The notes below the pieces were generated by a model. It was not told where the DNA came from. It worked only from the letters and a program-made list of their open reading frames with translations, and searched no databases. The position numbers and the translations under genes were made by a program. A stretch of 64,000 nucleotides of DNA. Source: a virus. Its lineage: Duplodnaviria; Caudoviricetes. Shown here one piece after another: positions 1-64,000 of the stretch. The stretch's first letter is position 1, and each line of letters opens with the position of its first letter. The stretch lies in IMG/VR virus record IMGVR_UViG_3300011116_001227. The stretch is one strand, 5' to 3'.

Positions 1-170
1 TCTTCGCGGACTTCTCGACAAGCCGTCTGCATGTGAGTTTCACCCGGCTCTGTATGGCCTTTTGGAATTCCCCATGCAACATCTTGCTGGCGTTGCTTGA
101 CGAGTAAGATCTGTAAATTTGGCGCAAATCTATAGACAACAGCACCGCAAGAAATAGTTACATCGGACAT
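1..170 (-). CDS. Nudix hydrolase (3'-truncated at window edge; absent from ORF track)
   Basis: Own translation from ATG at 170: MSDVTISCGAVVYRFAPNLQILLVKQRQQDVAWGIPKGHTEPGETHMQTACREVRE..., containing the Nudix box G-x5-E-x7-RE-x-x-E; starts 2 nt after the stop of 173..709. Confidence 0.85.
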   Translation of the reverse strand, partial: MSDVTISCGAVVYRFAPNLQILLVKQRQQDVAWGIPKGHTEPGETHMQTACREVRE

Positions 171-172
171 GT

Positions 173-709
173 TCACATCTTAATGTGCGAACACGACAAA
201 TAAATCTCTTTGCTACATTCACGAATAGAGTCAGGAAGCATTTTAGAAAAATTCTGGCAGTCTTTTTCTAATAAAAACTGACGCATCTTAGAAGCACTAA
301 TATCAGGTGTTTCTTTTCCTCTAACGAGTCCTACTGCGCTAATTTTCTTTCTAGCGAATAGATTAGGAACATATCGATTTAGTGCGATGTCGCTGTATTT
401 TTCTGAATCTTTTTTATCAGCATATATTGTGTATTTATTTTCACAATTAACTTCTTCTGCCGCTTGTAGTTCTTGCCACATTTTAAGAACGGGCGTTGTG
501 CTTGGGATCAACAACACGTTGTCTGGCATTGTTTTTTTAACGAATTTCTCAATAATCATTGCTGCTATTTCGCCAGTGATGTTGTCGCGCTTCGAAGCAG
601 TAGAATAAAAAACTCTTACAACATCATTCTCTTTAGAAGCAAGTCTAATAATCGCATCATGGCCTGAATGATACGGTTTAAAACTTCCCGACACAAATCC
701 AATTCGCAT
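173..709 (-). CDS. HIGH/HxGH-family nucleotidyltransferase (cytidyltransferase-like)
   Basis: N-terminal GSFKPYHSGH motif and ISASKMR (KMSKS-like) motif. Confidence 0.75.
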   Translation of the reverse strand: MRIGFVSGSFKPYHSGHDAIIRLASKENDVVRVFYSTASKRDNITGEIAAMIIEKFVKKTMPDNVLLIPSTTPVLKMWQELQAAEEVNCENKYTIYADKKDSEKYSDIALNRYVPNLFARKKISAVGLVRGKETPDISASKMRQFLLEKDCQNFSKMLPDSIRECSKEIYLSCSHIKM

Positions 710-712
710 AAT

Positions 713-1927
713 TTATTTTCCAGCTACTTGACCTCTGTTGTACTTAAACAGGCCTAAGATCTGTCCTACCGCTGCGAAATTACCTGTAAACTTGTAAGCA
801 TTTCCTTTGTAGACAAAAACAACTCCTTCTACGGGAGTTTTGATGCTATCTATAGATCCAAGCTTATTTAATTGCTCTTCAAGAATATGACTGGCGATAG
901 GATCGCCAGAAGATTGAACTTCTTGAATCTTTGCTTCGACAGAGGACTTAATTCTATTGACTTCTACGTCGGCATTTGAAACCAACGAAGACTGTAAGCC
1001 TTTTAAAATTTCAATAGACAGTTTGCTAATTGCTCGCTCTATTGGACGAACATGTTCTCTAAACAGCTTGGGAGAATTCTCTACAAATTGTCTTACTAAA
1101 ACATATTCTGATTTATCAACGTATTTTTTAATATCATTCAGCGTAGGCGAGAATTCTTCTCCCATGCATCTCGACACTATCATCTCTGAGACACGCGGTG
1201 ACAGCCTGAGATCTAACGCATTTTCTTCTATCATTGATCGAAGATAATCTCCGATCGTGTTCGAGTCAGAAACACCCGCTCTTCTCATGACCTGATTAAT
1301 CATTTCAGTTGTTTCTCTCAAGACGCTCCCGTCAGATAATTTTTGAAATCTGACAATCTTCGGACCACAAATTTTCCAAGAAGAATTAGAAATTGCACGC
1401 TGCATCTTATTCACATTTTCGATGAGAACATCGACTTCGGCGGGTGCTTCAATTACAATTACTTTGTCTTTGACGACAGTTTTTACTGGCAGCTTATGAA
1501 AAGCAACAGCATTACAATCGTAATTAACTACATTCGGGCTTTGCGTGTAGATTACTTCCGCAGAATACCAGCGATTTTTTGATTCCCCAAAAATTCTTCG
1601 TTTATCAGCTGAAGACAACGTGCTTAATGCGCCTTTAAGAACTTTAAATGCATTGTTAAATGCCTCAGAGACATGAGCTCTTTCTTTAAATTTCTCAGAA
1701 AGATCTTTCTCGCTCATCCCGCCTCGCTTTATGTCTCCGTCTGCTCGAGCGACGCGCAAAGAATTTTCAAAGCAATCCCACGTAAACATGAGATTCATTC
1801 CATCAAATTTTTCAGTTGTTTCTTCTAAACGACCTGCAGCTGCAGCTTTTAAAACTTGCTTCAGATCTTTAAATGTGAGTTCTCTATTCTCATAGAGATG
1901 TTGAAGATGTCCGGAGGCGCCGCCCAT
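713..1927 (-). CDS. Conserved phage protein, predicted RNA-ligase-like (KxDG) nucleotidyltransferase
   Basis: MGGASGHLQHLY N-terminus, TEKFDGMNL (ligase motif I KxDG), EGVVF and YKFTG (motif IV/V-like); this type of gene is often paired with HxGH proteins in T4-like phages. Confidence 0.55.
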   Translation of the reverse strand: MGGASGHLQHLYENRELTFKDLKQVLKAAAAGRLEETTEKFDGMNLMFTWDCFENSLRVARADGDIKRGGMSEKDLSEKFKERAHVSEAFNNAFKVLKGALSTLSSADKRRIFGESKNRWYSAEVIYTQSPNVVNYDCNAVAFHKLPVKTVVKDKVIVIEAPAEVDVLIENVNKMQRAISNSSWKICGPKIVRFQKLSDGSVLRETTEMINQVMRRAGVSDSNTIGDYLRSMIEENALDLRLSPRVSEMIVSRCMGEEFSPTLNDIKKYVDKSEYVLVRQFVENSPKLFREHVRPIERAISKLSIEILKGLQSSLVSNADVEVNRIKSSVEAKIQEVQSSGDPIASHILEEQLNKLGSIDSIKTPVEGVVFVYKGNAYKFTGNFAAVGQILGLFKYNRGQVAGK

Positions 1928-2212
1928 TTATTCCTCGTCTTTTTCGTTCAATTGTAGCGCTTGTGAAGCTCTTCTTGCAGACTTGAGCTCTTCTTTAAGC
2001 TGTCTCACAACAGAACCCCAATGATATCTTCTTACTGATCCACGTGGGTATTTATCACGCCACTGCGTAGCATATGATACTCGATCTTCGAGATCAGAAA
2101 TATGTGTTTCACATCCCCAGCGAACTTTACGATTTCCTGTTATCTCTGCTTCACGAATTCTGCTTTCTATGAGTATAACACGTATATACTCCTTCAGATC
2201 ATTAATTTTCAT
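1928..2212 (-). CDS. Hypothetical protein (MKINDLKEYIRVILIE leader)
   Basis: Abuts neighbours on both sides; N-terminal motif shared with other small ORFs. Confidence 0.6.
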   Translation of the reverse strand: MKINDLKEYIRVILIESRIREAEITGNRKVRWGCETHISDLEDRVSYATQWRDKYPRGSVRRYHWGSVVRQLKEELKSARRASQALQLNEKDEE

Positions 2213-2397
2213 TACATTTTCTCCAGTGCGTTCTGCATTGATTTTGCTAGAAAATATTTGACTTGTGACGCAGTTGGGGTTTGATCAGCATTTAAACCAA
2301 AAGCCAATTTAATTTGTTCTAATAAATTTGAAGACATTTCAATCGTTGCAATGTCGCCAGAGCTTAAAACAATATCAATAGTTTCGGCTGATTTCAT
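2212..2397 (-). CDS. Hypothetical protein
   Basis: 61-aa ORF with 1-nt stop/start overlap with the downstream gene. Confidence 0.5.
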   Translation of the reverse strand: MKSAETIDIVLSSGDIATIEMSSNLLEQIKLAFGLNADQTPTASQVKYFLAKSMQNALEKM

Positions 2398-2400
2398 AAT

Positions 2401-3021
2401 TCACTTCTTTTTAGCAGTTATTGGAACAGGTCCTTTTGTGTCTTCGGCGGGTGTTTTCTTTTCACCATCATCCTTCACTGGATTCATTTTAATAACAACT
2501 GGCTTAATTGTTCTTCTTTTTACTGCAGGTTCTTTTTCCATCGTGACTTCTGAAGGATTGTCCGACGGCTTTATTACGTTAGCAGCTTTAATTTCGCCAG
2601 TGACGATCTGAGAAAGCGCTTTTAAAAAAGTTAGAAGAGCTGATTTTTCTGCTTTGTCTAGCCCTTTGATGTACTCCTCCATCTTATTTTTAATTTCTTC
2701 TTCTTTGAAAGATTTTCCTGCTCGAATAGTGTTAAGCTTTTCGATCACATCTTCTGAAGTGATGTCTCCTGACTTGAGCTTTTCATTTTCTTCTTCGTCG
2801 TTGATCTTGACACTTTTGTCTGACGCACCTGTTAACTTTTTTTCTTCTTCGCTAGTAGACGCTGAAGATGAAGTTTTATCCTCTGTTGATTTGTCGTCAA
2901 AAAGATCTCCTCCTTCAGACAATCTCGAAGATTTAGAATTTTTCTTAGCTGTTTTTAAGCTCTCATTGACTATATCACCAATGATATCGGAGATAGAACG
3001 CTTTGTTTTTAAAGCTTGCAT
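2401..3021 (-). CDS. Hypothetical acidic/lysine-rich protein, probably late/virion-associated
   Basis: ATG at 3021 preceded by GAGGTG SD and ATAATTAA motif (3037-3044). Confidence 0.6.
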   Translation of the reverse strand: MQALKTKRSISDIIGDIVNESLKTAKKNSKSSRLSEGGDLFDDKSTEDKTSSSASTSEEEKKLTGASDKSVKINDEEENEKLKSGDITSEDVIEKLNTIRAGKSFKEEEIKNKMEEYIKGLDKAEKSALLTFLKALSQIVTGEIKAANVIKPSDNPSEVTMEKEPAVKRRTIKPVVIKMNPVKDDGEKKTPAEDTKGPVPITAKKK

Positions 3022-3040
3022 TGAACACACCTCAGTTTAA

Positions 3041-3469
3041 TTATTGATCAATTTTAATTAGTTCGATGCAGAGTGTGCATTGATTGTGTCTGTAATCAAA
3101 ATTTGACATTTCTTTAAGCGAAATACGAAAAGGACCTTCAACGGCACAGGTCTTAGACAAAAAGTTAAGAGAGTATTTGGGGCAGGTACAGATATTTTGA
3201 TTTTTTGTTATCGAGAATATTTCATAAGAATCTAAGATAGAAGCCTTAAAACTTAATTCTACACAATTGTCTTTAGCATCTCTATTAAATTGTGTAAGCG
3301 GACCATCGATAGAAGACAATTGACTGTCATGATCAAAAATAATTTCTACAGATAAAGACGAATCGATACTCAATTCTATGTCTAAATCTTGATTATTTTC
3401 TTGTAAGTCTAAATGACCTTTTAGCGCTTCGCTTACTAAGACTCGTGTTTTATTTTCATCTAAAATCAT
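3041..3469 (-). CDS. Hypothetical protein
   Basis: 142-aa ORF in tightly packed minus-strand run, 4-nt overlap with upstream gene. Confidence 0.55.
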   Translation of the reverse strand: MILDENKTRVLVSEALKGHLDLQENNQDLDIELSIDSSLSVEIIFDHDSQLSSIDGPLTQFNRDAKDNCVELSFKASILDSYEIFSITKNQNICTCPKYSLNFLSKTCAVEGPFRISLKEMSNFDYRHNQCTLCIELIKIDQ

Positions 3470-3837
3470 TGTTCTGGAATGAGAACTACGTCTTTGTAGA
3501 CACTATCAGCATGCTTTGCATATTCTTTATCGAGTTCAGTCACACTTTTAATATTTTTTGTTTGAAGCATCAAAACGACATTATCTTCTTCTATAATAAA
3601 TTTTGCATGATGACCTACGTCTTGCTCGTAATTAAGAAGCTGTTTAATAAAGTCGTTTCGGTGTTGAACTACACGAAAATCATACTTTTTCACATAATAC
3701 TCTTGCGATTTCTTCCAACTATTCATTGGAATGACAGGAAGAGATGCCTTCACAGGATCAATTGGCAACGAGCCTTTTATCATTGGCGTTCTAGCATTAC
3801 TAATAAAATTCTCGTGAAGGCTTGCAATAGATTTCAT
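3466..3837 (-). CDS. Pterin-4-alpha-carbinolamine dehydratase-like protein
   Basis: W...Y.F....DF...L..E...GHHAKF......V.L.T......TELD..YA...D pattern follows the PCD/PhhB fold; HH kept, canonical TH replaced by TK. Confidence 0.6.
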   Translation of the reverse strand: MKSIASLHENFISNARTPMIKGSLPIDPVKASLPVIPMNSWKKSQEYYVKKYDFRVVQHRNDFIKQLLNYEQDVGHHAKFIIEEDNVVLMLQTKNIKSVTELDKEYAKHADSVYKDVVLIPEQ

Positions 3838-4592
3838 AGTAGGACATAACCTCCCACCACAGCAGAATCGTTAAAGTTAGATCCATGCGACCAGATCTTT
3901 AATTTTCGATCAATTATGCAAGATCCGCCTTTATATTCCATGTCTCTTTCTTTGCCTACTCTATTAGAAACAATTACATTTGCTCCTATCTCTTCAGAGA
4001 GTTCTACCCAAGAGCTGTCTGGGAATCCATAGTCTGGTCCCCAATTTGTTAAAAGTGCTAGTGTATCTACAGAGCCATGCTTATAATATCTGTTGTTCTC
4101 TTGATAGAATTTATACGTGTCTCTGTAGTTGTTCATAGCATCACGACAAATAAGAACACCTAAACGTCCCGCTCTAGTAACAACTACAGGCATTAAATTT
4201 TCTGCTGGACTTGCCCACATATAGTCACTTCCCCACAAATTGTGCTTTTGACAAGTCGTGACTAGTCCACTAGGTCCAACAATTGCAGCAGAATTGTATA
4301 ATTTTCCTTCTTTTAGCTCAACAAATCCAAAAATAATATGAACATTAAATTTTTTAGCAATTGGAACAAATGCCTCTGTTTGGTAGCCGTTCGCCGTCTG
4401 AGAACATTTTGCAGCTTCGTAATCACTTCTAAGAACATAACCGCTAATGCAGAGTTCGGGCAAAACAATTACAGAAGCACCTTTTGCTGCAGCTTCAAAT
4501 GCAAGCTGCTGTGCTACACGCAGATTATGATACACGTCTAGCAATTTAGGTTCAAATTGAACTGCAGCAACGATTTGTTTTTGTTGTTCCAT
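3834..4592 (-). CDS. Carbon-nitrogen hydrolase (nitrilase superfamily)
   Basis: Catalytic triad motifs LPELCISGY (Glu), QKHNLW (Lys), LICRD (Cys). Confidence 0.85.
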   Translation of the reverse strand: MEQQKQIVAAVQFEPKLLDVYHNLRVAQQLAFEAAAKGASVIVLPELCISGYVLRSDYEAAKCSQTANGYQTEAFVPIAKKFNVHIIFGFVELKEGKLYNSAAIVGPSGLVTTCQKHNLWGSDYMWASPAENLMPVVVTRAGRLGVLICRDAMNNYRDTYKFYQENNRYYKHGSVDTLALLTNWGPDYGFPDSSWVELSEEIGANVIVSNRVGKERDMEYKGGSCIIDRKLKIWSHGSNFNDSAVVGGYVLL

Positions 4593-4613
4593 TTCTATTA
4601 ATTTAAACTTAGA

Positions 4614-6224
4614 TTATTTGTTTTTTCTATACTCGATATCAAGATCGCTAGGCTCATCCAAAGTTCCCAGATTTTTGACTTCAGACTCTAATTTCTGTTT
4701 AGCTTCTTCAAAAACATCAAGTCTAAGTTCTGGATCATTTGGGTCCGTTAATTTGTCTTTATACGGCTGAGCAAACACCTTAAAGAATTTTAAATCTTTA
4801 AGAATTGCAGGTTCGCTTTGAAGCATTGCGATGTCAGTATCACTAAATGTTCCTTTTAGTCCTTTTGTTTCTTTTAGATAACTTAAAAAGTCTTTTATTG
4901 CAATTGCTACAGAAAAATATGCTGCTGGTTTTTTCTTAAGCTTAAAGTAGTCGTCATCTTTTAAGTCCGACTCAGACTTCTTTAATAAACTTTTTTTGCT
5001 TAAATCAGCAATTTTTGCTCTGAGCAAATCAAAGTCCTTGATGTCTTTAAAATCATTATCTACGAGATCGCTGATTTGATCAAGTGTTAATTCACTAGTC
5101 TCTTGAATTAGTTGCTTAAGAAGATCTGATGTGTATGGTTGTAAAAAGTATCTAAATGATGCAAGATCTTCAATCTGCTCTGGCTTGAGCTTAAGCAGCT
5201 TAATGTCTTTCTCGGTAAAGACTCCATTTAATCCATCAGTATCTTCAAGACAATCTATAAAATCATCGGCAGCAAGTTTAATCAACGCATCATTTACAAT
5301 AGGCAAAGAAAGAGCAACAGGACGCGCCCCTGCAAGGCCGGATTCTTCAGCAGCTCTTACTTCACCTTGTGAAAGATTAAGTGCTTGTTCAATATCACTT
5401 CTTGCAGTTCCTTCTTGACCTGCAGTCTTATTAAATTTGACATTTTTAGGATGTAACTTGCCACCTGCAGCATTTGCTAAATCAGAAACTTTAGCTGCAT
5501 AAGCTTTATTTGCTTCTTTGCTGTTAACTGCTGCATCAAAATTAGATCCAATTAACTCTGCAGATTTGCCTGGCGTGTTATTTTTTAAATAACGTGTAAC
5601 ATTTTTAAGAGTGTTGGCTGGATCTGACTGTTTGACGGCGTCTTTGTTGATTATTCGAATTATATCCGCCACCAAACCATCAGCTTTACCTGCAACTGCA
5701 GATTTTAATTCTTCACCCTCTAGATCAGCTGCAGATTGTGAACTCGCCTTTAGTCCTTTTCCAGCTGCAATGAATTCTGCACTTTTAGGATTAAACTTTG
5801 TAATGTCAGCTGATTGTGCAATCTTAGGCGCAGGAGATGATCCTTTCCAAACTAGTTTTCCTGATGTATCTTTTTCCCAGTACTCAGACAGTAAAATTTT
5901 TCTAACATTGTGTCTAATTGATTCTTCAACACTACGATTCTTGTCTTTCATCTCTTTCTCCTCATCACGTAATTTCTGTATTGACTTTTTAATTAGATCG
6001 TATACTTTTGGTATTTCTACATCTTCAAGATCTGTAAGTGCAGCCAAAACTGATAACTTTAACTCTTTTTTATTTGAAGGAACGAACTTTTCGTTCGTAG
6101 GATCTACGGCAGCTGCTGATGGATCAACAATATCCGAAATATTGACGGGATCTTCGACAGAAGACAAAGGATCTTTATCAAATCTAGATATGACAGAAGC
6201 ACCAGTTTTCATCATTGATTGCAT
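4614..6224 (-). CDS. Hypothetical protein with a duplicated 47-aa module and a possible HTH
   Basis: Long ORF; ATG at 6224 with GAGG SD preferred over track start 6272; internal repeat 5133-5273 / 4761-4901. Confidence 0.65.
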   Translation of the reverse strand: MQSMMKTGASVISRFDKDPLSSVEDPVNISDIVDPSAAAVDPTNEKFVPSNKKELKLSVLAALTDLEDVEIPKVYDLIKKSIQKLRDEEKEMKDKNRSVEESIRHNVRKILLSEYWEKDTSGKLVWKGSSPAPKIAQSADITKFNPKSAEFIAAGKGLKASSQSAADLEGEELKSAVAGKADGLVADIIRIINKDAVKQSDPANTLKNVTRYLKNNTPGKSAELIGSNFDAAVNSKEANKAYAAKVSDLANAAGGKLHPKNVKFNKTAGQEGTARSDIEQALNLSQGEVRAAEESGLAGARPVALSLPIVNDALIKLAADDFIDCLEDTDGLNGVFTEKDIKLLKLKPEQIEDLASFRYFLQPYTSDLLKQLIQETSELTLDQISDLVDNDFKDIKDFDLLRAKIADLSKKSLLKKSESDLKDDDYFKLKKKPAAYFSVAIAIKDFLSYLKETKGLKGTFSDTDIAMLQSEPAILKDLKFFKVFAQPYKDKLTDPNDPELRLDVFEEAKQKLESEVKNLGTLDEPSDLDIEYRKNK

Positions 6225-6228
6225 TTTA

Positions 6229-6519
6229 TCATTCCTCTTTTTTTGAAACTCTGTCAGTCCAGCGTCTTCCAAAGTACAAAGATAGAATTGGAATCATATA
6301 CGCACTGCAAGCAGCTGTATCAAATGCTTTAAAAGATACCGTTCCAATGCTCTCAAATAATGACATTATGTAAGCACAAGTGGTAGCAAAAAAAGCAACT
6401 GTTGCAAATGTCGCTGTAATTGAGGGTTTGCCGTCTGTATTAAGAATCCAAATGTTAGAAGTTTTTTTAGCAGCTTTTACAGGCTTTTCGCGACTTTCTT
6501 TTTGTATTTCTTCGCTCAT
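6229..6519 (-). CDS. Small two-TM membrane protein, holin-like
   Basis: ATG at 6519 with GGAG SD; two hydrophobic segments (ITATFATVAFFATTCAYIMSLF; ACSAYMIPILSLYF), charged termini. Confidence 0.45.
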   Translation of the reverse strand: MSEEIQKESREKPVKAAKKTSNIWILNTDGKPSITATFATVAFFATTCAYIMSLFESIGTVSFKAFDTAACSAYMIPILSLYFGRRWTDRVSKKEE

Positions 6520-6554
6520 CGTAGAACTCCGCACACTAAATAGGCACCAATTTG

Positions 6555-7049
6555 TTATTTGGATGCTTGGTTTACGGCAAAAGTTATTAAAACAGTCACA
6601 GCTATACCGCCCAAGGCGCCTAGTCCTGACCAAAGCAGTCGACTTGGAGTTTCTTCCTGTTTAATTTTTAAAGCGTCCTCTAACACTTTTGTTCTGTTTT
6701 TATAAGCGTCAGACTCGGCTTGAATTACATCTTTTTGAGTCTTGCATTTAGAGCTTAATTCATTTAATTCGAATTGTTTTTCAATGTCTTTGTCTCTCTT
6801 CACTTTTGCAACTTCTAGCGCAATTTTTTCTTCTATTGTCTCAAAATCAGTGACAACAGAGGCAGTTGCACGTGGAGAAAATAAAATACCTGAAAAAGGA
6901 GCAGTGTCGCCTTTTCTGAGAGGAGATATTTTTGCAACATCTTCTTCTTTGTCTGGAGATGGTACAGATCCGCCTGTTGCATTTTGTGCAGTCGCAGGTA
7001 AGGTAAAAGTTATCACAAGAACAAAAGAAATTAGTTGTTTTATGTTCAT
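6555..7049 (-). CDS. Secreted/periplasmic coiled-coil protein with C-terminal membrane anchor (spanin-like candidate)
   Basis: Signal-peptide-like N-terminus ending ATA/Q, coiled coil, C-terminal TM LLWSGLGALGGIAVTVLITFAV. Confidence 0.45.
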   Translation of the reverse strand: MNIKQLISFVLVITFTLPATAQNATGGSVPSPDKEEDVAKISPLRKGDTAPFSGILFSPRATASVVTDFETIEEKIALEVAKVKRDKDIEKQFELNELSSKCKTQKDVIQAESDAYKNRTKVLEDALKIKQEETPSRLLWSGLGALGGIAVTVLITFAVNQASK

Positions 7050-7462
7050 AGTTTTCTCTCAGGCATGATTATCTGAAAACCCATTACTGACTGAACTTTT
7101 TGTGCTAAACCTACAGGATCTTCGCCGTATTGCTTGACAATTTTGGCAACATTAATTTTTTTCTTATTTTCAAACTCCTGCTTGGCTTTGACGTATTCTT
7201 CTTTTGATAAACGCAAATCTTCTTCTAATTTTTTGACATTTTGATCATGTCTAATTTTTTCTTCTTCAAAAGCTTTCTTCACTTTTTCAAGCTCTTCATT
7301 ATGAATCTTTTGCATGCTTTCCATCTGAAGAAGAAGATCAGCATCTTTTCTTGAAAAGAAGGCATAAACTTGCCAAGTGATAATCAAAGAAGCTACAGAA
7401 ACAATAATACTCTTCCAGTTCTCTTTTATGAGATCCCAGATTTTTTTAAAAATGACAGGCAT
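7046..7462 (-). CDS. N-anchored coiled-coil membrane protein (i-spanin-like candidate)
   Basis: Single N-terminal TM (SIIVSVASLIITWQVYAFF) followed by a long charged helix; 4-nt overlap with next gene. Confidence 0.45.
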   Translation of the reverse strand: MPVIFKKIWDLIKENWKSIIVSVASLIITWQVYAFFSRKDADLLLQMESMQKIHNEELEKVKKAFEEEKIRHDQNVKKLEEDLRLSKEEYVKAKQEFENKKKINVAKIVKQYGEDPVGLAQKVQSVMGFQIIMPERKL

Positions 7463-7468
7463 AAAACA

Positions 7469-7855
7469 TCAATTTGGTTTTTCAGGTTTTTTCTTGGTAT
7501 TGTCTAATGTAATCTGAACAGCAGAACTTGATGTTTTGGCAGTATTTGCTGCTGTCGAATCATTCTTTATAACTTGTAATATTCCTGTTTGAACTGTGTA
7601 TAGTTCTTCAATCAGCAAAGAATGTTCATTTACCATCTTGACAGTGTCAGCTAAAGTTCTTGACAATTTTGTGACTTCTACTATCACTTTTGTCAAAGAA
7701 TCAGCAAGATCAATAATTGAATTATTTAATTCTTCTTTGCTTTTTAAAGACTTCTTTGATCCATCAGATTCTTTTTTTGATTTTTCTTCTGAATGTTTCT
7801 GAAGCCAAGTTACTAAAGCAGACAAGATATTTTCATCTTGCTTCTCTGTCGTCAT
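7469..7855 (-). CDS. Hypothetical coiled-coil protein
   Basis: 128-aa ORF with heptad pattern. Confidence 0.55.
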   Translation of the reverse strand: MTTEKQDENILSALVTWLQKHSEEKSKKESDGSKKSLKSKEELNNSIIDLADSLTKVIVEVTKLSRTLADTVKMVNEHSLLIEELYTVQTGILQVIKNDSTAANTAKTSSSAVQITLDNTKKKPEKPN

Positions 7856-8150
7856 CTATTTCCTGCCCTTCTTCGATAAGATTATACAGGGTCTCTGTGT
7901 CAAATTCACTAACAGGCATTCGAATATTTTTCTTTACGCCTTCAATTTGCTCTCTTATTTTCTTTTTGACTATTCCCTGAATGATTTTATCAGCTCTACC
8001 GTTGTCAGACAGTACTATATCAGCAAGACCTTCAAAGATATCTTGCATTGTTAATCCATGCTTAAAGAGCTTTTCTCTCAAAGCGGCATGTGACTCTTTA
8101 CTAAGTTTAACATGCACACTTTTTCTATCTTGAAAAATGTCGTGCCTCAA
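7833..8150 (-). CDS. Hypothetical protein, possible ribbon-helix-helix DNA-binding protein
   Basis: KSVHVKL strand followed by two helices (SKESHAALREKL; TMQDIFEGLADI). Confidence 0.4.
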   Translation of the reverse strand: MRHDIFQDRKSVHVKLSKESHAALREKLFKHGLTMQDIFEGLADIVLSDNGRADKIIQGIVKKKIREQIEGVKKNIRMPVSEFDTETLYNLIEEGQEIDDDREAR

Positions 8151-8686
8151 GCGTTTCCTCCACCAGGGCCCGCTGCACCAGCTCGTGGTGCTGGAAATTC
8201 TTCATCTTCAAATTCATTGTGAGATTTTCCAATCTCGACGCTGTACATGTCTAGAAGATTATCTTTGAATGACTTGACAGTTGCACTATCATAATTTTCA
8301 GCAAGGTAATTTGATGCTCGCTTTAAGATCGTGTCTCTAATTTCAAGAAGATTGTCGTAGTTAGAAACTAACCTCATCACGTTGTTGATGAAATTTTCCA
8401 TGTTGATGTCTTCAAGCTTGAGATTTTTAAGACTATCGTCTTTAGACTCATCTCCACCTTCAGCATCATCTTCGACTTCTGTCAAAAAATTTCTTACAGA
8501 CTGTCTAAAGTCATACGACTCTTTTTTCACTACTTTTGAATCTGATTCATAAGATGCTAAATACCTGTCGACTTGTGAGTCTAAAGAGTCTTCATTGTCT
8601 TTCTTGACACCAGCTTCTTTTAAGATCTCTTTTCTTAAAAAATTACGAAGTTCACTAACTGTTTTTATTTTGAAGTTTTTATTCAT
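8147..8686 (-). CDS. Hypothetical acidic protein (ELRNFLRKEILKE leader)
   Basis: 179-aa ORF overlapping neighbours by 4 nt. Confidence 0.6.
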   Translation of the reverse strand: MNKNFKIKTVSELRNFLRKEILKEAGVKKDNEDSLDSQVDRYLASYESDSKVVKKESYDFRQSVRNFLTEVEDDAEGGDESKDDSLKNLKLEDINMENFINNVMRLVSNYDNLLEIRDTILKRASNYLAENYDSATVKSFKDNLLDMYSVEIGKSHNEFEDEEFPAPRAGAAGPGGGNA

Positions 8687-9411
8687 TTTAGCACCAAGCT
8701 AATTGCTTCAGATTTTTTAAATCTCTCTTCAATTACAGTCCAGTTAAATTCTTTCATCTGAGACATCATGTAAGACTTTTTATCTGTCAAGTAATCTCTA
8801 AAGTAGGAATGCTCCCACATGTCAACAACAATCACTGGAAAAAGACCTACCATAACATCGCCACTATGATGACTAATAACAGTATTGACATATCGCTTTA
8901 GAAACATGTTAAAGCCTGTCACTACCCAACCATTTCCTGCGCTAAGTCCTGCTGCAATGAAATCTCGCTGCCAGTCTTCAAACGTTCCAAAGTCTCTTTG
9001 TAGTCTTAAAAAAGACAATGAATCCATTACAATCTCTGAGTGCGGGTCAAAGCAATTAGAAAAATAAAGCTCATGAAGCCATGTTCCATTTAGATTGTAA
9101 GTCTCGTCTAACTTGAGGGAACGATAATCAGAATGTCTTGAATTGGCTGCAGATCTGTCGACAGAATCAAGTTTTGTTGATGACTTATTGAAGGAATCAA
9201 TATATCCTTTGTAAAGCTCAACATGAGCCATCTTTGCTTTCTCTGATAGAAATTCTGTTACTTGCTTGAACTGCTTTGGCTCATGAACATAAGCCTCTTC
9301 TAACAAGTCAGACTCGGCAACAATATCTTTAGACTGTGTTTTTAAAGAATCTTTGATTATGCTTTTAACATCTACACCAAAGATGTTGTTGTCTTTTTTA
9401 GTCGCGGACAT
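8683..9411 (-). CDS. Fe/Mn superoxide dismutase family protein with N-terminal extension
   Basis: All four metal ligands seen: AHVELY (His), LHELYF (His), VDMWEH (Asp, His); FGTFEDW and GNGWV motifs; ATG at 9411 preferred. Confidence 0.85.
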   Translation of the reverse strand: MSATKKDNNIFGVDVKSIIKDSLKTQSKDIVAESDLLEEAYVHEPKQFKQVTEFLSEKAKMAHVELYKGYIDSFNKSSTKLDSVDRSAANSRHSDYRSLKLDETYNLNGTWLHELYFSNCFDPHSEIVMDSLSFLRLQRDFGTFEDWQRDFIAAGLSAGNGWVVTGFNMFLKRYVNTVISHHSGDVMVGLFPVIVVDMWEHSYFRDYLTDKKSYMMSQMKEFNWTVIEERFKKSEAISLVLK

Positions 9412-9751
9412 AATTTTTCTCCAATTCGTCTTTTGAAACAAAGAAATCATTCGAACCGTCAGGATTACCATCGGGCGGCCTTAGGTCTACACCTCGAATA
9501 CTCACAGCAGTGACTGTATAAAGAACGCCACCCTGATCTTTATAGGTGTTAATTTCGTCCTTATCTTTGTCGTCCCTGACTTTACTTTTGATCTTTAAGC
9601 CTGGATCAAGCACAGATTTGTTCTTGCCGTCGACTTTGGTGTTGAAAGCAAGATCAACCTTTTCAGCAAGGGCAGATAATTTAGAATTCCACTCTTCCCG
9701 AATTAGTTTGATGAAGTCATTATCGTTTTTCTTCATTACGCAATTTCTCAA
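9398..9751 (-). CDS. Hypothetical protein (FIKLIREEW leader)
   Basis: 117-aa ORF overlapping neighbours. Confidence 0.55.
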   Translation of the reverse strand: MRNCVMKKNDNDFIKLIREEWNSKLSALAEKVDLAFNTKVDGKNKSVLDPGLKIKSKVRDDKDKDEINTYKDQGGVLYTVTAVSIRGVDLRPPDGNPDGSNDFFVSKDELEKNYVRD

Positions 9752-10194
9752 TCTGTAAGTATCAAGTCATTCAATCTAGTTACTTCTATCCCAGAATTTC
9801 TAAGTATCTTTAAACCTGACATGTCTCGATACTCAAAATCGTAAATTACGCTAGAAATATCAGCATTTACAATTAGTTTTGCACAAGAAACGCATGGGGC
9901 ATGCGTCAAGTACATAATTTTCTTTCTATTAAAATTATAATTACACTTTATTAAAGCATTAACTTCAGCATGAATCATGCCACTTTGCCCCGGCTGATCA
10001 CTTTCTGCTTCGTTTGGACCTCCTCTATAATTTCCGTTATAACCAAGAGACAAAAGACGAGTGTTGTCATCAGATACAACAATTGCGCCTACTTTTAGTC
10101 TGGGATCATAAGAACGCTCTGAAATATTCCAGGCAATCTTCATCCAGACCTGCGGCCAGGGTGGTCTTTTCATATTACTTTTCGCGTGTATCAA
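9748..10194 (-). CDS. dCMP deaminase
   Basis: HAEVNAL and PCVSC zinc-binding motifs, KVGAIVV, GYNG. Confidence 0.9.
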   Translation of the reverse strand: MIHAKSNMKRPPWPQVWMKIAWNISERSYDPRLKVGAIVVSDDNTRLLSLGYNGNYRGGPNEAESDQPGQSGMIHAEVNALIKCNYNFNRKKIMYLTHAPCVSCAKLIVNADISSVIYDFEYRDMSGLKILRNSGIEVTRLNDLILTD

Positions 10195-10741
10195 TTAGAG
10201 GATGACACTTTAGACACCGAGGTTCATATAACTCTGCACCACCCACCTCGATCTCGTCTCCACCGACCTGTTTCTTGTATGTGTAATAAGCATCTCTATT
10301 ACAAACTACACAAACTGCGCTGAGTTTTTCAACTTTAGTTGCCCAAGGAAGCATCTTCTCGACTTCAGAAAAAACCAATCCCGTAGATGAAAGCTCAAGA
10401 GAAGAAACAACGACTGAGTAGCCATTTCTATACAGCCATATCAATGTTTCTGCAATGTTTGGAATCATAAATGCTTCATCAACAGCAACAACGTGAGGAT
10501 TTTCGTTGAGCGTTGCCAAATGTTGAATAACATCTGCACCTGATTTTACACACACAGCTGACATTTTTGATCCTCCGTGCGTGATGACTTCAGTCTCGCT
10601 GTAACGATCATCAATTTCTGGTTTGTACAATACAATTCGCTTATGCTGATACTTGTATCTTTCAAGCGAAGAAAGCAATCTTGATGTCTTTGAAGAGAAC
10701 ATCGGACCCGTATAAACAATAAATTCAGGTATATACATCAC
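10175..10741 (-). CDS. tdk: Thymidine kinase
   Basis: GPMFSSKT P-loop, VDEAF, C-terminal CxxC...CxxC lasso with GGAELYEPRC. Confidence 0.9.
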   Translation of the reverse strand: MMYIPEFIVYTGPMFSSKTSRLLSSLERYKYQHKRIVLYKPEIDDRYSETEVITHGGSKMSAVCVKSGADVIQHLATLNENPHVVAVDEAFMIPNIAETLIWLYRNGYSVVVSSLELSSTGLVFSEVEKMLPWATKVEKLSAVCVVCNRDAYYTYKKQVGGDEIEVGGAELYEPRCLKCHPLIDTREK

Positions 10742-10747
10742 TTTACC

Positions 10748-11710
10748 TCACTGCATCTTCTGCAACCAATCCCAATTGTCTTCATACCACTTTATTGTTT
10801 TATCTAGACCTTCCCAGACTTTTACTCTTGGATCATAACCTATCAATTCTTTGGCTTTTGTAATATCAGCCTTCGTGTTCTTGACGTCACCGATTCTCCA
10901 AGGCGCGTTATGAGAAATTGCTTTTGGATATTTTGACTTCAAGTAATTAAGAATCTGTAAATTTGTAACAACTTCGCCGACACCAACATTAATAATCTCA
11001 GCTTTGAGATCTTCTTTACAGAGCGCTGATTTAATAAGTGCATCGACAACATTATCAACATAACACATGTCTCTGGATTGCGATCCATCACCGTCAGAAC
11101 GCATTGACTTATTAGACTTTATTGCAGTCAACCAGGCACTGACTGCGGTCGAGTAAGGAGAAGTTCCTAATTGATTCGGACCAAATACGTTGAAGAATCT
11201 TAAGCATACAGAATCGAGACCGTACAGAGAATAAAACAGCTTTAGATAATTCTCAATTATCGCTTTTTGAAGTGCATAAGGAGATTGCGGATTATTGATC
11301 GCAGTCTCTGGTGTAGGAAGTATGTCTGTATTGCCGTAAGAAGATGAAGATGCAGCAAAAACAAATCTTTTGACTGTGCCTTTTGTTTTACATGCATTTA
11401 ATAACATGAGTGTCTTTGACACATTTGTATCATTTGTTTCTACAGGATGTTCTACAGAATAAGTCACTCTTGGATTTGCTGCCAGATGAAAAACATATTC
11501 GTATGCTCCTTCACTAATTCTCTTTAAGACTTCGGGCGATGCAAAATCTTCAACCCACAAGCGCTCTGACCTGAGGTCTACATGCAAAAATTGAGCATTA
11601 CCATTTGAGAGATCATCTACGACGTCGACATGCCACCCTCTCGCATGAAGTGCATTCGAAAGATTACTTCCAATAAAACCTGCGCCACCTGTAACAAGAA
11701 CTTTAGTCAT
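10748..11710 (-). CDS. NAD-dependent epimerase/dehydratase (extended SDR) 1
   Basis: VLVTGGAGFIG, ASSSSYG, YALQK (YxxxK), LRFFNVFGP; ATG at 11710 with GGAG SD. Confidence 0.9.
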   Translation of the reverse strand: MTKVLVTGGAGFIGSNLSNALHARGWHVDVVDDLSNGNAQFLHVDLRSERLWVEDFASPEVLKRISEGAYEYVFHLAANPRVTYSVEHPVETNDTNVSKTLMLLNACKTKGTVKRFVFAASSSSYGNTDILPTPETAINNPQSPYALQKAIIENYLKLFYSLYGLDSVCLRFFNVFGPNQLGTSPYSTAVSAWLTAIKSNKSMRSDGDGSQSRDMCYVDNVVDALIKSALCKEDLKAEIINVGVGEVVTNLQILNYLKSKYPKAISHNAPWRIGDVKNTKADITKAKELIGYDPRVKVWEGLDKTIKWYEDNWDWLQKMQ

Positions 11711-11731
11711 TCTCGACTCTCCAATTTCGCA

Positions 11732-11760
11732 ATTATAACACTCGTAAAAAATGCGTATAA
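11732..11760 (-). promoter_or_regulatory. sigma70-like promoter
   Basis: TTATAC-N17-TATAAT with TG extended -10, upstream of 11710. Confidence 0.55.
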
Positions 11761-11762
11761 GA

Positions 11763-12758
11763 TCAAGTCTTCTTCCAAAAAGAATACATGTTCTTCTCAA
11801 TCTCGTAATTCATGAGCTTGACTTCTCTCTTTGGCTGAGTCTTAGCCCATGTTATCATCTTATCGACGAGCTGCTCGAAATTTGTGTCGTCCTTAAAGTC
11901 TAGTTCTCTCTTTGCCTTAGAGTGATCACAATAAGCAATCTTCACTTCATCACGTGGCTCAAGATGAACAATCTTAACATCCAATCCGTGACGCTTAGCA
12001 ACAAGCTGAAAACGCTGAGCAGCTTCGAGGATAGAAACATGACTATCAGCACCAATATTGTAAATTTCGCCATCACCCATCACCATCAATTTTTCAAAAG
12101 GCTCCATGTAAAAATCGACATCAGAGAAAGATCTCATCTGCAAACCATCTCCGAAGATAGTCAGAGGTTGTCCAGATAAACTTTGTCTAATCCAGATGCC
12201 AATTACATTCCTGTATTTATCCCAAATATTCTGGTAAACCCCGAATACATTGTGCGGTCTTACAATGCTGTAATTCAAACCAAAAAATCTATTTGCTGCT
12301 ACTAGATCCTGCTCCACAGTATATTTCGCAATACCGTACGGATCTTCAGGCAATTGTCTTTGAGTCTCTACGAAAGGCGGTGTCTGTGTGCCGTACACGT
12401 CCATCGAACTTGCAAAAATCATCTTTTTAACACTGTTGTTTATGCAAGAATTAATCACGTTTGCAGATGCAACGACATTATTTAAATAGTTGTGATTTCT
12501 GATAAACGGACTTAATCCAACAGCTGCATAAGCAGCAAAGTGATAAACAAAATCAGGTTTCTCTGTCTGCATCATGTAATTAGTCAGTCGAAGATCTGTT
12601 AAATTACATTCATAGATCTGAACTGACTGGTGAACTAAATCTCTATAACCTCCACTAAAATCGTCGATTCCAATTACCTTGTGACCCTTTTTTATAAAGT
12701 GTCTCGACAAATGGTTTCCAAGTAAACCTGCAACGCCAGTGATAAGAATTTTTGACAT
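11763..12758 (-). CDS. NAD-dependent epimerase/dehydratase (extended SDR) 2
   Basis: ILITGVAGLLG, ASSMDVYG, YGIAK, RPHNVFG. Confidence 0.9.
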   Translation of the reverse strand: MSKILITGVAGLLGNHLSRHFIKKGHKVIGIDDFSGGYRDLVHQSVQIYECNLTDLRLTNYMMQTEKPDFVYHFAAYAAVGLSPFIRNHNYLNNVVASANVINSCINNSVKKMIFASSMDVYGTQTPPFVETQRQLPEDPYGIAKYTVEQDLVAANRFFGLNYSIVRPHNVFGVYQNIWDKYRNVIGIWIRQSLSGQPLTIFGDGLQMRSFSDVDFYMEPFEKLMVMGDGEIYNIGADSHVSILEAAQRFQLVAKRHGLDVKIVHLEPRDEVKIAYCDHSKAKRELDFKDDTNFEQLVDKMITWAKTQPKREVKLMNYEIEKNMYSFWKKT

Positions 12759-12781
12759 ATAAGATCAATTATAACATTCTA

Positions 12782-13693
12782 TCAAATAACGTCTTGTCTG
12801 ACATGTGCGCTATTTAAATTGACGACAAGCGAAATACTCTTTGCTGGCCATAGAAATTTTTTCGTAATAAAAGCAGCAAGATGTGCAAGAAATCTTGTGT
12901 CAATAGACCCGTTTTTTCGAACGTCCGTGCTTCTAAGTGTACAAACAACACTGACATTTTCATTACGGGGAAGAAAATGAATAGAAGAGATACAAGAATT
13001 ACTTGAATAATAAAAACGTCTGGACGAAAGGTCTTGAGGCAAGTTGTAAGGATTTTTACCTTCTAACTCGTTCTCTATGATTTCACAGCATTCTTTCATA
13101 ATACTGCTGTAATATTCACATTCATGTTTATTAAGCATGATCTCATCGTCGCTATAAGAAGGATCGATTGACATCTTGAATTTTAGCTGCTCCTCGTAAG
13201 AAAATAGACCAGACACCCAAGATGATGTCATGTTACCTACTTCTCCAGGCAAAGAATTCTCTTGTGATTTTAAACGATTTGCAACATAATCAGCTAGTTG
13301 ATCCGCAGATTCTGAATTTCTAATCACAAGAACATTCGGCATGTATTGCAGTTTAGATACTTCTTCATCAAATATTTGTCTTAACTTTACAACAGATGCA
13401 GCATCTTGAAATTCATCTCCTCGAGATGATAAACGATCGAGTAAAACATCTTCGGGCGGAATCAAGACGACAAAAAAGTTGTTGAGATCTGATAATTCTT
13501 CTCTCAAAAATTGTCTTTGCTTCTCTACGTCACGACCGTACTGTCTTGCATAACAAAGCATTGAAAGACAGGAACGATCTTGAATGTTGTAACTAAAATT
13601 TGTCGCTTTGTGAAGCTTGCTAATAAAAGTTGTTTTACCTGCTAGATCGGGACCTTCAACTAGCAGATAACGAATTGGAAGTTGTGTCTTCAT
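12782..13693 (-). CDS. dNMP kinase fused to truncated thymidylate-synthase-superfamily domain
   Basis: N-term EGPDLAGKTT P-loop and QDRS; C-term SRR, catalytic Cys (SCISSIHF) 20 aa before RSTD, Asp at the E. coli N177 position, and SAH. Confidence 0.7.
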   Translation of the reverse strand: MKTQLPIRYLLVEGPDLAGKTTFISKLHKATNFSYNIQDRSCLSMLCYARQYGRDVEKQRQFLREELSDLNNFFVVLIPPEDVLLDRLSSRGDEFQDAASVVKLRQIFDEEVSKLQYMPNVLVIRNSESADQLADYVANRLKSQENSLPGEVGNMTSSWVSGLFSYEEQLKFKMSIDPSYSDDEIMLNKHECEYYSSIMKECCEIIENELEGKNPYNLPQDLSSRRFYYSSNSCISSIHFLPRNENVSVVCTLRSTDVRKNGSIDTRFLAHLAAFITKKFLWPAKSISLVVNLNSAHVRQDVI

Positions 13694-13697
13694 AATC

Positions 13698-14174
13698 TTA
13701 AGAACGTAAGATCAATCTTACCAAGCTACGTACAAGATTTTCAAATTTCATCTGTTCGTAACCTTTATTTAAGGTAACAAGATAATCTTTTGAAACTTCT
13801 GACTTCTTTGGGTCGATACTAACATAAGCATAAGCTTCGTAACATCTTCCTTCGCAGTTCACAGTCACTCTAATTTTTTTATAATCTTGTTCAGCTGTTC
13901 TCTTATCAGCGTCTTCGAAACAATCTAAAGATTTTTCTTGTATTGGAGTTGTCTCATATAAGACGCCCTTCACAAAATGTCCTGGTGATTTAATTGCTGT
14001 TGCTCCGTGCCACGTCTTAGAATATCCCGTAAATCCAAGATTAAAGTTAGGCAATACAGCATTTCCGATTTTTTTTAAGTTTAAATCTGTAAAACCACAA
14101 GGAGGACCGGACTTCGCTCTCTTGTGAAGCAAGTCTTGGTCCATGTTGGCGCCATAAGCAAAGTAGAAAGACAT
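13698..14174 (-). CDS. Gamma-glutamylcyclotransferase (GGCT/AIG2-like) family protein
   Basis: YFAYGANM signature, VKGVLY, LDCFE. Confidence 0.8.
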   Translation of the reverse strand: MSFYFAYGANMDQDLLHKRAKSGPPCGFTDLNLKKIGNAVLPNFNLGFTGYSKTWHGATAIKSPGHFVKGVLYETTPIQEKSLDCFEDADKRTAEQDYKKIRVTVNCEGRCYEAYAYVSIDPKKSEVSKDYLVTLNKGYEQMKFENLVRSLVRLILRS

Positions 14175-14192
14175 ATTACGGGTAATTGTGAC

Positions 14193-17100
14193 TTATTCGA
14201 CTAAAGCTCTCATTTTATACACTGATGTAGAAAAACCCCAATTTGCATCGTTTGATGCTTGAGCTAACCACAATGTGTAAGGTTTGATTTCTTCTTTTGG
14301 TGTGCCCCATGCACGCAACCAAGCAGTCCTATGTTCATCATCGACGGCTTTAATTCGATAGAAGATCTTTCCATTTTTAGTCTTCTTCACCTGCACTTCT
14401 GCAGCGCAGAACCAACCAATACCTTCTGTCCCTGGTTCAATATCATGAAGTTTTGGAACTTGTTTTTCTGCAATCTTGGACATAACTGCAGGTGGAAACA
14501 AGAGATCTGAATCTACAGACTGTGTCAATTCTTGACACATCAGAATCTTTTCTTCACGCGACCAATCCTCAATTTCAGCAAGAGAAGCTAACGTCACATC
14601 AAGGAAAGCTTCAATCTTCTCACCAGCTTTAGCTTTCTTCTTGAGTTGTGATGCTGTCAATCCGTAAAGGCCTCTACGAAGCATCTCGTAATTTTTGTCA
14701 TCTGTTAATGCCAACAAAAGTTGCTTGTGATTATTAATTTTTCCGACGCTAAAATCTTCGAGCGATGACAATGCATCGATCTTGCAGAGTGCTGACAGAG
14801 CTGTCTTATTCATCTTGCTGTGGCGCCAATTACCTTCATTATCATACAACATCTCCTGGAGATTTTTGTAAGGACGAAGTTGCATGATCTCTTCGACTGC
14901 AGTCGAACCAATGCCCTTGACCGAGCTGAGGGGCGGAACGAAAGCGGCTGCTTCTTCAGAATACTGCCACTCTTTTCCTGAGTAGTTCACATCGATCTTA
15001 GAGAAACTGTAACCGAGCGCTTTGATCTCGGAGATAGTCTTAGCAAGACCTTTTGGATTTGTGTTCTCAGACTGCAGCGCCGTCGCGAGCCATTCTTTCT
15101 CGTAGTGGGTGTGGAGCCACGCAGCGTAGTAGGAGTCGATCGCATATGCTAAACTATGGGATTTATTGAAGCAATAGACTGACATGTTGTCAATTGTCTG
15201 CCAGAGCGGCTCTGTTACTTCAGGACCGACGCCGTGAATGCGCTGTGCACCTTCGATAAACTTCTGTTTCGCGATCTCTTTTTCGGACGTCTTCTTGTCC
15301 AAAGTGTCAAGAGACTTCTTGACAAGCGTCTTGCGTAGCTGATCTGCTTCACCCGGTGTGAAGCCTCCAAGCTTCTCAGCGAGTAACATAAATTGTTCCT
15401 GGTACACTACGAAATTCCTCGTCGGCCCTAGCACCTGTTCGATGATAGGGTGTGGATAATCGATGTGTTCTTTCTTCCTTGCCTCGACGAAAAGGTTGTG
15501 GACATTAGCTTTAAGTGGGCCAGGTCGATAGATCGCAGTGATGGCAGTCAAGTCTTCGATTTTCGTTGGCTTCACTGCTTTGCAGAACTTCCTCGCTCCC
15601 TCTGCTGTCATCTGAAACACAGAGACGAATGCTCCATCTTGGTAGACGTGCTTCCAGACAACAGGATCGTCCTGCTTCACATAACGACAGTTGAGGTGTT
15701 TGTCAAAGAATTCCCTAACGTCCAAGAAAGTAGGATTCGGATTGCCTTGCTTCACGAGGATCCGGCTGATGCAATTCTCCACGTCCTTGAGGAGAGTGAG
15801 ACCCAGGAAGTCGAACTTCAGGAAGCCGTTGTCCTCCAGGTTGCGGAAGTTCATGCCCTCCGTCCACGGTGTCTGAAGTTCACCTCGCACACCGATGATG
15901 GGCATATTCGCCGCGAGGTCGTCGGGATCGGCCAATAGAACGCCACCGGCGTGTCGACCCACCGATCGGTTCTGCATAAACAGGGTTTCGACGTGGGCAG
16001 CCACCTCTGGGTACTTCTCCATGAAGGCCGTGTACTTCGGCGAGTACTTCATGCAGTCCTCATGCTTCAGCACGAAGACCGACTTCTCCTGGTCCTCGTC
16101 TCGAGCCAGCGGCATCACCTCGTCCTGGAGAGGGCCGGTCATCTCGTTCACCTCCTCGAAGGGCACGCCGTAGATCTTGGCGATGTCCTTGACGAGGGAC
16201 TTGAGCTTCAGGGTGTTGAAGTTGGACACCGGGATCACGGCGTCATCGCCGAACAGAGTTCGTGCCGCATCGATAAGGACATCCCTGTCACCTGCGTCTG
16301 TATCGATATCCGGAAAGCTCACTCGGTGTCGTCCCAAAAATCTGCTCCAAAGCAAACCGTATGGTATCGGATCGATCTGCGTGATGCCTAACAGGAAGTT
16401 GACGAGCGATCCCGCACCACTCCCGCGGCCGCTTCCAAAGAGTGTCTTTTCCTTCGCAAGATTGAACACTTTATACATCGTAATGAAGTACGAAGCACAC
16501 TTCAAATACTTGATGTCACCGAGTTCGTATTTTGCTCTTTCCACATACGCAGGCTTGTCGTCTAAGCCTTCACGCTTCAGGCCCTCCATCACAAGCTCGG
16601 TAAGTTGCTTGAACGCAGATTTCTCAGGTGTGTCGACCTTCGGTAGCTTCGGTTTCGTGTCCACCCAGGTGTCTTCGCACTCGTTCCACGTGATGTCGTG
16701 GGTGCGTTCGATGGAGTCACGCACCAATTCTTCAGAACCCTTATAGAACTCGTACTGCTCGTAGGACCGCTTGTACTCATCCCACATCTGGGACGCGTTC
16801 TTTGGATATAGTTCGCACTTGAGGTCTTCGAACTTAGGCAGTGTTGCACCATCAAGTTTGGCACCCATCCAGCCGAGCTTCTTGTACAGCTCACGCGCTT
16901 GCCACTTTGAGGGATCTGGGTAGTGAGAATCACACGTGGAGACGAGCGGCACGCCTGTCTTCTTAGAAAGATCGATCAAGTACTTGTTGACTGTGTGTTG
17001 TTTCTCAAGCTTGTTGAACTGTAGCTCAAGATAAAAGTTTTTGTTGCCCACGGCGCTTTGGAATCTGTCAGTAAGATTCTCAAGATCTGTCATAATCTCG

Positions 17101-18227
17101 TCGTGCGGCTTATTCTGTGCTTCACCTAGAAGAATCTTGCCGCTGTAGATTCCGCCTAGACAGTTATGAACTACAACACCGTTCGCAAAGAAATTGTGGT
17201 TGTCTTCGACAGTAATATCGTAGACATCTTCTGTGTAGTCCAATTCTTCAACTTCGATCACGTCAACGAACTTGTAGGTTTCCATATTATTTTTCATCCA
17301 AGAAACAATCTTGACAGGCATGTTCTCCTTGAGCTCATCGGCACGAAGCCAGCCCTTGTCTGTCAAGACTTGATGGTCTGGTGTGAGTCTTACTTCTTTA
17401 CCATCAGCAGTCTTGAGCTTGACGATCTTTGCAGATGTCCTCGTCTTATCTCCCCACAAGACACGTTTGAACTGCAGTTCTTTGCTTTCTTCATTGAAGG
17501 AAAGAACTATGGGATTCTCCCCTGCCCTGTATCTCTCGATGACTCTTAGCAATGTCTCGGTACCCATGTCTGTTACAAGCTCAGCATCACCCGTAAGACA
17601 CGCCGTCGACCAGATGATGTCTGACCCGTATTTTTGGAGTAGCTCAAAGTCGATTCGAGGATAACGATAGAAGCCGTACTTGTAAGATGCCTTGACAAGT
17701 CTGAAGATGTTCGCAAGACCGTTCTGATTCTTAGCTACAGCAACAAGGTGATAGCGTCGTTGCCAGTCTCTGGATGACACGTCGACTGTCTTGGTTTCAT
17801 TCTCATCTTCAACGACGTGGCCGCCCTGTTCATCCTCTTCTTCGCCCGGATCGGCATCGATGTCTGTAGGAGTCTTGGCACGCTTCTCCATCTCAGCAGC
17901 AGTCTTTGCATCCTTAACGCTCTGCTTATGGGCTTCATAATCAATAGCCCACTGCTTCAGTGAGGGCACAAAGTAGAATTCCACACCGTAGAGCTGTCGA
18001 TACTTCTTGCCCTTCTTCTGTACCTTCAGAGCTGCAGATCGAGCATGTGCTAGACCGTTGCCATTACCATGATCTGTGAGTGCCCAGGCATCCATACCTT
18101 GTGACTCAGAGGTGACAAAGGCAATGTGATCGGCTGGATAGCCGAGTCCGTCGAAGGTGCTAAATCCGCTGTGGCCGTGGAAAGAAACAAATCTGTCAGG
18201 TGGGCGAATAAGATCTAATTTTGACAT
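14193..18227 (-). CDS. dnaE: DNA polymerase III alpha subunit (family C), intein-containing
   Basis: PHP domain (HGHSGFSTFDG, TDHG, DSHY), GRGSGAGSLV, PDIDTD, GRHAGGV, KFDFLGL, YRPGP, CFNKSH. Confidence 0.95.
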   Translation of the reverse strand: MSKLDLIRPPDRFVSFHGHSGFSTFDGLGYPADHIAFVTSESQGMDAWALTDHGNGNGLAHARSAALKVQKKGKKYRQLYGVEFYFVPSLKQWAIDYEAHKQSVKDAKTAAEMEKRAKTPTDIDADPGEEEDEQGGHVVEDENETKTVDVSSRDWQRRYHLVAVAKNQNGLANIFRLVKASYKYGFYRYPRIDFELLQKYGSDIIWSTACLTGDAELVTDMGTETLLRVIERYRAGENPIVLSFNEESKELQFKRVLWGDKTRTSAKIVKLKTADGKEVRLTPDHQVLTDKGWLRADELKENMPVKIVSWMKNNMETYKFVDVIEVEELDYTEDVYDITVEDNHNFFANGVVVHNCLGGIYSGKILLGEAQNKPHDEIMTDLENLTDRFQSAVGNKNFYLELQFNKLEKQHTVNKYLIDLSKKTGVPLVSTCDSHYPDPSKWQARELYKKLGWMGAKLDGATLPKFEDLKCELYPKNASQMWDEYKRSYEQYEFYKGSEELVRDSIERTHDITWNECEDTWVDTKPKLPKVDTPEKSAFKQLTELVMEGLKREGLDDKPAYVERAKYELGDIKYLKCASYFITMYKVFNLAKEKTLFGSGRGSGAGSLVNFLLGITQIDPIPYGLLWSRFLGRHRVSFPDIDTDAGDRDVLIDAARTLFGDDAVIPVSNFNTLKLKSLVKDIAKIYGVPFEEVNEMTGPLQDEVMPLARDEDQEKSVFVLKHEDCMKYSPKYTAFMEKYPEVAAHVETLFMQNRSVGRHAGGVLLADPDDLAANMPIIGVRGELQTPWTEGMNFRNLEDNGFLKFDFLGLTLLKDVENCISRILVKQGNPNPTFLDVREFFDKHLNCRYVKQDDPVVWKHVYQDGAFVSVFQMTAEGARKFCKAVKPTKIEDLTAITAIYRPGPLKANVHNLFVEARKKEHIDYPHPIIEQVLGPTRNFVVYQEQFMLLAEKLGGFTPGEADQLRKTLVKKSLDTLDKKTSEKEIAKQKFIEGAQRIHGVGPEVTEPLWQTIDNMSVYCFNKSHSLAYAIDSYYAAWLHTHYEKEWLATALQSENTNPKGLAKTISEIKALGYSFSKIDVNYSGKEWQYSEEAAAFVPPLSSVKGIGSTAVEEIMQLRPYKNLQEMLYDNEGNWRHSKMNKTALSALCKIDALSSLEDFSVGKINNHKQLLLALTDDKNYEMLRRGLYGLTASQLKKKAKAGEKIEAFLDVTLASLAEIEDWSREEKILMCQELTQSVDSDLLFPPAVMSKIAEKQVPKLHDIEPGTEGIGWFCAAEVQVKKTKNGKIFYRIKAVDDEHRTAWLRAWGTPKEEIKPYTLWLAQASNDANWGFSTSVYKMRALVE
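17163..17600 (-). mobile_element. Mini-intein (146 aa, no endonuclease) in DnaE PHP domain
   Basis: WSTA/CLTGDAELV ... LTPDHQVLT ... VYDITVEDNHNFFANGVVVHN/CLGG; removal restores the STACLGG PHP motif. Confidence 0.92.
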
Positions 18228-18272
18228 GAGTCTCTACTAGTAATTTACCACAAAAGTACGCGTCTTTACACG

Positions 18273-19265
18273 TCAAACTTTAGGGAAATGTTGCAGTAGA
18301 TCTGTACCTTTCGACTTAGCTTCATCGAGATACTTCAGAGGGTTATAGTTCTTAGATGAATTTGAAGAAATCCAATCGTAAGTCGCCTTGACGCCGCCCT
18401 CCAAGTCAAGCTTCGGAGACCAGCCAATTTGCTTTCTGACCTTGGCAGATGACAGTCTGTGGTTTCCGAGATAATCAGTCTTTGGATACCAGCGGACGAT
18501 TTTTTCTACGTTTTTCCCGACAACACGAGAAACAAGATTCATGATCTCTGCGGCGGTGTGAGGTGTCTCAGCTGCGACGTTAAAATCAGTACCCCAACCA
18601 TCCTTGCTCTCACAGATCATCGACACGGCTTCACAGTAATCGGACACGTGGAGATAATCCTTGATCTTCGCGGGGTCTAAGAAGATGTCAACAGAATCTT
18701 TGTTCTGCAAGGATGCATAGATACTCTTGGCGATGAGTGAATTCATGTCACCCTCGTCACCAAAAGCGAAGAGAGGACGCACCACAGACCAGCGTTTTGC
18801 CATGCTGGTGATGATCTGTTCACCTGCAAGCTTCTGCACGCCATAATAAGTGAGAGGCTTTCTAGCTGAGTCTTCAAAAATCTGCTGATTCTGGTAGGAA
18901 GGCGTGTCATAAATCACGGTGGTACCCATGTAGCACACGCCGGCACCAGCTGCGTTAGCTGCTCTAACAATATTGTAAGAACCGTGCACGTTGCTCAGCG
19001 TCGCTTCTGCGGGATTGAGAGCAACCACGTCTGTTCCCACAACGGCTGCATTGTGCACAACAACATCAACCCCGTATTTTTTAAAAGCTCTTGACCAAAC
19101 GTCTTCTGAATTTCGGTGCACACACACTTCACCCGTTTTTGGTAACGTAAGCATGTTGTCTCCAATTAGATCAGCATCCGATAGAATCGAGTGACCTCGA
19201 GCAATCAGCTTCTTCTTCAAATGTCTAGCAATAAATCCTGCACCACCCGTAATGTAAAAACGCAT
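18273..19265 (-). CDS. NAD-dependent epimerase/dehydratase (extended SDR) 3
   Basis: FYITGGAGFIA, HNAA, YGVQK; ATG at 19265 with GGAGG SD. Confidence 0.85.
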   Translation of the reverse strand: MRFYITGGAGFIARHLKKKLIARGHSILSDADLIGDNMLTLPKTGEVCVHRNSEDVWSRAFKKYGVDVVVHNAAVVGTDVVALNPAEATLSNVHGSYNIVRAANAAGAGVCYMGTTVIYDTPSYQNQQIFEDSARKPLTYYGVQKLAGEQIITSMAKRWSVVRPLFAFGDEGDMNSLIAKSIYASLQNKDSVDIFLDPAKIKDYLHVSDYCEAVSMICESKDGWGTDFNVAAETPHTAAEIMNLVSRVVGKNVEKIVRWYPKTDYLGNHRLSSAKVRKQIGWSPKLDLEGGVKATYDWISSNSSKNYNPLKYLDEAKSKGTDLLQHFPKV

Positions 19266-19365
19266 GTCTCCTCCGATGCAGAGCATTATAACAAAAAAAG
19301 CGACCAAATACAAGGTCACTTTTTTATAGATCTCGAGATTTTGAGAATGAATTACAAGCTAAAAA

Positions 19366-19632
19366 TCACATCATGTATTCTTTAAACAGCTCGGCCAATC
19401 CGTCCCGCGCGAAGTCTTTTGCTTCTTCACTGTCATACTCCTCGGCGATAGCATTCTGCTCTATGTTCATACGCAAAGATTCTAAAGCAGCTTTTGCTGC
19501 GTCTATTTTAGTAATATCTGCAAGTGATCCTAAAGCAAGTCTGCCTGGAGTTAAAGTGTCGTCGCCCTCGTTGAGAACCTTTGAGACCTCTTCTGCAATG
19601 ATCTTGCGGAGTTGTGATGATGTTAATTTCAT
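19366..19632 (-). CDS. Small protein with MKLTSSQLRKIIAEE leader
   Basis: Leader nearly identical to those of 33745..34020 and 26172..26774; ATATTTAA motif upstream (19658-19665). Confidence 0.7.
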   Translation of the reverse strand: MKLTSSQLRKIIAEEVSKVLNEGDDTLTPGRLALGSLADITKIDAAKAALESLRMNIEQNAIAEEYDSEEAKDFARDGLAELFKEYMM

Positions 19633-19698
19633 TATTTATCCTAAGTGACTATTGATTTTAAATATAAGTCAATGCTGCTTTAATCTTTTCTGCAATAT

Positions 19699-19727
19699 AA
19701 AAATGGCGACTATTTTCATAGTCGCCA
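19699..19727 (-). terminator. Rho-independent terminator
   Basis: Perfect 10-bp stem TGGCGACTAT/ATAGTCGCCA, 4-nt loop, T5 tract on the minus strand. Confidence 0.8.
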
Positions 19728-19940
19728 AGGTGTTTTTAACTTCAGTTTTTAATCAGCAACAGACGCAATGATTAAAGTTTGTAGATTTTAATTTATTACT
19801 TTATCTCGTAGTTCTATAAAGAAGAACGTCATCGAGCTCTTTTTATCTTTTTAAAACTTAATCTTGCGTTTAAATACTCCAATTCAACTCTTTACACCCA
19901 TAACTAATTATAGAGTTTGTTGGAATTTATCAACTAATCA

Positions 19941-20414
19941 TCACTCAATTTCTTTGTCATACGGCTCGTAAAGCATCTCACCTTCAGACTTACAGCGTTC
20001 CAGGTAGTCCTCGAGCTCTTCAAAAGAAGTACACACACGCGAGCCTGATCTTGACAACATGAGATTAAACTTTGCTCCGGCAGGAAGTCCTGCGCAGAAA
20101 TAGATAATGTGCTTATCAAAAGCAGTGGCATATCCACATTCCATGATTGTGCCAAGATCCTTGTCACGTGTATTCACCACGAGAAAGTCGGCCTCGCGAA
20201 TGTGCTTTAGGTTCCCCTGATAGGTTGCATCTTGAACCTCTCGAGATGCATTAGGGGGACAGATAAAGATCCTTCGAGGAGACGCCATATCAATCCAGTC
20301 CTTGCGTGCCTCCATGATCTGCTCAAGTCTTGTAAGCTCTGCATCCTGTACAGGATTAAACCATCCGGCTGCAAGATACATCTTCAGAGTACGTCCAAAC
20401 TTATTCTCACTCAT
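19941..20414 (-). CDS. Nucleoside 2-deoxyribosyltransferase / 5'-NMP N-glycosidase (NDT, MilB, DNPH1-like)
   Basis: YLAAGWF, HIREAD, DLGTIMECGYA (catalytic Glu) motifs. Confidence 0.8.
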   Translation of the reverse strand: MSENKFGRTLKMYLAAGWFNPVQDAELTRLEQIMEARKDWIDMASPRRIFICPPNASREVQDATYQGNLKHIREADFLVVNTRDKDLGTIMECGYATAFDKHIIYFCAGLPAGAKFNLMLSRSGSRVCTSFEELEDYLERCKSEGEMLYEPYDKEIE

Positions 20415-20444
20415 TATTGTGTCCTTTCAATCGCTCGATTTCTA

Positions 20445-20473
20445 ATAGTAGACTATACTTGTCAATTGAACAA
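20445..20473 (-). promoter_or_regulatory. sigma70-like promoter
   Basis: TTGTTC-N17-TACTAT upstream of 20414. Confidence 0.5.
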
Positions 20474-20528
20474 GAATCAGATTTCGCGATGTTTTCATGC
20501 AATTAGTACTAAATAGTACTAGACAAGT

Positions 20529-21509
20529 TCACTTGTTTGACTTCCAGTTATTGTGCTCAGACTTGAGCTTATCAAACTCAGAAATACCTGAATTCCAATG
20601 CTGAAGGAACTTTCTCTGTGGGCCATCTCCGTGAGTACCATTTAGCTCTTCGCGGGTGCACTGGTAGATTGTATCCTCGGGATGGTACTCGAACTTATCA
20701 TTCTTTGGAATGGGCCAGTATAGGTTTGTGCCGCGGGACACGAACTTATCACCCTCCTTCACGCGGAAGGTCTTGATGTAGTGCATGTCGGGCTTGTTGA
20801 AGTCCACCATCGTGGTGAACTCCGGAATAACCTTGGCAACCTCGACTGCCATTCTTACCGCAAGCAGGTTGTCACTAGATGTTTGAATTTGAGAATCTTG
20901 ACGCTGATAAATGAAGCCCACCAGGTCCTTGAGCGAAAGACGCATATAGTAGAACGAGGTCATGCACTTAGGAAGAATGAGTCGTGCGTCCATCATAGAC
21001 ACGACCTTGGAATCAGTCATATCAGCGTAGAGCTGCTTGGACTCTTCGACAAGCTTCTTCCATCTCGCCAAGAACTCAGGTGAATTCTCTACGGGCTCAG
21101 GAATGACTGCATCGTCGTCGCGGAGGTCGCGATCGCCGGTGCACTGTGCAGCAAAAGTGCCAGCACGGTGGCGGATGATGTGTGTCACCTCTTGGAAAGA
21201 CATACCGCTCAGACGGAATGTGAAACCGAGACATTCCATGGGAGCCGGAAGTGTTCGTCCACCAAAGACGTCCTCCAGGTTCTTAGACAGATCATGATCT
21301 GATGCTGACTCGGGATGGATGTCAGGTCTATCTGCCCAAGTTGCCTTAACATAATGCCAAGCCACGTTCCAAGCTTGCTGTCGCGTCGGATGGTCGACAA
21401 GCTCGATCTTTAGTGCATCGATGTTGTTGAGGAAGTTGGTCTTGACTGGTCGTCCGAACTTTAATTCCATGGGTAGTTCAATCGGCTGTAGGTCTTTATT
21501 AATGGGCAT
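20529..21509 (-). CDS. Divergent flavin-dependent thymidylate synthase (ThyX)-like protein
   Basis: ME..FTFRLSG.S...HIIRHR, DARLILP and FIYQR motifs; catalytic RHR-x7-S appears as RHRAGTFAAQC. Confidence 0.75.
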   Translation of the reverse strand: MPINKDLQPIELPMELKFGRPVKTNFLNNIDALKIELVDHPTRQQAWNVAWHYVKATWADRPDIHPESASDHDLSKNLEDVFGGRTLPAPMECLGFTFRLSGMSFQEVTHIIRHRAGTFAAQCTGDRDLRDDDAVIPEPVENSPEFLARWKKLVEESKQLYADMTDSKVVSMMDARLILPKCMTSFYYMRLSLKDLVGFIYQRQDSQIQTSSDNLLAVRMAVEVAKVIPEFTTMVDFNKPDMHYIKTFRVKEGDKFVSRGTNLYWPIPKNDKFEYHPEDTIYQCTREELNGTHGDGPQRKFLQHWNSGISEFDKLKSEHNNWKSNK

Positions 21510-21581
21510 AATTTCTCCAAATATGAGTTGTAGTCTTCAATTATTGTCTATGAGAGGATCAAAGTACAATTGCAATCTTCA

Positions 21582-22523
21582 TCAAAGAATATGGGCAATC
21601 TTATCGATTACGTCTTCATTTTCTTCGACGTAGATAATTCCTCTAACATTTTTTACTTCTTCGTTGTATGATTTTTTAGGAACTACGCATATGACGCCGT
21701 GCTTTGCGTATTCTGACGCATGTTTAGCTGAATCATCTACAGCAAATAATTTTGCAGTCTTATAGAAGTCTTGTCCCGCGAGCCAAGCAAATTTTTCTGG
21801 CGTGAATACTACGTCATCTGCAGGAATCTTGTTGAGGTGCAGCCACGCGTATGTATCGTAAAAGCAAGTTAGATTTTGTGAATCTCTTGCTGTAACTATC
21901 TGCACCCAGTATCCCTTCTGTTTTAAAGCAATTAAGAAGTTGTAGTACTTCTTGCTGAGCTCTAGACGCAAAAATCCATGGTCTTCGATGAATTTCTTAA
22001 AAAAGAATTCGCTGTTTAAACCATGCTCTTTAAACTTCACTGTGTTGTAATATTCTGGACAATACGGGTCCATGAATATTCCTGTTTGATCTGTAACATA
22101 TTTACAGAATTCATTTCTAAACTCTGCCAACACATCGTCGATGTCAAACAAAACGATGGGTTCTCCTGACCACTTCTTGTCTCGAAGTTGGTGTCTGTAA
22201 TGAAGATAATGATCTTTCTGTTCAAGAGCTGACGTCAATTGTTCTGAAGTAAGATTCCATAAATTTGCAATTGCCAAGATGTAACGATACGCGTCAGCAG
22301 ACTTATACAAGATCTTTTGCAGATCTGTTTCTCTTGCTTCTCTGCGATGTTCTTTGTAGTTGACAGCACTGCACAAATCTGTAATCTCGGAGTGAAGTGC
22401 AAGACTTAAAGTTTTAAACTCTTCGATCTTCTGTTCGTCAGTTAACTCAGATGAATTATAAAAGTAATTTGAAAAAGTCTTTTGCGTTCTCAACGCATCA
22501 ACAAGGTAATTCCAGTTAGACAT
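21582..22523 (-). CDS. All-alpha NTP pyrophosphatase (MazG/dUTPase-like, degenerate) fused to HAD 5'-nucleotidase
   Basis: N-term ALHSEITDL...YKSADAYRY; C-term FDIDDVL (DxD), VTAR, AVDDS. Confidence 0.7.
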   Translation of the reverse strand: MSNWNYLVDALRTQKTFSNYFYNSSELTDEQKIEEFKTLSLALHSEITDLCSAVNYKEHRREARETDLQKILYKSADAYRYILAIANLWNLTSEQLTSALEQKDHYLHYRHQLRDKKWSGEPIVLFDIDDVLAEFRNEFCKYVTDQTGIFMDPYCPEYYNTVKFKEHGLNSEFFFKKFIEDHGFLRLELSKKYYNFLIALKQKGYWVQIVTARDSQNLTCFYDTYAWLHLNKIPADDVVFTPEKFAWLAGQDFYKTAKLFAVDDSAKHASEYAKHGVICVVPKKSYNEEVKNVRGIIYVEENEDVIDKIAHIL

Positions 22524-22526
22524 GTA

Positions 22527-22892
22527 TCAATAACCGCTCTTTAGACGCTGAACATTAATTGCACCCTTCTTCATAAAAGCTTCGTGCAATTCTTCAGAAG
22601 AAATTCCACTATAAATGACGATGCCAAAGAAGTAGTGTAATGCGTCTACGAGCTCTTCTTTGTAAGATTCTCTATCGAATTCTTTGACTTCTGTCACGCG
22701 ATGATTCTTGCTGTTCTTCAAGAGATGATTAGCTTCAAAAAGCTCGTGCATACATTCGTGAGCTAATCCTTTTAAAATTTGTTGATTCTTCTTTTCTTTT
22801 AAATCGAGAGGAAAATCCGGGTAACCTCTATCGTCCCTTAACAAATAATTAAAGTCACGTTGTTGATTGTACATCTCATCAAGTTTATCCAT
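22527..22892 (-). CDS. All-alpha NTP pyrophosphatase (dimeric dUTPase/dCTPase, MazG-like)
   Basis: HECMHELFEA...KEELVDALHYF acidic metal-binding motifs; ATG at 22892 with GAGG SD. Confidence 0.8.
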   Translation of the reverse strand: MDKLDEMYNQQRDFNYLLRDDRGYPDFPLDLKEKKNQQILKGLAHECMHELFEANHLLKNSKNHRVTEVKEFDRESYKEELVDALHYFFGIVIYSGISSEELHEAFMKKGAINVQRLKSGY

Positions 22893-22966
22893 GCAAACCT
22901 CTTGTGTTATTTTAAACCCGACAACACTCAAAGTACAATACAAGTTGATTATAATAATTACAAATT

Positions 22967-23491
22967 ATGAAAAAGAACGAATTCAAAAAGCTGCTAGAGA
23001 TATTCGGAGAACCTATTGGTAGGTACGCAGGCGATGCTCCCGAAGGCGTAAGAAATGAGCCTGTCATTTGTCCTGTCTGCAAAATGATGTTTGTAGACAA
23101 AAAATGCGGCTGCGAAGACTCGAACGACGTATGTCCAACGTGCGGCATGATGCCAGTTGACGGCAAATGCGGATGTGTCAAAGAATCAGTTGAAAACACT
23201 TCTTGCTCTTGCCACGAATCAGACGAAATAAATAAAGAACCCTGCGAGGAGTGCGGCTTAATTGAATTTAATCCACAACCAGAACCTCCCGGTGTAGATA
23301 AAGATTCAGATAAAATAAGTGAAAGTAAAAAGAAGAAGGGTCCAAGCAAGAAAACTGCAAAGAAAATTCTTCGTGGAACAAAGACCTTTGCACAAAAAAT
23401 GAAAAAAGTTTCAGGTTGGGCAGAAGATCCAGCAGCTGCTGCAGCATGGATGATGCATAAGGCTACAGGGAAATGGCCTTCAGAAAAATGA
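22967..23491 (+). CDS. Cysteine-rich (12 Cys) protein with basic C-terminus
   Basis: CPVC..CGC, CPTC..CGC, CSC, CEEC; ATAATTAC motif upstream on the + strand; coherent protein-like composition. Confidence 0.65.
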   Translation: MKKNEFKKLLEIFGEPIGRYAGDAPEGVRNEPVICPVCKMMFVDKKCGCEDSNDVCPTCGMMPVDGKCGCVKESVENTSCSCHESDEINKEPCEECGLIEFNPQPEPPGVDKDSDKISESKKKKGPSKKTAKKILRGTKTFAQKMKKVSGWAEDPAAAAAWMMHKATGKWPSEK

Positions 23492-23503
23492 TTTAATTAC
23501 GCC

Positions 23504-24148
23504 TCATTTACCATGGGGCTTATTTTCTTGAACACCTTGTGGGGTCACTGTGACAAATCTAGCCTTACCCCGCAACTCCCTGATGGTCCGGGCTCCTGAA
23601 TAGGATAACCCGGACCGAATTCCGTCTAGCATCTCTGTTATCGTTGTCCTCATGGATCCCTTGTAAGAAATCATTGTCGATTCACCTTCGACGACTGAAA
23701 CACGGCCTCTCCAACTCATCTGAGCTTCCTTCGAAGCCATGCCTCGGAACTTCTTAAACAATGGAACACCGGCATGAGGCTTGGTCTTATATGTCATGCC
23801 CTTTTCATCCACAAGCTCACCTGGGGATTCATCATGACCGGCAAGGATCGAACCTAACATGAGCATGTCGGCTCCGGCTGCCAAAGCCTTTACAGCATCT
23901 CCGCTATTCCTAATTCCACCGTCAGCAATAAGGTAGACATCCCTATCTGACTTGCCACAATCCATCACAGACTGCAGGGTTGGAATTCCATGTCCTGTAC
24001 GGATCCGAGTAGAACACATGGAATTGTGAACAACATATCCTTCTGCAACATATGAGCTATTGTCTTCAACAGTAAGGTCATGAACTTTATGACCTTCACT
24101 ATGGAATGTTTCAACACTTTTGACAGAATGCAGTTTGAATTTTTTCAT
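23504..24148 (-). CDS. guaB: C-intein + C-terminal half of IMP dehydrogenase/GMP reductase
   Basis: 42-aa IntC ending VVHN followed by SMCSTR, IADGGI, GSILAG, FRGMAS, VEGES, GLSYSGA. Confidence 0.9.
   Translation of the reverse strand: MKKFKLHSVKSVETFHSEGHKVHDLTVEDNSSYVAEGYVVHNSMCSTRIRTGHGIPTLQSVMDCGKSDRDVYLIADGGIRNSGDAVKALAAGADMLMLGSILAGHDESPGELVDEKGMTYKTKPHAGVPLFKKFRGMASKEAQMSWRGRVSVVEGESTMISYKGSMRTTITEMLDGIRSGLSYSGARTIRELRGKARFVTVTPQGVQENKPHGK
24023..24148 (-). mobile_element. Split intein C-fragment (42 aa)
   Basis: MKKFKLHSVKSVETFHSEGHKVHDLTVEDNSSYVAEGYVVHN/S. Confidence 0.9.
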
Positions 24149-25217
24149 ATGTTTCTTTTATCAGTTGAATTGCTTTTTCAAAATCAACTTTTCTCAGTTT
24201 ATCTTCTTTTATTCTAACAAGATGATATCCATTGTTCATTGCAATCTTGTTTTTTATAAGATCTGTTTTTCCATCAGATTTTTCTTTGTGAAAATAATAA
24301 CCATCATACTCAACAAGAAGCTTTTCACCGACCAAAATATCAAAAACCCTACCCCGGAGAGGGAATTGGCTTTTTACATTATCATTTCCAAATTCGTCAA
24401 CACACATTTGGAAAAGTTTAAGCTCTGGTGCAGAAATAACTTTTTCATATTTTCCTTTTAAGAAAATATCTTTTATTTCTTGTTTCGATTTAATGCCATG
24501 ATATAAAGCTAACTTTTTTAATGTTCTTACATCAATTCCACAGTCTTTCTTTAAGTCTGCAACTCCATATCCAAATTTAGAGTTTTTTGAGTAACACTCA
24601 AGTAGATTACAAATCTTCTCTTTTGTCAACCCAACCTCTTCATATTTTTTGATGGTCAAAAATTTATGATTTTTAGCATGCCAATCCTTACGGCTTTTAT
24701 TAGCTTTTTCTATAGACTCTTTAGAATGTTTTTTTCCATAAAATCCATTCTTCGAACCCATACAAACATCACTCATGTTTTTTGAATAATTGTCTTTAAT
24801 TTTTTCAAATTCTTCTTGAGAATATTTCTCTTTCCAAATTTCCTGGATCGGCTTTCCATACATCGGGTTTTTATTACCCGAATATTTCTCAGATCTGCTT
24901 TTTTTATAATCTTTTAGCCAGTCAGGATCAACACTTTCTGACCATTTTTTGCCATAAAACGGATTTTTTTCTCCAATTTTATTACAACTCTGACATGACC
25001 AACTTTTAGTATACAAAAATGTGTTAAAAAATTTTCTTGATTCTTTTAGTTTATCACATTGAACACAAAAAATTTGATAACACGAAATTTGTTTCTTGTC
25101 AAACTTTTTTTGACATTCCGTAATAAAAAAACATTTTCTTCCTTGTTTTTCTAGTCCGACAACTCTATATTGATTATCTCCAACAAAAACTATTCTTTTT
25201 GAAAATTCTTGGTGCAT
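24111..25217 (-). CDS. Free-standing homing endonuclease (NUMOD3 repeats + Vsr/DUF559-like nuclease)
   Basis: NPFYGKK, NPMYGK, NGFYGKKHS repeats; C-term SAPE..FDI..VEYDGYYFH..D..KN....GY.LVRI; AT-rich. Confidence 0.85.
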   Translation of the reverse strand: MHQEFSKRIVFVGDNQYRVVGLEKQGRKCFFITECQKKFDKKQISCYQIFCVQCDKLKESRKFFNTFLYTKSWSCQSCNKIGEKNPFYGKKWSESVDPDWLKDYKKSRSEKYSGNKNPMYGKPIQEIWKEKYSQEEFEKIKDNYSKNMSDVCMGSKNGFYGKKHSKESIEKANKSRKDWHAKNHKFLTIKKYEEVGLTKEKICNLLECYSKNSKFGYGVADLKKDCGIDVRTLKKLALYHGIKSKQEIKDIFLKGKYEKVISAPELKLFQMCVDEFGNDNVKSQFPLRGRVFDILVGEKLLVEYDGYYFHKEKSDGKTDLIKNKIAMNNGYHLVRIKEDKLRKVDFEKAIQLIKETYEKIQTAFCQKC

Positions 25218-25250
25218 AAGGTTTCACCCCCTATGCCTAAATATATCGAA

Positions 25251-26153
25251 TCAAATAATCTCTACTAAGGAATAGTTTTCATTTAAATCGGCAGCAGGAA
25301 TCCATTTCGCGAATTCATGAATATTTTCATCATTGACATTGGGAATATCTTTGTTTTCAACCACATATATTTCATGATTTAGAGTACATGTTAATGAATT
25401 GTTAATCTTTACAAGAAGATCTGCAAAAGGTCTTTCAAAAAGATTGATTACTTCTTTTACTTCACCTGTGTGAGTTAAAACAGAGTCACCAACTTTCACA
25501 GTCTCAATTGATTTTTTCGTACCATCGGACATAGTAATTGAAGTTCCAGGAATAAAACACCCGCCCCCGACACCGACGCGGATCGATGAAGAACCCCAAT
25601 CAGCAAGGTCATTGAATGCCTCCAGGGTAGCAACGTTTCCGGTCATGATGTGAATATCATTCCCGAACTTGTTCCTCATCAACGTCAATGCAGATTTCAC
25701 GGATGAATGATGGCCGTGGGCGACATCAATACAGAAAGCTTGACATCCGACGTTGTGAAGAGCAGTGGCCCTTTCTAGAAAATCTCCAGTTGCACCAACG
25801 GCAATCATAACATTTGGAATCATTCTTTCAGGTGTCACCCTTAACTCGTTGACCTTGAGGAATGCCTTGACCGCTTCATCGATCGTACAATACCGATGAA
25901 GAATACCAAAGCCACCCAACTCATCAAGCAGAGCGGCGGCAGTTGGACCTATGACAGTATCCATCGGAGATCCTACGATCGGACAAGAAAGAACTGGGTG
26001 TGTCGGGGTCAGGCTTGCCGTGGTCTCATCTAGGCCGGTAACACTAAGATTCACATTTGAACGTGTCTCAATATCAGAATACTGAGGAGTCAAAAGGACA
26101 TCATCAAAACAGAGAGTTCGCTGCATGCCTCGATCGTACTCCAAAAGAGGCAT
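25251..26153 (-). CDS. guaB: N-terminal half of IMP dehydrogenase/GMP reductase (no CBS domains) + N-intein
   Basis: FDDVLLTP, SPMDTV, GILHR, IDVAHGH, GNVAT, IRVGVGGG then CFIPGT. Confidence 0.9.
   Translation of the reverse strand: MPLLEYDRGMQRTLCFDDVLLTPQYSDIETRSNVNLSVTGLDETTASLTPTHPVLSCPIVGSPMDTVIGPTAAALLDELGGFGILHRYCTIDEAVKAFLKVNELRVTPERMIPNVMIAVGATGDFLERATALHNVGCQAFCIDVAHGHHSSVKSALTLMRNKFGNDIHIMTGNVATLEAFNDLADWGSSSIRVGVGGGCFIPGTSITMSDGTKKSIETVKVGDSVLTHTGEVKEVINLFERPFADLLVKINNSLTCTLNHEIYVVENKDIPNVNDENIHEFAKWIPAADLNENYSLVEII
25254..25559 (-). mobile_element. Split intein N-fragment (102 aa)
   Basis: GGG/CFIPGTSITMSDG..KSIE.VKVGDSVLT...TCTLNHEIYV...WIPAADL, ends at a stop codon. Confidence 0.9.
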
Positions 26154-26171
26154 GCTTTACAAACTAAAAGT

Positions 26172-26774
26172 TCACTGATCTTCTTCTGTCGAATCTGTTT
26201 CAGAAACGAATCCCCAGTCACCGCGCATCCAAGCTCTCATTTCCTCTTGGGTGACACGTGCATGAGCCTCATTGAGGTTATTGGACTTACGATTGCGAGA
26301 TTCCCCAACTGGCATATCCATTCCGGCAGGCTCGACTGCAGCTGGAGCTTCTTGATAGGATCTCATCTTCTCATCGCCCATGAGGTAACCATGGACATGT
26401 TGAAGATCGTTATGCGAAGTTGCCACAAGGTCCTGAACCCATCCAGGAAGCTGGTCTTCAGAGTCGAGAAGTTCACAAATGTCACCGGCCATCTGTTTCA
26501 TGGAAGCCATACGAGACTTGACCATGTATCCTTCATCATCGTGAGGATGGCCTTCGTCTGAACCATGGAGGAATTCCTGATGATCGTGTCCAGGTTCTGG
26601 CATTGAATCACCGGAGACGTAACCCCAGTCACCTTTCTTCCATGCAGCGACTTCATCCTCAGTGATTCGAGTCATGGCCTCGGAAAGTTTCTTCTTGCCT
26701 GAAGTAGCCTTTTTGACTTCTTCACGAACGATGTTACGTAATTGTGCTGGTGTTAGTTTCATGTTGTTCCTCAT
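26172..26774 (-). CDS. Hypothetical virion-associated protein with MKLTPAQLRNIVREE leader and duplicated motif
   Basis: Repeat EAMTRITEDEVAAWKKGDWGYVS / EAHARVTQEEMRAWMRGDWGFVS. Confidence 0.7.
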   Translation of the reverse strand: MRNNMKLTPAQLRNIVREEVKKATSGKKKLSEAMTRITEDEVAAWKKGDWGYVSGDSMPEPGHDHQEFLHGSDEGHPHDDEGYMVKSRMASMKQMAGDICELLDSEDQLPGWVQDLVATSHNDLQHVHGYLMGDEKMRSYQEAPAAVEPAGMDMPVGESRNRKSNNLNEAHARVTQEEMRAWMRGDWGFVSETDSTEEDQ

Positions 26775-27010
26775 GGTCTTGGCGGGTAGATACCATCGAC
26801 GCAGATTATTGTCTTTAATCCATTAATGTCTGCAATCTTTGGAAGATTGAAAGTATGGACACCGTCTCCACCAAATCTATTTCCGAGTAGAGAGAACAAG
26901 GCTGCATACTGTTGTGTTTGTAATGTAGAACCGTCACAAGGCATCCAACCCTGAGGAACGAAGTTTCCTGCGAAGTACATGATTGTTGCTAACATTGGAT
27001 CCATAGTCAA
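26771..27010 (-). CDS. Phage tail collar domain protein
   Basis: IMYFAGNFVPQGWMPCDG......YAALFSLLG..FGGDG..TFNLP signature. Confidence 0.85.
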   Translation of the reverse strand: MTMDPMLATIMYFAGNFVPQGWMPCDGSTLQTQQYAALFSLLGNRFGGDGVHTFNLPKIADINGLKTIICVDGIYPPRP

Positions 27011-27014
27011 TTCC

Positions 27015-27569
27015 TCAGATTAGTGGCTTAGAGATTCTCTGCTTCAAGAGATAAACATGTCCCTCGTGTCTGTCTTCGATTCCTGCAAGCATATTGTCGA
27101 GGCCATGTGTCATCATCCCGTACTCTCTAATCGATTCGCAGATTTGCTTCATTGTTGAGAGAAAATTTAACTCTGCAGACAAAGATTTTCGTGCAAGATC
27201 AGATTCTCGAGGAATTGTAGATGCAGATCCGAGTCCTGTGATTAATTTAAGAAGCTGTGAATGTTGTAATTGAAGATCAACATTTGCAGTGCATCCAAGA
27301 CCAATCGCTTTTTCTGCAAGACCATCGATCTCATTGACTGTAGCTTCGTAAAGACGTTGAAACAAGAGATGATCTCCGTAAAAGGGATCACCCATTGCAG
27401 TCCAGTGGTGATTCTGATGAAGAGCGTAGAGATACTTTAAATGAACAATTGCAACAGAGATCTGTGGATAAGGAATTCCTCCCCACTCTGCAATCATATT
27501 ATCAGTCAGAATGTTAAGATTGGGCTCAACTGTTATAACAAACGTTGCATTCTCTTTAAGGTCTCTCAT
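27015..27569 (-). CDS. Dps/ferritin-like protein
   Basis: HQNHHW...G..FYGDHLLFQRLYE...IDGLAEK ferroxidase-like motif; C-term HEGHVYLL. Confidence 0.75.
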   Translation of the reverse strand: MRDLKENATFVITVEPNLNILTDNMIAEWGGIPYPQISVAIVHLKYLYALHQNHHWTAMGDPFYGDHLLFQRLYEATVNEIDGLAEKAIGLGCTANVDLQLQHSQLLKLITGLGSASTIPRESDLARKSLSAELNFLSTMKQICESIREYGMMTHGLDNMLAGIEDRHEGHVYLLKQRISKPLI

Positions 27570-28699
27570 TTTTTCACCAATGCAAATTCAATAGCTGTGT
27601 CTAATCCATAAGTCCAGTCGATTCTCGAATTAGCTCCGCGGAATACAGCTCTATTGTTCCAACCTTGAACATACTTGTCTAATGCTTTTTCAGAAGAAGA
27701 AGTCCACGTTGTTCCTCGTGGTAGGCGACCAGAAGTAGGAACAGAGGCTTCCTGCAGTTCACCTGTTTCTTCATCAATAATTTCTTGAATTATTGTATGC
27801 TTGATTTTAAAAAGATTTTCTGCAGCTTCTACGATTGAAGATCTCGTGCTGTTTTCTAGCATCTGACTTACTGGATCTGTGAAGAATTCTTCTTCTAGAA
27901 TTGGCATTACTTTAGTTTCTTCTTCTGTAGATTCGTTCAGTAAATTGTGATGAATGGATTTGAAGTATGATTCTTCAAGAACTCCGCCAGAGCCGACAAG
28001 GATGTCAACCTCTTGACGAAGCTTCATAGGATCAATCTTCACTCCGCTAGTAGCATAAATGCTTGAGCATAATCTCGAGACAGCGAGGACCTTCCAGTTG
28101 CCGTCAAATCTACCCTTATGATCATCATAAATCTTCTTGGCAGTCTTCTTGTACCACGCATCAGTGAGGTCTTCATCGCCGTAACCATCGAGAACTTCGC
28201 TGATAGGACCGTCTCCATAAATGTCGAATTTGCTATCGAATTCTTTGGGATCAGGAATACCGGCTTCAAAAAGTTTTTTGGATTTCGCTATTGTTGCTAA
28301 CTGATCGTCTGATGGAAATCTTGATAGAACTTCAGACAACTGAACGTAAGTTAATCTTTTGGCAACAGCACAACGAATACTCGAGTCTTTGTCAGACAAG
28401 AACTTAATTGCATATTTTTCAGGTAATAAACGTGCAGCAAGTTTTCTTGCTTCTTTGTTCGTATCTGCAGCTGCTAGAAGAGTTGAAACTTTGATAGAAC
28501 CCACGGGAAGATCAATTCCTCGAGATTCCATCACACTCAACTTGTCGTTCGCAGCAATAAAAATTTGACGAGGATCATTCGACACCTCAACAGACGGACC
28601 AAAAACTTGAGAGACTTCGCGAGCTAACTGAAGAGCAGATTTCTCTTTCTTCATAGCTTCTTTAACGATTCCCTGTAGCTTCTTTAGCTTAAGTTGCAT
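27566..28699 (-). CDS. Hypothetical protein (short HEAT-like repeats)
   Basis: GGAG SD; ATATTTAG motif upstream (28720-28727). Confidence 0.65.
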   Translation of the reverse strand: MQLKLKKLQGIVKEAMKKEKSALQLAREVSQVFGPSVEVSNDPRQIFIAANDKLSVMESRGIDLPVGSIKVSTLLAAADTNKEARKLAARLLPEKYAIKFLSDKDSSIRCAVAKRLTYVQLSEVLSRFPSDDQLATIAKSKKLFEAGIPDPKEFDSKFDIYGDGPISEVLDGYGDEDLTDAWYKKTAKKIYDDHKGRFDGNWKVLAVSRLCSSIYATSGVKIDPMKLRQEVDILVGSGGVLEESYFKSIHHNLLNESTEEETKVMPILEEEFFTDPVSQMLENSTRSSIVEAAENLFKIKHTIIQEIIDEETGELQEASVPTSGRLPRGTTWTSSSEKALDKYVQGWNNRAVFRGANSRIDWTYGLDTAIEFALVKK

Positions 28700-28751
28700 T
28701 CTAAAGACACTCCTAATTGCTAAATATCAATCAACTCAAAAGGTTGAAAAA

Positions 28752-28946
28752 TTAGTCTAGCTTCATATCCTTTAGCCACTTTTTTATCGCAGCTTTCCAT
28801 TCGTCTTTGACGTAGACGCTTTTGCTATTAAATGAAGGATCATCTATCAGTTTTTTATTATACGCTTCTTCAGGATGAGATCCTCCACGCACAGTTTCTT
28901 TTATGATTTGTCTGATGACAATTCTCAATAATTCGTGACTGTGCAT
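28752..28946 (-). CDS. Hypothetical protein (LLRIVIRQIIKE leader)
   Basis: ATAATTAA motif immediately upstream (28953-28960). Confidence 0.55.
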   Translation of the reverse strand: MHSHELLRIVIRQIIKETVRGGSHPEEAYNKKLIDDPSFNSKSVYVKDEWKAAIKKWLKDMKLD

Positions 28947-28960
28947 AGAGTGTTAATTAT

Positions 28961-29533
28961 CTAGGTTTTCTTCAAGAAATACTTCCAATCATTATGCCAC
29001 TCAAAATTTTTCTTTTGAACATCCCAAAAATGATGCATTTTTGGAGAAGTTGGATTTTTTAGAAGTGTTAAGCCTGAATCGCTAAGAGATCTAGATCCTT
29101 TCTTCATGTTGCATCTCTTACAAGATGTCACACAATTTTTCCAAGATCTTGGTCCTCCGCGTGTCTTTGGAATAATATGATCGATGGTGACTGTGTCGTC
29201 ATCAAGATCAATTCCGCAATATTGACACTGCCAATCATCTCTGTTAAACAGTGCTTTTCTTCTAAATCGAGGAATCACATTGACGACTGGCACTCTTTTC
29301 TTCAAACGAAGCGTTGCGGGTGCTTTAAATTCTTTTGTAGGCGTAGAATAAGTGACATCCCATAGACTTGGGCCGTCTATAGAAACAATCTCAGCTCTAC
29401 ATCTAAATAACAAAACTAACGCTCGCGTTGGAGAAACAAAATTTAATGGCGTGTAATCGTCGTTGAGCAAGAGTGACAGTTTCATTGTCTGCGCCCGGAT
29501 TCGTCTTAAATAATTAGAACGTAAGAATGACAT
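28961..29533 (-). CDS. HNH endonuclease (McrA-like)
   Basis: RDDWQCQYCG, TIDHIIP..RGG....N.VTSC..CN..K; start may be ATG at 29485. Confidence 0.9.
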   Translation of the reverse strand: MSFLRSNYLRRIRAQTMKLSLLLNDDYTPLNFVSPTRALVLLFRCRAEIVSIDGPSLWDVTYSTPTKEFKAPATLRLKKRVPVVNVIPRFRRKALFNRDDWQCQYCGIDLDDDTVTIDHIIPKTRGGPRSWKNCVTSCKRCNMKKGSRSLSDSGLTLLKNPTSPKMHHFWDVQKKNFEWHNDWKYFLKKT

Positions 29534-29534
29534 T

Positions 29535-30314
29535 TTATTTTAAAGATTCAACAATCTTATCGTAATACACAGGATCTTTTTCTACAAGAATAAATTTTCG
29601 TCCTAAAGCTCTGGCTGAATGACCAGTCGATCCACTGCCCGCAAAGATGTCAACAACAATGTCTCCTGGATCTGTGTGAATTTCGATAGGAATCTGAGCT
29701 AGCTTCTCAGGCTTCTGCGTGGGGTGAATCTTTCCTCTAAAAATCTCTGTAATATCAGTCCAAACATTTGTTCTACGATAGAATTCGCTCTTTGCTGGAT
29801 ACTTCTTGTTGTAACCAGCATAACCTCTTTTATCATCAAGATACGGTACATTAAATTTTCGAGGTCTATCAGCTCTACCTTTAACGAAATAAGCAAGCTC
29901 TTCTCGCGTAAAGATGTAGTTTCTAGGAACGCCATACGCTCTCTTCTTTTTCCAAGTAATTAAATTTGCAAGTTGAAAATTTTCTGATTCAACATCAAGC
30001 ATGTACTGAAAAAATGGACGGAAATTCTTTTTGCCAACTCCACCCCAGACATAAAAACTTCCACCTTCAATTAAAATATCAGACCAAATTTTGGTCCACT
30101 CGACCATCCATGCAGAGAATTGCTTCTCGTTAAGTTTAGTCTTGTCCCATTTCTCATCTAAAATATTCCCATAAGGTGGGTCTGTAAAGATCAAAGCTGC
30201 TTGTTTTTGATCTTGACCTTGCAAGTACAATTTTACTTCATTAATGACGTCAGGATCTGTACAGTCTCCATTAATACAAAGTCCATCATTAAAAATATCT
30301 TTTCTTGAAAACAT
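29535..30314 (-). CDS. DNA N6-adenine/N4-cytosine methyltransferase (beta class)
   Basis: DPPY, HPTQKP, DIFAGSGST in beta order. Confidence 0.9.
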   Translation of the reverse strand: MFSRKDIFNDGLCINGDCTDPDVINEVKLYLQGQDQKQAALIFTDPPYGNILDEKWDKTKLNEKQFSAWMVEWTKIWSDILIEGGSFYVWGGVGKKNFRPFFQYMLDVESENFQLANLITWKKKRAYGVPRNYIFTREELAYFVKGRADRPRKFNVPYLDDKRGYAGYNKKYPAKSEFYRRTNVWTDITEIFRGKIHPTQKPEKLAQIPIEIHTDPGDIVVDIFAGSGSTGHSARALGRKFILVEKDPVYYDKIVESLK

Positions 30315-30346
30315 AAACGCCCAGCATCATTGTAACATGCTGGGCG
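30315..30346 (-). terminator. Rho-independent terminator
   Basis: 10-bp stem CGCCCAGCAT/ATGCTGGGCG followed by TTTATGTTTT on the minus strand. Confidence 0.7.
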
Positions 30347-30368
30347 CTTGAAGTATCAACTAGATTGA

Positions 30369-31571
30369 TCAGGCAGCGATTTTCACTGATTTAAATTTAT
30401 CAATTGTGTCGATGACTGTAGCAAGAATGTCGTCGTCAGCTTCTTCAGGTTTAATAACTGCTCTAACATCTTTAAACGCTTGACCGAACGCTTTTTTGAC
30501 TGCTTCTGTTGGCTTCGCATCTGGCTTAGATTTGTCACCTTCTGTTGGCTTCGCTTCAGGTACAGCCTCAACGGTCTTTTCAACTTCTTTCTTATCTTCT
30601 TTGGGATTCTTCTTTTCAAATGAAGATATCAATTCTTTCTTTGCGGCTTTTGTCAATCCTTGTTTCCCGATCGACTTCATTCGAAGATTTAGAGCGTCTA
30701 TTGTCTTCAGCTCGCCGGATTCAATTGCGGCAAGAACTTTATCAAATTTAGCTTTGTCAAATTCACGTTCAACAAGAAGCGACTCATTTAGACCTGAAAG
30801 TTTCTGCCATCTGTTCATAATATCAATCTGATCGTTTAAGTATTTGGCTTCATTGATCACATTTATCAATCCTAAACGTGTAAGCGGTCTACGATTCTCT
30901 AGCTTAAGATGTCCTTTATCGATAAGTGCTCTAACGACCTTGGTAGCAACGCTACCATCAACACTAGCAAGATTTCCAATTGCATTTCCAAGAACACTTG
31001 AAAGTGCAGCAATGTCGGGCTTCTTCTTCTCGAGTTCTGCAGCAACTGCTTCTTCTGGCTTTCCTGTGGCATCAGCAACAAGAGCCGCAGCAGCAGCAGG
31101 ATTAGAGCTTATTGTTGCTGTGCTGATTGTTGTGCCTGGCTCTGCGCCAGTACCTGCTGAAGAAGTCTCTCCACCACTTTCGCCTGATTTGGCAGCTTTC
31201 TCTGCATCATCAATCTCTTTCGGTGTTGTGCCGACTGAATTAAGAAGACCCATCAGAGTCTCATTAACAACCTGTTCGACGTCTATTCCTTCTACAGATC
31301 CTGCGTATTTTCTGAGTGAATCAACAATGTCTTTCAAACCTTTTTGAGCTTGTGGCAAATACGAGCTAAATGCTTTAGATGACGACGCTTTTTTAAAAGC
31401 TTCGCTGCCGGGTCCTATTCCACCGAAAAAACCCTTCACCTTAGAGACAAGCTTGTCAATAATTCCGCCTGCTTCAACAAGCATCTCATACTCATTTCGA
31501 GTAATCTTTTCTTCAAGAAGCGCTTGATAAGCTCCATAGCGATAAGAATTTTTTAATTTTTCTAATGACAT
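30369..31571 (-). CDS. Hypothetical low-complexity protein, probably virion-associated
   Basis: ATG at 31571 with AGGGG SD; ATATTTAA upstream (31601-31608); RWQKLSGLNE motif. Confidence 0.65.
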   Translation of the reverse strand: MSLEKLKNSYRYGAYQALLEEKITRNEYEMLVEAGGIIDKLVSKVKGFFGGIGPGSEAFKKASSSKAFSSYLPQAQKGLKDIVDSLRKYAGSVEGIDVEQVVNETLMGLLNSVGTTPKEIDDAEKAAKSGESGGETSSAGTGAEPGTTISTATISSNPAAAAALVADATGKPEEAVAAELEKKKPDIAALSSVLGNAIGNLASVDGSVATKVVRALIDKGHLKLENRRPLTRLGLINVINEAKYLNDQIDIMNRWQKLSGLNESLLVEREFDKAKFDKVLAAIESGELKTIDALNLRMKSIGKQGLTKAAKKELISSFEKKNPKEDKKEVEKTVEAVPEAKPTEGDKSKPDAKPTEAVKKAFGQAFKDVRAVIKPEEADDDILATVIDTIDKFKSVKIAA

Positions 31572-31627
31572 TTTTAATACACTACCCCTGTTCAATGTTT
31601 TTAAATATTACAATGAATTCACTAGAA

Positions 31628-31659
31628 ATAAAAAAAGCGACACATCGCTGTATCGCTTT
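31628..31659 (-). terminator. Rho-independent terminator after hsp20
   Basis: AAAGCGA...TCGCTTT stem with long T tract on the minus strand. Confidence 0.65.
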
Positions 31660-31682
31660 CTTGAGCATCAATAGAATTTAAC

Positions 31683-32060
31683 TTACTTTACAACAATAGT
31701 CTTAGAACCTGATTCTGATAATTTTCTAAAATTTAACGAGAGCACACCATCTTCTAGCTTTGCTTCTGGATCATCTGCACTAAAATCTTTAGAAATTTTA
31801 TAAGAAATAGAAATATCTTCTTGATCTCTCTTTCCCTTTATACGCAGTGTTCTATCAGATACTTCTACTTTAAGATCTTCTTTCTTAACGCCTGGTAAAT
31901 CTACCTTTAGTACGAGTCCTGCGTCATTCGTTGTGACATTGTAATTGACTCTACTATGAAGAGTTGAGCCCGACCGAGGTCGTGCAACGTCAGAAAAAAT
32001 TTGAAAAGGATCAAAAAGTGTGTAAGGATCAATTCTGTCTAAATAATACTTTGATAGCAT
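31683..32060 (-). CDS. Small heat shock protein (Hsp20)
   Basis: DLPGVKKEDLKVEV..RTLRIKG and AKLEDGVLSL alpha-crystallin motifs; AGGAG SD. Confidence 0.9.
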   Translation of the reverse strand: MLSKYYLDRIDPYTLFDPFQIFSDVARPRSGSTLHSRVNYNVTTNDAGLVLKVDLPGVKKEDLKVEVSDRTLRIKGKRDQEDISISYKISKDFSADDPEAKLEDGVLSLNFRKLSESGSKTIVVK

Positions 32061-32156
32061 TTTAAATCTCCTGTGTTTTATTGAGGCAATTGCCTCTGTG
32101 AATCACAAGTTAATCATTAAGCTAAAAAAGGGAAGGCCTTCTCTAATTTTTTTTAA

Positions 32157-32414
32157 TCAATCAAAAAGTTTTACTTGAGCGTCTAAGCCTTTTGTAGCAG
32201 TCATCTTCGCTTCAAGATCTTTCAAGTACTTTTGATGTGCTTCTTCAATAGACTTTTTATAGTCAGGCTCAAGAACAAGCATGTCAGGATCGCTTTGATC
32301 CTGCGTCAGGACAATCTGTCTCATCAAATCTGCGACGTCAATTCCCAATAAAAATCCTTCTTGAACAATCTGAACAATTCTGTGAAGCACGGAGTCTGAT
32401 AATTTGTAATTCAT
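32157..32414 (-). CDS. Hypothetical protein
   Basis: GAGG SD; ATGTAC-N17-TAAAAT promoter-like sequence upstream. Confidence 0.6.
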   Translation of the reverse strand: MNYKLSDSVLHRIVQIVQEGFLLGIDVADLMRQIVLTQDQSDPDMLVLEPDYKKSIEEAHQKYLKDLEAKMTATKGLDAQVKLFD

Positions 32415-32455
32415 ATTTCCTCTTTCAATTTTAAGTCAATTAAATTGAATGTACA

Positions 32456-33049
32456 TCAATGTCTTGGCAAAATTTTATTCAATTGCAAGGTCTTTTGAAT
32501 CTGTCGAGCAATTATTTTTTTATCATTATTACAATTAACTAAGCTTGCTCTTTCATAATTTTCAAATGCCCATCTAGCGTACTCGATTCGAACTTTTTGT
32601 TGTAGTTCTGAGTCGGATTCATAAGAATCTTCAGCTTCGTGAGAGTGCGATTTTCCGTGTAAGATTATTGTGTAATCAGGCTCTCTCAGACGCTTAGCTA
32701 ATTCAAGTGTATATTCTTTGGAAACACCTTCAGCAGCACCATACACAACTGTAGACAAGCTCCATCGATCCATGATAATGTAGTCGTAATACCTTTCCAG
32801 AGCTGACAAAGTAAACATCTGAAAAAACTTTCTATTAAGAAACTGAAACCACTGGAAGATTTTTGGAAACTTTTTCGCAAGGCCATTCTTAAGCATCCAA
32901 TAGATGATCCGATAAGTTACTGCGGATCTAATTGGCACCTCTACCACAGCTGCACACAATCCAGTCCTAGCAATGTATTCCTGAAGAAGTCTTGTTTGTG
33001 TAAATTTCCCTACTCTATCTGGTCCTTCAACTACAATTATCTTGCTCAT
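32456..33049 (-). CDS. tmk: Thymidylate kinase
   Basis: EGPDRVGKFTQ P-loop, MDRWSLST, PDYTIIL. Confidence 0.85.
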   Translation of the reverse strand: MSKIIVVEGPDRVGKFTQTRLLQEYIARTGLCAAVVEVPIRSAVTYRIIYWMLKNGLAKKFPKIFQWFQFLNRKFFQMFTLSALERYYDYIIMDRWSLSTVVYGAAEGVSKEYTLELAKRLREPDYTIILHGKSHSHEAEDSYESDSELQQKVRIEYARWAFENYERASLVNCNNDKKIIARQIQKTLQLNKILPRH

Positions 33050-33705
33050 GCGAAAGGTCCTCGTAATTCACCATTGACCGTGAGGCCAAATGCTTCCATG
33101 GTGGAAGAAAAAGCCCCTGTAGATACTACCAAATCCAACATCTGCTTTGCAATGTCGCGGATCTCTATTTGAGAATGCTCAGAATATCGTAATCGAATAA
33201 AATGTACGAAACTTCGGAAGTTAAACATCACATCGGCAGTGATCTGATTTCCATAAGGAAGATACAGACGAGCAGATTCTTTTGCGCGCTTACGACTCAT
33301 TCCTCCTTGAACCAAGCGATCAAGCGCAGCATGATACTTCTGAAGACTAGATTCTAAGTGTTCTGTGTAGAGTTCCTGCTCAACTTGAGGCCAGTCTGTT
33401 GGAACATAGTACTTGTCTTCCTTAAGTTCCTTGTAACGAGCTGATTCTGCGTTGATAGAAACTCCAATACGATGTTTCAAGAGATGCACATGTGAAGCTA
33501 TGTCGGTTGTTACGAGGAAGCTAATTGAGCTTTTCTCGAATGGGGTCTCGTGACCATTCTCAGCAAGCATCTTGAGAAGATTAGGAATTCTGTTCTTCTT
33601 GTCTTCTGTAAGTTCACGTGATGTTGAAGTCCATGCAGAAAGTGCATGAGACTCGTCTGACCCATAAACCCCGATTAACTCTACCTTATTTGGTTGCGGA
33701 GGCAT
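33046..33705 (-). CDS. thyX: Flavin-dependent thymidylate synthase
   Basis: GHETPFE, KHR...SINAESARY, ARLYLP, NFRSFVHFIRLR...SQIEIR. Confidence 0.9.
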   Translation of the reverse strand: MPPQPNKVELIGVYGSDESHALSAWTSTSRELTEDKKNRIPNLLKMLAENGHETPFEKSSISFLVTTDIASHVHLLKHRIGVSINAESARYKELKEDKYYVPTDWPQVEQELYTEHLESSLQKYHAALDRLVQGGMSRKRAKESARLYLPYGNQITADVMFNFRSFVHFIRLRYSEHSQIEIRDIAKQMLDLVVSTGAFSSTMEAFGLTVNGELRGPFA

Positions 33706-33744
33706 GGCCGTATATTAAACCATGCTAACATAATTGGATATATG

Positions 33745-34020
33745 TCAAGATTTTTTAAGTTTTTGAAGAGTCTCGTCAAACTTGCCAGGCATCTTTTCTG
33801 ATAGCATTTTGATTGCTTCAATTGCTTGCATGTAAGGAAGCTTTGAAGATATTAATTGCTCAGCCATAGAAATTAAAACCTCATCAGCAAGTGCGGAGTC
33901 ACCATTTAATTGATTATCAATCAACTTTAATTCTGGATCTGCCATCATTGACTCTTCATTGATAACATTTTGAATTTCTTCTGTGATGATCTTCCTGAGT
34001 TGTGTAGATGTAAGCTTCAT
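33745..34020 (-). CDS. Small protein with MKLTSTQLRKIITEE leader
   Basis: Shared leader; GGAG SD. Confidence 0.7.
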   Translation of the reverse strand: MKLTSTQLRKIITEEIQNVINEESMMADPELKLIDNQLNGDSALADEVLISMAEQLISSKLPYMQAIEAIKMLSEKMPGKFDETLQKLKKS

Positions 34021-34116
34021 GTTTTCTTCTCCAAACTATGATTATATATCGAGATGACTGGACAAATATGTCGTGTAAGACATATGAACAAATTAGACAA
34101 CATCATTGTGATATTA

Positions 34117-34449
34117 TCAATAGATTTGAAAAAACTTATCAAGATGACTTTTTGCTGCAGAATTGATATCTTTTTTCAATTCTTTAAGCAGAACAGCTAG
34201 TTGCTGTTGAAGTGCTCTTCTTGTTGATGGCTCAAGAGGTTGAGAATTAATTTGTGACAAAATCAATCTACCAATAGAATTAGAGAACTCTTCTGACATC
34301 TCGTCAATTTTAAATTCGGGGATAGAGCTGAGATTTCCTTGAGCATAAGATCTAGTAGACTCTCCTCTCCAACTTCCAAATTCATTTAAACGCTTCTTTA
34401 CATTGCTGTAAACAGCATTTTCTAAAGCATTTGTTTTTTTAATTTTCAT
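34117..34449 (-). CDS. Hypothetical protein
   Basis: 110-aa ORF, VKKRLNE motif. Confidence 0.55.
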   Translation of the reverse strand: MKIKKTNALENAVYSNVKKRLNEFGSWRGESTRSYAQGNLSSIPEFKIDEMSEEFSNSIGRLILSQINSQPLEPSTRRALQQQLAVLLKELKKDINSAAKSHLDKFFQIY

Positions 34450-34467
34450 AAAAAGTAATTAGGCACA

Positions 34468-37053
34468 TTATGCGCACTTTGACCAACCGCAAGATACACA
34501 GGTGGCACATCCTTCTTTATAAACAATTCCTTCAAGACCACAAGAACCACAGACCTTGTCGGAATTTGATTTTGTTCCATCTGGAATATAGCTCTTTAGA
34601 ACACGAGCTATCGCCTTAGAGAAAGACTGCATTCCGCTGTGTTTATCTTTCTGTAACTGTTCAACAACATATTGAACAGGTACTCCGTGACGAAGAGCAA
34701 GCGAAAGGGTGCGAGTCATTGCTCCATGGTTTGGATTTGAAAATAATTCTACGACATCCTTGAACAGAAGGTGATCATCGTCTCCAACTGGGATTTGAAG
34801 GTTATATGTTGCTACGCCGTCCTTCTTACCGTTCTTGATCAGTGTTCCAGTCTTGGATTTCTTTGGAACTTCAACATGTTGGGATAGGCCGCAGAAGATC
34901 TCGTAAGGATTTCCTTCAAGCTTACCAACCAACACCAAGTAGCTCTCGTTGTCACCACCTGCCCTCACGTTAATTCGATGAATATCGCAGGTTAATTCCT
35001 TGGGTCGCTTTGGCGCATGACTTTCTACCATGGTCTCTGGTTGACCATCAACATCTGCTTTCTTTTCTTCGGGCTTTGTCTCGGCCACAAGAACACCTGT
35101 TCGGCAACCATCACGGTATACAGTGAATCCTTTACAACCTGACTCCCAAGCTGACATGTAAACTTCAGCGACTAAATCTCTTGAAACGTCGTTAGGCAGA
35201 TTACAAGTTTTTGAAATTGCATGGCACACCCATCGTTGTGCAGCTGCCTGTAATTTAACGGAATTTTTCCAGTCAATGTCGTTTGCTGTTCCACCACAAT
35301 ATGGAGACTCTGCAACGTTCTCCTCAGTCTTGTGGTTGACCTCCATCCATTTCTTAAATGCATGGTGGTAGACCATGAACTCCTGCCACTTATCGCCGAG
35401 TGGATCGACGAAGTCAACCTTAACATTAGGATCATCACCGTTGACCTTCTTGCGGCGCTTGTAGAACAACATGAATGCCGGTTCGATACCGGATGTGGTC
35501 TGGGTAAGAACCGAGACTGATCCGGCAGGAGCTGTTGTTGTCAAGGCAATGTTTCTACGGCCGAACTTCTTGTAATCAGCCACGAGATCTGGATTTGCCG
35601 CTAGAATCTGTTGGATGAAGGGATGATCTGCTTCAAGCTCGTGAGAGAACATAGGGAATGCTCCACGTTCCTCGGCCATCAGTATCGAAGATCGGTACGC
35701 ATACATGGCAACATTCTTATAGATCGATTCAGTCATCTCGATGGATGTATCTGATCCGTATACAAAATTCATGGCGGCTAGGGTATCTCCGATTGCCGTT
35801 ACGCCAAGACCCGTCCTTCGACCACCAAGAGTTGCTGACTTAATTTTTTTCCAAAGGTTGATCTCAGGTTTCTTAACATCTTCGGACTCAGGATCTTCTG
35901 AGATCTTGTCTATGATCTTATCTACGGCTTCAGCTTCAAGATCGACAAGGTCGTCCATCAGTCGCTGAGCCTTGACAATTACCTCCTTGAAGGCGACTGT
36001 GTCAAACGATGCTGCAGAAGTGAATGGATTCTTAACAAACTTATAGACATTGACGAGCAACAATCTGCAAGAATCGTATGGAGACAAAACAAGTTCTGCG
36101 CAAGGATTGCATGAGACGCTTCCATAACCTACACTTGCATATGCTTCGGTAGGAGTACGCTTCTTGACAGTGTCCCAAAACAGAAGACCGGGTTCGGCTG
36201 ATGACCAAGCGGCATCGATTATCTGATCCCAAATTTTTTTTGCTTTGACAATCTTTATTACCTTTGCTTCTGCTAAAGGAACATCAACTGGCCATTGTAA
36301 TGTAAAATCGATGTCATCTTTTACGGCTTGCATGAATTCATCGGTGAGACGAATCGAAATATTGGCTCCGGTCACTTTCTTAAGATCACGCTTAATGTTG
36401 ATAAAAGTTTCAATTTCGGGATGTTTTATGGAAATAGTTTGCATGAGGGCTCCACGTCTTCCACCTTGCGCAACCTCACGGCACGTGTTGGAGAATCGTT
36501 CCATAAAGACACCAATGCCATCTGTTGTACCCGCAGCATTTGCTGTATTCATACCCTTAGGACGAATCGTAGAAATATCAAAACCTACTCCGCCTCGACG
36601 CTTCATGATCTGAGCTTGTTCTTGATCAGCGAAAAGAATTCCGCCGTAAGAATCCTGGGGCGAATCGATGACGAAACAATTTGATAGAGATTGTAGCTTG
36701 TGTTCATTTCCAATCGCTGACATTGGAGAACCTTGAGGAACCACAGAACCTAGGCCGCGAGATTCCTTGGCAAGTTCTTCAAGTGACATCTTTTCGCGCT
36801 GAGAAGCATCGATGTGATCGACATCCGCAAGAAGACAGAAGATCTCCTTCTCCGTCATTGGGTTTGGATACTTTGCTTCGATCCTAGCGAATTCACGAGC
36901 CAAGCGGCGGTGCATGTCTGAAGGAGTCAACTCCAGCAGATCATCTTTTGGAGTCCTGAGGGCGTACTTATCTACGAAAACCGATGATGCTAATTCATCA
37001 CCGTTAAAATACTTGAGTGATGCTTGATATGCTTGTTCGCGTGTGTAAGACAT
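34468..37053 (-). CDS. nrdJ: Class II (AdoCbl-dependent) ribonucleotide reductase
   Basis: SNCFV, RGGVG, NPCAE, RRTGLG, TAPAGSVS, TVYRDG, C-terminal Cys-containing domain; no beta subunit in window. Confidence 0.9.
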   Translation of the reverse strand: MSYTREQAYQASLKYFNGDELASSVFVDKYALRTPKDDLLELTPSDMHRRLAREFARIEAKYPNPMTEKEIFCLLADVDHIDASQREKMSLEELAKESRGLGSVVPQGSPMSAIGNEHKLQSLSNCFVIDSPQDSYGGILFADQEQAQIMKRRGGVGFDISTIRPKGMNTANAAGTTDGIGVFMERFSNTCREVAQGGRRGALMQTISIKHPEIETFINIKRDLKKVTGANISIRLTDEFMQAVKDDIDFTLQWPVDVPLAEAKVIKIVKAKKIWDQIIDAAWSSAEPGLLFWDTVKKRTPTEAYASVGYGSVSCNPCAELVLSPYDSCRLLLVNVYKFVKNPFTSAASFDTVAFKEVIVKAQRLMDDLVDLEAEAVDKIIDKISEDPESEDVKKPEINLWKKIKSATLGGRRTGLGVTAIGDTLAAMNFVYGSDTSIEMTESIYKNVAMYAYRSSILMAEERGAFPMFSHELEADHPFIQQILAANPDLVADYKKFGRRNIALTTTAPAGSVSVLTQTTSGIEPAFMLFYKRRKKVNGDDPNVKVDFVDPLGDKWQEFMVYHHAFKKWMEVNHKTEENVAESPYCGGTANDIDWKNSVKLQAAAQRWVCHAISKTCNLPNDVSRDLVAEVYMSAWESGCKGFTVYRDGCRTGVLVAETKPEEKKADVDGQPETMVESHAPKRPKELTCDIHRINVRAGGDNESYLVLVGKLEGNPYEIFCGLSQHVEVPKKSKTGTLIKNGKKDGVATYNLQIPVGDDDHLLFKDVVELFSNPNHGAMTRTLSLALRHGVPVQYVVEQLQKDKHSGMQSFSKAIARVLKSYIPDGTKSNSDKVCGSCGLEGIVYKEGCATCVSCGWSKCA

Positions 37054-37080
37054 AAAATTAACTTTCAGTTGAGTTTTTAA

Positions 37081-38523
37081 TTATACAATGTTCTGTGAAG
37101 AAGGATTAGCTTCAGCTTTCTTTCCTGGGAATTCTTTTTTTAATTCATCCCATTTTGCTTTCAATGCTTTCTTTTGCATTTCTTCGTCAGAAGCTGTAAT
37201 AACTTCTGGTGTGTCTGCAGTTCCGACAATCTCAAATTGACTTCTTGCTGTATTGATCTTAGCTGGATAAACCAGACCATCTCTACCTGCACGGTTCTTT
37301 GCAACGTACAACCTACCCCATCCAGATGCCTTCTCGTGTGACCTTCTAGACACAGAGATGATGAAGTCACAGATCATTGCCTTGCCGTATGCTTCTGACA
37401 TGTTCGTCATGTCAATGATTTCTGCATTTGCTCCCTCTTTGTTGGATTGTGATGCAGTCCAGACAGGAATGCCATATTCCATCGCAAATCCTCTAAGCTC
37501 TTCATATACGAGCTTTAATTCATGACGCAGAGAATCAAACTGTCGAGTCGATCTCATAATGTCTGCATAATCGATAATGATGATGTCTGGTCTAAAGCCC
37601 TTCAAATCCAATCGTTCGACATGCGATCGAATAGTGAAGATGGATGCTGTGTTCGTGGGATATTCTTTAATGAATAGCCGACCAAGGTGCTTGTTATCTT
37701 CATAGAACTTTTTGACCTCATCCTTGCGATCCATGACTTCATTAGAATCCATGTCACAAAGATTAGAATCATAACGGATACCTACTGCCGTTTCAGACAA
37801 CTCAAAGGTATAGTGAAGAACATTTCTACCGTTTCTTAGTGCATTGGCACCGATCATGGTCAAGAAGTGAGACTTACCTGAACCAGAACCACCGACGACA
37901 CATAGCAGCTCTCCCTTACCAGAACCACCGTTGAGCAATTCTTTCTTATCCAATTCAGGAATACCAGTTGGAATCGTGTCTCGCTTTAGACGGGTAAACC
38001 GCGCATCCATCTCGTTAAAAAAGTCGTGGCCGACAGATGGAGCCGTTCCAATCTGGACTGCTTTTTTAATTGATTCGACGATTGCTTCGTACTTATTAGC
38101 CTGCATTTGATCAACAGCATTCTCAAGAGCTGCCTTGAGCGCTTGTTTTCGGCAGAAATCAAGTGACTTATCCTTCACAAATTGAAGGTCACCGATGTCG
38201 GGATTAGTCTTAATTCTATGAAGATATTCTACAATTTGATCTCTTAAAATCGTATCTGTGCCAGTCTTAAGATCGTCTCTAATGATTGTGACGAGCAGAT
38301 TAAGTGTAGGAAACACCTTGTATTTCTTAGAATAAGCGAAGTATCTATCAGCAAGAAATTTCAGGTAATTAATCTCGAAGTATGCGATATCGACAACTTC
38401 AGTCATTTGCTCTGCCCATTTTGTGTCTGTGAGCAAAGCTTGAACAAGCTTTTCTTGAAAAGTCTTTCCAAACTGTCCGAAAGATGCTCCGCTAGTTCTG
38501 ACTACATTTTCACTATCAGTCAT
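37081..38523 (-). CDS. Replicative DNA helicase (DnaB/T4 gp41-like)
   Basis: GGSGSGKS Walker A, IDYAD, WTASQ, KNRAG. Confidence 0.9.
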   Translation of the reverse strand: MTDSENVVRTSGASFGQFGKTFQEKLVQALLTDTKWAEQMTEVVDIAYFEINYLKFLADRYFAYSKKYKVFPTLNLLVTIIRDDLKTGTDTILRDQIVEYLHRIKTNPDIGDLQFVKDKSLDFCRKQALKAALENAVDQMQANKYEAIVESIKKAVQIGTAPSVGHDFFNEMDARFTRLKRDTIPTGIPELDKKELLNGGSGKGELLCVVGGSGSGKSHFLTMIGANALRNGRNVLHYTFELSETAVGIRYDSNLCDMDSNEVMDRKDEVKKFYEDNKHLGRLFIKEYPTNTASIFTIRSHVERLDLKGFRPDIIIIDYADIMRSTRQFDSLRHELKLVYEELRGFAMEYGIPVWTASQSNKEGANAEIIDMTNMSEAYGKAMICDFIISVSRRSHEKASGWGRLYVAKNRAGRDGLVYPAKINTARSQFEIVGTADTPEVITASDEEMQKKALKAKWDELKKEFPGKKAEANPSSQNIV

Positions 38524-39515
38524 GATGCGTCCTTAATTTTCTCTTTAAAACTTTGAATGCAGGATAAATCGTAAAAGAAACGATCGGTGTCAAAATCGTT
38601 AATTCCTTCTTTGATAAGGGACCTGATCAGCTCAATCCTATTCGACTTGGGCTCAAATGTATCGATAACATTTTGAATCTTTGAGATCTGATCTCCTGAA
38701 AGCATGCTTCCGTCAAGATGTACAAGATTCCAGTTTCTTCTAACAATTGAAGATTCATCGTAAACTCTTTTGTAGATAACACTCTCTGACGAGTGACTGG
38801 CTGCGTAGTTTAAAACATCTTGCAGCAGTGCAGATTCTTCTTTGCAGAGAAATGGAAACTTAGAAGATACAGTTTTAAAGCCTAAGCCTTTTACACCCGG
38901 AATATTGTCTGAAGTATCACCGCACAAAGCTTTTGCAATTGCAAAATTATTTGCGTGAATCTTATACTCTTTTAAGACATCATCGCTGGTGACAAAACAC
39001 TTCTTGTGCATAGAATAAACTTTTGTCTTTTCGTCTAGCAGCTGAAGCATATCTTTGTCAGAAGACACAATAATCTTTTCAGCGTTTCTAAATGGTCCTC
39101 TGCAAAGAAATGCAATGATATCATCGCCTTCACAGTTAGAAACGTAAGTCTGACAAACAGGTATAGACTTAAGCATTCTAAGAAGAGAAACAAGCTGATC
39201 TTGCTTGTTCTTTTCTGTGTCAGGAATGTCATCGCCGTAAAATCTATTTAATTTTTCAGGACGTCTATTCTTCTTATATTCTGGATATAAATTTCTGCGA
39301 CGCTGCGATCCACCACCCTCCCAAGCAATATAAACTGCGATAGGTGAAATTTCTCTGACGAGCTTCTGCAGCGTCTTTAAAAATCCTATACATCCACCCA
39401 CTTGATGACCATTGGTCGACATCTGTGGAAATGCTGCCCATGATCTGACGAATAAATTCATACCGTCAATTAAGAGAACAGGTCTCATATTTCTATTCTT
39501 TGTTAAAGAATTCAA
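38520..39515 (-). CDS. 5'-3' exonuclease / T4 RNase H-like flap nuclease
   Basis: LIDGMN, AWEG, YKKNR, EGDD, SSDKDMLQL, GDTSDNIPGV. Confidence 0.9.
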   Translation of the reverse strand: MNSLTKNRNMRPVLLIDGMNLFVRSWAAFPQMSTNGHQVGGCIGFLKTLQKLVREISPIAVYIAWEGGGSQRRRNLYPEYKKNRRPEKLNRFYGDDIPDTEKNKQDQLVSLLRMLKSIPVCQTYVSNCEGDDIIAFLCRGPFRNAEKIIVSSDKDMLQLLDEKTKVYSMHKKCFVTSDDVLKEYKIHANNFAIAKALCGDTSDNIPGVKGLGFKTVSSKFPFLCKEESALLQDVLNYAASHSSESVIYKRVYDESSIVRRNWNLVHLDGSMLSGDQISKIQNVIDTFEPKSNRIELIRSLIKEGINDFDTDRFFYDLSCIQSFKEKIKDAS

Positions 39516-39534
39516 ATTTAAAAGAAGTCATTTG

Positions 39535-39786
39535 TTAAGACTTCTGATTTTTTCTTTTTGTCTTGCTTAATTTAGATACTTCTTTTACAACTTCTTTAAC
39601 GTCTGTCTGATTAGACAAATCTTCAGAAGATGTCTTGTTGGCAGAAAAAATTTTATTTGAAAGTTTCATTTTGCTGCAATCGTCAAGCTTAGATTTTTGA
39701 GCAAAAATCTTTAAAATAGAATCTATTCTTCCAAGCATGTAGCCAGATATGAACAGCAAAAATCCAAGTGCTTCACTTATTTTCAT
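39535..39786 (-). CDS. Hypothetical protein with N-terminal hydrophobic segment
   Basis: GAGG SD, ATAGTTAG motif upstream (39801-39808). Confidence 0.5.
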   Translation of the reverse strand: MKISEALGFLLFISGYMLGRIDSILKIFAQKSKLDDCSKMKLSNKIFSANKTSSEDLSNQTDVKEVVKEVSKLSKTKRKNQKS

Positions 39787-39815
39787 GAAAACCTCGAGTT
39801 CTAACTATGCAGTTA

Positions 39816-40265
39816 CTAGACACCTGTACTTCCAAATCCGCCTTCTCCTCGATCAGTCTCAGAAATAGCTGAAGACTTCTGGAAGATGGCTTGAAAAATC
39901 GGGAAAAACATTAGCTGTGCAATCCTATCACCTTTTTTAACAATAAAATCTTCCCGGCCTGAGTTGTACAGGATCACCTTTACCTCCCCGCGGTAATCGT
40001 TGTCTACGAGACCAGGAGCATTTAATACCTGAATTCCATTCTTGGCCGCTAGACCAGACCTGGAACAAACTTGTGCTGCAAATCCAGATGGAATTTCCAT
40101 CTTCAATCCCGTACCAACAACCAATCGAGATCCAGAAGGAATTACGACGTTGTCGGTTGACATGAGATCACACCCTGCAGAACCTGATGTTTGATACGCA
40201 GGAATCAAAGAATCATCATCTGTGATTACTTTGATCCAAATTGGATTCGTTGGTCGTTCAGTCAT
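39816..40265 (-). CDS. dut: Trimeric dUTPase
   Basis: AGCDL, RSGLA, GLVDNDYRGE, DRIAQ, RGEGGFGSTG; ATG at 40265 with GGAGG SD. Confidence 0.95.
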   Translation of the reverse strand: MTERPTNPIWIKVITDDDSLIPAYQTSGSAGCDLMSTDNVVIPSGSRLVVGTGLKMEIPSGFAAQVCSRSGLAAKNGIQVLNAPGLVDNDYRGEVKVILYNSGREDFIVKKGDRIAQLMFFPIFQAIFQKSSAISETDRGEGGFGSTGV

Positions 40266-41457
40266 CTGATCCTCCGTCATCAGTAATGTTGTCATCTGCT
40301 TCATTCGAATCTACGGCAGGTCCAGCAACTAGTGTTAATGCACAATCAATTGCTTCCATCAACCATGGACCATGTTTGGCATCTCGTAGAAGTTCACCAA
40401 ACTCAGACTTGTAGAATTTCTTCTCTACAATGACCTCACCTGTCTTATCATCGACGACACTGAGTTCTTTCCACGCACCTTCTCCAGAAATATTGATTGT
40501 CTTACCTTTTCGTTTGATGAATCCAGTGTCCTTGCAATAAGAACGAACCTGGTCGAAAAGGTATTCATCCTCAACAATTCCCTTACCAAAGATGATGTCA
40601 AATTCGCACTTACGGAACGGAGGAGCAACCTTGTTCTTCTTAATCGTGGCGATAACGTGAATTCCAATAACGTTACCAGCCTTGTCCTTTACTTGCGTTC
40701 CAGATGTTAGCTTCAATCGAATTGATGCATGATAAGGAATTGACTTTCCTCCAGGCGTGACATCAGGATCTCCGTGAAGTACTCCGATAGCAGTGCGCAG
40801 CTGATTTAGACATAGAAGGGTCACATTGTTCTGTCCAATAACACCAGTGATCTTGCGCATGCCCTTTGAGATGACTCGTGCCTGAAGACCAATTGTGTTA
40901 TCCTCATACTCGCCATCCAGCTCTGCTTTAGGGGATGTCGCTGCCACAGAATCCCAGATGACTAAAATTGGAACATTCTTATCAAGGATCTGCTTGGCCT
41001 TTGTGATTGTAGACTCAATGATCGAAAACACTTCTTCTGTGCAGTGTGAATCGCAATACACAAATCGCTTACGAACATCGATTCCCATCGTCGCCAGCTT
41101 GGCAACAGGAGTTGCATTCTCGGTATCGACATAAACAACAAGACCACCAAGCTTTTGAGCCATGGCCGCTGCGTGGTAGGCAAGGTGAGACTTACCGATG
41201 GATGGCGCGCCAGAGATCTCAATGATTCGACCCTCTGGGTAACCACCATGGGTGGCATTTCGAATTGCATAGTTTAATTGAATTGAACCTGTGTCCAACC
41301 ATCGTTTGACAACAGTTGGAGCTTCATCTTCACCAAGGTTATATGCAATCCTTTGACCGAACTCTTTGTTTAGAGCCTTGATCAGGTCATTTGTCATGTT
41401 CGCTACTGTGCTGTCATCTTCAACTTCAAGATCATCAACCTTTGATTTCTTTGCCAT
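40258..41457 (-). CDS. recA: RecA/UvsX recombinase
   Basis: GRIIEISGAPSIGKS, DSVAA, QARVIS, NQLR, TPGG, KNKVAPPF. Confidence 0.92.
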   Translation of the reverse strand: MAKKSKVDDLEVEDDSTVANMTNDLIKALNKEFGQRIAYNLGEDEAPTVVKRWLDTGSIQLNYAIRNATHGGYPEGRIIEISGAPSIGKSHLAYHAAAMAQKLGGLVVYVDTENATPVAKLATMGIDVRKRFVYCDSHCTEEVFSIIESTITKAKQILDKNVPILVIWDSVAATSPKAELDGEYEDNTIGLQARVISKGMRKITGVIGQNNVTLLCLNQLRTAIGVLHGDPDVTPGGKSIPYHASIRLKLTSGTQVKDKAGNVIGIHVIATIKKNKVAPPFRKCEFDIIFGKGIVEDEYLFDQVRSYCKDTGFIKRKGKTINISGEGAWKELSVVDDKTGEVIVEKKFYKSEFGELLRDAKHGPWLMEAIDCALTLVAGPAVDSNEADDNITDDGGSDD

Positions 41458-41494
41458 ATGATCTACTATTATCTCCTTAATGTGCAAATAGTAC

Positions 41495-41527
41495 AAACGC
41501 CGAAAACCTTTTCGATTCCCGGCGTTT
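41495..41527 (-). terminator. Hairpin/terminator between SSB and recA
   Basis: Inverted repeat AAACGCCG...CGGCGTTT. Confidence 0.55.
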
Positions 41528-41548
41528 ATTAAGCATTAAGTGGTGCTA

Positions 41549-42391
41549 TCATTCACTCATAAGATCAGCAAAAGCATCATCAAGAGATTGTTTCTTGTTG
41601 CTCTTTGACTCAGACGTATCTTTCTTAGACTTCTTGTCTTGAGGTGTTGTCTTGATTTCTGATGTTAGAGAATCAAGTTCGTCTGAAACCGATGTTCCTC
41701 GAGATGTACCTTCGCTCTTGTCTGATTCAGAAGATGTTCCTCCGTTCAGCCAATTATTAAGAATTGTCTCAATTTCTTGAGTTGTCTTTAGTCGGTACAT
41801 GTCGTCTAGATTCGGAATCGTATTCAGCCAAGTTTCCATCTGCTTTGCATCCTCGTGCAACTTTGATGGACGACGAGCTGGATCAACCGTCGTATCATTA
41901 AATTGCTTGCCAGGCTGCTTAGTAATTGATACCTTTAAGTCAAATCCTTCTGTAGGAGAAAGAATATCGCCTACTTCCTCATCAAGAAAGAAGCTTAACA
42001 TTCGCTGATAGACCAACTTGCCAAAGCTCCACACCTGGACTCCCTTGTCTTCTTCGCCGCGAACGATAACAGGCGCATAGCAACGCATCTTTGGCGCCAG
42101 TTTCTTGGCAAGATTACGATCGTCTGGCTTGCCGCTACTGTACAACTTTCGAATCAAATCATTAATTGGATCAGGCTTTCCAAACTGATTTGGAGCAAGA
42201 ATACCTGCATTATCACCGATATAATAGAACCACCTCTCTGCAAAAGGTTGACCATCTGGTGAATTCTTCCATGGAAGACAACGAATCTTATGTTCACCAA
42301 GCTGTGGCTTCCACATTTGGATCGATGAGGTCTTCTTAACACCGCTAAGTTCTGCGACACGCTTCTTAATTGCTTCTAGATCAATAGCCAT
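41549..42391 (-). CDS. Single-stranded DNA-binding protein (T4 gp32-like)
   Basis: MWKP..G...IR.LP, DPI, VQVWSFGK, GFDL, acidic C-terminal tail LDDAFADLM. Confidence 0.85.
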   Translation of the reverse strand: MAIDLEAIKKRVAELSGVKKTSSIQMWKPQLGEHKIRCLPWKNSPDGQPFAERWFYYIGDNAGILAPNQFGKPDPINDLIRKLYSSGKPDDRNLAKKLAPKMRCYAPVIVRGEEDKGVQVWSFGKLVYQRMLSFFLDEEVGDILSPTEGFDLKVSITKQPGKQFNDTTVDPARRPSKLHEDAKQMETWLNTIPNLDDMYRLKTTQEIETILNNWLNGGTSSESDKSEGTSRGTSVSDELDSLTSEIKTTPQDKKSKKDTSESKSNKKQSLDDAFADLMSE

Positions 42392-42540
42392 TTCCGTTTT
42401 CCTATTCCTTTGTAATAAACGTCAATCAGCAAAAGAACAACATGTTAATTGCTGATATAACTCCTTGTCGAACACATCGAAGTGTACTTTGCTTTCTCGC
42501 AAATGTTTACAACTTTAAATTGAGCAGTTTATCGATCAAC

Positions 42541-42819
42541 TTACTTGATACGAACGTGCTTATTTTTGTGCTTTTTAACTCGCTTACCTGCGACAGGATG
42601 ATTACCAGGTTGCATGTCTGCAGAAGAAGCGCCTAGATGACCTGTATAACCTCCACCAGGCACGAGTGCAGTAGCAACTGTAGACATCTCGACTTTTTTA
42701 TCATTTGCGTCATATGAATTTGGCTTCTTTGGTTTGCTACTGCGAAGTTGATTAGGAACTCTTGCATTTCTCATTTCTTCAAGAGCCAACTCTAAAAATT
42801 CTCTCAGCAGGTCTTCCAT
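42541..42819 (-). CDS. Hypothetical protein (LLREFLELALEE leader)
   Basis: ATAGTTAA motif immediately upstream (42825-42832). Confidence 0.55.
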   Translation of the reverse strand: MEDLLREFLELALEEMRNARVPNQLRSSKPKKPNSYDANDKKVEMSTVATALVPGGGYTGHLGASSADMQPGNHPVAGKRVKKHKNKHVRIK

Positions 42820-42838
42820 ATGACTTAACTATCAGAGA

Positions 42839-43426
42839 TCAAGTATCTTTTTCCTCTTTAGTTGCAATGATATCAGCTTGATGAACAATATCAGCAAGCA
42901 TAGGCTCTCGCATCTTATAAGGAACATTTTCTTGGATGTATTGGCCATCATTCAGCTTGATCGCCAGCCATTCGTCCTGAGTTAATTTTAATCCAAAATG
43001 TTGACACAACCACACACCTCTGTCAGGTACAGTCATATAAAAGATGTCTTTGTTGTGCTTATACATCTCGCCAAGCTTTTCTCGATGCCACTCCGAATCT
43101 TGCGAAACATAGTAATCGTTCTTATGATCTCCTACCTTTCCTAGGTCGTGGAAGAGACAGCCGATGATCAAAGAATCTTTCGGGACATTCCACTCAAAAG
43201 TCTTACACAATTTCATAGCGTAAGTTAGGACTCGAAGAGAGTGATCTACTAGACCTCCAGGAAAAGCTGCATGATACTCTTTTCGTCCTGAAGCGGGGCA
43301 CAGTGCCAACCTTTCACCTAGGTGATCTACCAGAGCCAATGCTGCAGGTGATCGATCTCCAAGCTTCTCGCACAACGAACGGAACTTATCAAAGTTTGCG
43401 GCAATTTCTTCTGGTTCTAGTGACAT
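42839..43426 (-). CDS. HD-domain phosphohydrolase
   Basis: YHAAFPGGLVDHS, FHDLGK, HQAD. Confidence 0.85.
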   Translation of the reverse strand: MSLEPEEIAANFDKFRSLCEKLGDRSPAALALVDHLGERLALCPASGRKEYHAAFPGGLVDHSLRVLTYAMKLCKTFEWNVPKDSLIIGCLFHDLGKVGDHKNDYYVSQDSEWHREKLGEMYKHNKDIFYMTVPDRGVWLCQHFGLKLTQDEWLAIKLNDGQYIQENVPYKMREPMLADIVHQADIIATKEEKDT

Positions 43427-43434
43427 ATTGACCT

Positions 43435-43463
43435 ATCGTAATTCTTTTAAAATTGGTGTACAA
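43435..43463 (-). promoter_or_regulatory. sigma70-like promoter
   Basis: TTGTAC-N17-TACGAT, 8 nt before the ATG at 43426. Confidence 0.55.
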
Positions 43464-43466
43464 GTT

Positions 43467-44696
43467 TTACCTTGAAATTTCCTCAATTTTTAGAGGGAAC
43501 GCCTGATCATACCCAGGTACCTTTATCTTATTGATCTTGGCCACATCATCCAATCGATCTGGATGGACATCAAGAATCAATGCATCGTGAAGGACGTACA
43601 AGGGACGAATTCCGTCAGCGCCGAGAGAATCTAACACGCACTTAAATCCTGACAAGGACACATCAACGCCAGTGCTCTGAACGTACGTGTTGATCAGGAG
43701 ATTCTTTGCTTCGGGATCAACTGCAAGAGATCGTCCATGTCGATTTCTGATTTTTCCTCCCGTAGTCTCTGTCTCAAGCCTTGAGCGAAGACTGCTGAGA
43801 TCAAAGTAGTCGTTGATTCCTTTCACGAATGCATCAATCTTCTTTTGAGTAATTCCTAAACGAGCTCTTAGAGATTCCTTCGCGGCGCCGTATAGCTCAG
43901 AGATGATTGCGACTTTTACTGCATCTCGATTCTGTCTATCACCAAAAATCTTTTCAGCAATCTCTCCATAGATGTCCTCAGCATCGCTGCTTCGACCTGC
44001 TTCAGCCAGAACAATACGTGGTTCAAGAGCTCTAAAATCTAGCGAACAGATCGATCCGGATTTAAAAGATGTCTGTATAATAGCCCGATGCTCTCTCTTA
44101 AGTGTAAGAATATTAGGTCCTGCTGCGATTGTTAAGCGACCCGTTCGAGTGCCAAATCGATTGTAGACGGGTGTGTCTGCATAGCCGCGTGGATCGGGCT
44201 TGAAAGATGACAAGACAGAAGCATTCACTGCAGAAGATTCTAAGAAACTATGCCACTTCTCAACATCGATCTTGGCAGGTTTTAAGGCGGCGAGAACATC
44301 AGAACCTGCTGACCATGCGTTGTTGTAATAATCACAAGGTAATTCTGAAAAAGATTCTTCAATTACCTTAATTGTATTTTTAAAGTAATTTTCATAGACC
44401 GGTCTGGGTAAAACGTGCTGCCATGGAATGTTAATGTTTGACCCTGTGACAATATGAAGCATCATGTCAGTGTACTGAACAGGAAGCTGAGGAAGTTGAC
44501 GATCTTCGAGCTTTAAAAGTTCTAGAAGAGATCGAGACTTCGTCTTGTCAGATCTGCTGCTCAAAATCCACGCGTCGCTGGGAATCCTAGACGTCCATGA
44601 ATATCCATCTTCAGATCTCAAAAAATGCTTTGGGGTTCCAAAATAATAAGACTCGATGCAGTACTTGACAGACATCTCTATCTCAAAAAGATACAC
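43467..44696 (-). CDS. Minimal family A DNA polymerase-like protein
   Basis: RTGRL, motif A DFRALEPR, motif B RDAVK....ELYG, motif C LHDAL; no exonuclease domains. Confidence 0.75.
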   Translation of the reverse strand: MYLFEIEMSVKYCIESYYFGTPKHFLRSEDGYSWTSRIPSDAWILSSRSDKTKSRSLLELLKLEDRQLPQLPVQYTDMMLHIVTGSNINIPWQHVLPRPVYENYFKNTIKVIEESFSELPCDYYNNAWSAGSDVLAALKPAKIDVEKWHSFLESSAVNASVLSSFKPDPRGYADTPVYNRFGTRTGRLTIAAGPNILTLKREHRAIIQTSFKSGSICSLDFRALEPRIVLAEAGRSSDAEDIYGEIAEKIFGDRQNRDAVKVAIISELYGAAKESLRARLGITQKKIDAFVKGINDYFDLSSLRSRLETETTGGKIRNRHGRSLAVDPEAKNLLINTYVQSTGVDVSLSGFKCVLDSLGADGIRPLYVLHDALILDVHPDRLDDVAKINKIKVPGYDQAFPLKIEEISR

Positions 44697-44722
44697 AGCT
44701 GTCTAAGAATTGTTTAACATTA

Positions 44723-47700
44723 CTACTTGATAGTCGTCGTGATTGTTTTTGTGCTTGATGAATTAAGCGCTGCAGCTGCTGTTTCTTCTTTCTTTTTTTC
44801 CGAATCTTCTTTACCAGCTTTAGCCTGAGGGGTTGTCTTTGGTTTTGCGGCCGGAGCGGACTTGTTCGTTTTTTTATCATCTTGAGATGGTTCAGGCGGC
44901 GACTTTGACGCGTCTTTCAAGAGCTTGATGATTGACGGCGCGCCGCTGAACTTTCCGTAGCCGTCTGTGAAGGCAAAATTCAAAGTTGTCTCAAATTTTC
45001 CGGGAGTGAGCTTGTGGGTTACTTCAGTGCAGTTGTACAGATTGTCTAGCGAAGTTCCCGTGCCTAAATCAACGAAGTACTGCTGATATAGTCGAGCTGC
45101 AGGACACCCCATCGTCACGATGTTTAAAGAAGCTGGGACTGTTCTGACGGGCAAACCGCCCGGTCCTGAGAGACCATCAGAGGGAGGCGCAACAGAATTT
45201 GCATTACCAGCCTTTGGCTTCATGATGTTCACTAAATTCGCTGCAGCCATGAGATCGTCAGTCTTCGAAGCTAGAGTCGCAGTTTTCACGAGAGTCCCTT
45301 GAGACCCTATCAAGATCGTAGGCGCCAAGGCTCGCAGAGAATCCCGCAAAGCTGCAGGATTTCGCTTTATGACTGTCTGAGAAGTTCCCTCGGGCGTCTT
45401 CAATTTGATGAGATTGTTCAAAACTGCTGGTTGTGGATTTTGTCCTGCTGCTATTCCGCTTAAAGTACCGTCATTCCCAATTGAAGCTGCGAGATCTGCA
45501 GCTCCAGCGCCGTTTAAATCATTCAAAAATTTCTGAACTTCTGTTCTGTTAGTTTCATTTGCCTTCAGTTTTTCTCTTACTTCGCTTGCGTTGAAAGATC
45601 CGACGTGAAATCCGTCTGATAATTCGACGAACTCTGAGAAAATTTTTCTTGGATTGACCTGCTTGTCGTAGATGTGGATTCGAACGATCTGACCGGCGGT
45701 GCTCGGCTCGGCGACATTATTTATTAGATCGTCTATTCTCCTGACAGAAGAACTCGGCAGCGGAGTCGGAGAAGTCTCTATCATGAACTCTATGAGAGGC
45801 TTTCTGAATCCTGGATATTTGGTTTGCCAACGTGCTAGAGCGAGCTCGTATCCTTCTCTCGTCTCTGAAGCAGACTGCGGCGAAGGATTGTCTTTGTTGA
45901 ACGGCTCAAACAGCTCGATCATTCCGTATCCCGGCGAGCGGTCGTCAGAGAATTGATTGTTGACGATCATTCTCATGAACTCTTCTATCGTGAAGTCATT
46001 CTTGTTCTTCGACTTCATTAGGTCGTCTATCGCGTAGACGAAGCGGGTCAAGTCAATTGGAAACTCTGCAATACTTGCTCCGCTCACAGGCCCGCACTGG
46101 TCGTTCAGTGCATAGAAAATTACTTGCACTTCAGACCCAGCATTATCAATTTCTGGATTTGCTTCTATAAATGCGGGCAAGACGGTGTTGATAAACAGCT
46201 TGCCGAAAGACACGATCTTGTTTTTGCCAGCATCTATCGCAATTCTCGTAGGCGCAGTGTTGTCAGACGTCGACGTGGCTTCCTGCTTGCCGCCCTTGTC
46301 TTTCTTCGTTGCAAGAGTATTTCCTGCCTGAAATTTTTGCAAAGCTCCTCTAAGATCTGCTGAAAAATAAGTCGCATCGTCGCCCTTATTTACATTTACT
46401 ACAGTGACGGGTTCCGTCGGAGGAGCGCCTCTTTTTGGTGCAGACACAGGAGCTTGTTTCTTCTTTGGGTCGGGAGGCGGCGGCGGAAGTTCCAAGGGCG
46501 ATGCGAGGAAGGGATCTGCTCCCTCAGTGCACCTCGTGATAAGGTTCGTGATTTCAGTTGCACGAACCCCAGAAAGAGCAGCTTTGGTCGCTGCAGGATC
46601 GAGAACAAGAGACAATTGACTTTTTATTTTTTCGGCATCTGCTGCGTTGATCGCTCCCGTGTCTGCATAATGATTTACGACTTGCGCTATGTACGTAGAA
46701 GGATTTTCTTTAATTGAGCTGGGAAGCATCTGGCCTGATGCTCCTGCATTTAGAATTTGCGAAAGACGAGCGTCTGGGCCTAGGACAGACGCGCCATACT
46801 TGTTAGACAAGTCTGATAATTCTTGCAGTAAATTTTCATAACCTGCAATCATCGCCTCGTATTGTCCTCCCAACTTAATAGAAGTCCTCTTAGACTTTGA
46901 AACTCCAAGACCCACAAGATCGAGAGTCAAGTTTACAGTTCCCACTTGGTCGAAACCAAACTGCGTATTTTTAATTTGCCAACAGTCTTCGGCGTGCATA
47001 GACTCATTGATAAAATCTGCGTAAGCGTCTTCGTTGTTAAAAGAAATTGAGCTTTTTCCGTCACTGCCCTTACTAATTCTAGACGGTGCAATCCATCCGT
47101 AAGAAGTCCAAATCTTTACGAAGCCGTACCCAGACGGTCCTCTAAAAAATTCAGACATCTCTGAGATTCTTGACTTGTCGTGAATCTTCAGCTGAAGCTT
47201 TCCAGTCTTGTGTGCCATCGCTCCGGCGCCGGCGTTTAAAATTTTAACTTCAAAATCAAGAATAGATGCAAAAGGCAAGAACGGCTTCGCGTCGACGAGG
47301 CGTCCATTCGGCAAGCCTGTTTTTGAATCCGTTGAAGCCTTCGTCGTCGAGATGTTCGAAAGAGACTGAGGTGACAAGAACAGTTCCATGCCAGATTTCG
47401 CTTCGATAGAAGCTCCGGTAAACTGATCTCCCTGCTGCGTCAAAGTGATGTCACCGAATCGAGATATCGCTTGATCAGCAGCAGTTGCTGTTGATCTATC
47501 GACAGATCCCACTAAAAATCTGAGCAATGAAGGTGTGCTCAAATAATAAAGTCCTTGCTTGCCCAACTCCTCGCGGCGCTTATCGTCGGTATTACTATCA
47601 GATGCTTTCAAAGAAAGCGTTATTTTCTTCTGGCCGATCATCTCGATCTCGAGGTACGGCACCAGCTGATTCGCTACGAGCGGTGGTGTGTAGTTCAAAA

Positions 47701-48178
47701 ACATCTCAACATCTTCGGTCTTCGCCACTGCTGGACTGAGATAGGGATCTTTCGAAACAACAATTCCAATCTCACATTTCTTGCTGCTGAGATTGTTGTC
47801 TTTTGCTATGAGCCAGTCTGAGTCTTGGAAACTCAAACTGCTCGTCGGACTAATTTTTGTGCCCTTCCTCCAGTAATCTTCGTCGCCTATCATGCTGAAG
47901 ATTCCTTTTGATTTAGTCACGCAGTGAAAATCTTTTTTGATGTCGGCGAGCCCCTCGGGCGTGGGAGGTGAGTCTGGCTGTTTCTTAGCTGTAGCCTCGG
48001 CGCTAAGCAACTTTTCGATGTCGCTCATTCGTGTTGTCTTGTCGATCAGCTTAATTCTGAGCTTGTCGTTGAGCGATTGTGTTTTTGCACCGTCTCCGCC
48101 GGCGAGCTTTGATATTCCCCGCGGAGACAACAGGTCAAAGAGGTCTGTTAGAAATGTTTGTGCAGGCAGGTCTGCCAT
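44723..48178 (-). CDS. Large baseplate hub/tail-associated structural protein
   Basis: Position after LysM-like baseplate gene; C-term GCP....YQQYFVDLGTGTSLDNLY...V.H.L..GKFET.L.F; start ATG at 48178 overlaps the upstream TGA. Confidence 0.6.
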   Translation of the reverse strand: MADLPAQTFLTDLFDLLSPRGISKLAGGDGAKTQSLNDKLRIKLIDKTTRMSDIEKLLSAEATAKKQPDSPPTPEGLADIKKDFHCVTKSKGIFSMIGDEDYWRKGTKISPTSSLSFQDSDWLIAKDNNLSSKKCEIGIVVSKDPYLSPAVAKTEDVEMFLNYTPPLVANQLVPYLEIEMIGQKKITLSLKASDSNTDDKRREELGKQGLYYLSTPSLLRFLVGSVDRSTATAADQAISRFGDITLTQQGDQFTGASIEAKSGMELFLSPQSLSNISTTKASTDSKTGLPNGRLVDAKPFLPFASILDFEVKILNAGAGAMAHKTGKLQLKIHDKSRISEMSEFFRGPSGYGFVKIWTSYGWIAPSRISKGSDGKSSISFNNEDAYADFINESMHAEDCWQIKNTQFGFDQVGTVNLTLDLVGLGVSKSKRTSIKLGGQYEAMIAGYENLLQELSDLSNKYGASVLGPDARLSQILNAGASGQMLPSSIKENPSTYIAQVVNHYADTGAINAADAEKIKSQLSLVLDPAATKAALSGVRATEITNLITRCTEGADPFLASPLELPPPPPDPKKKQAPVSAPKRGAPPTEPVTVVNVNKGDDATYFSADLRGALQKFQAGNTLATKKDKGGKQEATSTSDNTAPTRIAIDAGKNKIVSFGKLFINTVLPAFIEANPEIDNAGSEVQVIFYALNDQCGPVSGASIAEFPIDLTRFVYAIDDLMKSKNKNDFTIEEFMRMIVNNQFSDDRSPGYGMIELFEPFNKDNPSPQSASETREGYELALARWQTKYPGFRKPLIEFMIETSPTPLPSSSVRRIDDLINNVAEPSTAGQIVRIHIYDKQVNPRKIFSEFVELSDGFHVGSFNASEVREKLKANETNRTEVQKFLNDLNGAGAADLAASIGNDGTLSGIAAGQNPQPAVLNNLIKLKTPEGTSQTVIKRNPAALRDSLRALAPTILIGSQGTLVKTATLASKTDDLMAAANLVNIMKPKAGNANSVAPPSDGLSGPGGLPVRTVPASLNIVTMGCPAARLYQQYFVDLGTGTSLDNLYNCTEVTHKLTPGKFETTLNFAFTDGYGKFSGAPSIIKLLKDASKSPPEPSQDDKKTNKSAPAAKPKTTPQAKAGKEDSEKKKEETAAAALNSSSTKTITTTIK

Positions 48179-48477
48179 CAGCCGACGAGCTCCGCGACGC
48201 GACGAATGTCGACAATGTTGATCTGCGTCCCGGCGGGAACTTGCATCCCCCAGCCGATATTGGACGATGCTGCTAATACCCACCAGTATTTCGCGTCGCC
48301 GTATATGGATCCTGCAAGAGTGTCGAGCCTGTCGTCGCCCGTCAAAATTAGCTTGCTGATGATCTGCAAAGATCCTGCGCGGATTGCTTGACGTATGCTG
48401 CTGACGGCTTCAGCTGTACCAAATTGAGATCCTCTGCTTAGACGAGAATCGAGCTTGTATCGAGATAAAACCGCCAT
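48178..48477 (-). CDS. Baseplate wedge LysM-like protein (P2 gpX / T4 gp53-like)
   Basis: DRLDTLAGSIYGDAKYWWVLA..N......V.AG..I.I. Confidence 0.8.
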   Translation of the reverse strand: MAVLSRYKLDSRLSRGSQFGTAEAVSSIRQAIRAGSLQIISKLILTGDDRLDTLAGSIYGDAKYWWVLAASSNIGWGMQVPAGTQINIVDIRRVAELVG

Positions 48478-48548
48478 GTTGTTGAAGCCTCTACTCTAGC
48501 CTAACTATGCTAAAATTAAAATCAGATCCCGATTCATTATACGCCAAT

Positions 48549-51500
48549 TTATCGACCAAGTATCGGTCTGACTCTCGGTGCCATCGGACCAATCGGATAG
48601 ACGGGCGCTCTGTTCGCGCCGGTGTGATCCAAACCAGGCACGATGTCGTGGAACGGAGAGAACGATATCGTCACTTTACACATCTTTGGAGCTCGTTTTC
48701 CCTGCTCTTCTTCCCAAACAGTCCCGCTGTACCAGTCAAAATTCATCGACTCTATGAAACCAGGAATTCCTCTGCCACCAGACGACTCGAACGATCGAAC
48801 AACAGCGTTATTCGCAGGCTTCATGAATTCGTCCAGTCTTCCTTGGTAATCTGCAGTATTCTGAGTATTCGTCGTTGTCGTGCATATTGGAAGATTAGAA
48901 ATAGTGAATCCCGCTCCAATGTTGATGTATCCCTCCTCGCCCAAGATTCTTTCGTGCGGTGCTCTCTTTCCTACACTTTTATCGTAAAAGCTCTTGATTG
49001 TATTCTTTTGGTTCTTATCAGTAATAGTGGGATTGATAACGACTTTAAATTTTAAGTCTTTATTTATTTCTGTTGTCAATTTCGCTGATTCGCCCTTTAC
49101 TCCTACGACTTGGAGTGCGAATTTCTTCTTGTCTAAATTGACGATAGACGAAACTGCTGAATTATCAAAAATAAACTCGCCTCTAAGATAAAATGTGTTT
49201 CCGTCTGTGACAGCGGCACCATTATTATTAGACTGCTGAGGTGAAATTGATGTCATTCCGTTGATCATATTACCCTCGTAATATGCACCGAAGAGGCGAG
49301 ACAGATTAAATCTAGAGTAGTTGCTCTGAATGAGGTCTCCGATTCTCAGCCTGACGAGGGGAGCAGCAGCAATCTGCTGACTGAACGGAACAGTGACGCT
49401 GTTGTCTTTGTTGATACTCACAGATTTACCAGAAGTGAACTGTGGGTACAGCAGTGTAGACAGCTTGTTGAGCTTGATCCACATGTACTCAAAGTCTTCA
49501 GGGCTGAGGGCTGCAACCTGAAATGAGACGTCGATCTTTCTGTTTGTTCCCTTGTACGTCTTGATCTTTTCAACTCTGCCAAATGCGTCCACTGTGTCGT
49601 ACTCAGCTGTGTAAGAATCGCCGAGAGACTGCAAGAAAGCATGAAAGCTGACGATTTCATTTGTTCTCACGTCGTGAAAATAAAATGGCATGTACTCGGC
49701 GTCTAATTTCTGTTCCATGAGAGTCAGTACATCTCCCTCAATTCTATCTAGCACTGGATTGACTCTGTACCCGAGATTTGTGACAGCATCACTCCCAGCT
49801 TTTATTCCCCTGATTCCTGTTTTCTCGTCGTCTTCGAGAGACCCTGCAAATAGAGCAGGGGCGCCAAGCGTAGAATCACCGGCAACAGCTTTAGACAGAG
49901 ACTGAGGAATCAAAAGAAGATCGGGCGATCTAAAAGAAGACCACGCGAGTCGAAGGCTCTTGCCGCTTTGACCTTGTCCTGATTCAATTAATCTTGATTT
50001 GTCGTAAGCAGACCTGCCGTCGATCGGCCTGAGGTCGATCTCTGATTTTTTTAAACCAAAGCCGATAGAATTTGTGTCGACAATATCTACGGGCTCTCTC
50101 AGGACTGCGTCTCCGAGCTGAGCGAACGTGTTTAGCGATCTCATCAGCTTTGATCGCCTGAAAAATTCTATAAATGAAAGAATTTTCTGAACGCCGGCGA
50201 TGGGTGAGTTAGTGAATGCAGACGAAATACCTTTTAACTCATCACTGACCGTCAAGAAAGACCTGAAGATAGCACGGGAGAAGACCACGTAAGACTCTGG
50301 GCTGCTCACACCTGACTGGACAGCGCTAGACGTGCCGTAGAAAGAAGCGATTCCTGTTATTATGCAAGTGGCAAGATTGTACACAGTAGTATCAAATCCG
50401 AGAAGATCTGCCCAATTTGCGTCTCCGGAAATTATCGCAGTTGTCAATGAAGCAACATTTAAATTTGGAATTCCTTTGCCAGTAACTCTCCATCGACCGT
50501 ACGGAAGTCTTCCAATCTTGTCTAGTTTATTTTTGTCAGTAGAATTTGTTTTGCTCAGAAATGCGCTGATGATGCCTGGAATCAGTGCTATAGAGATAGT
50601 AAAAGCGACTGCGAGGATCTGCATTCCAAGAGCACTGAAACCTGTGAATTGATCGTAAGGGTTGTTGAGAGCACCCCAAGACTGCAGTGTTCCATTTCCA
50701 AAAGCGTTAGGTGTAATACTTGAAAGTGAATCAACGTTCACGCCCTTCGTTACTTTGTCTCCCTGAAGAGCAAGGTTTTCAAGAACGTCTTTAGCAGTTA
50801 ATTTGAGCTCTTCGACTTTTTTAATTCCGAGTTGTTCTCCTCCCGGTATTAAAGCAGCTTCAGCAGTAAATGATCCGTCTTCTGGATCGAGTTTCTTAAC
50901 ATCAGCTCGTCTTTCTGTCGAAGCTCTTGCCATGAGAACGTTACCCACTGTTGCAAGCTGTCGATAGTTAACTGTTCTGAGAGCAGGAGAACTGTATTCT
51001 TCGGGTTTATAAGATTCACCGGGTCTGTAATCTGTCATTCCGACGACTGTCTCAAGTCCTTCTTTGCTAGATTCAGACGAGAAAGGTGAGTCTGCTGTCC
51101 ATCTATTCTTGATGAGCGAAGTGCTGTACATCTTAACAGGATGATCTTCTGAGAGAGGATTGCCCGATGTAACTGTTCTGAGGAGGTCGTTTCCATCGAT
51201 CTTGATCTCGTCTTTTCTGACAATTCCTCGAGAAATTTGCGTCGAGATTACAGGATCTGAAGCCCATCCTGGACGGGGGAGAGTAGGGCGGGATCCGGGT
51301 GTTTCTGCGCTTCCATTTCCAAGACCAGGAGAGAAAGATCCTTCAGGAACACGTGTGATTCCTGAAGGATAGCCGTCAGTTGAAGTTGAAATCTCTGACA
51401 CAGTCTGCGCGTCGACCTTGTACCTGTTTCCTCCGCCCGCAGCCTGATCTGGCACTGATGGAGTTTTTCCTCGAGTTGTCTTACCGAGATACTGACCGAG

Positions 51501-51671
51501 AGTTATCTTAGTGCCCTTCGAGATATCTCTTCTCGATTTATCGACATTAATATCGCCAGAATTCCAATCTCCGTCGTCAGCAACATCTCGCTCGACACCG
51601 ACATCGTACGTGTGCACTTTTCCGTCGACGCTGAACCCACCCGTGCCTGTATCAAGCTTTTTGTCGCTCAT
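48549..51671 (-). CDS. Tail tube initiator/baseplate protein (gp48/gp54-like domain) with long N-terminal extension
   Basis: PFYFHD......SF.AF..SL.DSY..EY.....FGR.E....Y..T.R.I..SF; APLVRLRIGDL; GFIESM.F.W....W. Confidence 0.65.
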   Translation of the reverse strand: MSDKKLDTGTGGFSVDGKVHTYDVGVERDVADDGDWNSGDINVDKSRRDISKGTKITLGQYLGKTTRGKTPSVPDQAAGGGNRYKVDAQTVSEISTSTDGYPSGITRVPEGSFSPGLGNGSAETPGSRPTLPRPGWASDPVISTQISRGIVRKDEIKIDGNDLLRTVTSGNPLSEDHPVKMYSTSLIKNRWTADSPFSSESSKEGLETVVGMTDYRPGESYKPEEYSSPALRTVNYRQLATVGNVLMARASTERRADVKKLDPEDGSFTAEAALIPGGEQLGIKKVEELKLTAKDVLENLALQGDKVTKGVNVDSLSSITPNAFGNGTLQSWGALNNPYDQFTGFSALGMQILAVAFTISIALIPGIISAFLSKTNSTDKNKLDKIGRLPYGRWRVTGKGIPNLNVASLTTAIISGDANWADLLGFDTTVYNLATCIITGIASFYGTSSAVQSGVSSPESYVVFSRAIFRSFLTVSDELKGISSAFTNSPIAGVQKILSFIEFFRRSKLMRSLNTFAQLGDAVLREPVDIVDTNSIGFGLKKSEIDLRPIDGRSAYDKSRLIESGQGQSGKSLRLAWSSFRSPDLLLIPQSLSKAVAGDSTLGAPALFAGSLEDDEKTGIRGIKAGSDAVTNLGYRVNPVLDRIEGDVLTLMEQKLDAEYMPFYFHDVRTNEIVSFHAFLQSLGDSYTAEYDTVDAFGRVEKIKTYKGTNRKIDVSFQVAALSPEDFEYMWIKLNKLSTLLYPQFTSGKSVSINKDNSVTVPFSQQIAAAPLVRLRIGDLIQSNYSRFNLSRLFGAYYEGNMINGMTSISPQQSNNNGAAVTDGNTFYLRGEFIFDNSAVSSIVNLDKKKFALQVVGVKGESAKLTTEINKDLKFKVVINPTITDKNQKNTIKSFYDKSVGKRAPHERILGEEGYINIGAGFTISNLPICTTTTNTQNTADYQGRLDEFMKPANNAVVRSFESSGGRGIPGFIESMNFDWYSGTVWEEEQGKRAPKMCKVTISFSPFHDIVPGLDHTGANRAPVYPIGPMAPRVRPILGR

Positions 51672-51937
51672 TTGACTTCAACTACTACGATTTCAGAGCT
51701 GCCCTCTTCTTTAATTAGATCGTCTTCGAATTCTGAGACAGACTTCTTGAATCCCTCAGGATCTTTTTGGATCTCGGACACGATCGTCAAGACACTCTCG
51801 TAAAAATTTCCAACAAGCTCATCCACAGCTGCTTTGTTCGTCCTCTCCTCTTTGCTAGATTTAATCTGATTGAACAGATCTTTGATCGCAGCTTGTTCAT
51901 AAACCATCTTTAAGAATTCTTGCTTATTTGGAATCAT
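51668..51937 (-). CDS. Hypothetical tail-region protein
   Basis: 4-nt overlap with downstream baseplate gene. Confidence 0.55.
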   Translation of the reverse strand: MIPNKQEFLKMVYEQAAIKDLFNQIKSSKEERTNKAAVDELVGNFYESVLTIVSEIQKDPEGFKKSVSEFEDDLIKEEGSSEIVVVEVK

Positions 51938-51983
51938 AAAAACCTTTGTGTTGATTAAAGAATTAATCTAGATCCTATACAGT

Positions 51984-54900
51984 TCAGCCGTACTCTGGTC
52001 TGATTTTTTGTGCCGTGATGGAGGCGTTCTTGCTGTTGCTTTGGACGTCTGTGATTGTATCGTTGATTGTTCTTCTCAAGAGTGAGTCGCTGCGCTCGAC
52101 AATGACCTTCTCGACCTTGTCAGCTTCCATCACGATCTTCAGATCGAGTTGGACAACGACGTCTTTGCTCTTCACGGTATAGATTCCTGAAGTGCCAAGT
52201 CCCGCCATGCCTGCGACTTGAGTGAGGCGAGCTTGCAGATTTATCTTTGGCATCGTCGCCAACGCGTCGTCGAGCTTTTGCGTCGCTGCGACCATGTCTT
52301 CAACTGCTTTGAGCGTCTTTGCGATGTTTTGTATCTGATCTAGATTGATTGCTTCAAAGTTGGTCGCGAGAGTAGGAATCGACTCCTGAGCGAGGATTGT
52401 GCTCATCTGCTGGAATTCTTTGCTCGTCCAGAAGCTATTCAATTTCTGCATTCCCGTGAGAGTTTTTGCTGGATCGATAGACTCTGCTCTAGACAGTGAC
52501 TCTCCAATTTTTGCTGTAGCCTCTGTCAAGCTGGAGAAAAACACGAGCGATTCTTTAGAATTCTGAATTATTAATGCAATCGCTGCATTCCAGTCGGGCA
52601 AATCATCTCTCAGATCTTTCACTTCGAGATCGACAATTTCTTTCATGTCAGTCAAAAAAGTTTTAACCACAGCACCGAAAGCAGAGAATGTTTTTCCAAT
52701 AAAAGATATCGACCCGGGCAAATCTTCGTATGAAGAGAGCTTGTTGAACGTGTCGACAATCGCATCAAAGATGGTCTTTCCACCGGAACCAAAGAACGGA
52801 TTAATAAGACCGTTAAGAACGTAAGTGAGATCAGCAAGAGGCGCAAGAATATCATTGCCTTTTCCTCCTGCACCCGACTCGGGAATCTCTACAGCTGCAA
52901 TACTCTTAGACAGATCGACGATCTTTGGAAGAATTTCAATCGCTTTGGTCAAGATGTCAATGCTCTTGTCGATATTCGCAATCTTGCTCATTTTTGTTGC
53001 AACTTCGGTGATCGTATGCAGCAACAAAGGCAATTCTTCTCTTAAAGATTGCAACACTTCTCTGATCGTCGGAAAATTGACGTTGATGGTCGTCGTGACA
53101 TTGCCCATGCCGTGCGTCTCAACCTTAGCCAGCGGCTGACCACCAGGTTTAGCAATTGCGGTCGCGAGACCAAAAACTGCAGAAAGAATCTTGCCCATCG
53201 GCTCGAGCGATTTCACCTGCTCGGGCGTGAGATTGCTGACTGACGCTCCAATTGCTCTTGTGATCATGTATATGAGCGGCGGAAGGTGAGTTGTCATCAC
53301 GTCAAGCATGCTTGTCATGTGTGTTGTGACAGCTTTTATTGCTTCTTTGTCTATCTCTTTGACAACACCCTTCGCTTTGTACATGCCCCACAGGGCTTCG
53401 GCCTCAGCTGTTCTTTCGTTCATGAATTTCTGAGGATCTGGCACGAGAGCTTGCATCATAGCAGCAACAGCTGACAGCACGCTTCCAACAGCGGCGCCAG
53501 CATCTTTCATCACAGCAACGTCTGCAGATTTGAGATTCTTAAGCGAAGCTGTTATTGAATATACAAGGAAACTCGCTCCCTTCATGAGCGATTCTATTAA
53601 CTCAGCACCGGCCTGCATATTTCGAGTAGTCTTCGAGGCATCCTGTCCAAAAATATCTTCAGTCAAGCTAGTAGACTTTGACATAAAATCAGACAGTGCA
53701 TTGCCAACAGATCCCAACAATGTGCCTACTGAAGTGATTAATCCAGAGAAAGCTTTCGTAGTCTCGATCTTGTCTGGTGTCAAGACCTTCATGCCTTCAA
53801 TAAGATTCTTTATTATTCCATTAATTCCACCCTTGCCGTCTTTTCCATTTAAAAGCTCTTGGATAAAGTTGCCGAGGCTGTCCATCATCTTGACATTGTC
53901 AGCTTCAGAACTAAAAAATCCCATAAAACCGCTGATCTTCTCTAAGATGCCACCTATCTTTTCTGTAAGATTTGTAACAGCATTCATGACAGATGCAAAA
54001 GCTTCAGCTCTTTTCTTGAGCCGATCCGGATTTCCGGTCATGCTTTCAAGGTACGCCATGATTGATACAGCAGCTCCCGTCATCACCCCCACTGCGCCAA
54101 CAATAGCTCCCATGCCAACAGCGATTGCAGCGCCACCAATTCCACCCGTAGAAAGAATTGTAGCTCCGATCACTGCTGCTTCTCCAATCACGACCCCCGC
54201 AATTGCAAATGCCTGCGACATCGCCTGCATCACGGCGGCGCCGGCGAGCATAGATTCTTTACCAATTAATCTTGTGATTCCACCTATTACTGCAGCAGCG
54301 ACAATCATTGCTGCAATTACGGCGCCGACCGCGATCATTCCAATGATAAATCCGTCTTGAGCTTTTTCTATTAGCTTTCCAACAACTGCAACCTCGGCGA
54401 CGACAAAGCCGATGCCAATGAACACCGGAATTAATCCATAGAGAACAGACATCGCGGCAAAGAGATCTTTTGATGATTGACCCTTGACAATCTTGAGTGA
54501 CAAGAAGAATGCCCCGAGGCCGATTGTCATCAATCCAGCTATCGCAAGAAGAGTGATGCCGAGTGTTTTCCAGCCGACATCTTTAATTTTTTCCATAGCT
54601 GCGAGAGCAGGCATAAACATCTCGATTGATTTAGAGAGTGCGATTAGAACGATTCCCGCCTTTAAAACGTCGGCTGTATCAACGCCCTTCACGATTTCGA
54701 GAGCTTTCCCAAACATCTTTATTCCGATGTAGAAGAATGCTGCAAATCCTGTGATAAACTTGGTGAGAGAACTCCAGTCAATCTTGCTTGTAGACGCAGC
54801 TTCCATCTTCGACAGATCTTCTGTCGATGGAAGCGCTCCCGCGGCAAATCCTGCTGGTGATTTTGTCGCTTCAGCTGCTTTTGTTGCTAGACCCGTTCCC

Positions 54901-57122
54901 GCCGATTTGGAAATTTCATCAATAGAACTTTTGCTTTGTGCGCCTTTTCCAAGAAGACCGCCAAGCATTCCTCCTGCTTTTTTAAAAGAACCACCGGCCG
55001 CTGCGCCGGCGATTCCTTGAAGTAATGCCGGTCCGAGCACAACAGCGATAGCACCTGCTATAATACCCTTACCGACCTTTGTGCCAAGAAGACTTTCTTT
55101 TAATTTTTCCCAAATTGCGGTACCGAGCTTTGACAACGCAGGGCCCAATTGATCTTTAATCGTCGCAAATGCGTCCAAGAACGGCTGAAACCACTCTTTC
55201 TTTGCTCCGACGACTGGAAATTTAGGTTTGCTGATCCAGTCAGCGATTTTATTGATAGCTTCAGCAAGTTTTGGAACAATAAAATTGACTAGACCTGAGA
55301 AGATCTTTCCAAACATCTCTCCGAATTTCTTAAATCCATCAAAGATCTTTCTAGATGCGGGTTTTCCAGAGTCAAAGAAATCACCGAAAACTTTCTTGAG
55401 TTCTTCTAAGAGATCCTCAAACTTTCCTTTAAATTCCCCTGTTTTAGGATCAAAGTATTTTCCAAAAACCTTCATGACGTCGCCAGACAATTTCTGGAAT
55501 CTTGCAGGATTGAAGAGATCGCTCAGGCCTCCAAGCATCTGCTTTACGCCCGGAAATGCTTTCACGAACATCGTGCCAAGCCGCGCGCCTGTTTCGCCAG
55601 CAATTCGCATGGATTCTCTCAGGTTCATCATGACGCCCTGGAACTCTGCTGAGCCCTTCACGCCTCTAGAGAATCCTGCCATCAAGTTGCCCATGAAGCC
55701 ACCAGGACCTGCCTTGACGTCGTTGTTGAGTCGCTCAATCTGTATAGCGAGTTGTTTCATTGCGTCTGCTTGAGAGAGCTGCGCATCTTCGGCCCTCTTT
55801 GCAGCGCTTGCAACGTCGTGAAGCTTGTCGCCTTGATCTTGGTTCGCGATCATAGTGTTCATCGCTTCGTCGGTCAAGCCTGCAGTCGTCTGCAGTAATT
55901 TTCGCTCGTGGAAATTGAGCTGAGTCAAATCTTTTCCGGTAGCTGCGAAGCTCTTTCTTAACAACTCAAACTTCTCAGCTGGACTTTGAGCTGCCATCAG
56001 CTCCATCGCATCAATGTTCGTACCGAACTGCTCGTTCAGCTTAGAGGTCGACTCTGCAGCCTTGTCGAACGTGTCGAATTGATCCATCAAGCCCGTGATC
56101 TTGTCGAGAGAAATTCCCAACTTGTTCGCGTACACGACAGACGTCGCAATTTCTTTCGTCGACAAATGGCCGAAATGGGACATGTCCTTCAGCGCTTTAC
56201 CCATGTCCTTAGAGATGACTTTTGCGTCTAATCCGAACTCTTTACCAAGCCTGATAGACTGCTTCGTGACCTCATTGAGCACAGTGCCCATGTCTTTGCC
56301 CATTCGCATGCCAGCAGCAGCGACGGCAGCCATCTGGTCGCCAGTGAGTCCAAGGCCCTTCTGGTATGCGAGGAGAGCGCCGCCGTTCTTTTGAAATTCA
56401 GCGGCATTAGCAGCAAACTGAGGACCCATCTCAGAAGCGAGCTGCGTCATGTACTTGATTCTTTCAGCAGCATTTCCAAATACTCTGAACGCTGAAAGAC
56501 CCGTGTCGTTAAATCCCTTCATGCTCATCGCCGTGGATTTAACAGCAGCTGAAGTGGGTCCTAAAAATCCGAACTCTTTGCGCAAACCCTCCATCGCTTC
56601 AAAGAGCTGATTTGCCATATCTTGGCCCTCAAGAGCCATGTCAGACATTCCCTTCAGCATCCCAAAAGGAATTGCAATAATAGCTTTCGTGACGCTAAAC
56701 GCACCCTTTACAATCGATCCAAAAAAATTAAAAATACCTTTTGATATCGCAAAAAGATTTGTAAATCCTTGCTTCAATCCCTTCAACGCGCCTGTGAGAG
56801 CTCCCACAGCGGGAGCGGTTGACACAGCTGACTTTCCAAAGTCTTTCATCTTTTTTGTCAAATCAGCAGTCGACTGCGTCGTCGATCTTGTCTGCTTGTC
56901 GTGTGCTGCAGATTCGTTTGTTACTCTCTGCCAGTCAGCTGTAGAGAAACACTTGCTAGACATCTCGCAGTATTTTGCGAGTTCCTCTGACATTCCAGAA
57001 ATAGCCTGACGAAGCTGAGTAATTACATTCAGCTGATCTTGAAAAGCCTTGGTAGACTCGGTCACGTCGCGCTTTGACGGTCCTCGCTTTCCTGAGCCCG
57101 TATTATCATTCTCGTCAGCCAT
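51984..57122 (-). CDS. Tail tape measure protein
   Basis: 1712 aa, Ala/Gly-rich helical protein with a hydrophobic middle region, located between assembly chaperones and baseplate genes. Confidence 0.85.
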   Translation of the reverse strand: MADENDNTGSGKRGPSKRDVTESTKAFQDQLNVITQLRQAISGMSEELAKYCEMSSKCFSTADWQRVTNESAAHDKQTRSTTQSTADLTKKMKDFGKSAVSTAPAVGALTGALKGLKQGFTNLFAISKGIFNFFGSIVKGAFSVTKAIIAIPFGMLKGMSDMALEGQDMANQLFEAMEGLRKEFGFLGPTSAAVKSTAMSMKGFNDTGLSAFRVFGNAAERIKYMTQLASEMGPQFAANAAEFQKNGGALLAYQKGLGLTGDQMAAVAAAGMRMGKDMGTVLNEVTKQSIRLGKEFGLDAKVISKDMGKALKDMSHFGHLSTKEIATSVVYANKLGISLDKITGLMDQFDTFDKAAESTSKLNEQFGTNIDAMELMAAQSPAEKFELLRKSFAATGKDLTQLNFHERKLLQTTAGLTDEAMNTMIANQDQGDKLHDVASAAKRAEDAQLSQADAMKQLAIQIERLNNDVKAGPGGFMGNLMAGFSRGVKGSAEFQGVMMNLRESMRIAGETGARLGTMFVKAFPGVKQMLGGLSDLFNPARFQKLSGDVMKVFGKYFDPKTGEFKGKFEDLLEELKKVFGDFFDSGKPASRKIFDGFKKFGEMFGKIFSGLVNFIVPKLAEAINKIADWISKPKFPVVGAKKEWFQPFLDAFATIKDQLGPALSKLGTAIWEKLKESLLGTKVGKGIIAGAIAVVLGPALLQGIAGAAAGGSFKKAGGMLGGLLGKGAQSKSSIDEISKSAGTGLATKAAEATKSPAGFAAGALPSTEDLSKMEAASTSKIDWSSLTKFITGFAAFFYIGIKMFGKALEIVKGVDTADVLKAGIVLIALSKSIEMFMPALAAMEKIKDVGWKTLGITLLAIAGLMTIGLGAFFLSLKIVKGQSSKDLFAAMSVLYGLIPVFIGIGFVVAEVAVVGKLIEKAQDGFIIGMIAVGAVIAAMIVAAAVIGGITRLIGKESMLAGAAVMQAMSQAFAIAGVVIGEAAVIGATILSTGGIGGAAIAVGMGAIVGAVGVMTGAAVSIMAYLESMTGNPDRLKKRAEAFASVMNAVTNLTEKIGGILEKISGFMGFFSSEADNVKMMDSLGNFIQELLNGKDGKGGINGIIKNLIEGMKVLTPDKIETTKAFSGLITSVGTLLGSVGNALSDFMSKSTSLTEDIFGQDASKTTRNMQAGAELIESLMKGASFLVYSITASLKNLKSADVAVMKDAGAAVGSVLSAVAAMMQALVPDPQKFMNERTAEAEALWGMYKAKGVVKEIDKEAIKAVTTHMTSMLDVMTTHLPPLIYMITRAIGASVSNLTPEQVKSLEPMGKILSAVFGLATAIAKPGGQPLAKVETHGMGNVTTTINVNFPTIREVLQSLREELPLLLHTITEVATKMSKIANIDKSIDILTKAIEILPKIVDLSKSIAAVEIPESGAGGKGNDILAPLADLTYVLNGLINPFFGSGGKTIFDAIVDTFNKLSSYEDLPGSISFIGKTFSAFGAVVKTFLTDMKEIVDLEVKDLRDDLPDWNAAIALIIQNSKESLVFFSSLTEATAKIGESLSRAESIDPAKTLTGMQKLNSFWTSKEFQQMSTILAQESIPTLATNFEAINLDQIQNIAKTLKAVEDMVAATQKLDDALATMPKINLQARLTQVAGMAGLGTSGIYTVKSKDVVVQLDLKIVMEADKVEKVIVERSDSLLRRTINDTITDVQSNSKNASITAQKIRPEYG

Positions 57123-57158
57123 CTAAATTCTTTCTTTACTCGCTCAGTATAGCTATTA

Positions 57159-57461
57159 TCAGAGCGGCCACTGAATACCAAATATTCTCTCAAATGTAGA
57201 GGCTGTCATCTCTTTTTCTCTAAGCTTCTTCACGACAGATTCAACAGTCGCTGAAGGATTATCAAGCTCTTCTTTAAACTTCTTTGAAGCCATCAACGCT
57301 TCAGCAATCGTACGAATCTCTTCTCTGCTTCCCTTCAACTTCGTGTTGACATACTTTCCAACTGCCCATGCTCCAATCGAAGCAATTAACAATCTGTTGG
57401 TTAAATTTGAGTGAGATCCACTCACTTTCAGACTGGATTTGAGATTTAATTCGTCAGACAC
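57159..57461 (-). CDS. Hypothetical protein
   Basis: GTG start with AAGGAG SD. Confidence 0.55.
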   Translation of the reverse strand: MSDELNLKSSLKVSGSHSNLTNRLLIASIGAWAVGKYVNTKLKGSREEIRTIAEALMASKKFKEELDNPSATVESVVKKLREKEMTASTFERIFGIQWPL

Positions 57462-57529
57462 TTGTGCTCCTTCTGCAATATCACACTGTAAATAATACGA
57501 TAGAAAAAAAGCAGATCATCAAATGCAGA

Positions 57530-57811
57530 CTAAGTGAACCGCCTCAAGCGAGAAGGCGTCTGAGATCGCATCTTTCCTTGCAGTTGTCTAACGTCTGGTG
57601 TGTTTTGATGGACTGCTCGCGACTGCGTCTCTCCTGATTCGCTTGTCTTGGACAGCTCCTTACCGATTCTCTCTATGAACCAGCGTTTATACGCGACGGG
57701 CATCCGCTGAACTTCTTCCCACAGACACCCGCCGTAATACATTAAAAGAAATGCCGGCTCAAGAACGAGCTGTTCTCTATCTTCGGGCCTGAGGCCAAAG
57801 AAACGTGACAC
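57530..57811 (-). CDS. Tail/baseplate assembly chaperone 2 (T4 gp51-like; possible +1 frameshift extension)
   Basis: FFGL......F.LMYYGG....E...MPV..KRWFI; overlaps the 3' end of the upstream chaperone in the +1 frame. Confidence 0.6.
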   Translation of the reverse strand: MSRFFGLRPEDREQLVLEPAFLLMYYGGCLWEEVQRMPVAYKRWFIERIGKELSKTSESGETQSRAVHQNTPDVRQLQGKMRSQTPSRLRRFT

Positions 57812-58658
57812 CGAGCGGCATACTCACCTCCTCGGAATGACCACAAGCATCGCAAGTCGTATCTTGACGCATGACGATTCCCGGCTCATTGTCCTTAATG
57901 TACTCTCTCAACGCAAGAGAATCTCTCGCTGGCATCAGCTTGATAAAATTAGAAATCTTCGATCTATCAGTAACACCATCAATAGACGCGATCGAATACA
58001 GCAAGCTCGTGGTCACATTCGACTCAGTGCCAAGTGCCATCTTCTTCTGCTTCTCGTTCATCACCATGATCTCTTCTTCGTCTCGACCAGTCATGAACTT
58101 AAAACGAACTCTCTTCTTGCTGTAAGGCAACTCATACTCGAACAAATTTGTGCCATCCTGCACAGGATCAATCTCAAGTCGCTTAATCGGAAGCGATGCT
58201 AAATCAAATGCGTGCGGGGACTTAACGCCACACTCTCCACACTCCATCTCGACATTGTACTCGGGACCATAACCCGTAATACGAATCGAAATCATCAGCG
58301 CGTTTCTGTCACCTGATAAAAGCTGAAGAGGATCAATAGATCGATCAACAAGACAAGACTTAATCAGCTCAGAAATAACAGTACCCTTCTTCAAAAGAGC
58401 ACGCGATGTCAAAATATCTTCTTCCTTCGCAGTCATAGCCTTAATCTCAACGGTCTCTAAACCAAAAAGATTCGACTCAGGATGATACACCTTTCCCATC
58501 GAAGGCAACGGAACAAGCTCTTGCGGAATATCTAAACCGAAATCAGCTTTCGCCTTCTCTGTCGCAGACTGCCTCGGCATTCGAGGATCTACGCCCGGCG
58601 GCAACGGCTGCCCCTGTGTAAAAACTGCATTTTTCTGATCACGATCTTCTGTACTCAT
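57777..58658 (-). CDS. Baseplate hub assembly chaperone (T4 gp26-like)
   Basis: LPS.GK.Y, MTAKEEDIL, RITGYG..Y, CxxC twice, ends FLWP; ATG at 58658 with GGAG SD. Confidence 0.8.
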   Translation of the reverse strand: MSTEDRDQKNAVFTQGQPLPPGVDPRMPRQSATEKAKADFGLDIPQELVPLPSMGKVYHPESNLFGLETVEIKAMTAKEEDILTSRALLKKGTVISELIKSCLVDRSIDPLQLLSGDRNALMISIRITGYGPEYNVEMECGECGVKSPHAFDLASLPIKRLEIDPVQDGTNLFEYELPYSKKRVRFKFMTGRDEEEIMVMNEKQKKMALGTESNVTTSLLYSIASIDGVTDRSKISNFIKLMPARDSLALREYIKDNEPGIVMRQDTTCDACGHSEEVSMPLGVTFLWPQARR

Positions 58659-58915
58659 CTGTTCTCCATTTAAATGAAATCTATTACAGATATTAAGCAC
58701 ACAAACAGCTCGTGTAAACACACAGAAGATACCCAATCAAAACAATTTATAAATTGTCATAAGAAACTTTATCGAATTATAAAACATTAATCTACAAACA
58801 AAGAAAAAAGTCTGCAGAAAGCAGCCTTTCTCCCAAGCCTTTTACAAGACTCAGTTGTCGAAGTACATCGCGGCTTCGGCGGCGTCGATTGAGGTATGGC
58901 CAGCAGCTTTGGACT

Positions 58916-59710
58916 CTAGACTTCGCTACCATGTTCTACATCGTGGCATCCATCGCACAGGACAACCCCAGAAATATTCTTCTCAATATGATAGTTGGTA
59001 ACCCACTCGGCAATTAAATGTTTTTTCTCGAAGGACTCACCTGGTTCTCCTAGCTCCTGAACAGCCTTAAACAGAATACTGGCAAACCGCTCACCGTCGT
59101 GGTGTACCTCTAACTCCTTGGGCGATCCACATTTGCTGCACTTAAACCCACTGGCTTTCAGCTTCGGGTATACCCAGACGCTGTGCAGATGAGAACGAAC
59201 GAGCGGCTGTAGGGCAGAAGTGCCGCCCCGCCATTGAGAATGAGCAGAACCAGTGAGAGGATACAGGTTACAGTCTTTCCATTGCTGAGTCATATATCTA
59301 GAACGATTTTCTTTAAATTCTTTTGTCCCATATGCCTTCTCTGCAATTTTCTCAAATTCAGGATCATTCTCTTTTGTTTTACCGCGATTCCGTGGATCTT
59401 TGCTCCAAAGCCCTTCGTCGTGGCGTTTCTTCAAGCTCTTCGATCGAGCTTCTTCATTGTGTCCCCAATTATTGTGAACGCGCGAGGCATGCCCTCTGAT
59501 GAACTTCATGTAACCCACTTGCAGAGAGTGGAAGCGGGGAATTTGACCACAGCCGCATTCACATGTGGGTTCCTGCCCATTCAAGAATAATTTCTTGTAT
59601 AAATCAATCGAGGATAATCGGTGTCGTTTTTGACAATGAATTCTGAGTGAATTTAAGCTATCAGATTGATACTCTACACACTCAGGGCAGGTAAATGATA
59701 AAAGGTCCAT
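58916..59710 (-). CDS. Free-standing HNH homing endonuclease with C2H2 finger
   Basis: CPEC..HCQKRH, PTCECGCG, NxxWRGG-type motif, CSKCG...LEVHH...LC.GCH. Confidence 0.75.
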   Translation of the reverse strand: MDLLSFTCPECVEYQSDSLNSLRIHCQKRHRLSSIDLYKKLFLNGQEPTCECGCGQIPRFHSLQVGYMKFIRGHASRVHNNWGHNEEARSKSLKKRHDEGLWSKDPRNRGKTKENDPEFEKIAEKAYGTKEFKENRSRYMTQQWKDCNLYPLTGSAHSQWRGGTSALQPLVRSHLHSVWVYPKLKASGFKCSKCGSPKELEVHHDGERFASILFKAVQELGEPGESFEKKHLIAEWVTNYHIEKNISGVVLCDGCHDVEHGSEV

Positions 59711-59779
59711 GGCACATATTGTACCACAGACCTCTTGACTTGTATATTCGATGACTTTATATTTTGTCGAATGTTAATG

Positions 59780-60271
59780 TCAGAATTGTAACACGCAGTT
59801 ATCAAAACGGAGTGTCATAGTGATTTCTGTTGGACCGCCGTCTTCGTAGGTGACGTCGCCGAAGTTAGCTTCTGTGATGAAAGCGCCCTTGATGTCCCAG
59901 AGTTCGACCACAGTTCCGACTGGATCTAGAAGTTTTAGTTGGATGTCGCGCTTGTAGAAGTCTGCATAGCCGCTGCGTCCGCTGACTGACTCAAAGTGAG
60001 TTCGGACCCATTCCATGACCTGTTGTGCGCCGGAAGGTGCGATTGGGTCGTGGAGGGTGACAGCCATTGTGCCGAAGGTTGTCTTGCCCGCGAGGTAGCG
60101 GCGTGAGTTGATGAAGGGGACTTCAACTTCTTCTGTTGTGATTGTGGGTCTAGCAGTTGTCTTGATGATGTAGGCGTCGATGCCTTCAATCATGAGTACC
60201 CATCTATTCTTACGTTTTGGTTCGAATTTCGCGGGTAGCATTGATGATACGTCTAATGTTTCAGCAGCCAT
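59780..60271 (-). CDS. Tail tube protein (T4 gp19-like)
   Basis: EPKRKNRW, RP.I, INS.RY.AGK, WVR...ESVSGR.GY...YK..I.L..LDP.G..VE.W; AGGAG SD. Confidence 0.9.
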   Translation of the reverse strand: MAAETLDVSSMLPAKFEPKRKNRWVLMIEGIDAYIIKTTARPTITTEEVEVPFINSRRYLAGKTTFGTMAVTLHDPIAPSGAQQVMEWVRTHFESVSGRSGYADFYKRDIQLKLLDPVGTVVELWDIKGAFITEANFGDVTYEDGGPTEITMTLRFDNCVLQF

Positions 60272-60305
60272 TGTATTTCTCCTGTGTGATCCTCAGATAA
60301 CGATC

Positions 60306-60313
60306 TTAATTAT
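60306..60313 (-). promoter_or_regulatory. Putative late-promoter motif ATA[ATG]TTA (representative copy before tail tube)
   Basis: Same motif found upstream of at least 11 genes (see findings). Confidence 0.5.
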
Positions 60314-60379
60314 TAGCAAAAAATATTTTTTACTATTAAAGATCAGTCAACTATAATTCAAGCGGAATAGGAAGATTAA

Positions 60380-62035
60380 ATGGGTGCTGTTGAAGGTAAA
60401 AAATTAGAGTCGCATACATGTCCTCTGTGTGGTGAATTGACAACAAAGCGTCTTACGACATTGACGAAGCACTTCTTTGAAGTTCACAACAAAAAAGACG
60501 AAGAAGTGTGGGAGATGGAGAACGGTCCGCGGCCGACGTGCGCGTGTGGGTGTGGAGGACACACGACTTGGCGAGGATGGGGGAAAGGTTATGGGAAAGT
60601 CGTCAATGGGCACAATGCAAGCATCTACGCTGTATATAATCCTGAAGATGCTGCAAAGATATCAGCATTGCGTTCTGCGTCGTTGACAGGTAGAGAAAGT
60701 TGGTCAAAAGGTCACACAAAAGAGAGCGACGAAAGAATTGCTGCAAGAGCGGCTGCGACTTCTGCTGGAAGAAAAGAAGCGTTCAGCGAAGGTCGAATAA
60801 AGACGTGGAACAAAGGATTGACTGCTGAGTCGGATGAAAGAGTGTTGAGAGCGTCAGAAGATCTGAAGAAGAAGTTTTCTGAGGGTGAAATTGTGCCGTG
60901 GGCAAAGGGACTCAGCAAAGACACAGACGAGCGAGTGTCGAAGATGGCTGCGTCAGTCCGTATCGCTGTACAGCACAAGTCGCTTAGAGACAGGTTAGAT
61001 CAGATTAAGCGTCTTTCTATGGACGAAGTGAAGCAAAGGATCGAATCTTCGGGCGATCTGACAGTCGTAGACGGTCTTCAGAACTACATTAGCGATGCTT
61101 CGCGTGTCATCATCGTGAAGTGCAACAGGTGTGGAACACACACTCAGGGTTCTCTTAGAATGCTGGGTAAGGGAAGGTGTTTTCAGTGCGCACCAGGAGG
61201 ATCAGCAGCTCAAGAAGAAGTCGCGAGGTATGTAGAGAGTTTGGGTGTAGAAGTAAAGAGAAACGATAGAAAGACGATGGCGATGGAATTGGACATATAC
61301 GTTCCTCGCGTAGAGTTTGCTATCGAGTATAATGGGTTGTTTTGGCACAGTCACATCAACAAGCCGCCGCAGTATCACGAGAATAAATCGAGACTTGCAA
61401 AAGAGTGTGGTATTAAATTGCTTCATGTCTTTGAAGACGAGTGGCGGGACAAAAAGAACATTGTTAAATCACTCATATCGTCTCGCCTCGGAATATCGTC
61501 TCTGACCTTGGGTGCTAGAAAGTGTAAAGTAAAAATCTTGACAGCTAGCGAAAGAAAATCATTCTTTGAAGAGAATCACTTGGATGGAGATGTTGCGTCA
61601 GAGGTTGCGTGGGGTCTTGTCAGTAACGGAGAAATCGTGTATGCACTTTCTCTTCGGCGACCTTTTCACAAGAAGTACTCGTCTGGTTTGGAGATATCAC
61701 GTTGTTGTCCTCGCCTCGGACATAATGTGCAGGGAGGATTAAGCAAGTTAGTGAAAATTGCTAGAGAATACTGTAAGACGTCAGGAAAGACGTGCTTGAT
61801 GACTTATGTCGATACTCGATTGGGAGGTCAAGGAAGAGGATACGAGATCTCGGGTTTAAAGAGATCAGGGTCCACAGTTGCTCGTTGGTGGTGGACAGAC
61901 ATGGACAACAGGTTTAATCGCTTTAAATTTAAGGCTAATTCTGAAGAAGGAAAGTCAGAAGCTGAAGTCGCTAGCGAGGCGGGTGTTGTCAAGATATGGG
62001 GTTGCGAGAATGTCGTCTACACATTGGACGTGTGA
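60380..62035 (+). CDS. Homing endonuclease (Vsr/PD-(D/E)xK-like) with C2H2 finger, WxKG repeats and C-terminal accessory domain
   Basis: CPLC..HFFEVH, PTCACGCG, three W.KG.T..SDER repeats, ELDIYVP..FAIEYNGLFWH..LLHVFEDEW. Confidence 0.8.
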   Translation: MGAVEGKKLESHTCPLCGELTTKRLTTLTKHFFEVHNKKDEEVWEMENGPRPTCACGCGGHTTWRGWGKGYGKVVNGHNASIYAVYNPEDAAKISALRSASLTGRESWSKGHTKESDERIAARAAATSAGRKEAFSEGRIKTWNKGLTAESDERVLRASEDLKKKFSEGEIVPWAKGLSKDTDERVSKMAASVRIAVQHKSLRDRLDQIKRLSMDEVKQRIESSGDLTVVDGLQNYISDASRVIIVKCNRCGTHTQGSLRMLGKGRCFQCAPGGSAAQEEVARYVESLGVEVKRNDRKTMAMELDIYVPRVEFAIEYNGLFWHSHINKPPQYHENKSRLAKECGIKLLHVFEDEWRDKKNIVKSLISSRLGISSLTLGARKCKVKILTASERKSFFEENHLDGDVASEVAWGLVSNGEIVYALSLRRPFHKKYSSGLEISRCCPRLGHNVQGGLSKLVKIAREYCKTSGKTCLMTYVDTRLGGQGRGYEISGLKRSGSTVARWWWTDMDNRFNRFKFKANSEEGKSEAEVASEAGVVKIWGCENVVYTLDV

Positions 62036-62110
62036 CAAAAATAAAAAAGGTTGAAAACTTCTTATTTCCAACCACTGCGTTCGAAAAATTTCTTTCCTAA
62101 AATAAGATTC

Positions 62111-62141
62111 GGAGTTCATCCATTTTGTTTAGATGAACTCC
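62111..62141. other. Perfect 10-bp hairpin downstream of sheath and convergent endonuclease
   Basis: GGAGTTCATC-N11-GATGAACTCC; no clean U tract. Confidence 0.6.
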
Positions 62142-62204
62142 AAAAATCTCTTCTTTAATCAGGCTGTAATTACAGTTAAGAATTAATCAATTAATATTCT
62201 GTAA

Positions 62205-64000
62205 TCACTGTTGGATGTTGTTTGTTACAACGAAGTCGAGAGAGACGAATTCGATGCTCTTTGTTGGCTGAACGAAGATCTTGCCGCGGAGTGTGTTGTT
62301 CTCGATATCGTCCTGTGTTGTTGTGGAGGAGTCGATGACAACCTTGAACCTCTCGAGGCCGCTGAGAGCCTGGATTCTCTGTAGTCGAGGTGTGACAGCT
62401 GAAGAGAAGCGAGCGAGGGTTGCTTCGCGGTTTGGCTCGAACAGAATTGACTGCGCGATGTCGCGAACTTGTCGTCTGATCTCGATGAGAAGTCTTCTCA
62501 CGTTGACTCTGTCTAGAGCAGATGCAGCAACTTGAAGCGTCTTCTGTCCCCAAACCACGAGACCGGAAGCGGGATTTGTTCCACTTCTTGGTGCACCTGG
62601 GAAGGCGACGAGAGGATTGATGCTGTTGTCGTAGAGGCTGTCAAGATCGTTCTGAGTCAATCTAACGCGGGCTTCAAGCGCATCTTGTGGAAGAGCACCT
62701 CTTGTGAAGCCTGCTGGTGCGAACCATGGATGTCCCACAGCGTCGTTCAGCGAGAGAGCGCCGAGGACGACGACCGAAGGTGGAACGAACAGGTTGACTC
62801 CCTTTGGATCTGTGTAGAGAACGTCAGGGAAGTAAGCAGCAGCGAAAGAGCTGTCAACAGATCGGTTCTTGAATGCTGTTAGAGAATTTGTGACAGAAGG
62901 AAGACCGTTCTCGTCTCTGATGTTGTCACTGTTCTCGTCTTGATGTTCAATATCCATGATGAAGAGAGCATCGAATCTCTCTTCTGTAGCTTGAACAGCA
63001 GTGTCAGTGACAAGAGGCTCTCTAATGCCTGGAATTGCGAGAAGTTGAATGTCGACGTTTGTTGTGTTCTTCATGATCTCGATTGCCTTGAGATAAGAAG
63101 AAACGCTTGAACCTTCATTTAATCCGCGTCCTGCACCTGCTGTCATGTCAGCAACAACTGCAAGGTTTGTAATCTCTGCCTCTTCAGCATCGAAGATATT
63201 GACGCCGTCGAATCCACCCTGCATGAATGTTGTGAACTTAGCAAACTTCTTGTTTGTAGAAAGATCGTCGATTTTGAATGGACGAGTCTTGGCAGCATCT
63301 GTTCCAAGATTTGCTGAAAGATATCCTCCAGCTGCAGGAGCTCCGCCTCTGACGTAGACTGCCTTTGCCCATTTGTCTGGATCTGCTGCTCCTGTAGAGC
63401 CTGTCACAACTTGAACGTTCTCAAGCGTGAACAAGTTGTTGCAGAATTCATCAGAATCAAGAACGCCAAGAGCTGCTGTCGCTGCCTGACCTGAATTGCT
63501 TCCTGTGACGAAGTGAGCTTCGCCGACGACGAAATCTGGGAAGTACTTCGCGAAAGACTCAATGCTCATATTTGGAAGAATTGATCCATTCTTCTTTAGA
63601 ATTGTCTCAGGGTGTTCGAACTGCACGCCCCAGTAGAATTCCTTCTCGACCTGTTCCTTCACTGACCACTCGTCACCAGTTGTGATCTTGTGTCTAAAGG
63701 GAAGAGGAGGCGTGATTGAGTTCTTGAGGAACGAAGCTGATGTGTTTGTAACCTGAGAAAGAATTCCTGCAACAGAAGCTGGTCCTAATGCAGCAAGTGG
63801 GCTAGAACCAGAAGTCACCAAGTGGTTGACGCCTCTGAAACCTACTGGAAGTGCTGTAGGATCAACGAATCCGTTCTCGATGTCTTGGTTCATCTCGACT
63901 CGAACGTAGTTAGATTTATTTGCGTAATTACCTTCTACGACGAGCTTCTGAGATGAGAGCTCTCTATCAAAGTCATAGTAAGCGTGAAGATCGCCAATCA
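62205..64000 (-). CDS. Tail sheath protein (5'-truncated at window edge)
   Basis: GGFDG, PWFAPAG..RG, INPL..FP, VWGQKTL, ALDRVNVRRL, FEPN, PTKSIEF; frame stays open to base 64000. Confidence 0.95.
   Translation of the reverse strand, partial: IGDLHAYYDFDRELSSQKLVVEGNYANKSNYVRVEMNQDIENGFVDPTALPVGFRGVNHLVTSGSSPLAALGPASVAGILSQVTNTSASFLKNSITPPLPFRHKITTGDEWSVKEQVEKEFYWGVQFEHPETILKKNGSILPNMSIESFAKYFPDFVVGEAHFVTGSNSGQAATAALGVLDSDEFCNNLFTLENVQVVTGSTGAADPDKWAKAVYVRGGAPAAGGYLSANLGTDAAKTRPFKIDDLSTNKKFAKFTTFMQGGFDGVNIFDAEEAEITNLAVVADMTAGAGRGLNEGSSVSSYLKAIEIMKNTTNVDIQLLAIPGIREPLVTDTAVQATEERFDALFIMDIEHQDENSDNIRDENGLPSVTNSLTAFKNRSVDSSFAAAYFPDVLYTDPKGVNLFVPPSVVVLGALSLNDAVGHPWFAPAGFTRGALPQDALEARVRLTQNDLDSLYDNSINPLVAFPGAPRSGTNPASGLVVWGQKTLQVAASALDRVNVRRLLIEIRRQVRDIAQSILFEPNREATLARFSSAVTPRLQRIQALSGLERFKVVIDSSTTTQDDIENNTLRGKIFVQPTKSIEFVSLDFVVTNNIQQ

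What the first reader, a model, noticed from the sequence alone, without database searches (positions are those of the whole stretch)
9748..22892. Candidate undescribed DNA base-modification pathway wrapped around the DnaE polymerase
Seen: within ~13 kb lie dCMP deaminase, TK, three NDP-sugar SDRs, a kinase-TS-like fusion, GGCT, DnaE, an NDT-like N-glycosidase, a divergent ThyX, and two all-alpha NTP pyrophosphatase domains plus a HAD nucleotidase. The window already has a conventional set elsewhere (ThyX 33046, Tmk 32456, dUTPase 39816), so this second set appears redundant unless it handles a non-canonical nucleotide. Established: phages with substituted DNA use this logic, e.g. T4 (TS-like dCMP hydroxymethylase gp42, kinase gp1, dCTPase gp56). 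TS-like + NDT-like + NDP-sugar enzymes also recall mildiomycin MilA/MilB, and a ThyX paralog recalls polyoxin PolB. Inference: a pre-replicative, probably cytosine, modification possibly carrying a sugar-derived group; I do not recognise this exact gene combination.
Basis: partly seen in the sequence, partly recalled or inferred. Interest (0 to 1): 0.87.

Follow-up and report, generated by a model that had tools for sequence, protein, structure and literature searches.

The report
Phage cytosine-modification gene block around DnaE
An uncultured freshwater/estuarine jumbo phage, like well over a hundred related viral contigs, keeps a fixed set of nucleotide enzymes around its DNA polymerase gene, including a previously unannotated mini thymidylate-synthase domain fused to a kinase, which suggests but does not prove that it builds its DNA with a modified cytosine.

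Summary

The block is not a chance grouping. The order gp56-like NTPase / NTPase-HAD nucleotidase / divergent ThyX / NDT-like / SDR / DnaE / kinase-TS fusion / SDR / TK / dCMP deaminase recurs in the related IMG/VR contigs fetched. These include a 284-kb complete genome.

Key result: the 303-aa "kinase" folds at pLDDT 93 into a Tmk/dNK-like kinase plus a ~140-aa TS-fold domain.
- Its best PDB matches are the phage dCMP 5-hydroxylase AfhB and T4 dCMP hydroxymethylase.
- The nucleophile Cys, Arg-Arg, Arg-Ser and the cytosine-selecting Asp (ThyA N177 position) are invariant.
- A gp56-type pyrophosphatase sits nearby.
- All five related genomes tested carry both a canonical ThyX and the divergent one.

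Best reading (about 0.55): a T-even-like pre-replicative cytosine replacement pathway in a new format.

Open points: the chemical group, the roles of the ThyX paralog, NDT-like and HAD enzymes, and any sugar attachment. No glycosyltransferase lies in the window. Relatives carry a distant glycan island. No chemical evidence exists.

The scan's first readers noted a similar kinase-TS fusion in another genome (e1-5403999, unchecked).

The parts
22527..22943 (-). All-alpha NTP pyrophosphatase of the dimeric-dUTPase/T4-gp56 family. The probable start is the ATG at 22892.
   Evidence: PF08761, 2e-6, 28.6 bits against a cut-off of 22.9. phrog_12184 nucleotide pyrophosphohydrolase. BLASTP to RB69 gp56 dCTPase, 6e-8. 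The E..E and EE.VD motifs are conserved in 57 homologues. Found in 73/80 loci.
21582..22523 (-). Fusion protein. The N-terminal domain is a degenerate all-alpha NTPase. The C-terminal domain is an NT5C-type HAD 5'-deoxynucleotidase.
   Evidence: PF06941, 7.8e-6. The N-domain is homologous to the neighbouring NTPase (hhalign 98%, E 7e-14). The HAD DxD, T, K and DD motifs are conserved. Found in 67/80 loci.
20529..21509 (-). Divergent ThyX paralog (ThyXL), 326 aa, with N- and C-terminal extensions.
   Evidence: PF02511, 2.9e-16. NCBIfam thyX 33.7 bits against a cut-off of 87.9. The AF2 model has a ThyX fold like Mtb ThyX and PolB. The motif RHRAG(S/T)FAAQCTGDRDLR is invariant and mean column identity is 71%. 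It is 26% identical to the window's canonical ThyX.
19941..20414 (-). Nucleoside 2-deoxyribosyltransferase-family protein.
   Evidence: PF05014, 2.2e-13. Best PDB sequence match is the N-deoxyribosyltransferase 6evs. The Tyr, Asp(-6), Glu, NLM and C-terminal IE positions are conserved in 63 homologues. It is next to ThyXL in 77/80 loci.
18273..19319 (-). SDR3, a divergent extended-SDR NDP-sugar epimerase/dehydratase-like protein.
   Evidence: PF01370, 1.8e-28. Best PDB match is a UDP-glucose 4-epimerase, 4zrm, 1e-19. Found in 63/80 loci.
14193..18227 (-). DnaE-type replicative polymerase alpha subunit with a mini-intein in the PHP domain.
   Evidence: PF07733, PF17657, PF02811, PF14579 and PF14890. 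It lies directly upstream of the kinase-TS fusion in 80/80 loci.
13698..14174 (-). GGACT/AIG2-like gamma-glutamyl cyclotransferase-fold protein. It is an accessory gene, not part of the conserved core.
   Evidence: PF06094, 2.9e-10. tblastn finds no hit in 160 related loci. A GGCT is also present in Geobacillus phage GR1.
12782..13693 (-). K303. Residues ~1-147 form a Tmk/dNK-fold P-loop kinase. Residues ~150-303 form a minimal thymidylate-synthase-fold domain with Cys234, Arg225-Arg226, Arg254-Ser255, Asp265 and His297.
   Evidence: AF2 pLDDT 93.2. Top Foldseek PDB hit is AfhB dCMP hydroxylase 9iqu, 5.5e-6, followed by TS and T4 dCMP hydroxymethylase. VIA Z is 14.7 for the kinase domain and 11.0-11.2 for AfhB. 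The C-domain profile's best PDB sequence hits are AfhB at 0.021 and T4 gp42 at 0.031. Invariant residues come and the motif statistics.
11763..12758 (-). SDR2, GalE-like UDP-hexose 4-epimerase. Present only in close relatives.
   Evidence: PF01370, 4e-46. PDB 4zrm UDP-glucose 4-epimerase, 2.4e-40. True orthologues (64-78% identity) occur only in the nearest loci.
10748..11800 (-). SDR1, WbgU/WbpP-like UDP-sugar 4-epimerase.
   Evidence: PF01370, 1.2e-47. PDB WbgU, 1e-51. It lies downstream of K303 in 53/80 loci.
10175..10741 (-). Thymidine kinase.
   Evidence: PF00265, 6.6e-41. Found in 67/80 K303-anchored loci.
9748..10194 (-). dCMP deaminase.
   Evidence: PF00383, 1.3e-18. Found in 67/80 K303-anchored loci.
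33046..33705 (-). Canonical ThyX. It serves as the comparator that makes ThyXL a paralog.
   Evidence: PF02511, 1.9e-35. It carries the canonical KHR..S.NAESARY motif.
32456..33049 (-). Conventional thymidylate kinase (comparator).
   Evidence: PF02223, 8.8e-11.
39816..40304 (-). Trimeric dUTPase (comparator). Because it is present, dUTP removal does not need the all-alpha NTPase.
   Evidence: PF00692, 1.1e-35.

Best explanation
The block is the nucleotide-pool arm of a pre-replicative pyrimidine (most likely cytosine) replacement pathway of the T-even type. It belongs to a widespread clade of aquatic jumbo myoviruses that replicate with DnaE.

Proposed steps (all enzymatic steps are inferred):
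1. The gp56-family all-alpha pyrophosphatase (22527-22892) strips a canonical dNTP, probably dCTP, to the monophosphate.
2. The minimal TS-fold domain of K303 (12782-13693) attacks C6 of dCMP with Cys234. It holds the phosphate with Arg225/226 and Arg254/Ser255 and reads the cytosine face with Asp265. It then installs a C5 substituent. Hydroxyl (AfhB-like) and hydroxymethyl (gp42-like) are the two candidates, and the cofactor is unknown.
3. The fused Tmk/dNK-fold kinase passes the nucleotide along the phosphorylation ladder. Its position before or after the TS step cannot be told.
4. The adjacent DnaE incorporates the product.
5. dCMP deaminase, TK, canonical ThyX and Tmk keep dTTP supplied, as in T4.

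A second conserved trio probably handles a uracil-type nucleoside or nucleotide. This trio is the HAD 5'-nucleotidase fusion, the ThyX paralog and the NDT-family enzyme. It either clears the displaced canonical nucleotide or makes a second modified pyrimidine.

The UDP-sugar 4-epimerase-like SDRs may supply a sugar donor for later DNA glycosylation. That link is the weakest.

What is shown: the gene content, the conserved synteny, the fold and motif conservation of K303, and the paralog status of ThyXL. The DNA modification itself is inferred.
For: K303:
- It is a confident two-domain model (pLDDT 93.2, pTM 0.89).
- The C-domain's best structural matches are AfhB dCMP hydroxylase (Foldseek 5.5e-6; VIA Z 11.0-11.2 over 142-143 residues) and TS/T4 dCMP hydroxymethylase.
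- Against 177,635 PDB sequences, its profile ranks AfhB (0.021) and T4 gp42 (0.031) first. The alignment runs through Cys, Arg-Ser, Asp and the SAH motif.
- hhalign to RB69 5hodCMP synthase gp48 aligns the same motifs (E 2.5e-4).
- Invariant in 19-40 homologues: R225, R226, C234, R254, S255, D265; H297 invariant in the 19 and nearly so (90% or more) in the 40.
- In 96 cluster representatives carrying the motif, the Cys-to-Arg spacing is 20 (as in ThyA C146-R166) in 91. Asp sits at the N177 position in 85.
- The ESM Atlas holds a viral cluster of full-size Tmk-TS fusions as a neighbour (score 0.89, a lead only).

Other components:
- The gp56-family NTPase has BLASTP 6e-8 to RB69 gp56. A trimeric dUTPase already exists.
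- The family is large and purely viral or metagenomic: 124 50%-clusters at E<1e-30.
- The gene directly follows DnaE in 80/80 loci.

Paralog status of ThyXL:
- Five of 5 related genomes have both a canonical ThyX (129-174 bits) and ThyXL (66-75 bits).
- No ThyA reaches the Pfam cut-off in any of the five; the only weak match (12.6 bits, G001) lies outside K303.

Published precedent (PMC13326640): a TS-family dCMP modifier, a dNMP kinase, a dCTPase, NDP-sugar genes and glycosyltransferases sit next to the polymerase gene in RB69/DLP3. Co-expressing the synthase with its kinase is enough to put 5hoC into DNA.
Against: - There are no chemical data. All holders of this DNA are assembled contigs, so no read-level signal of modification could be examined.
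- Pfam's TS model does not detect K303, and the sequence-level E-values to TS-family proteins are weak (0.02-0.03).
- The TS-like domain lacks roughly the N-terminal 90-110 residues of ThyA, which form much of the folate pocket. Catalytic competence and the cofactor are therefore unproven.
- The D169-equivalent position varies within the family (N 47, D 40, E 4, H 4, L 1). Lee et al. use D169N as the 5hodCMP signature. The window's own protein has Asp, not Asn.
- The kinase fold cannot be assigned to dNMP kinase rather than deoxynucleoside kinase.
- Conserved order in a syntenic replication module does not by itself prove functional coupling.
- No glycosyltransferase lies in or near the block.
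- TK, dCMP deaminase, NDT and NT5C-type nucleotidase are also ordinary salvage enzymes.
- Geobacillus phage GR1 has ThyXL as its only TS-type gene. ThyXL could therefore simply make dTMP.
Confidence: 0.55

Rival explanations
1. Ordinary nucleotide salvage and pool balancing for a large phage in nutrient-poor water.
- The NTPase, nucleotidase, NDT, TK and dCMP deaminase recycle host deoxynucleotides and swap bases to match the phage's composition.
- ThyXL is a second, divergent dTMP synthase.
- The K303 TS-like domain is a nucleotide-binding or regulatory appendage of a kinase.
- The SDRs are glycan auxiliary genes that happen to sit in the replication module.
- Virion DNA is canonical.
For: - Every family in the block except the K303 C-domain has well-known salvage roles.
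- NDT genes occur in unrelated Lactobacillus, Weissella and Vibrio phages.
- GR1 has ThyXL as its sole TS-type gene.
- ThyXL keeps the RHR motif and the Arg residues that align with T. maritima R147 and R174.
- The whole replication module is syntenic in the clade, including DnaB, RNR and dUTPase.
- Relatives hold a separate glycan island showing that they make glycans anyway.
Against: - Strict invariance of the TS nucleophile Cys, both Arg pairs and the cytosine-type Asp across a family of more than 120 clusters is hard to explain for a non-catalytic domain.
- A gp56-family NTPase next to a trimeric dUTPase is redundant for plain sanitation.
- Canonical ThyX and ThyXL co-occur in 5/5 genomes and are only 26% identical.
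- ThyXL has lost the residues aligned with T. maritima H53, N85, E86, R90 and Y91.
Confidence: 0.25
2. The main modification is on the uracil/thymine side.
- ThyXL is a flavin-dependent C5 transferase that stops at, or diverts, the exocyclic-methylene intermediate. An example product would be 5-hydroxymethyl-dUMP or a derivative.
- The NDT-family enzyme, the HAD nucleotidase and TK move that base between nucleoside and nucleotide forms.
- K303 mainly supplies the kinase.
- The DNA would carry a thymidine-type hypermodification.
For: - ThyXL is the most strongly conserved gene of the block (71% mean column identity).
- It is paired with the NDT gene in 77/80 loci, and also in the unrelated Geobacillus phage GR1. 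GR1 additionally carries a glycosyltransferase, an HD protein, an amidoligase, a GGCT and TK, and has no other TS.
- The Arg that aligns with the uracil- and phosphate-binding R174 of T. maritima ThyX is invariant.
- From my own knowledge: hydroxymethylase plus NDT-like glycosidase pairs are known (MilA/MilB, BcmA/BcmB), and DNPH1 acts on hmdUMP. One search lists DNPH1 chains named 5-hydroxymethyl-dUMP N-hydrolase among weak hits.
Against: - No ThyX-family enzyme is known to make anything but a methyl group. The search of the held literature found none.
- The genomes keep a canonical ThyX, Tmk and dUTPase, so dTTP is made.
- The NDT-like protein keeps the Asp and Asn that, from memory, bind a free 5'-OH. 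It does not have the Ser residues of the nucleotide hydrolases. This makes it unlike MilB or DNPH1.
- This reading leaves the Asp265 and Cys234 conservation in K303 unexplained.
Confidence: 0.12
3. ThyXL, the NDT-like enzyme and the SDRs make a free modified base, nucleoside or nucleotide-sugar that is not built into DNA. It could be an antimetabolite or signal used in host takeover, by analogy with the nucleoside-antibiotic pathways for mildiomycin, bacimethrin and polyoxin.
For: - The gene types resemble MilA/MilB and PolB logic. PolB is among the best structural matches of ThyXL (Foldseek 1.6e-9).
- UDP-sugar epimerase-like SDRs are interleaved with these genes.
- No DNA glycosyltransferase was found in the block.
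Against: - The genes are embedded in the replication module, directly around DnaE, in every relative.
- No peptide-ligase, aminotransferase or export genes typical of such pathways lie in the block.
- This reading does not explain the gp56-like NTPase or the kinase fusion.
Confidence: 0.08

Closest known systems
Glycosylated 5-hydroxycytosine pathway of RB69, DLP3 and HY126 (5hodCMP synthase/AfhB, dNMP kinase, gp56 dCTPase, NDP-arabinose genes and glycosyltransferases). Sources: PMC13326640, and He et al., Nat Chem Biol 2026, cited there.
   Same: - A TS-superfamily enzyme acts on dCMP with the N177-to-Asp substitution. AfhB is the best structural and best sequence-profile PDB match of the K303 C-domain.
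- The SAHV/I motif is shared with RB69 gp48.
- A Tmk-like kinase gene lies beside the synthase in RB69.
- A gp56-family NTPase is present.
- The genes sit beside the DNA polymerase gene.
- Sugar-nucleotide genes are interleaved.
   Different: - Here the TS domain is ~140-150 aa instead of 217-238 aa, and it is fused to the kinase.
- Pfam TS does not detect it.
- The D169N signature is present in only about half of the family and absent in the window's protein.
- The polymerase is DnaE, not family B.
- The sugar genes are 4-epimerase-like SDRs, not the arabinose-5-P isomerase/kinase/phosphatase set.
- No glycosyltransferase lies in the block.
- The extra ThyX paralog, NDT-like enzyme and HAD-nucleotidase have no counterpart in those systems.
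T4 hydroxymethylcytosine pathway (gp56 dCTPase, gp42 dCMP hydroxymethylase, gp1 dNMP kinase, cd, tk, td).
   Same: - The division of labour is the same: an NTPase, a TS-fold dCMP modifier with Asp at the N177 position, a kinase, dCMP deaminase, TK and a separate dTMP synthase.
- T4 gp42 is the third-best PDB sequence hit of the K303 C-domain profile (0.031).
   Different: - The TS domain is minimal and lacks most of the folate-binding N-terminal half.
- It is fused to the kinase.
- The kinase has a Tmk/dNK fold. From my own knowledge, T4 gp1 is a different dNMP-kinase type.
- The dTMP synthase is ThyX, not ThyA.
ThyX (flavin-dependent thymidylate synthase) and its paralog PolB, the UMP/dUMP C5-methylase of polyoxin biosynthesis.
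   Same: - ThyXL has a ThyX fold (Foldseek 5.6e-10 to Mtb ThyX and 1.6e-9 to PolB).
- It keeps RHR and the two downstream Arg residues.
   Different: - The motif is RHRx7C-TGDR instead of RHRx7S-xRY.
- The residues aligned with T. maritima H53, N85, E86, R90 and Y91 are Leu, Ala, Ala, Gly and Asp.
- About 65 extra N-terminal and 90 extra C-terminal residues are present.
- It scores far below the NCBIfam thyX cut-off.
- It always accompanies a canonical ThyX in the jumbo-phage clade.
MilA/MilB and BcmA/BcmB (TS-like CMP hydroxymethylase plus NDT-like N-glycosidase), and DNPH1 (hmdUMP hydrolase).
   Same: A pyrimidine C5-modifying enzyme is encoded next to an NDT-superfamily protein.
   Different: - The C5 enzyme next to the NDT gene is ThyX-fold, not ThyA-fold.
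- The NDT-like protein's best match is a true N-deoxyribosyltransferase (6evs, 1.4e-4). DNPH1 hits are weaker (0.014-0.25).
- It keeps the nucleoside-type Asp and Asn (interpretation from memory).
- The setting is a phage replication module, not an antibiotic cluster.
Geobacillus phage GR1 (OK896991), the only cultured phage found with ThyXL.
   Same: ThyXL (46% identity over 93% of the protein) and the NDT-like gene (40%) lie within 5 kb of each other, next to a DnaE-type polymerase. TK, a GGCT and a small all-alpha 'dUTP diphosphatase' are nearby.
   Different: - The genome is 79 kb.
- It has no K303 and no canonical ThyX or ThyA.
- It has a glycosyltransferase, an HD protein, a nitroreductase, a NUDIX protein and an amidoligase in the cluster.
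- No paper naming the phage is in the held library.

Membership tests
Thymidylate synthase superfamily (ThyA / dCMP hydroxymethylase / 5hodCMP synthase): K303 C-domain | TS alpha/beta fold | tested here: met
   The AF2 model has pLDDT 93. Foldseek probability is 1.00 to AfhB, ThyA and T4 gp42, with a best E-value of 5.5e-6. VIA Z is 11.0-11.2 with rmsd 3.1-3.2 A over 142-143 residues to AfhB. Only the core of the fold is present: ~140-150 aa against 217-264 aa in the known enzymes.
Thymidylate synthase superfamily: K303 C-domain | Catalytic Cys, with Arg-Ser 20 residues later and the Arg-Arg phosphate clamp | tested here: met
   C234, R254-S255 and R225-R226 are invariant. The spacing is 20 in 91 of 96 cluster representatives.
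Thymidylate synthase superfamily: K303 C-domain | Recognised by the family's sequence model (Pfam PF00303) | tested here: not met
   K303 has no PF00303 hit in hmmscan. The six-frame PF00303 search of five related genomes also finds nothing at their K303 genes. Profile-to-PDB sequence hits are only 0.02-0.03.
Thymidylate synthase superfamily: K303 C-domain | Folate-binding N-terminal half (ThyA residues ~1-125) | tested here: inconclusive
   The domain begins at about residue 150 of 303, so the segment is absent as sequence. VIA aligns model residues 67..303 to AfhB 7..231, so kinase-domain helices may fill part of that space. The coordinates could not be inspected.
dCMP-specific TS branch (T4 gp42, MilA, AfhB) | Asp at the ThyA N177 position | tested here: met
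   D265 lies 11 residues after R254 and is invariant in A1 and A3. Asp holds this position in 85 of 96 representatives. It aligns to the corresponding Asp of AfhB and T4 gp42.
5hodCMP synthase (Lee et al. 2026) | Asn at the ThyA D169 position (D169N) | tested here: not met
   The window's protein has Asp257 (RSTD). Across the family the position is N 47, D 40, E 4, H 4 and L 1. The signature is taken from PMC13326640.
5hodCMP synthase | Flavin cofactor and O2-dependent hydroxylation of dCMP | not testable with these tools
   This needs purified protein or the in vivo LC-MS assay.
Tmk/dNK-fold P-loop nucleotide kinase: K303 N-domain | Fold, P-loop, DR motif and lid Arg | tested here: met
   VIA Z is 14.7 to YorR, 13.2 to deoxyadenosine kinase and 12.4 to S. 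aureus Tmk, over residues 3-147. EGxDxxGK(T/S)T, DR and RGD are invariant. Nucleoside versus nucleotide substrate is not resolved.
ThyX (FAD-dependent thymidylate synthase): ThyXL | ThyX fold and Pfam Thy1 membership | tested here: met
   PF02511 scores 60.2 bits against a cut-off of 24.8. Foldseek gives 5.6e-10 to Mtb ThyX, with target-normalised TM-scores (TMt) of 0.63-0.76 among the listed ThyX chains.
ThyX equivalog: ThyXL | ThyX motif RHRxxSxxxxSxR(Y), and the NCBIfam equivalog score | tested here: not met
   TIGR02170 scores 33.7 bits against a cut-off of 87.9. The motif reads RHRAG(S/T)FAAQCTGDR: the second Ser is Cys and R-Y is replaced. The canonical motif is present in the window's other ThyX.
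Nucleoside 2-deoxyribosyltransferase family | Pfam membership and the catalytic Glu in the D-x-G-T-x-x-E motif | tested here: met
   PF05014 scores 50.8 bits against a cut-off of 28.8. DLGTIMECGY is conserved in 63 homologues. The sequence aligns to N-deoxyribosyltransferase 6evs. Transferase versus hydrolase activity and the substrate were not tested.
T4 gp56-type dCTPase / dimeric dUTPase family (PF08761) | Pfam membership and the metal-binding acidic motifs | tested here: met
   PF08761 scores 28.6 bits against a cut-off of 22.9. BLASTP to RB69 gp56 gives 6e-8 over 60 residues. The E..E and EE.VD motifs are conserved. Specificity for dCTP was not tested.
NT5C-type HAD 5'(3')-deoxyribonucleotidase | Pfam membership and HAD motifs I-IV | tested here: met
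   PF06941 scores 26.3 bits against a cut-off of 24.8. DxD, T, K and DD are conserved in 57 homologues.
Extended SDR NDP-sugar epimerase/dehydratase | Pfam Epimerase membership, and assignment to a named equivalog | tested here: inconclusive
   All three pass PF01370. None reaches any NCBIfam equivalog cut-off. The best PDB matches are UDP-sugar 4-epimerases: WbgU at 1e-51, and 4zrm at 2e-40 and 1e-19.

The most novel reading that the evidence does not exclude
This abundant aquatic jumbo-phage clade makes a DNA pyrimidine not yet described, using two enzymes without functional precedent.
- The first is a minimal TS core. It has shed the folate pocket and is fused to its kinase.
- The second is a ThyX-family flavoenzyme that installs something other than a methyl group, or that acts at the nucleoside level. 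It would feed a HAD-nucleotidase / NDT / TK route.
- UDP-sugar epimerases would supply a sugar for later decoration of the DNA.
Probability: 0.2. Interest if true: 0.9.

Novelty: new variant of a known kind. Interest (0 to 1): 0.7.

Why it matters
**Scale.** Phage DNA hypermodifications defeat restriction and CRISPR systems, and they supply enzymes for biotechnology. Almost all known pathways come from cultured phages of enterobacteria, Bacillus or Pseudomonas. This block marks a very large uncultured clade.
- The ThyX paralog has 1339 90%-identity clusters.
- The kinase-TS fusion has 124 50%-identity clusters at E<1e-30.
- Near-identical DNA turns up in river, lake and estuarine metagenomes from 9 studies.

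**Annotation.** Databases label the kinase-TS fusion only as 'thymidylate kinase' or 'hypothetical'. A candidate DNA-modifying enzyme family is therefore currently invisible to annotation.

**If confirmed.**
- It would show how small a working TS core can be.
- It would test whether the D169N rule for 5-hydroxycytosine synthases holds outside full-size enzymes.
- It could give the ThyX family its first non-methylating member.

**Practical consequence.** A modified base in such abundant phages could bias metagenomic and nanopore surveys of aquatic viromes.

Tried and rejected
- **Close cultured relatives.** Megablast of the block against 50,697 phage records found nothing. tblastn of K303 found nothing at E<=0.1.
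- **Own genome.** No whole genome is held for the window.
- **K303 pattern search.** The search for related loci with K303 as a single protein found nothing. The alignment-based scan worked.
- **K303 sequence against PDB.** Only a chance hit appeared.
- **Literature.** Searches for Geobacillus phage GR1, for ThyX paralogs in DNA hypermodification, and for kinase-TS fusions found nothing relevant. He et al. 2026 is not held.
- **Inserted ORFs.** Ten ORFs lying between NDT, SDR3 and DnaE in relatives gave no informative Pfam family.
- **Unknown window ORFs as glycosyltransferase candidates.** The 377-aa and 408-aa ORFs (27566-28699 and 30369-31595) had no Pfam, PHROG or PDB-sequence support.
- **K303 C-domain homodimer.** Complex prediction gave no verdict (score 0.12, mark 0.42). 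This is no evidence either way.
- **Sequencing runs.** No RNA holder is listed and all holders are kept as contigs. Neither expression nor read-level modification signals could be examined, and read laying was not used.
- **Host hints.** There are no tRNA genes in the window.
- **Rejected idea: ThyXL as a recent duplicate of the canonical ThyX.** The two are only 26% identical.
- **Rejected idea: GGCT as part of the core pathway.** It is absent from all 160 related loci.

Full report
**1. What is in the window**

The window is part of an uncultured tailed phage. It encodes a tail sheath, a baseplate hub and a tape-measure-like protein. It also has a replication module with DnaB, a class II RNR, RecA/UvsX, a gp32-like SSB, a 5'-3' exonuclease and DnaE.

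- No whole genome is held for it, and no cultured phage is close.
- Related IMG/VR contigs reach 284 kb at an estimated 100% completeness, so this is a jumbo myovirus.
- Near-identical DNA occurs in riverine, lake and estuarine plankton metagenomes from nine studies.

**2. Check of the observation**

- dCMP deaminase is at 9748-10194 and TK at 10175-10741.
- The three extended SDRs are at 10748-11800, 11763-12758 and 18273-19319.
- The 303-aa 'kinase' is at 12782-13693 and the GGACT at 13698-14174.
- DnaE, with an intein, is at 14193-18227.
- The NDT-family protein is at 19941-20414 and the weak ThyX at 20529-21509.
- The HAD/NT5C fusion is at 21582-22523, and the all-alpha NTPase at 22527-22892 (the ORF runs to 22943).
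- The N-terminal domain of the HAD protein is a degenerate copy of the neighbouring NTPase (hhalign 98%, E 7e-14). The HAD motifs are intact.
- The conventional Tmk, ThyX and trimeric dUTPase lie at 32456, 33046 and 39816.

**3. Is the grouping meaningful?**

A scan of IMG/VR with the ThyX paralog returned 114 relatives. In the 80 loci kept, the gene order is constant down to 54% ThyXL identity. The order is NTPase, HAD fusion, ThyXL, NDT, (SDR3), DnaE, K303, (SDR1), TK, dCMP deaminase.

- A second scan anchored on K303 gave another 114 relatives.
- In the 80 kept, DnaE lies immediately upstream in all. TK and dCMP deaminase lie downstream in 67 each.
- K303 is present in all six long relatives in which that region is covered.
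- GGACT is unique to this genome, and SDR2 to its nearest relatives.
- Four loci of one deeper branch (L123, L129, L156, L162) have NDT and ThyXL in swapped order.

The core is therefore a clade-wide feature. One caveat applies: the whole replication module is syntenic, so order alone does not prove a shared pathway.

**4. The kinase-TS fusion (K303)**

This is the decisive piece. With a 19-sequence alignment, AlphaFold2 gives a confident model (pLDDT 93.2, pTM 0.89).

- Residues 3-147 match Tmk/deoxynucleoside-kinase folds (VIA Z 14.7 to YorR and 12-13 to Tmk and dAK).
- For the rest, the top Foldseek hit in the PDB is 9iqu, 'phage HY126 dCMP hydroxylase AfhB with substrate dCMP' (5.5e-6). 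It is followed by 9iqc, thymidylate synthases and T4 dCMP hydroxymethylase.
- VIA gives Z 11.0-11.2 over 142-143 residues to AfhB.
- A profile of 40 C-domains, searched against all PDB sequences, ranks AfhB (0.021) and T4 gp42 (0.031) first. These E-values are weak, but the alignments run through the catalytic motifs.
- hhalign to RB69 gp48 does the same (E 2.5e-4).

Motif conservation:
- Invariant residues are R225-R226, C234, R254-S255 and D265; H297 is invariant in the 19-sequence alignment and nearly so (90% or more) in the 40 C-domains.
- The Cys-to-Arg spacing of 20 equals ThyA C146-R166 in 91 of 96 cluster representatives.
- The Asp 11 residues after the Arg occupies the ThyA N177 position in 85 of 96.
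- From established knowledge, also restated in PMC13326640: N177D switches ThyA to dCMP, and all known dCMP-modifying TS homologues carry Asp there.

Limits on the assignment:
- Pfam's TS model does not see the domain.
- The domain is only ~140-150 aa, so most of the folate-binding half is missing.
- The position that Lee et al. use to recognise 5hodCMP synthases (D169N) is Asn in 47, Asp in 40, and Glu, His or Leu in 9 representatives. It is Asp in the window's own protein.
- The chemistry therefore cannot be called. Hydroxylation and hydroxymethylation are both open, and the family may be split between them.

The family has 124 50%-identity clusters at E<1e-30. All are viral or metagenomic, and sources name them only 'thymidylate kinase' or 'hypothetical'. 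The ESM Atlas lists a viral cluster of 437-aa Tmk plus full TS fusions as a feature neighbour (score 0.89, a lead only).

**5. The other T-even-like parts**

- The small NTPase belongs to PF08761, the family that holds dimeric dUTPases and T4 gp56.
- It aligns to RB69 gp56 dCTPase at 6e-8. Its acidic motifs are conserved.
- A trimeric dUTPase is already present.
- From established knowledge: dCMP deaminase, TK, a separate dTMP synthase and Tmk complete the set that T4 also has.
- In RB69 the published 5hoC cluster likewise lies next to the polymerase gene. It contains a Tmk-like kinase beside the synthase (PMC13326640).

**6. The ThyX paralog, the NDT-like enzyme and the HAD fusion**

ThyXL has a ThyX fold and is the most conserved gene of the block (71% mean column identity).

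- Its motif is RHRAG(S/T)FAAQCTGDR.
- Its best PDB sequence hit is, tellingly, chain 3g4c_A of T. maritima ThyX, which carries a Cys where the other T. maritima chains have the motif's Ser (from memory, the S88C mutant).
- Aligned to T. maritima, the residues at H53, N85, E86, R90 and Y91 are Leu, Ala, Ala, Gly and Asp. The residues aligned with R147 and R174 are kept (residue roles from memory).
- It scores far below the NCBIfam thyX cut-off.
- It is 26% identical to the window's canonical ThyX.
- It co-occurs with a canonical ThyX in 5 of 5 related genomes.

The NDT-like gene is adjacent in 77 of 80 loci. Its product keeps the catalytic Glu, the preceding Asp, the NLM motif and an invariant C-terminal Ile-Glu. 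From memory, these features fit nucleoside transferases better than the nucleotide hydrolases DNPH1 and MilB.

Together with an active NT5C-type nucleotidase and TK, this suggests a nucleoside-level branch. I cannot tell whether it clears a displaced canonical nucleotide, rebalances pools, or makes a second modified pyrimidine.

The only cultured phage with ThyXL (46%) and this NDT (40%) is Geobacillus phage GR1.
- There the two genes sit with a glycosyltransferase, HD, nitroreductase, DnaE, NUDIX, amidoligase, GGCT and TK.
- GR1 has no K303 and no other TS.
- That context fits a thymidine-type modification. It equally fits ThyXL being a working dTMP synthase.

**7. Sugars**

- The three SDRs are closest to UDP-sugar 4-epimerases: WbgU at 1e-51, and T. 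maritima GalE at 2e-40 and 1e-19. None reaches an equivalog cut-off.
- No glycosyltransferase is detectable in the window, nor among the ORFs inserted in the block in relatives.
- Three of four long relatives have a cluster of GT4, GT2 and GT6 enzymes more than 100 kb away.
- In the complete genome G002 that island also holds a bona fide GDP-mannose dehydratase, further SDRs, a carbamoyltransferase and a radical SAM enzyme. It looks like an ordinary glycan island with its own sugar-nucleotide supply.
- The sugar-on-DNA idea is therefore neither supported nor excluded.

**8. Verdict**

- The best-supported reading (about 0.55) is a pre-replicative cytosine replacement pathway of the T-even/5hoC kind, in a new format. 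The new features are a minimal TS core fused to its kinase, DnaE as the polymerase, and an unexplained ThyX-paralog/NDT/HAD branch.
- The main rival (about 0.25) is plain salvage with canonical DNA.
- I class it as a new variant of a known kind.
- It has no chemical evidence behind it. The decisive tests are LC-MS of virion DNA and heterologous expression of K303.

First readers of this scan noted the same fusion on this genome (e1-5366963, e1-5366950) and a similar one in another genome (e1-5403999). I tested the former here and did not examine the latter.

Noticed in passing
window 14193-18227 (intein at about residues 227-355 of DnaE, roughly 17160-17550): DnaE carries a mini-intein in its PHP domain (PF14890 63.7 bits; PF07591 weaker). 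tblastn matches to DnaE in many relatives are shorter or split, so intein presence probably varies.
   Followed up: no
window 23504-26153: The IMP dehydrogenase/GMP reductase gene is split into two ORFs. The N-terminal piece ends in a Hint N-half (25251-26153) and the C-terminal piece begins with an intein C-piece (23504-24148). A NUMOD3/Vsr-like endonuclease ORF lies between them (24111-25217). In relatives L001, L002 and L004 the two halves lie only ~40 bp apart, without the endonuclease.
   Followed up: partly
window 8683-9471 and 3834-4592: An Fe/Mn superoxide dismutase-like protein (PF02777, 1.2e-17) and a carbon-nitrogen hydrolase (PF00795, 2.6e-26) lie just downstream of the block. They are auxiliary metabolic genes of unknown role.
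   Followed up: no
window 28961-30314: An N6/N4 DNA methyltransferase (PF01555, 1e-38) sits next to an HNH endonuclease. The pair is conserved in the nearest relatives (L001-L006). This is a separate, post-replicative DNA methylation capacity.
   Followed up: no
window 43467-44696: A 409-aa protein has only a weak family-A DNA polymerase match (PF00476, 1.5e-11). It is present in addition to DnaE and could be a second, truncated or divergent polymerase.
   Followed up: no
window 14001-22000: GC content is 0.43-0.50 across DnaE, SDR3, NDT and ThyXL. It is 0.35-0.40 in the flanks at 1-14000 and 24000-26000.
   Followed up: no
G002:C1:125000-149000 (loci L085, L086): The complete 284-kb relative has a glycan island. 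It holds three GT4 (one also touching PF20706 'GT4 in conflict systems', 27.3 bits), GT6, GT2, GDP-mannose 4,6-dehydratase (426 bits), three more SDRs, a carbamoyltransferase, a radical SAM enzyme, HtrL/YibB and a PD-(D/E)XK nuclease.
   Followed up: partly
L081 (Geobacillus phage GR1, record 23900-42200): GR1 groups NDT, thioredoxin, HD, a glycosyltransferase, a P-loop NTPase, a nitroreductase, ThyXL, DnaE, a small dUTP diphosphatase, NUDIX, guanylate kinase, an amidoligase, GGCT and TK. It has no canonical TS. It is a candidate modified-DNA phage that can be grown in culture.
   Followed up: partly
window 60380-62035 (+): Apart from two short ORFs that may not be real, this is the only plus-strand gene of the window. 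It is a 551-aa homing/HNH endonuclease (phrog_3339, 1.4e-68) inserted next to the tail sheath gene.
   Followed up: no
loci L123, L129, L156, L162: Four loci of one deeper branch have NDT and ThyXL in swapped order, and a dCMP-deaminase-like gene (26-30% identity) directly after K303. The module has been rearranged but kept.
   Followed up: no

Follow-up and report, generated by a model that had tools for sequence, protein, structure and literature searches.

Sequence conservation indicates that the open reading frame at positions 20529–21509 of the window, the 64,000-nucleotide stretch of freshwater phage DNA analysed here, encodes a genuine variant of the flavin-dependent thymidylate synthase ThyX, one that is conserved and widespread and not a decayed copy. 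The protein is best read, with a probability of about 0.55, as a neofunctionalised ThyX-fold flavoenzyme that would supply a non-thymine, C5-substituted pyrimidine dNMP for the phage DNA. An altered DNA pyrimidine is probable because the gene travels with its own kinase and with nucleotide-clearing enzymes. To our knowledge, the phage pathways that pre-modify pyrimidine nucleotides (hmC, hmU, 5mC, 5-hydroxy-C) all rely on ThyA-fold enzymes; a ThyX-fold enzyme in this role would mean that modified DNA bases had evolved a second time by an independent route, and could bring to light a new flavin chemistry, either assisted by Cys or drawing its carbon from a donor other than folate. The usual annotation of family members is 'thymidylate synthase', which may conceal a widespread DNA modification. 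One member is found in the cultured Geobacillus phage GR1, so the question is directly testable.

A ThyX-like protein with a replaced active-site loop

The gene under study is as follows:

20529–21509, minus strand: ThyX-like putative flavoenzyme, a ThyX paralog of 326 aa, with a ThyX core at about residues 30–233 followed by a conserved C-terminal extension of about 90 aa

The start codon of this ORF is the Met conserved in the family, and the signature residues of the protein are L87, E92, R113-H-R115, C123-T-G-D126-R127, R176 and R203. Residues 67–230 match Pfam Thy1 (PF02511) at 60.2 bits (cut-off 24.8); the score against TIGR02170, the ThyX equivalog, is 33.7 bits, below the cut-off of 87.9. 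The original prediction, made from the letters of the sequence, was that the active site had been rewired, the loop reading RHR-x7-C-T-G-D-R and not the canonical RHR-x7-S-x-R-Y. Alignment bore this out (R113-H-R-A-G-T-F-A-A-Q-C123-T-G-D126-R) and showed the change to be conserved family-wide. The AQxEIR motif had been described as degenerate; what stands in that region is instead a conserved alternative family motif, R-x-D-x-Q-I-Q-P-x-S-D-N.

For residue mapping, the protein and its family profile were aligned to the ThyX enzymes of T. maritima, M. tuberculosis and C. glutamicum, and residue conservation was computed in an alignment of 70 diverse family members. The correspondence to T. maritima ThyX, and the conservation in the family, are as follows:

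R113-H114-R115, equivalent to R78-H79-R80: R113 in 100%, R115 in 93%
E92, equivalent to Glu58: 89%
R176, equivalent to Arg147: 99%
R203, equivalent to Arg174: 99%
L87, equivalent to His53: Leu in 86% (60/70), His in none
C123, equivalent to Ser88: Cys in 71%, the rest Ser, Gly, Thr or Ala, often with His as the next residue
G125, equivalent to Arg90: Gly or Ala in 89%, Arg in none
D126, equivalent to Tyr91: Asp or Glu in 81%, Tyr in none
Y161: 99%

The equivalents of H53, R90 and Y91, which in ThyX serve folate gating and methylene transfer, are thus replaced in concert throughout the family. In ThyX, Ser88, Arg90 and Tyr91 are strictly conserved and help the hydroxyl of the flavin carbinolamine to depart in methylene transfer; when Tyr91 is mutated, flavin oxidation becomes about 1000-fold slower, and the folate site is gated by an H53–Y91 hydrogen bond (PMC11940539, PMC8316439). 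Arg174 activates dUMP and polarises its uracil (PMC8316439, PMC11940539). Judged by its sequence, the protein fails three defining features of a dTMP-forming ThyX, namely the equivalog cut-off, the Ser-x-Arg-Tyr motif and His53. Its top sequence match in the PDB is the solved structure of the T. maritima S88C mutant.

An AlphaFold2 model computed from the alignment of 70 family sequences reached a mean pLDDT of 95.2 and a pTM of 0.91. When it was compared with the PDB using Foldseek, the matches were solely ThyX and PolB, with TM scores of 0.65–0.77 over about 220 aligned columns; the ThyX fold, which the original prediction presupposed, is therefore present in the model. Model and alignments together indicate that the FAD-binding RHR and Glu, as well as the nucleotide-binding arginines, are retained within this fold. 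The C-terminal extension of about 90 aa noticed earlier is real, since the ThyX domain stops near residue 233; these residues are confidently folded in the model (pLDDT ∼95) and include conserved positions (P266 in 93% of the 70 members, also Y264 and Y282). An N-terminal extension of about 20–35 aa is also present.

Regarding the L87 column, a Leu at the position of H53 could still stack a pterin, which counts against assuming that the use of folate has been lost.

The family is diverse and essentially viral

A word-indexed search with the ThyX-like protein returned 1073 proteins, derived nearly throughout from metagenomes (some on contigs of 100–313 kb); the best 120 showed 77–92% identity. 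When 1.84 billion representatives were searched exhaustively, 332 clusters matched at E ≤ 1e-3, of which 122 reached E ≤ 1e-10 and 44 reached E ≤ 1e-30, so the family is diverse, yet clearly apart from the bulk of ThyX. The phylogenetic comparison with canonical ThyX that had been proposed at the outset pointed the same way: in a quick maximum-likelihood tree with a small canonical sample, the window protein lay inside a 48-row clade with an SH-aLRT of 100, and all family matches were separated from the sampled canonical phage ThyX by a 97% branch. In the ESM Atlas, matches were confined to viral clusters of the protein itself, labelled 'FAD-dependent thymidylate synthase'.

Among 185,579 species genomes, the family was present on four MAG contigs only, assigned to Methanobrevibacter (deer gut), a Clostridia bacterium, a Bacillales bacterium and a Methanobacteriota archaeon; it can therefore be considered essentially viral. 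Cultured phages (50,697 records) were searched by tblastn with three proteins, the query and two remote members of the family; Geobacillus phage GR1 was the sole source of a full-length member (46% identity), and all signature motifs are present in the GR1 protein (L-P...E-T, RHR-x7-C-T-G-D-R and QIQPKSDN). No match was obtained when 20 kb of the window were compared by megablast with the cultured-phage collection. In a literature search that covered subscription journals in part, no publication on the family or on a characterised member was found.

The gene lies in a putative nucleotide-pool module

The ORFs surrounding the ThyX-like gene, in the order in which they are transcribed, include the following:

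22527–22943, minus strand: MazG or dimeric-dUTPase-type (T4 gp56-like) NTP pyrophosphohydrolase, 138 aa (PF08761, 28.6 bits; phrog_12184)
21582–22523, minus strand: two-domain protein of 313 aa, with an all-alpha NTP-pyrophosphatase-like N-terminus and a HAD 5'(3')-deoxyribonucleotidase (NT5C), immediately upstream of the ThyX-like gene
19941–20414, minus strand: NDT or dNMP N-glycosidase-like protein, 157 aa (PF05014, 50.8 bits), immediately downstream of the ThyX-like gene
18273–19319, minus strand: NDP-sugar epimerase/dehydratase of the extended SDR type (PF01370, 100 bits), between the NDT-like gene and DnaE
14193–18227, minus strand: DnaE-type replicative polymerase with an intein, flanking the module
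12782–13693, minus strand: small P-loop (Tmk-like) kinase, residues ∼9–148, fused to a mini TS-like domain (detected by HMM and BLASTP)
9748–10194, minus strand: dCMP deaminase, a likely supplier of dUMP

Transcription thus runs from the MazG-like gene through the NTP-PPase-HAD, ThyX-like, NDT-like and NDP-sugar SDR genes to DnaE with its intein, and then through a GGCT gene, the kinase-miniTS fusion (7 kb from the ThyX-like gene), two further SDR genes and a TK gene to the dCMP deaminase gene. The HAD domain of the two-domain protein matches PF06941 at residues 122–294 (26.3 bits). No significant pairwise BLAST match was obtained between the N-terminus of the two-domain protein and the MazG-like protein; the link between them comes from HMM cross-matches, the profiles of both proteins matching the same small ORFs in distant loci. 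The NDT-like protein keeps the catalytic Glu (G-T-I-M-E-C-G), and its PDB matches are NDT and DNPH1. A complex prediction for the ThyX-like and NDT-like proteins, run without controls, scored 0.00 and speaks neither for nor against an interaction. Pfam scans of ten further ORFs of the window detected no glycosyltransferase.

Conservation of the partners was analysed in two sets of loci. The near set comprised 80 IMG/VR loci of one lineage, whose ThyX-like proteins share 55–89% identity. The most constant neighbour was the NDT-like gene, present in 77 of these 80 loci and mostly located immediately downstream of the ThyX-like gene or overlapping it. A MazG-like gene was found upstream in 73/80, the HAD protein gene in 67/80 (always directly upstream), and DnaE downstream in 49/80. 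An SDR gene lay downstream in 57/80 near loci and in 0/10 distant ones, and hence belongs to this lineage only. Since linkage in the near set is largely inherited synteny, only the distant set can be counted as independent; it comprised ten loci at 30–46% identity, from phages with either a PolB or a DnaE polymerase, GR1 included.

In the distant set, the NDT-like gene was present in seven of the ten loci, the remaining three being short contigs, and MazG-like genes in six. A P-loop kinase of about 145 aa, homologous by HMM to the N-terminal domain of the 12782–13693 protein, was found in nine of the ten, usually adjacent to the ThyX-like gene; BLASTP against the kinase of locus L005 gave an E-value of 2e-9, and the kinase neighbouring the gene in L002 matched Tmk (PF02223) at 33.4 bits. 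In place of the HAD nucleotidase, L005 has a YfbR-type HD 5'-deoxynucleotidase, and the GR1 block contains an HD protein. A dCMP deaminase homolog adjoins the module in L008 and L097, which together with the window makes three lineages. As for sugar transfer, one family member (P0145) has an N-terminal GT2 fusion (GT2 alone scores 23.8 bits, with a cut-off of 23.3), a Nucleotid_trans glycosyltransferase lies two genes downstream of the ThyX-like gene in L009, and the GR1 block includes a glycosyltransferase, along with a nitroreductase-type flavin reductase directly upstream of the ThyX-like gene. The partner enzymes, which are conserved independently of polymerase type, all act, as annotated, on mononucleotides.

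Coexistence with a canonical ThyX

The window also contains a conventional pair:

33046–33705, minus strand: canonical ThyX, used as comparator, directly upstream of the thymidylate kinase gene (Thy1 122.8 bits, TIGR02170 111.2 bits)
32456–33049: canonical thymidylate kinase (Tmk), partner of the canonical ThyX

This ThyX was said earlier to keep the SARY motif, and it is indeed canonical by both profiles: it reads K-H-R...S-A-R-Y, has a His in the H53 column and keeps both arginines. The two ThyX copies of the window share about 26% identity over 128 residues. The conventional nucleotide set (ThyX-Tmk at 32456–33705, RNR and a trimeric dUTPase) lies apart from the ThyX-like module.

Four related virus records of 200–284 kb, including one with a completeness rating of 100%, each combine a single canonical ThyX (129–174 bits) with a single ThyX-like gene (66–70 bits); no ThyA was found in any of the four. 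The ThyX-like paralogs of the window and of these four relatives are about 67–82% identical. The canonical ThyX and the paralog have therefore both been kept in 5/5 large genomes over substantial divergence, which argues for non-redundant roles. In the complete 79-kb genome of GR1, no ThyX or ThyA homolog was found besides the ThyX-like gene, and no canonical Tmk; likewise, the four MAG contigs that carry a family member (26–94 kb) showed no further Thy1 match.

Comparison with known systems

ThyX/FDTS (EC 2.1.1.148; TM0449, Rv2754c; PF02511, TIGR02170) and the ThyX-like protein have a common fold (TM 0.65–0.77), and the equivalents of RHR, Glu58, R147 and R174 are kept. In contrast to ThyX, the ThyX-like protein has Leu, Gly and Asp for H53, R90 and Y91, and Cys for Ser88; it adds the QIQPxSDN motif and the N-terminal and ∼90-aa C-terminal extensions, and scores far under the equivalog cut-off. 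The only characterised neofunctionalised ThyX-fold enzyme that we know of is PolB, a UMP/dUMP C5-methylase of polyoxin biosynthesis (PDB 4P5A/4P5B). In structure it is about as similar to the ThyX-like protein (TM 0.72–0.74) as ThyX is, but it shows no special closeness in sequence, the profile match (E-value 7.7e-10) covering the C-terminal half only. Moreover, PolB performs a reductive methylation and belongs to a bacterial antibiotic cluster, whereas the ThyX-like gene is a phage gene.

The module resembles in its logic the pathways of phages T4 and RB69, in which a TS homolog is coupled to the phage's own dNMP kinase (PMC13326640). In T4 (gp56-gp42-gp1) and RB69 (gp48-dNMP kinase), as is proposed here, an NTP pyrophosphatase, a TS-family C5 enzyme and a dedicated dNMP kinase are followed by later glycosylation. 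The central enzyme of T4 and RB69 (dCMP hydroxymethylase or 5-hydroxy-dCMP synthase) has the ThyA fold, whereas the one described here has the unrelated ThyX fold, and its module differs further in the constant presence of an NDT-like enzyme and nucleotidase partners.

In Bacillus phage SP-15, thymine is partly replaced by dihydroxypentyluracil. This phage has a canonical ThyX and, in an architecture like that of the window, a divergent Thy1 protein (gp130) encoded beside an NDT gene (gp127) and a reductase; its thymine hypermodification is established experimentally (PMC5977210, PMC13697223). Gp130 was considered as a member of the same subfamily and rejected: the hhalign probability was 4%, and within SP-15 the family profile matches the canonical ThyX only.

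Proposed pathway and alternative explanations

The favoured reading can be formulated as a sequence of steps. MazG/gp56-like pyrophosphatases and dCMP deaminase would supply a dNMP, most likely dUMP; this substrate is probable because the R174 equivalent is 99% conserved and a dCMP deaminase is linked to the module in three lineages. The ThyX-like enzyme would then stack the dNMP on its reduced flavin, and C5 would gain a substituent that does not end as methyl. The likeliest single product, put forward only tentatively, would be a one-carbon substituent retained at the hydroxymethyl stage (5-hm-dUMP type), perhaps with Cys123 engaged at C6. The dedicated small Tmk-like kinase would phosphorylate the product for the polymerase, while the NTP-PPase-HAD nucleotidase and the NDT-like glycosidase would clear competing canonical nucleotide or by-products. 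The SDR genes of the window, and the fused and neighbouring glycosyltransferases of other loci, hint that sugars might be attached afterwards. Cys123 takes the place of Ser88, the ThyX residue nearest to substrate C6, and a Cys nearest C6 suggests a covalent catalysis of the ThyA/TrmFO type; since 29% of the members have no Cys at this position, it would not be an indispensable nucleophile for the family as a whole. The idea, present in the original prediction, that the enzyme feeds a modification pathway is consistent with a conserved nucleotide-pool module that lies apart from the canonical ThyX-Tmk pair; the accompanying idea of a new chemistry or substrate is a reading of the sequence. Against the favoured reading, NDT-like genes and nucleotidases occur also in phages without known base modification.

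The ThyX-like protein could instead be a divergent but genuine flavin-dependent dTMP synthase, in which the Cys/Asp/Arg loop replaces Ser/Arg/Tyr and the small kinase acts as a thymidylate kinase; for the large phages this would mean an additional thymidylate synthase, differently regulated or differently reduced. This explanation stays the main, live rival: in the complete GR1 genome no TS homolog accompanies the ThyX-like gene and a canonical Tmk is lacking too, so that the ThyX-like enzyme and the small kinase could provide the dTMP/dTDP route of that phage. It gains further from the four MAG contigs with their single Thy1 match, the retained FAD- and dUMP-binding arginines, the Tmk-like nature of the small kinase, and the fact that the closest PDB sequence is a solved ThyX structure with the same Ser-to-Cys change. 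We nevertheless consider it rather unlikely: H53, R90 and Y91, strictly conserved in ThyX (PMC11940539), are lost family-wide, the score is far under the equivalog cut-off, one member carries a fused glycosyltransferase domain, and the gene has long been retained beside a canonical ThyX-Tmk pair in all five large genomes examined. The same glycosyltransferase fusion and neighbours would fit an O2-dependent flavin hydroxylase making 5-hydroxy-dUMP or 5-hydroxy-dCMP for glycosylation; such an enzyme would parallel, on a ThyX fold, the ThyA homologs of RB69 and DLP3 that use a flavin. Recent work showed ThyA homologs to form 5-hydroxy-dCMP with flavin and O2 (PMC13326640), GR1 has its flavin reductase gene directly upstream, and the folate-gating His and Tyr are gone. 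Hydroxylation, one of the chemistries originally suggested, becomes less likely as a function common to the whole family because of the members on gut and other anaerobic contigs (deer-gut Methanobrevibacter, Clostridia and Methanobacteriota MAGs), where O2 should be scarce, and the sequence has no readable oxygenase-specific feature; by analogy with the ThyA homologs it is possible in aerobic lineages, but as an account of the enzyme it seems improbable.

A preference for cytosine would agree with the Cys and Asp that occupy the substrate loop instead of Ser and Tyr. The enzyme would then be a ThyX-fold dCMP C5-methylase or hydroxymethylase, with Cys123 as the C6 nucleophile and Asp126 handling N3/N4, as in ThyA-type and DNA m5C enzymes. 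The gp56-like dCTPase/dUTPase-type pyrophosphatase of the module, and the linked dNMP kinase, as in T4 and RB69, could be accommodated as well. The R174 equivalent, which polarises uracil in ThyX (PMC8316439), is however 99% conserved, the linked dCMP deaminase would yield dUMP in three lineages, and the 29% of members without the Cys would lack the nucleophile, all of which makes a cytosine-specific enzyme quite improbable. In a more radical reading, the enzyme would have given up folate: flavin N5 would activate 2-deoxyribose 5-phosphate, freed from dNMP by the linked NDT/DNPH1-like glycosidase, and C5 of dUMP would be reductively alkylated with a five-carbon phosphorylated chain. Such a reaction would explain the constant glycosidase, the nucleotidase and the dedicated kinase beside the enzyme, and, if true, would provide the long-sought first step to the SP-15/Carin-5-type (phospho)hydroxypentyl-uracil linkers that later bear sugars; we regard it as a long shot.

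Habitats and transcription

The family is abundant in viromes from rivers, lakes and other aquatic habitats, and is found also in gut and thermophile phages. The DNA of the window phage was assembled from Illumina metagenomes of at least nine independent studies of rivers, lakes and other waters; this ready assembly argues against a very bulky, polymerase-blocking modification. In one metatranscriptome, two 151-nt contigs only were recovered, both over the HAD gene and at a depth of 2.

Canonical ThyX in related loci

In some of the near loci (the IMG/VR relatives), among them L066, L068, L071, L084 and L090, a gene for a 'canonical' ThyX of about 233 aa was found less than 10 kb from the ThyX-like gene. 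These ∼233-aa proteins formed a tight clade in the tree, and this clade was distant from the canonical ThyX of the window (branch lengths of about 1.8–1.9). Judging from this distance between sequences, the type of canonical ThyX may have been swapped within the lineage.

Mobile elements and variation around the ThyX-like gene

The metagenomic relative P0146, 515 aa long, joins a ThyX-like protein to a C-terminal HNH / His-Me homing-endonuclease domain, which suggests that the ThyX-like gene is a target of mobile endonucleases. A contig from one lake metagenome (run X5) shows that the population varies at the junction of the ThyX-like gene and the nucleoside 2-deoxyribosyltransferase (NDT)-like gene, where sequence has been inserted or replaced: at window positions 20017–20553, 535 bases, running from the 3′ end of the former to the end of the latter, were exchanged for 1417 different ones.

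Other window genes contained inteins or endonucleases:

14193–18227, DnaE polymerase with an intein (Intein_splicing domain, residues 235–355)
24111–25217, NUMOD3/Vsr-like endonuclease ORF, between the IMPDH/GMP-reductase halves

The DnaE intein interrupts the PHP domain; in relatives, the DnaE gene is split over several ORFs around inteins. The IMPDH/GMP-reductase-family gene (23504–26153) is present as separate N- and C-terminal halves, both bearing Hint/intein pieces.

Gene neighbourhoods

A block similar to the ThyX-like module of the window was present in Bacillus phage SP-15, which is known for dihydroxypentyluracil modification:

SP-15 3730–6911, gp127 (long NDT-like protein), gp129 (SDR reductase) and gp130 (divergent Thy1 protein, 413 aa)

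In Geobacillus phage GR1, the gene directly 5′ of the one for the ThyX-like protein codes for a nitroreductase-type flavin reductase; some 10 kb in the 3′ direction, the phage encodes an amidoligase and a gamma-glutamylcyclotransferase:

GR1 11286–11885 and 23306–24538, flavin reductase, amidoligase and gamma-glutamylcyclotransferase

A gamma-glutamylcyclotransferase is encoded in the window as well (13698–14174). Two further window genes lie in the same minus-strand train of genes:

8683–9471, minus strand, Fe/Mn superoxide dismutase C-terminal domain protein
3834–4592, minus strand, carbon-nitrogen hydrolase
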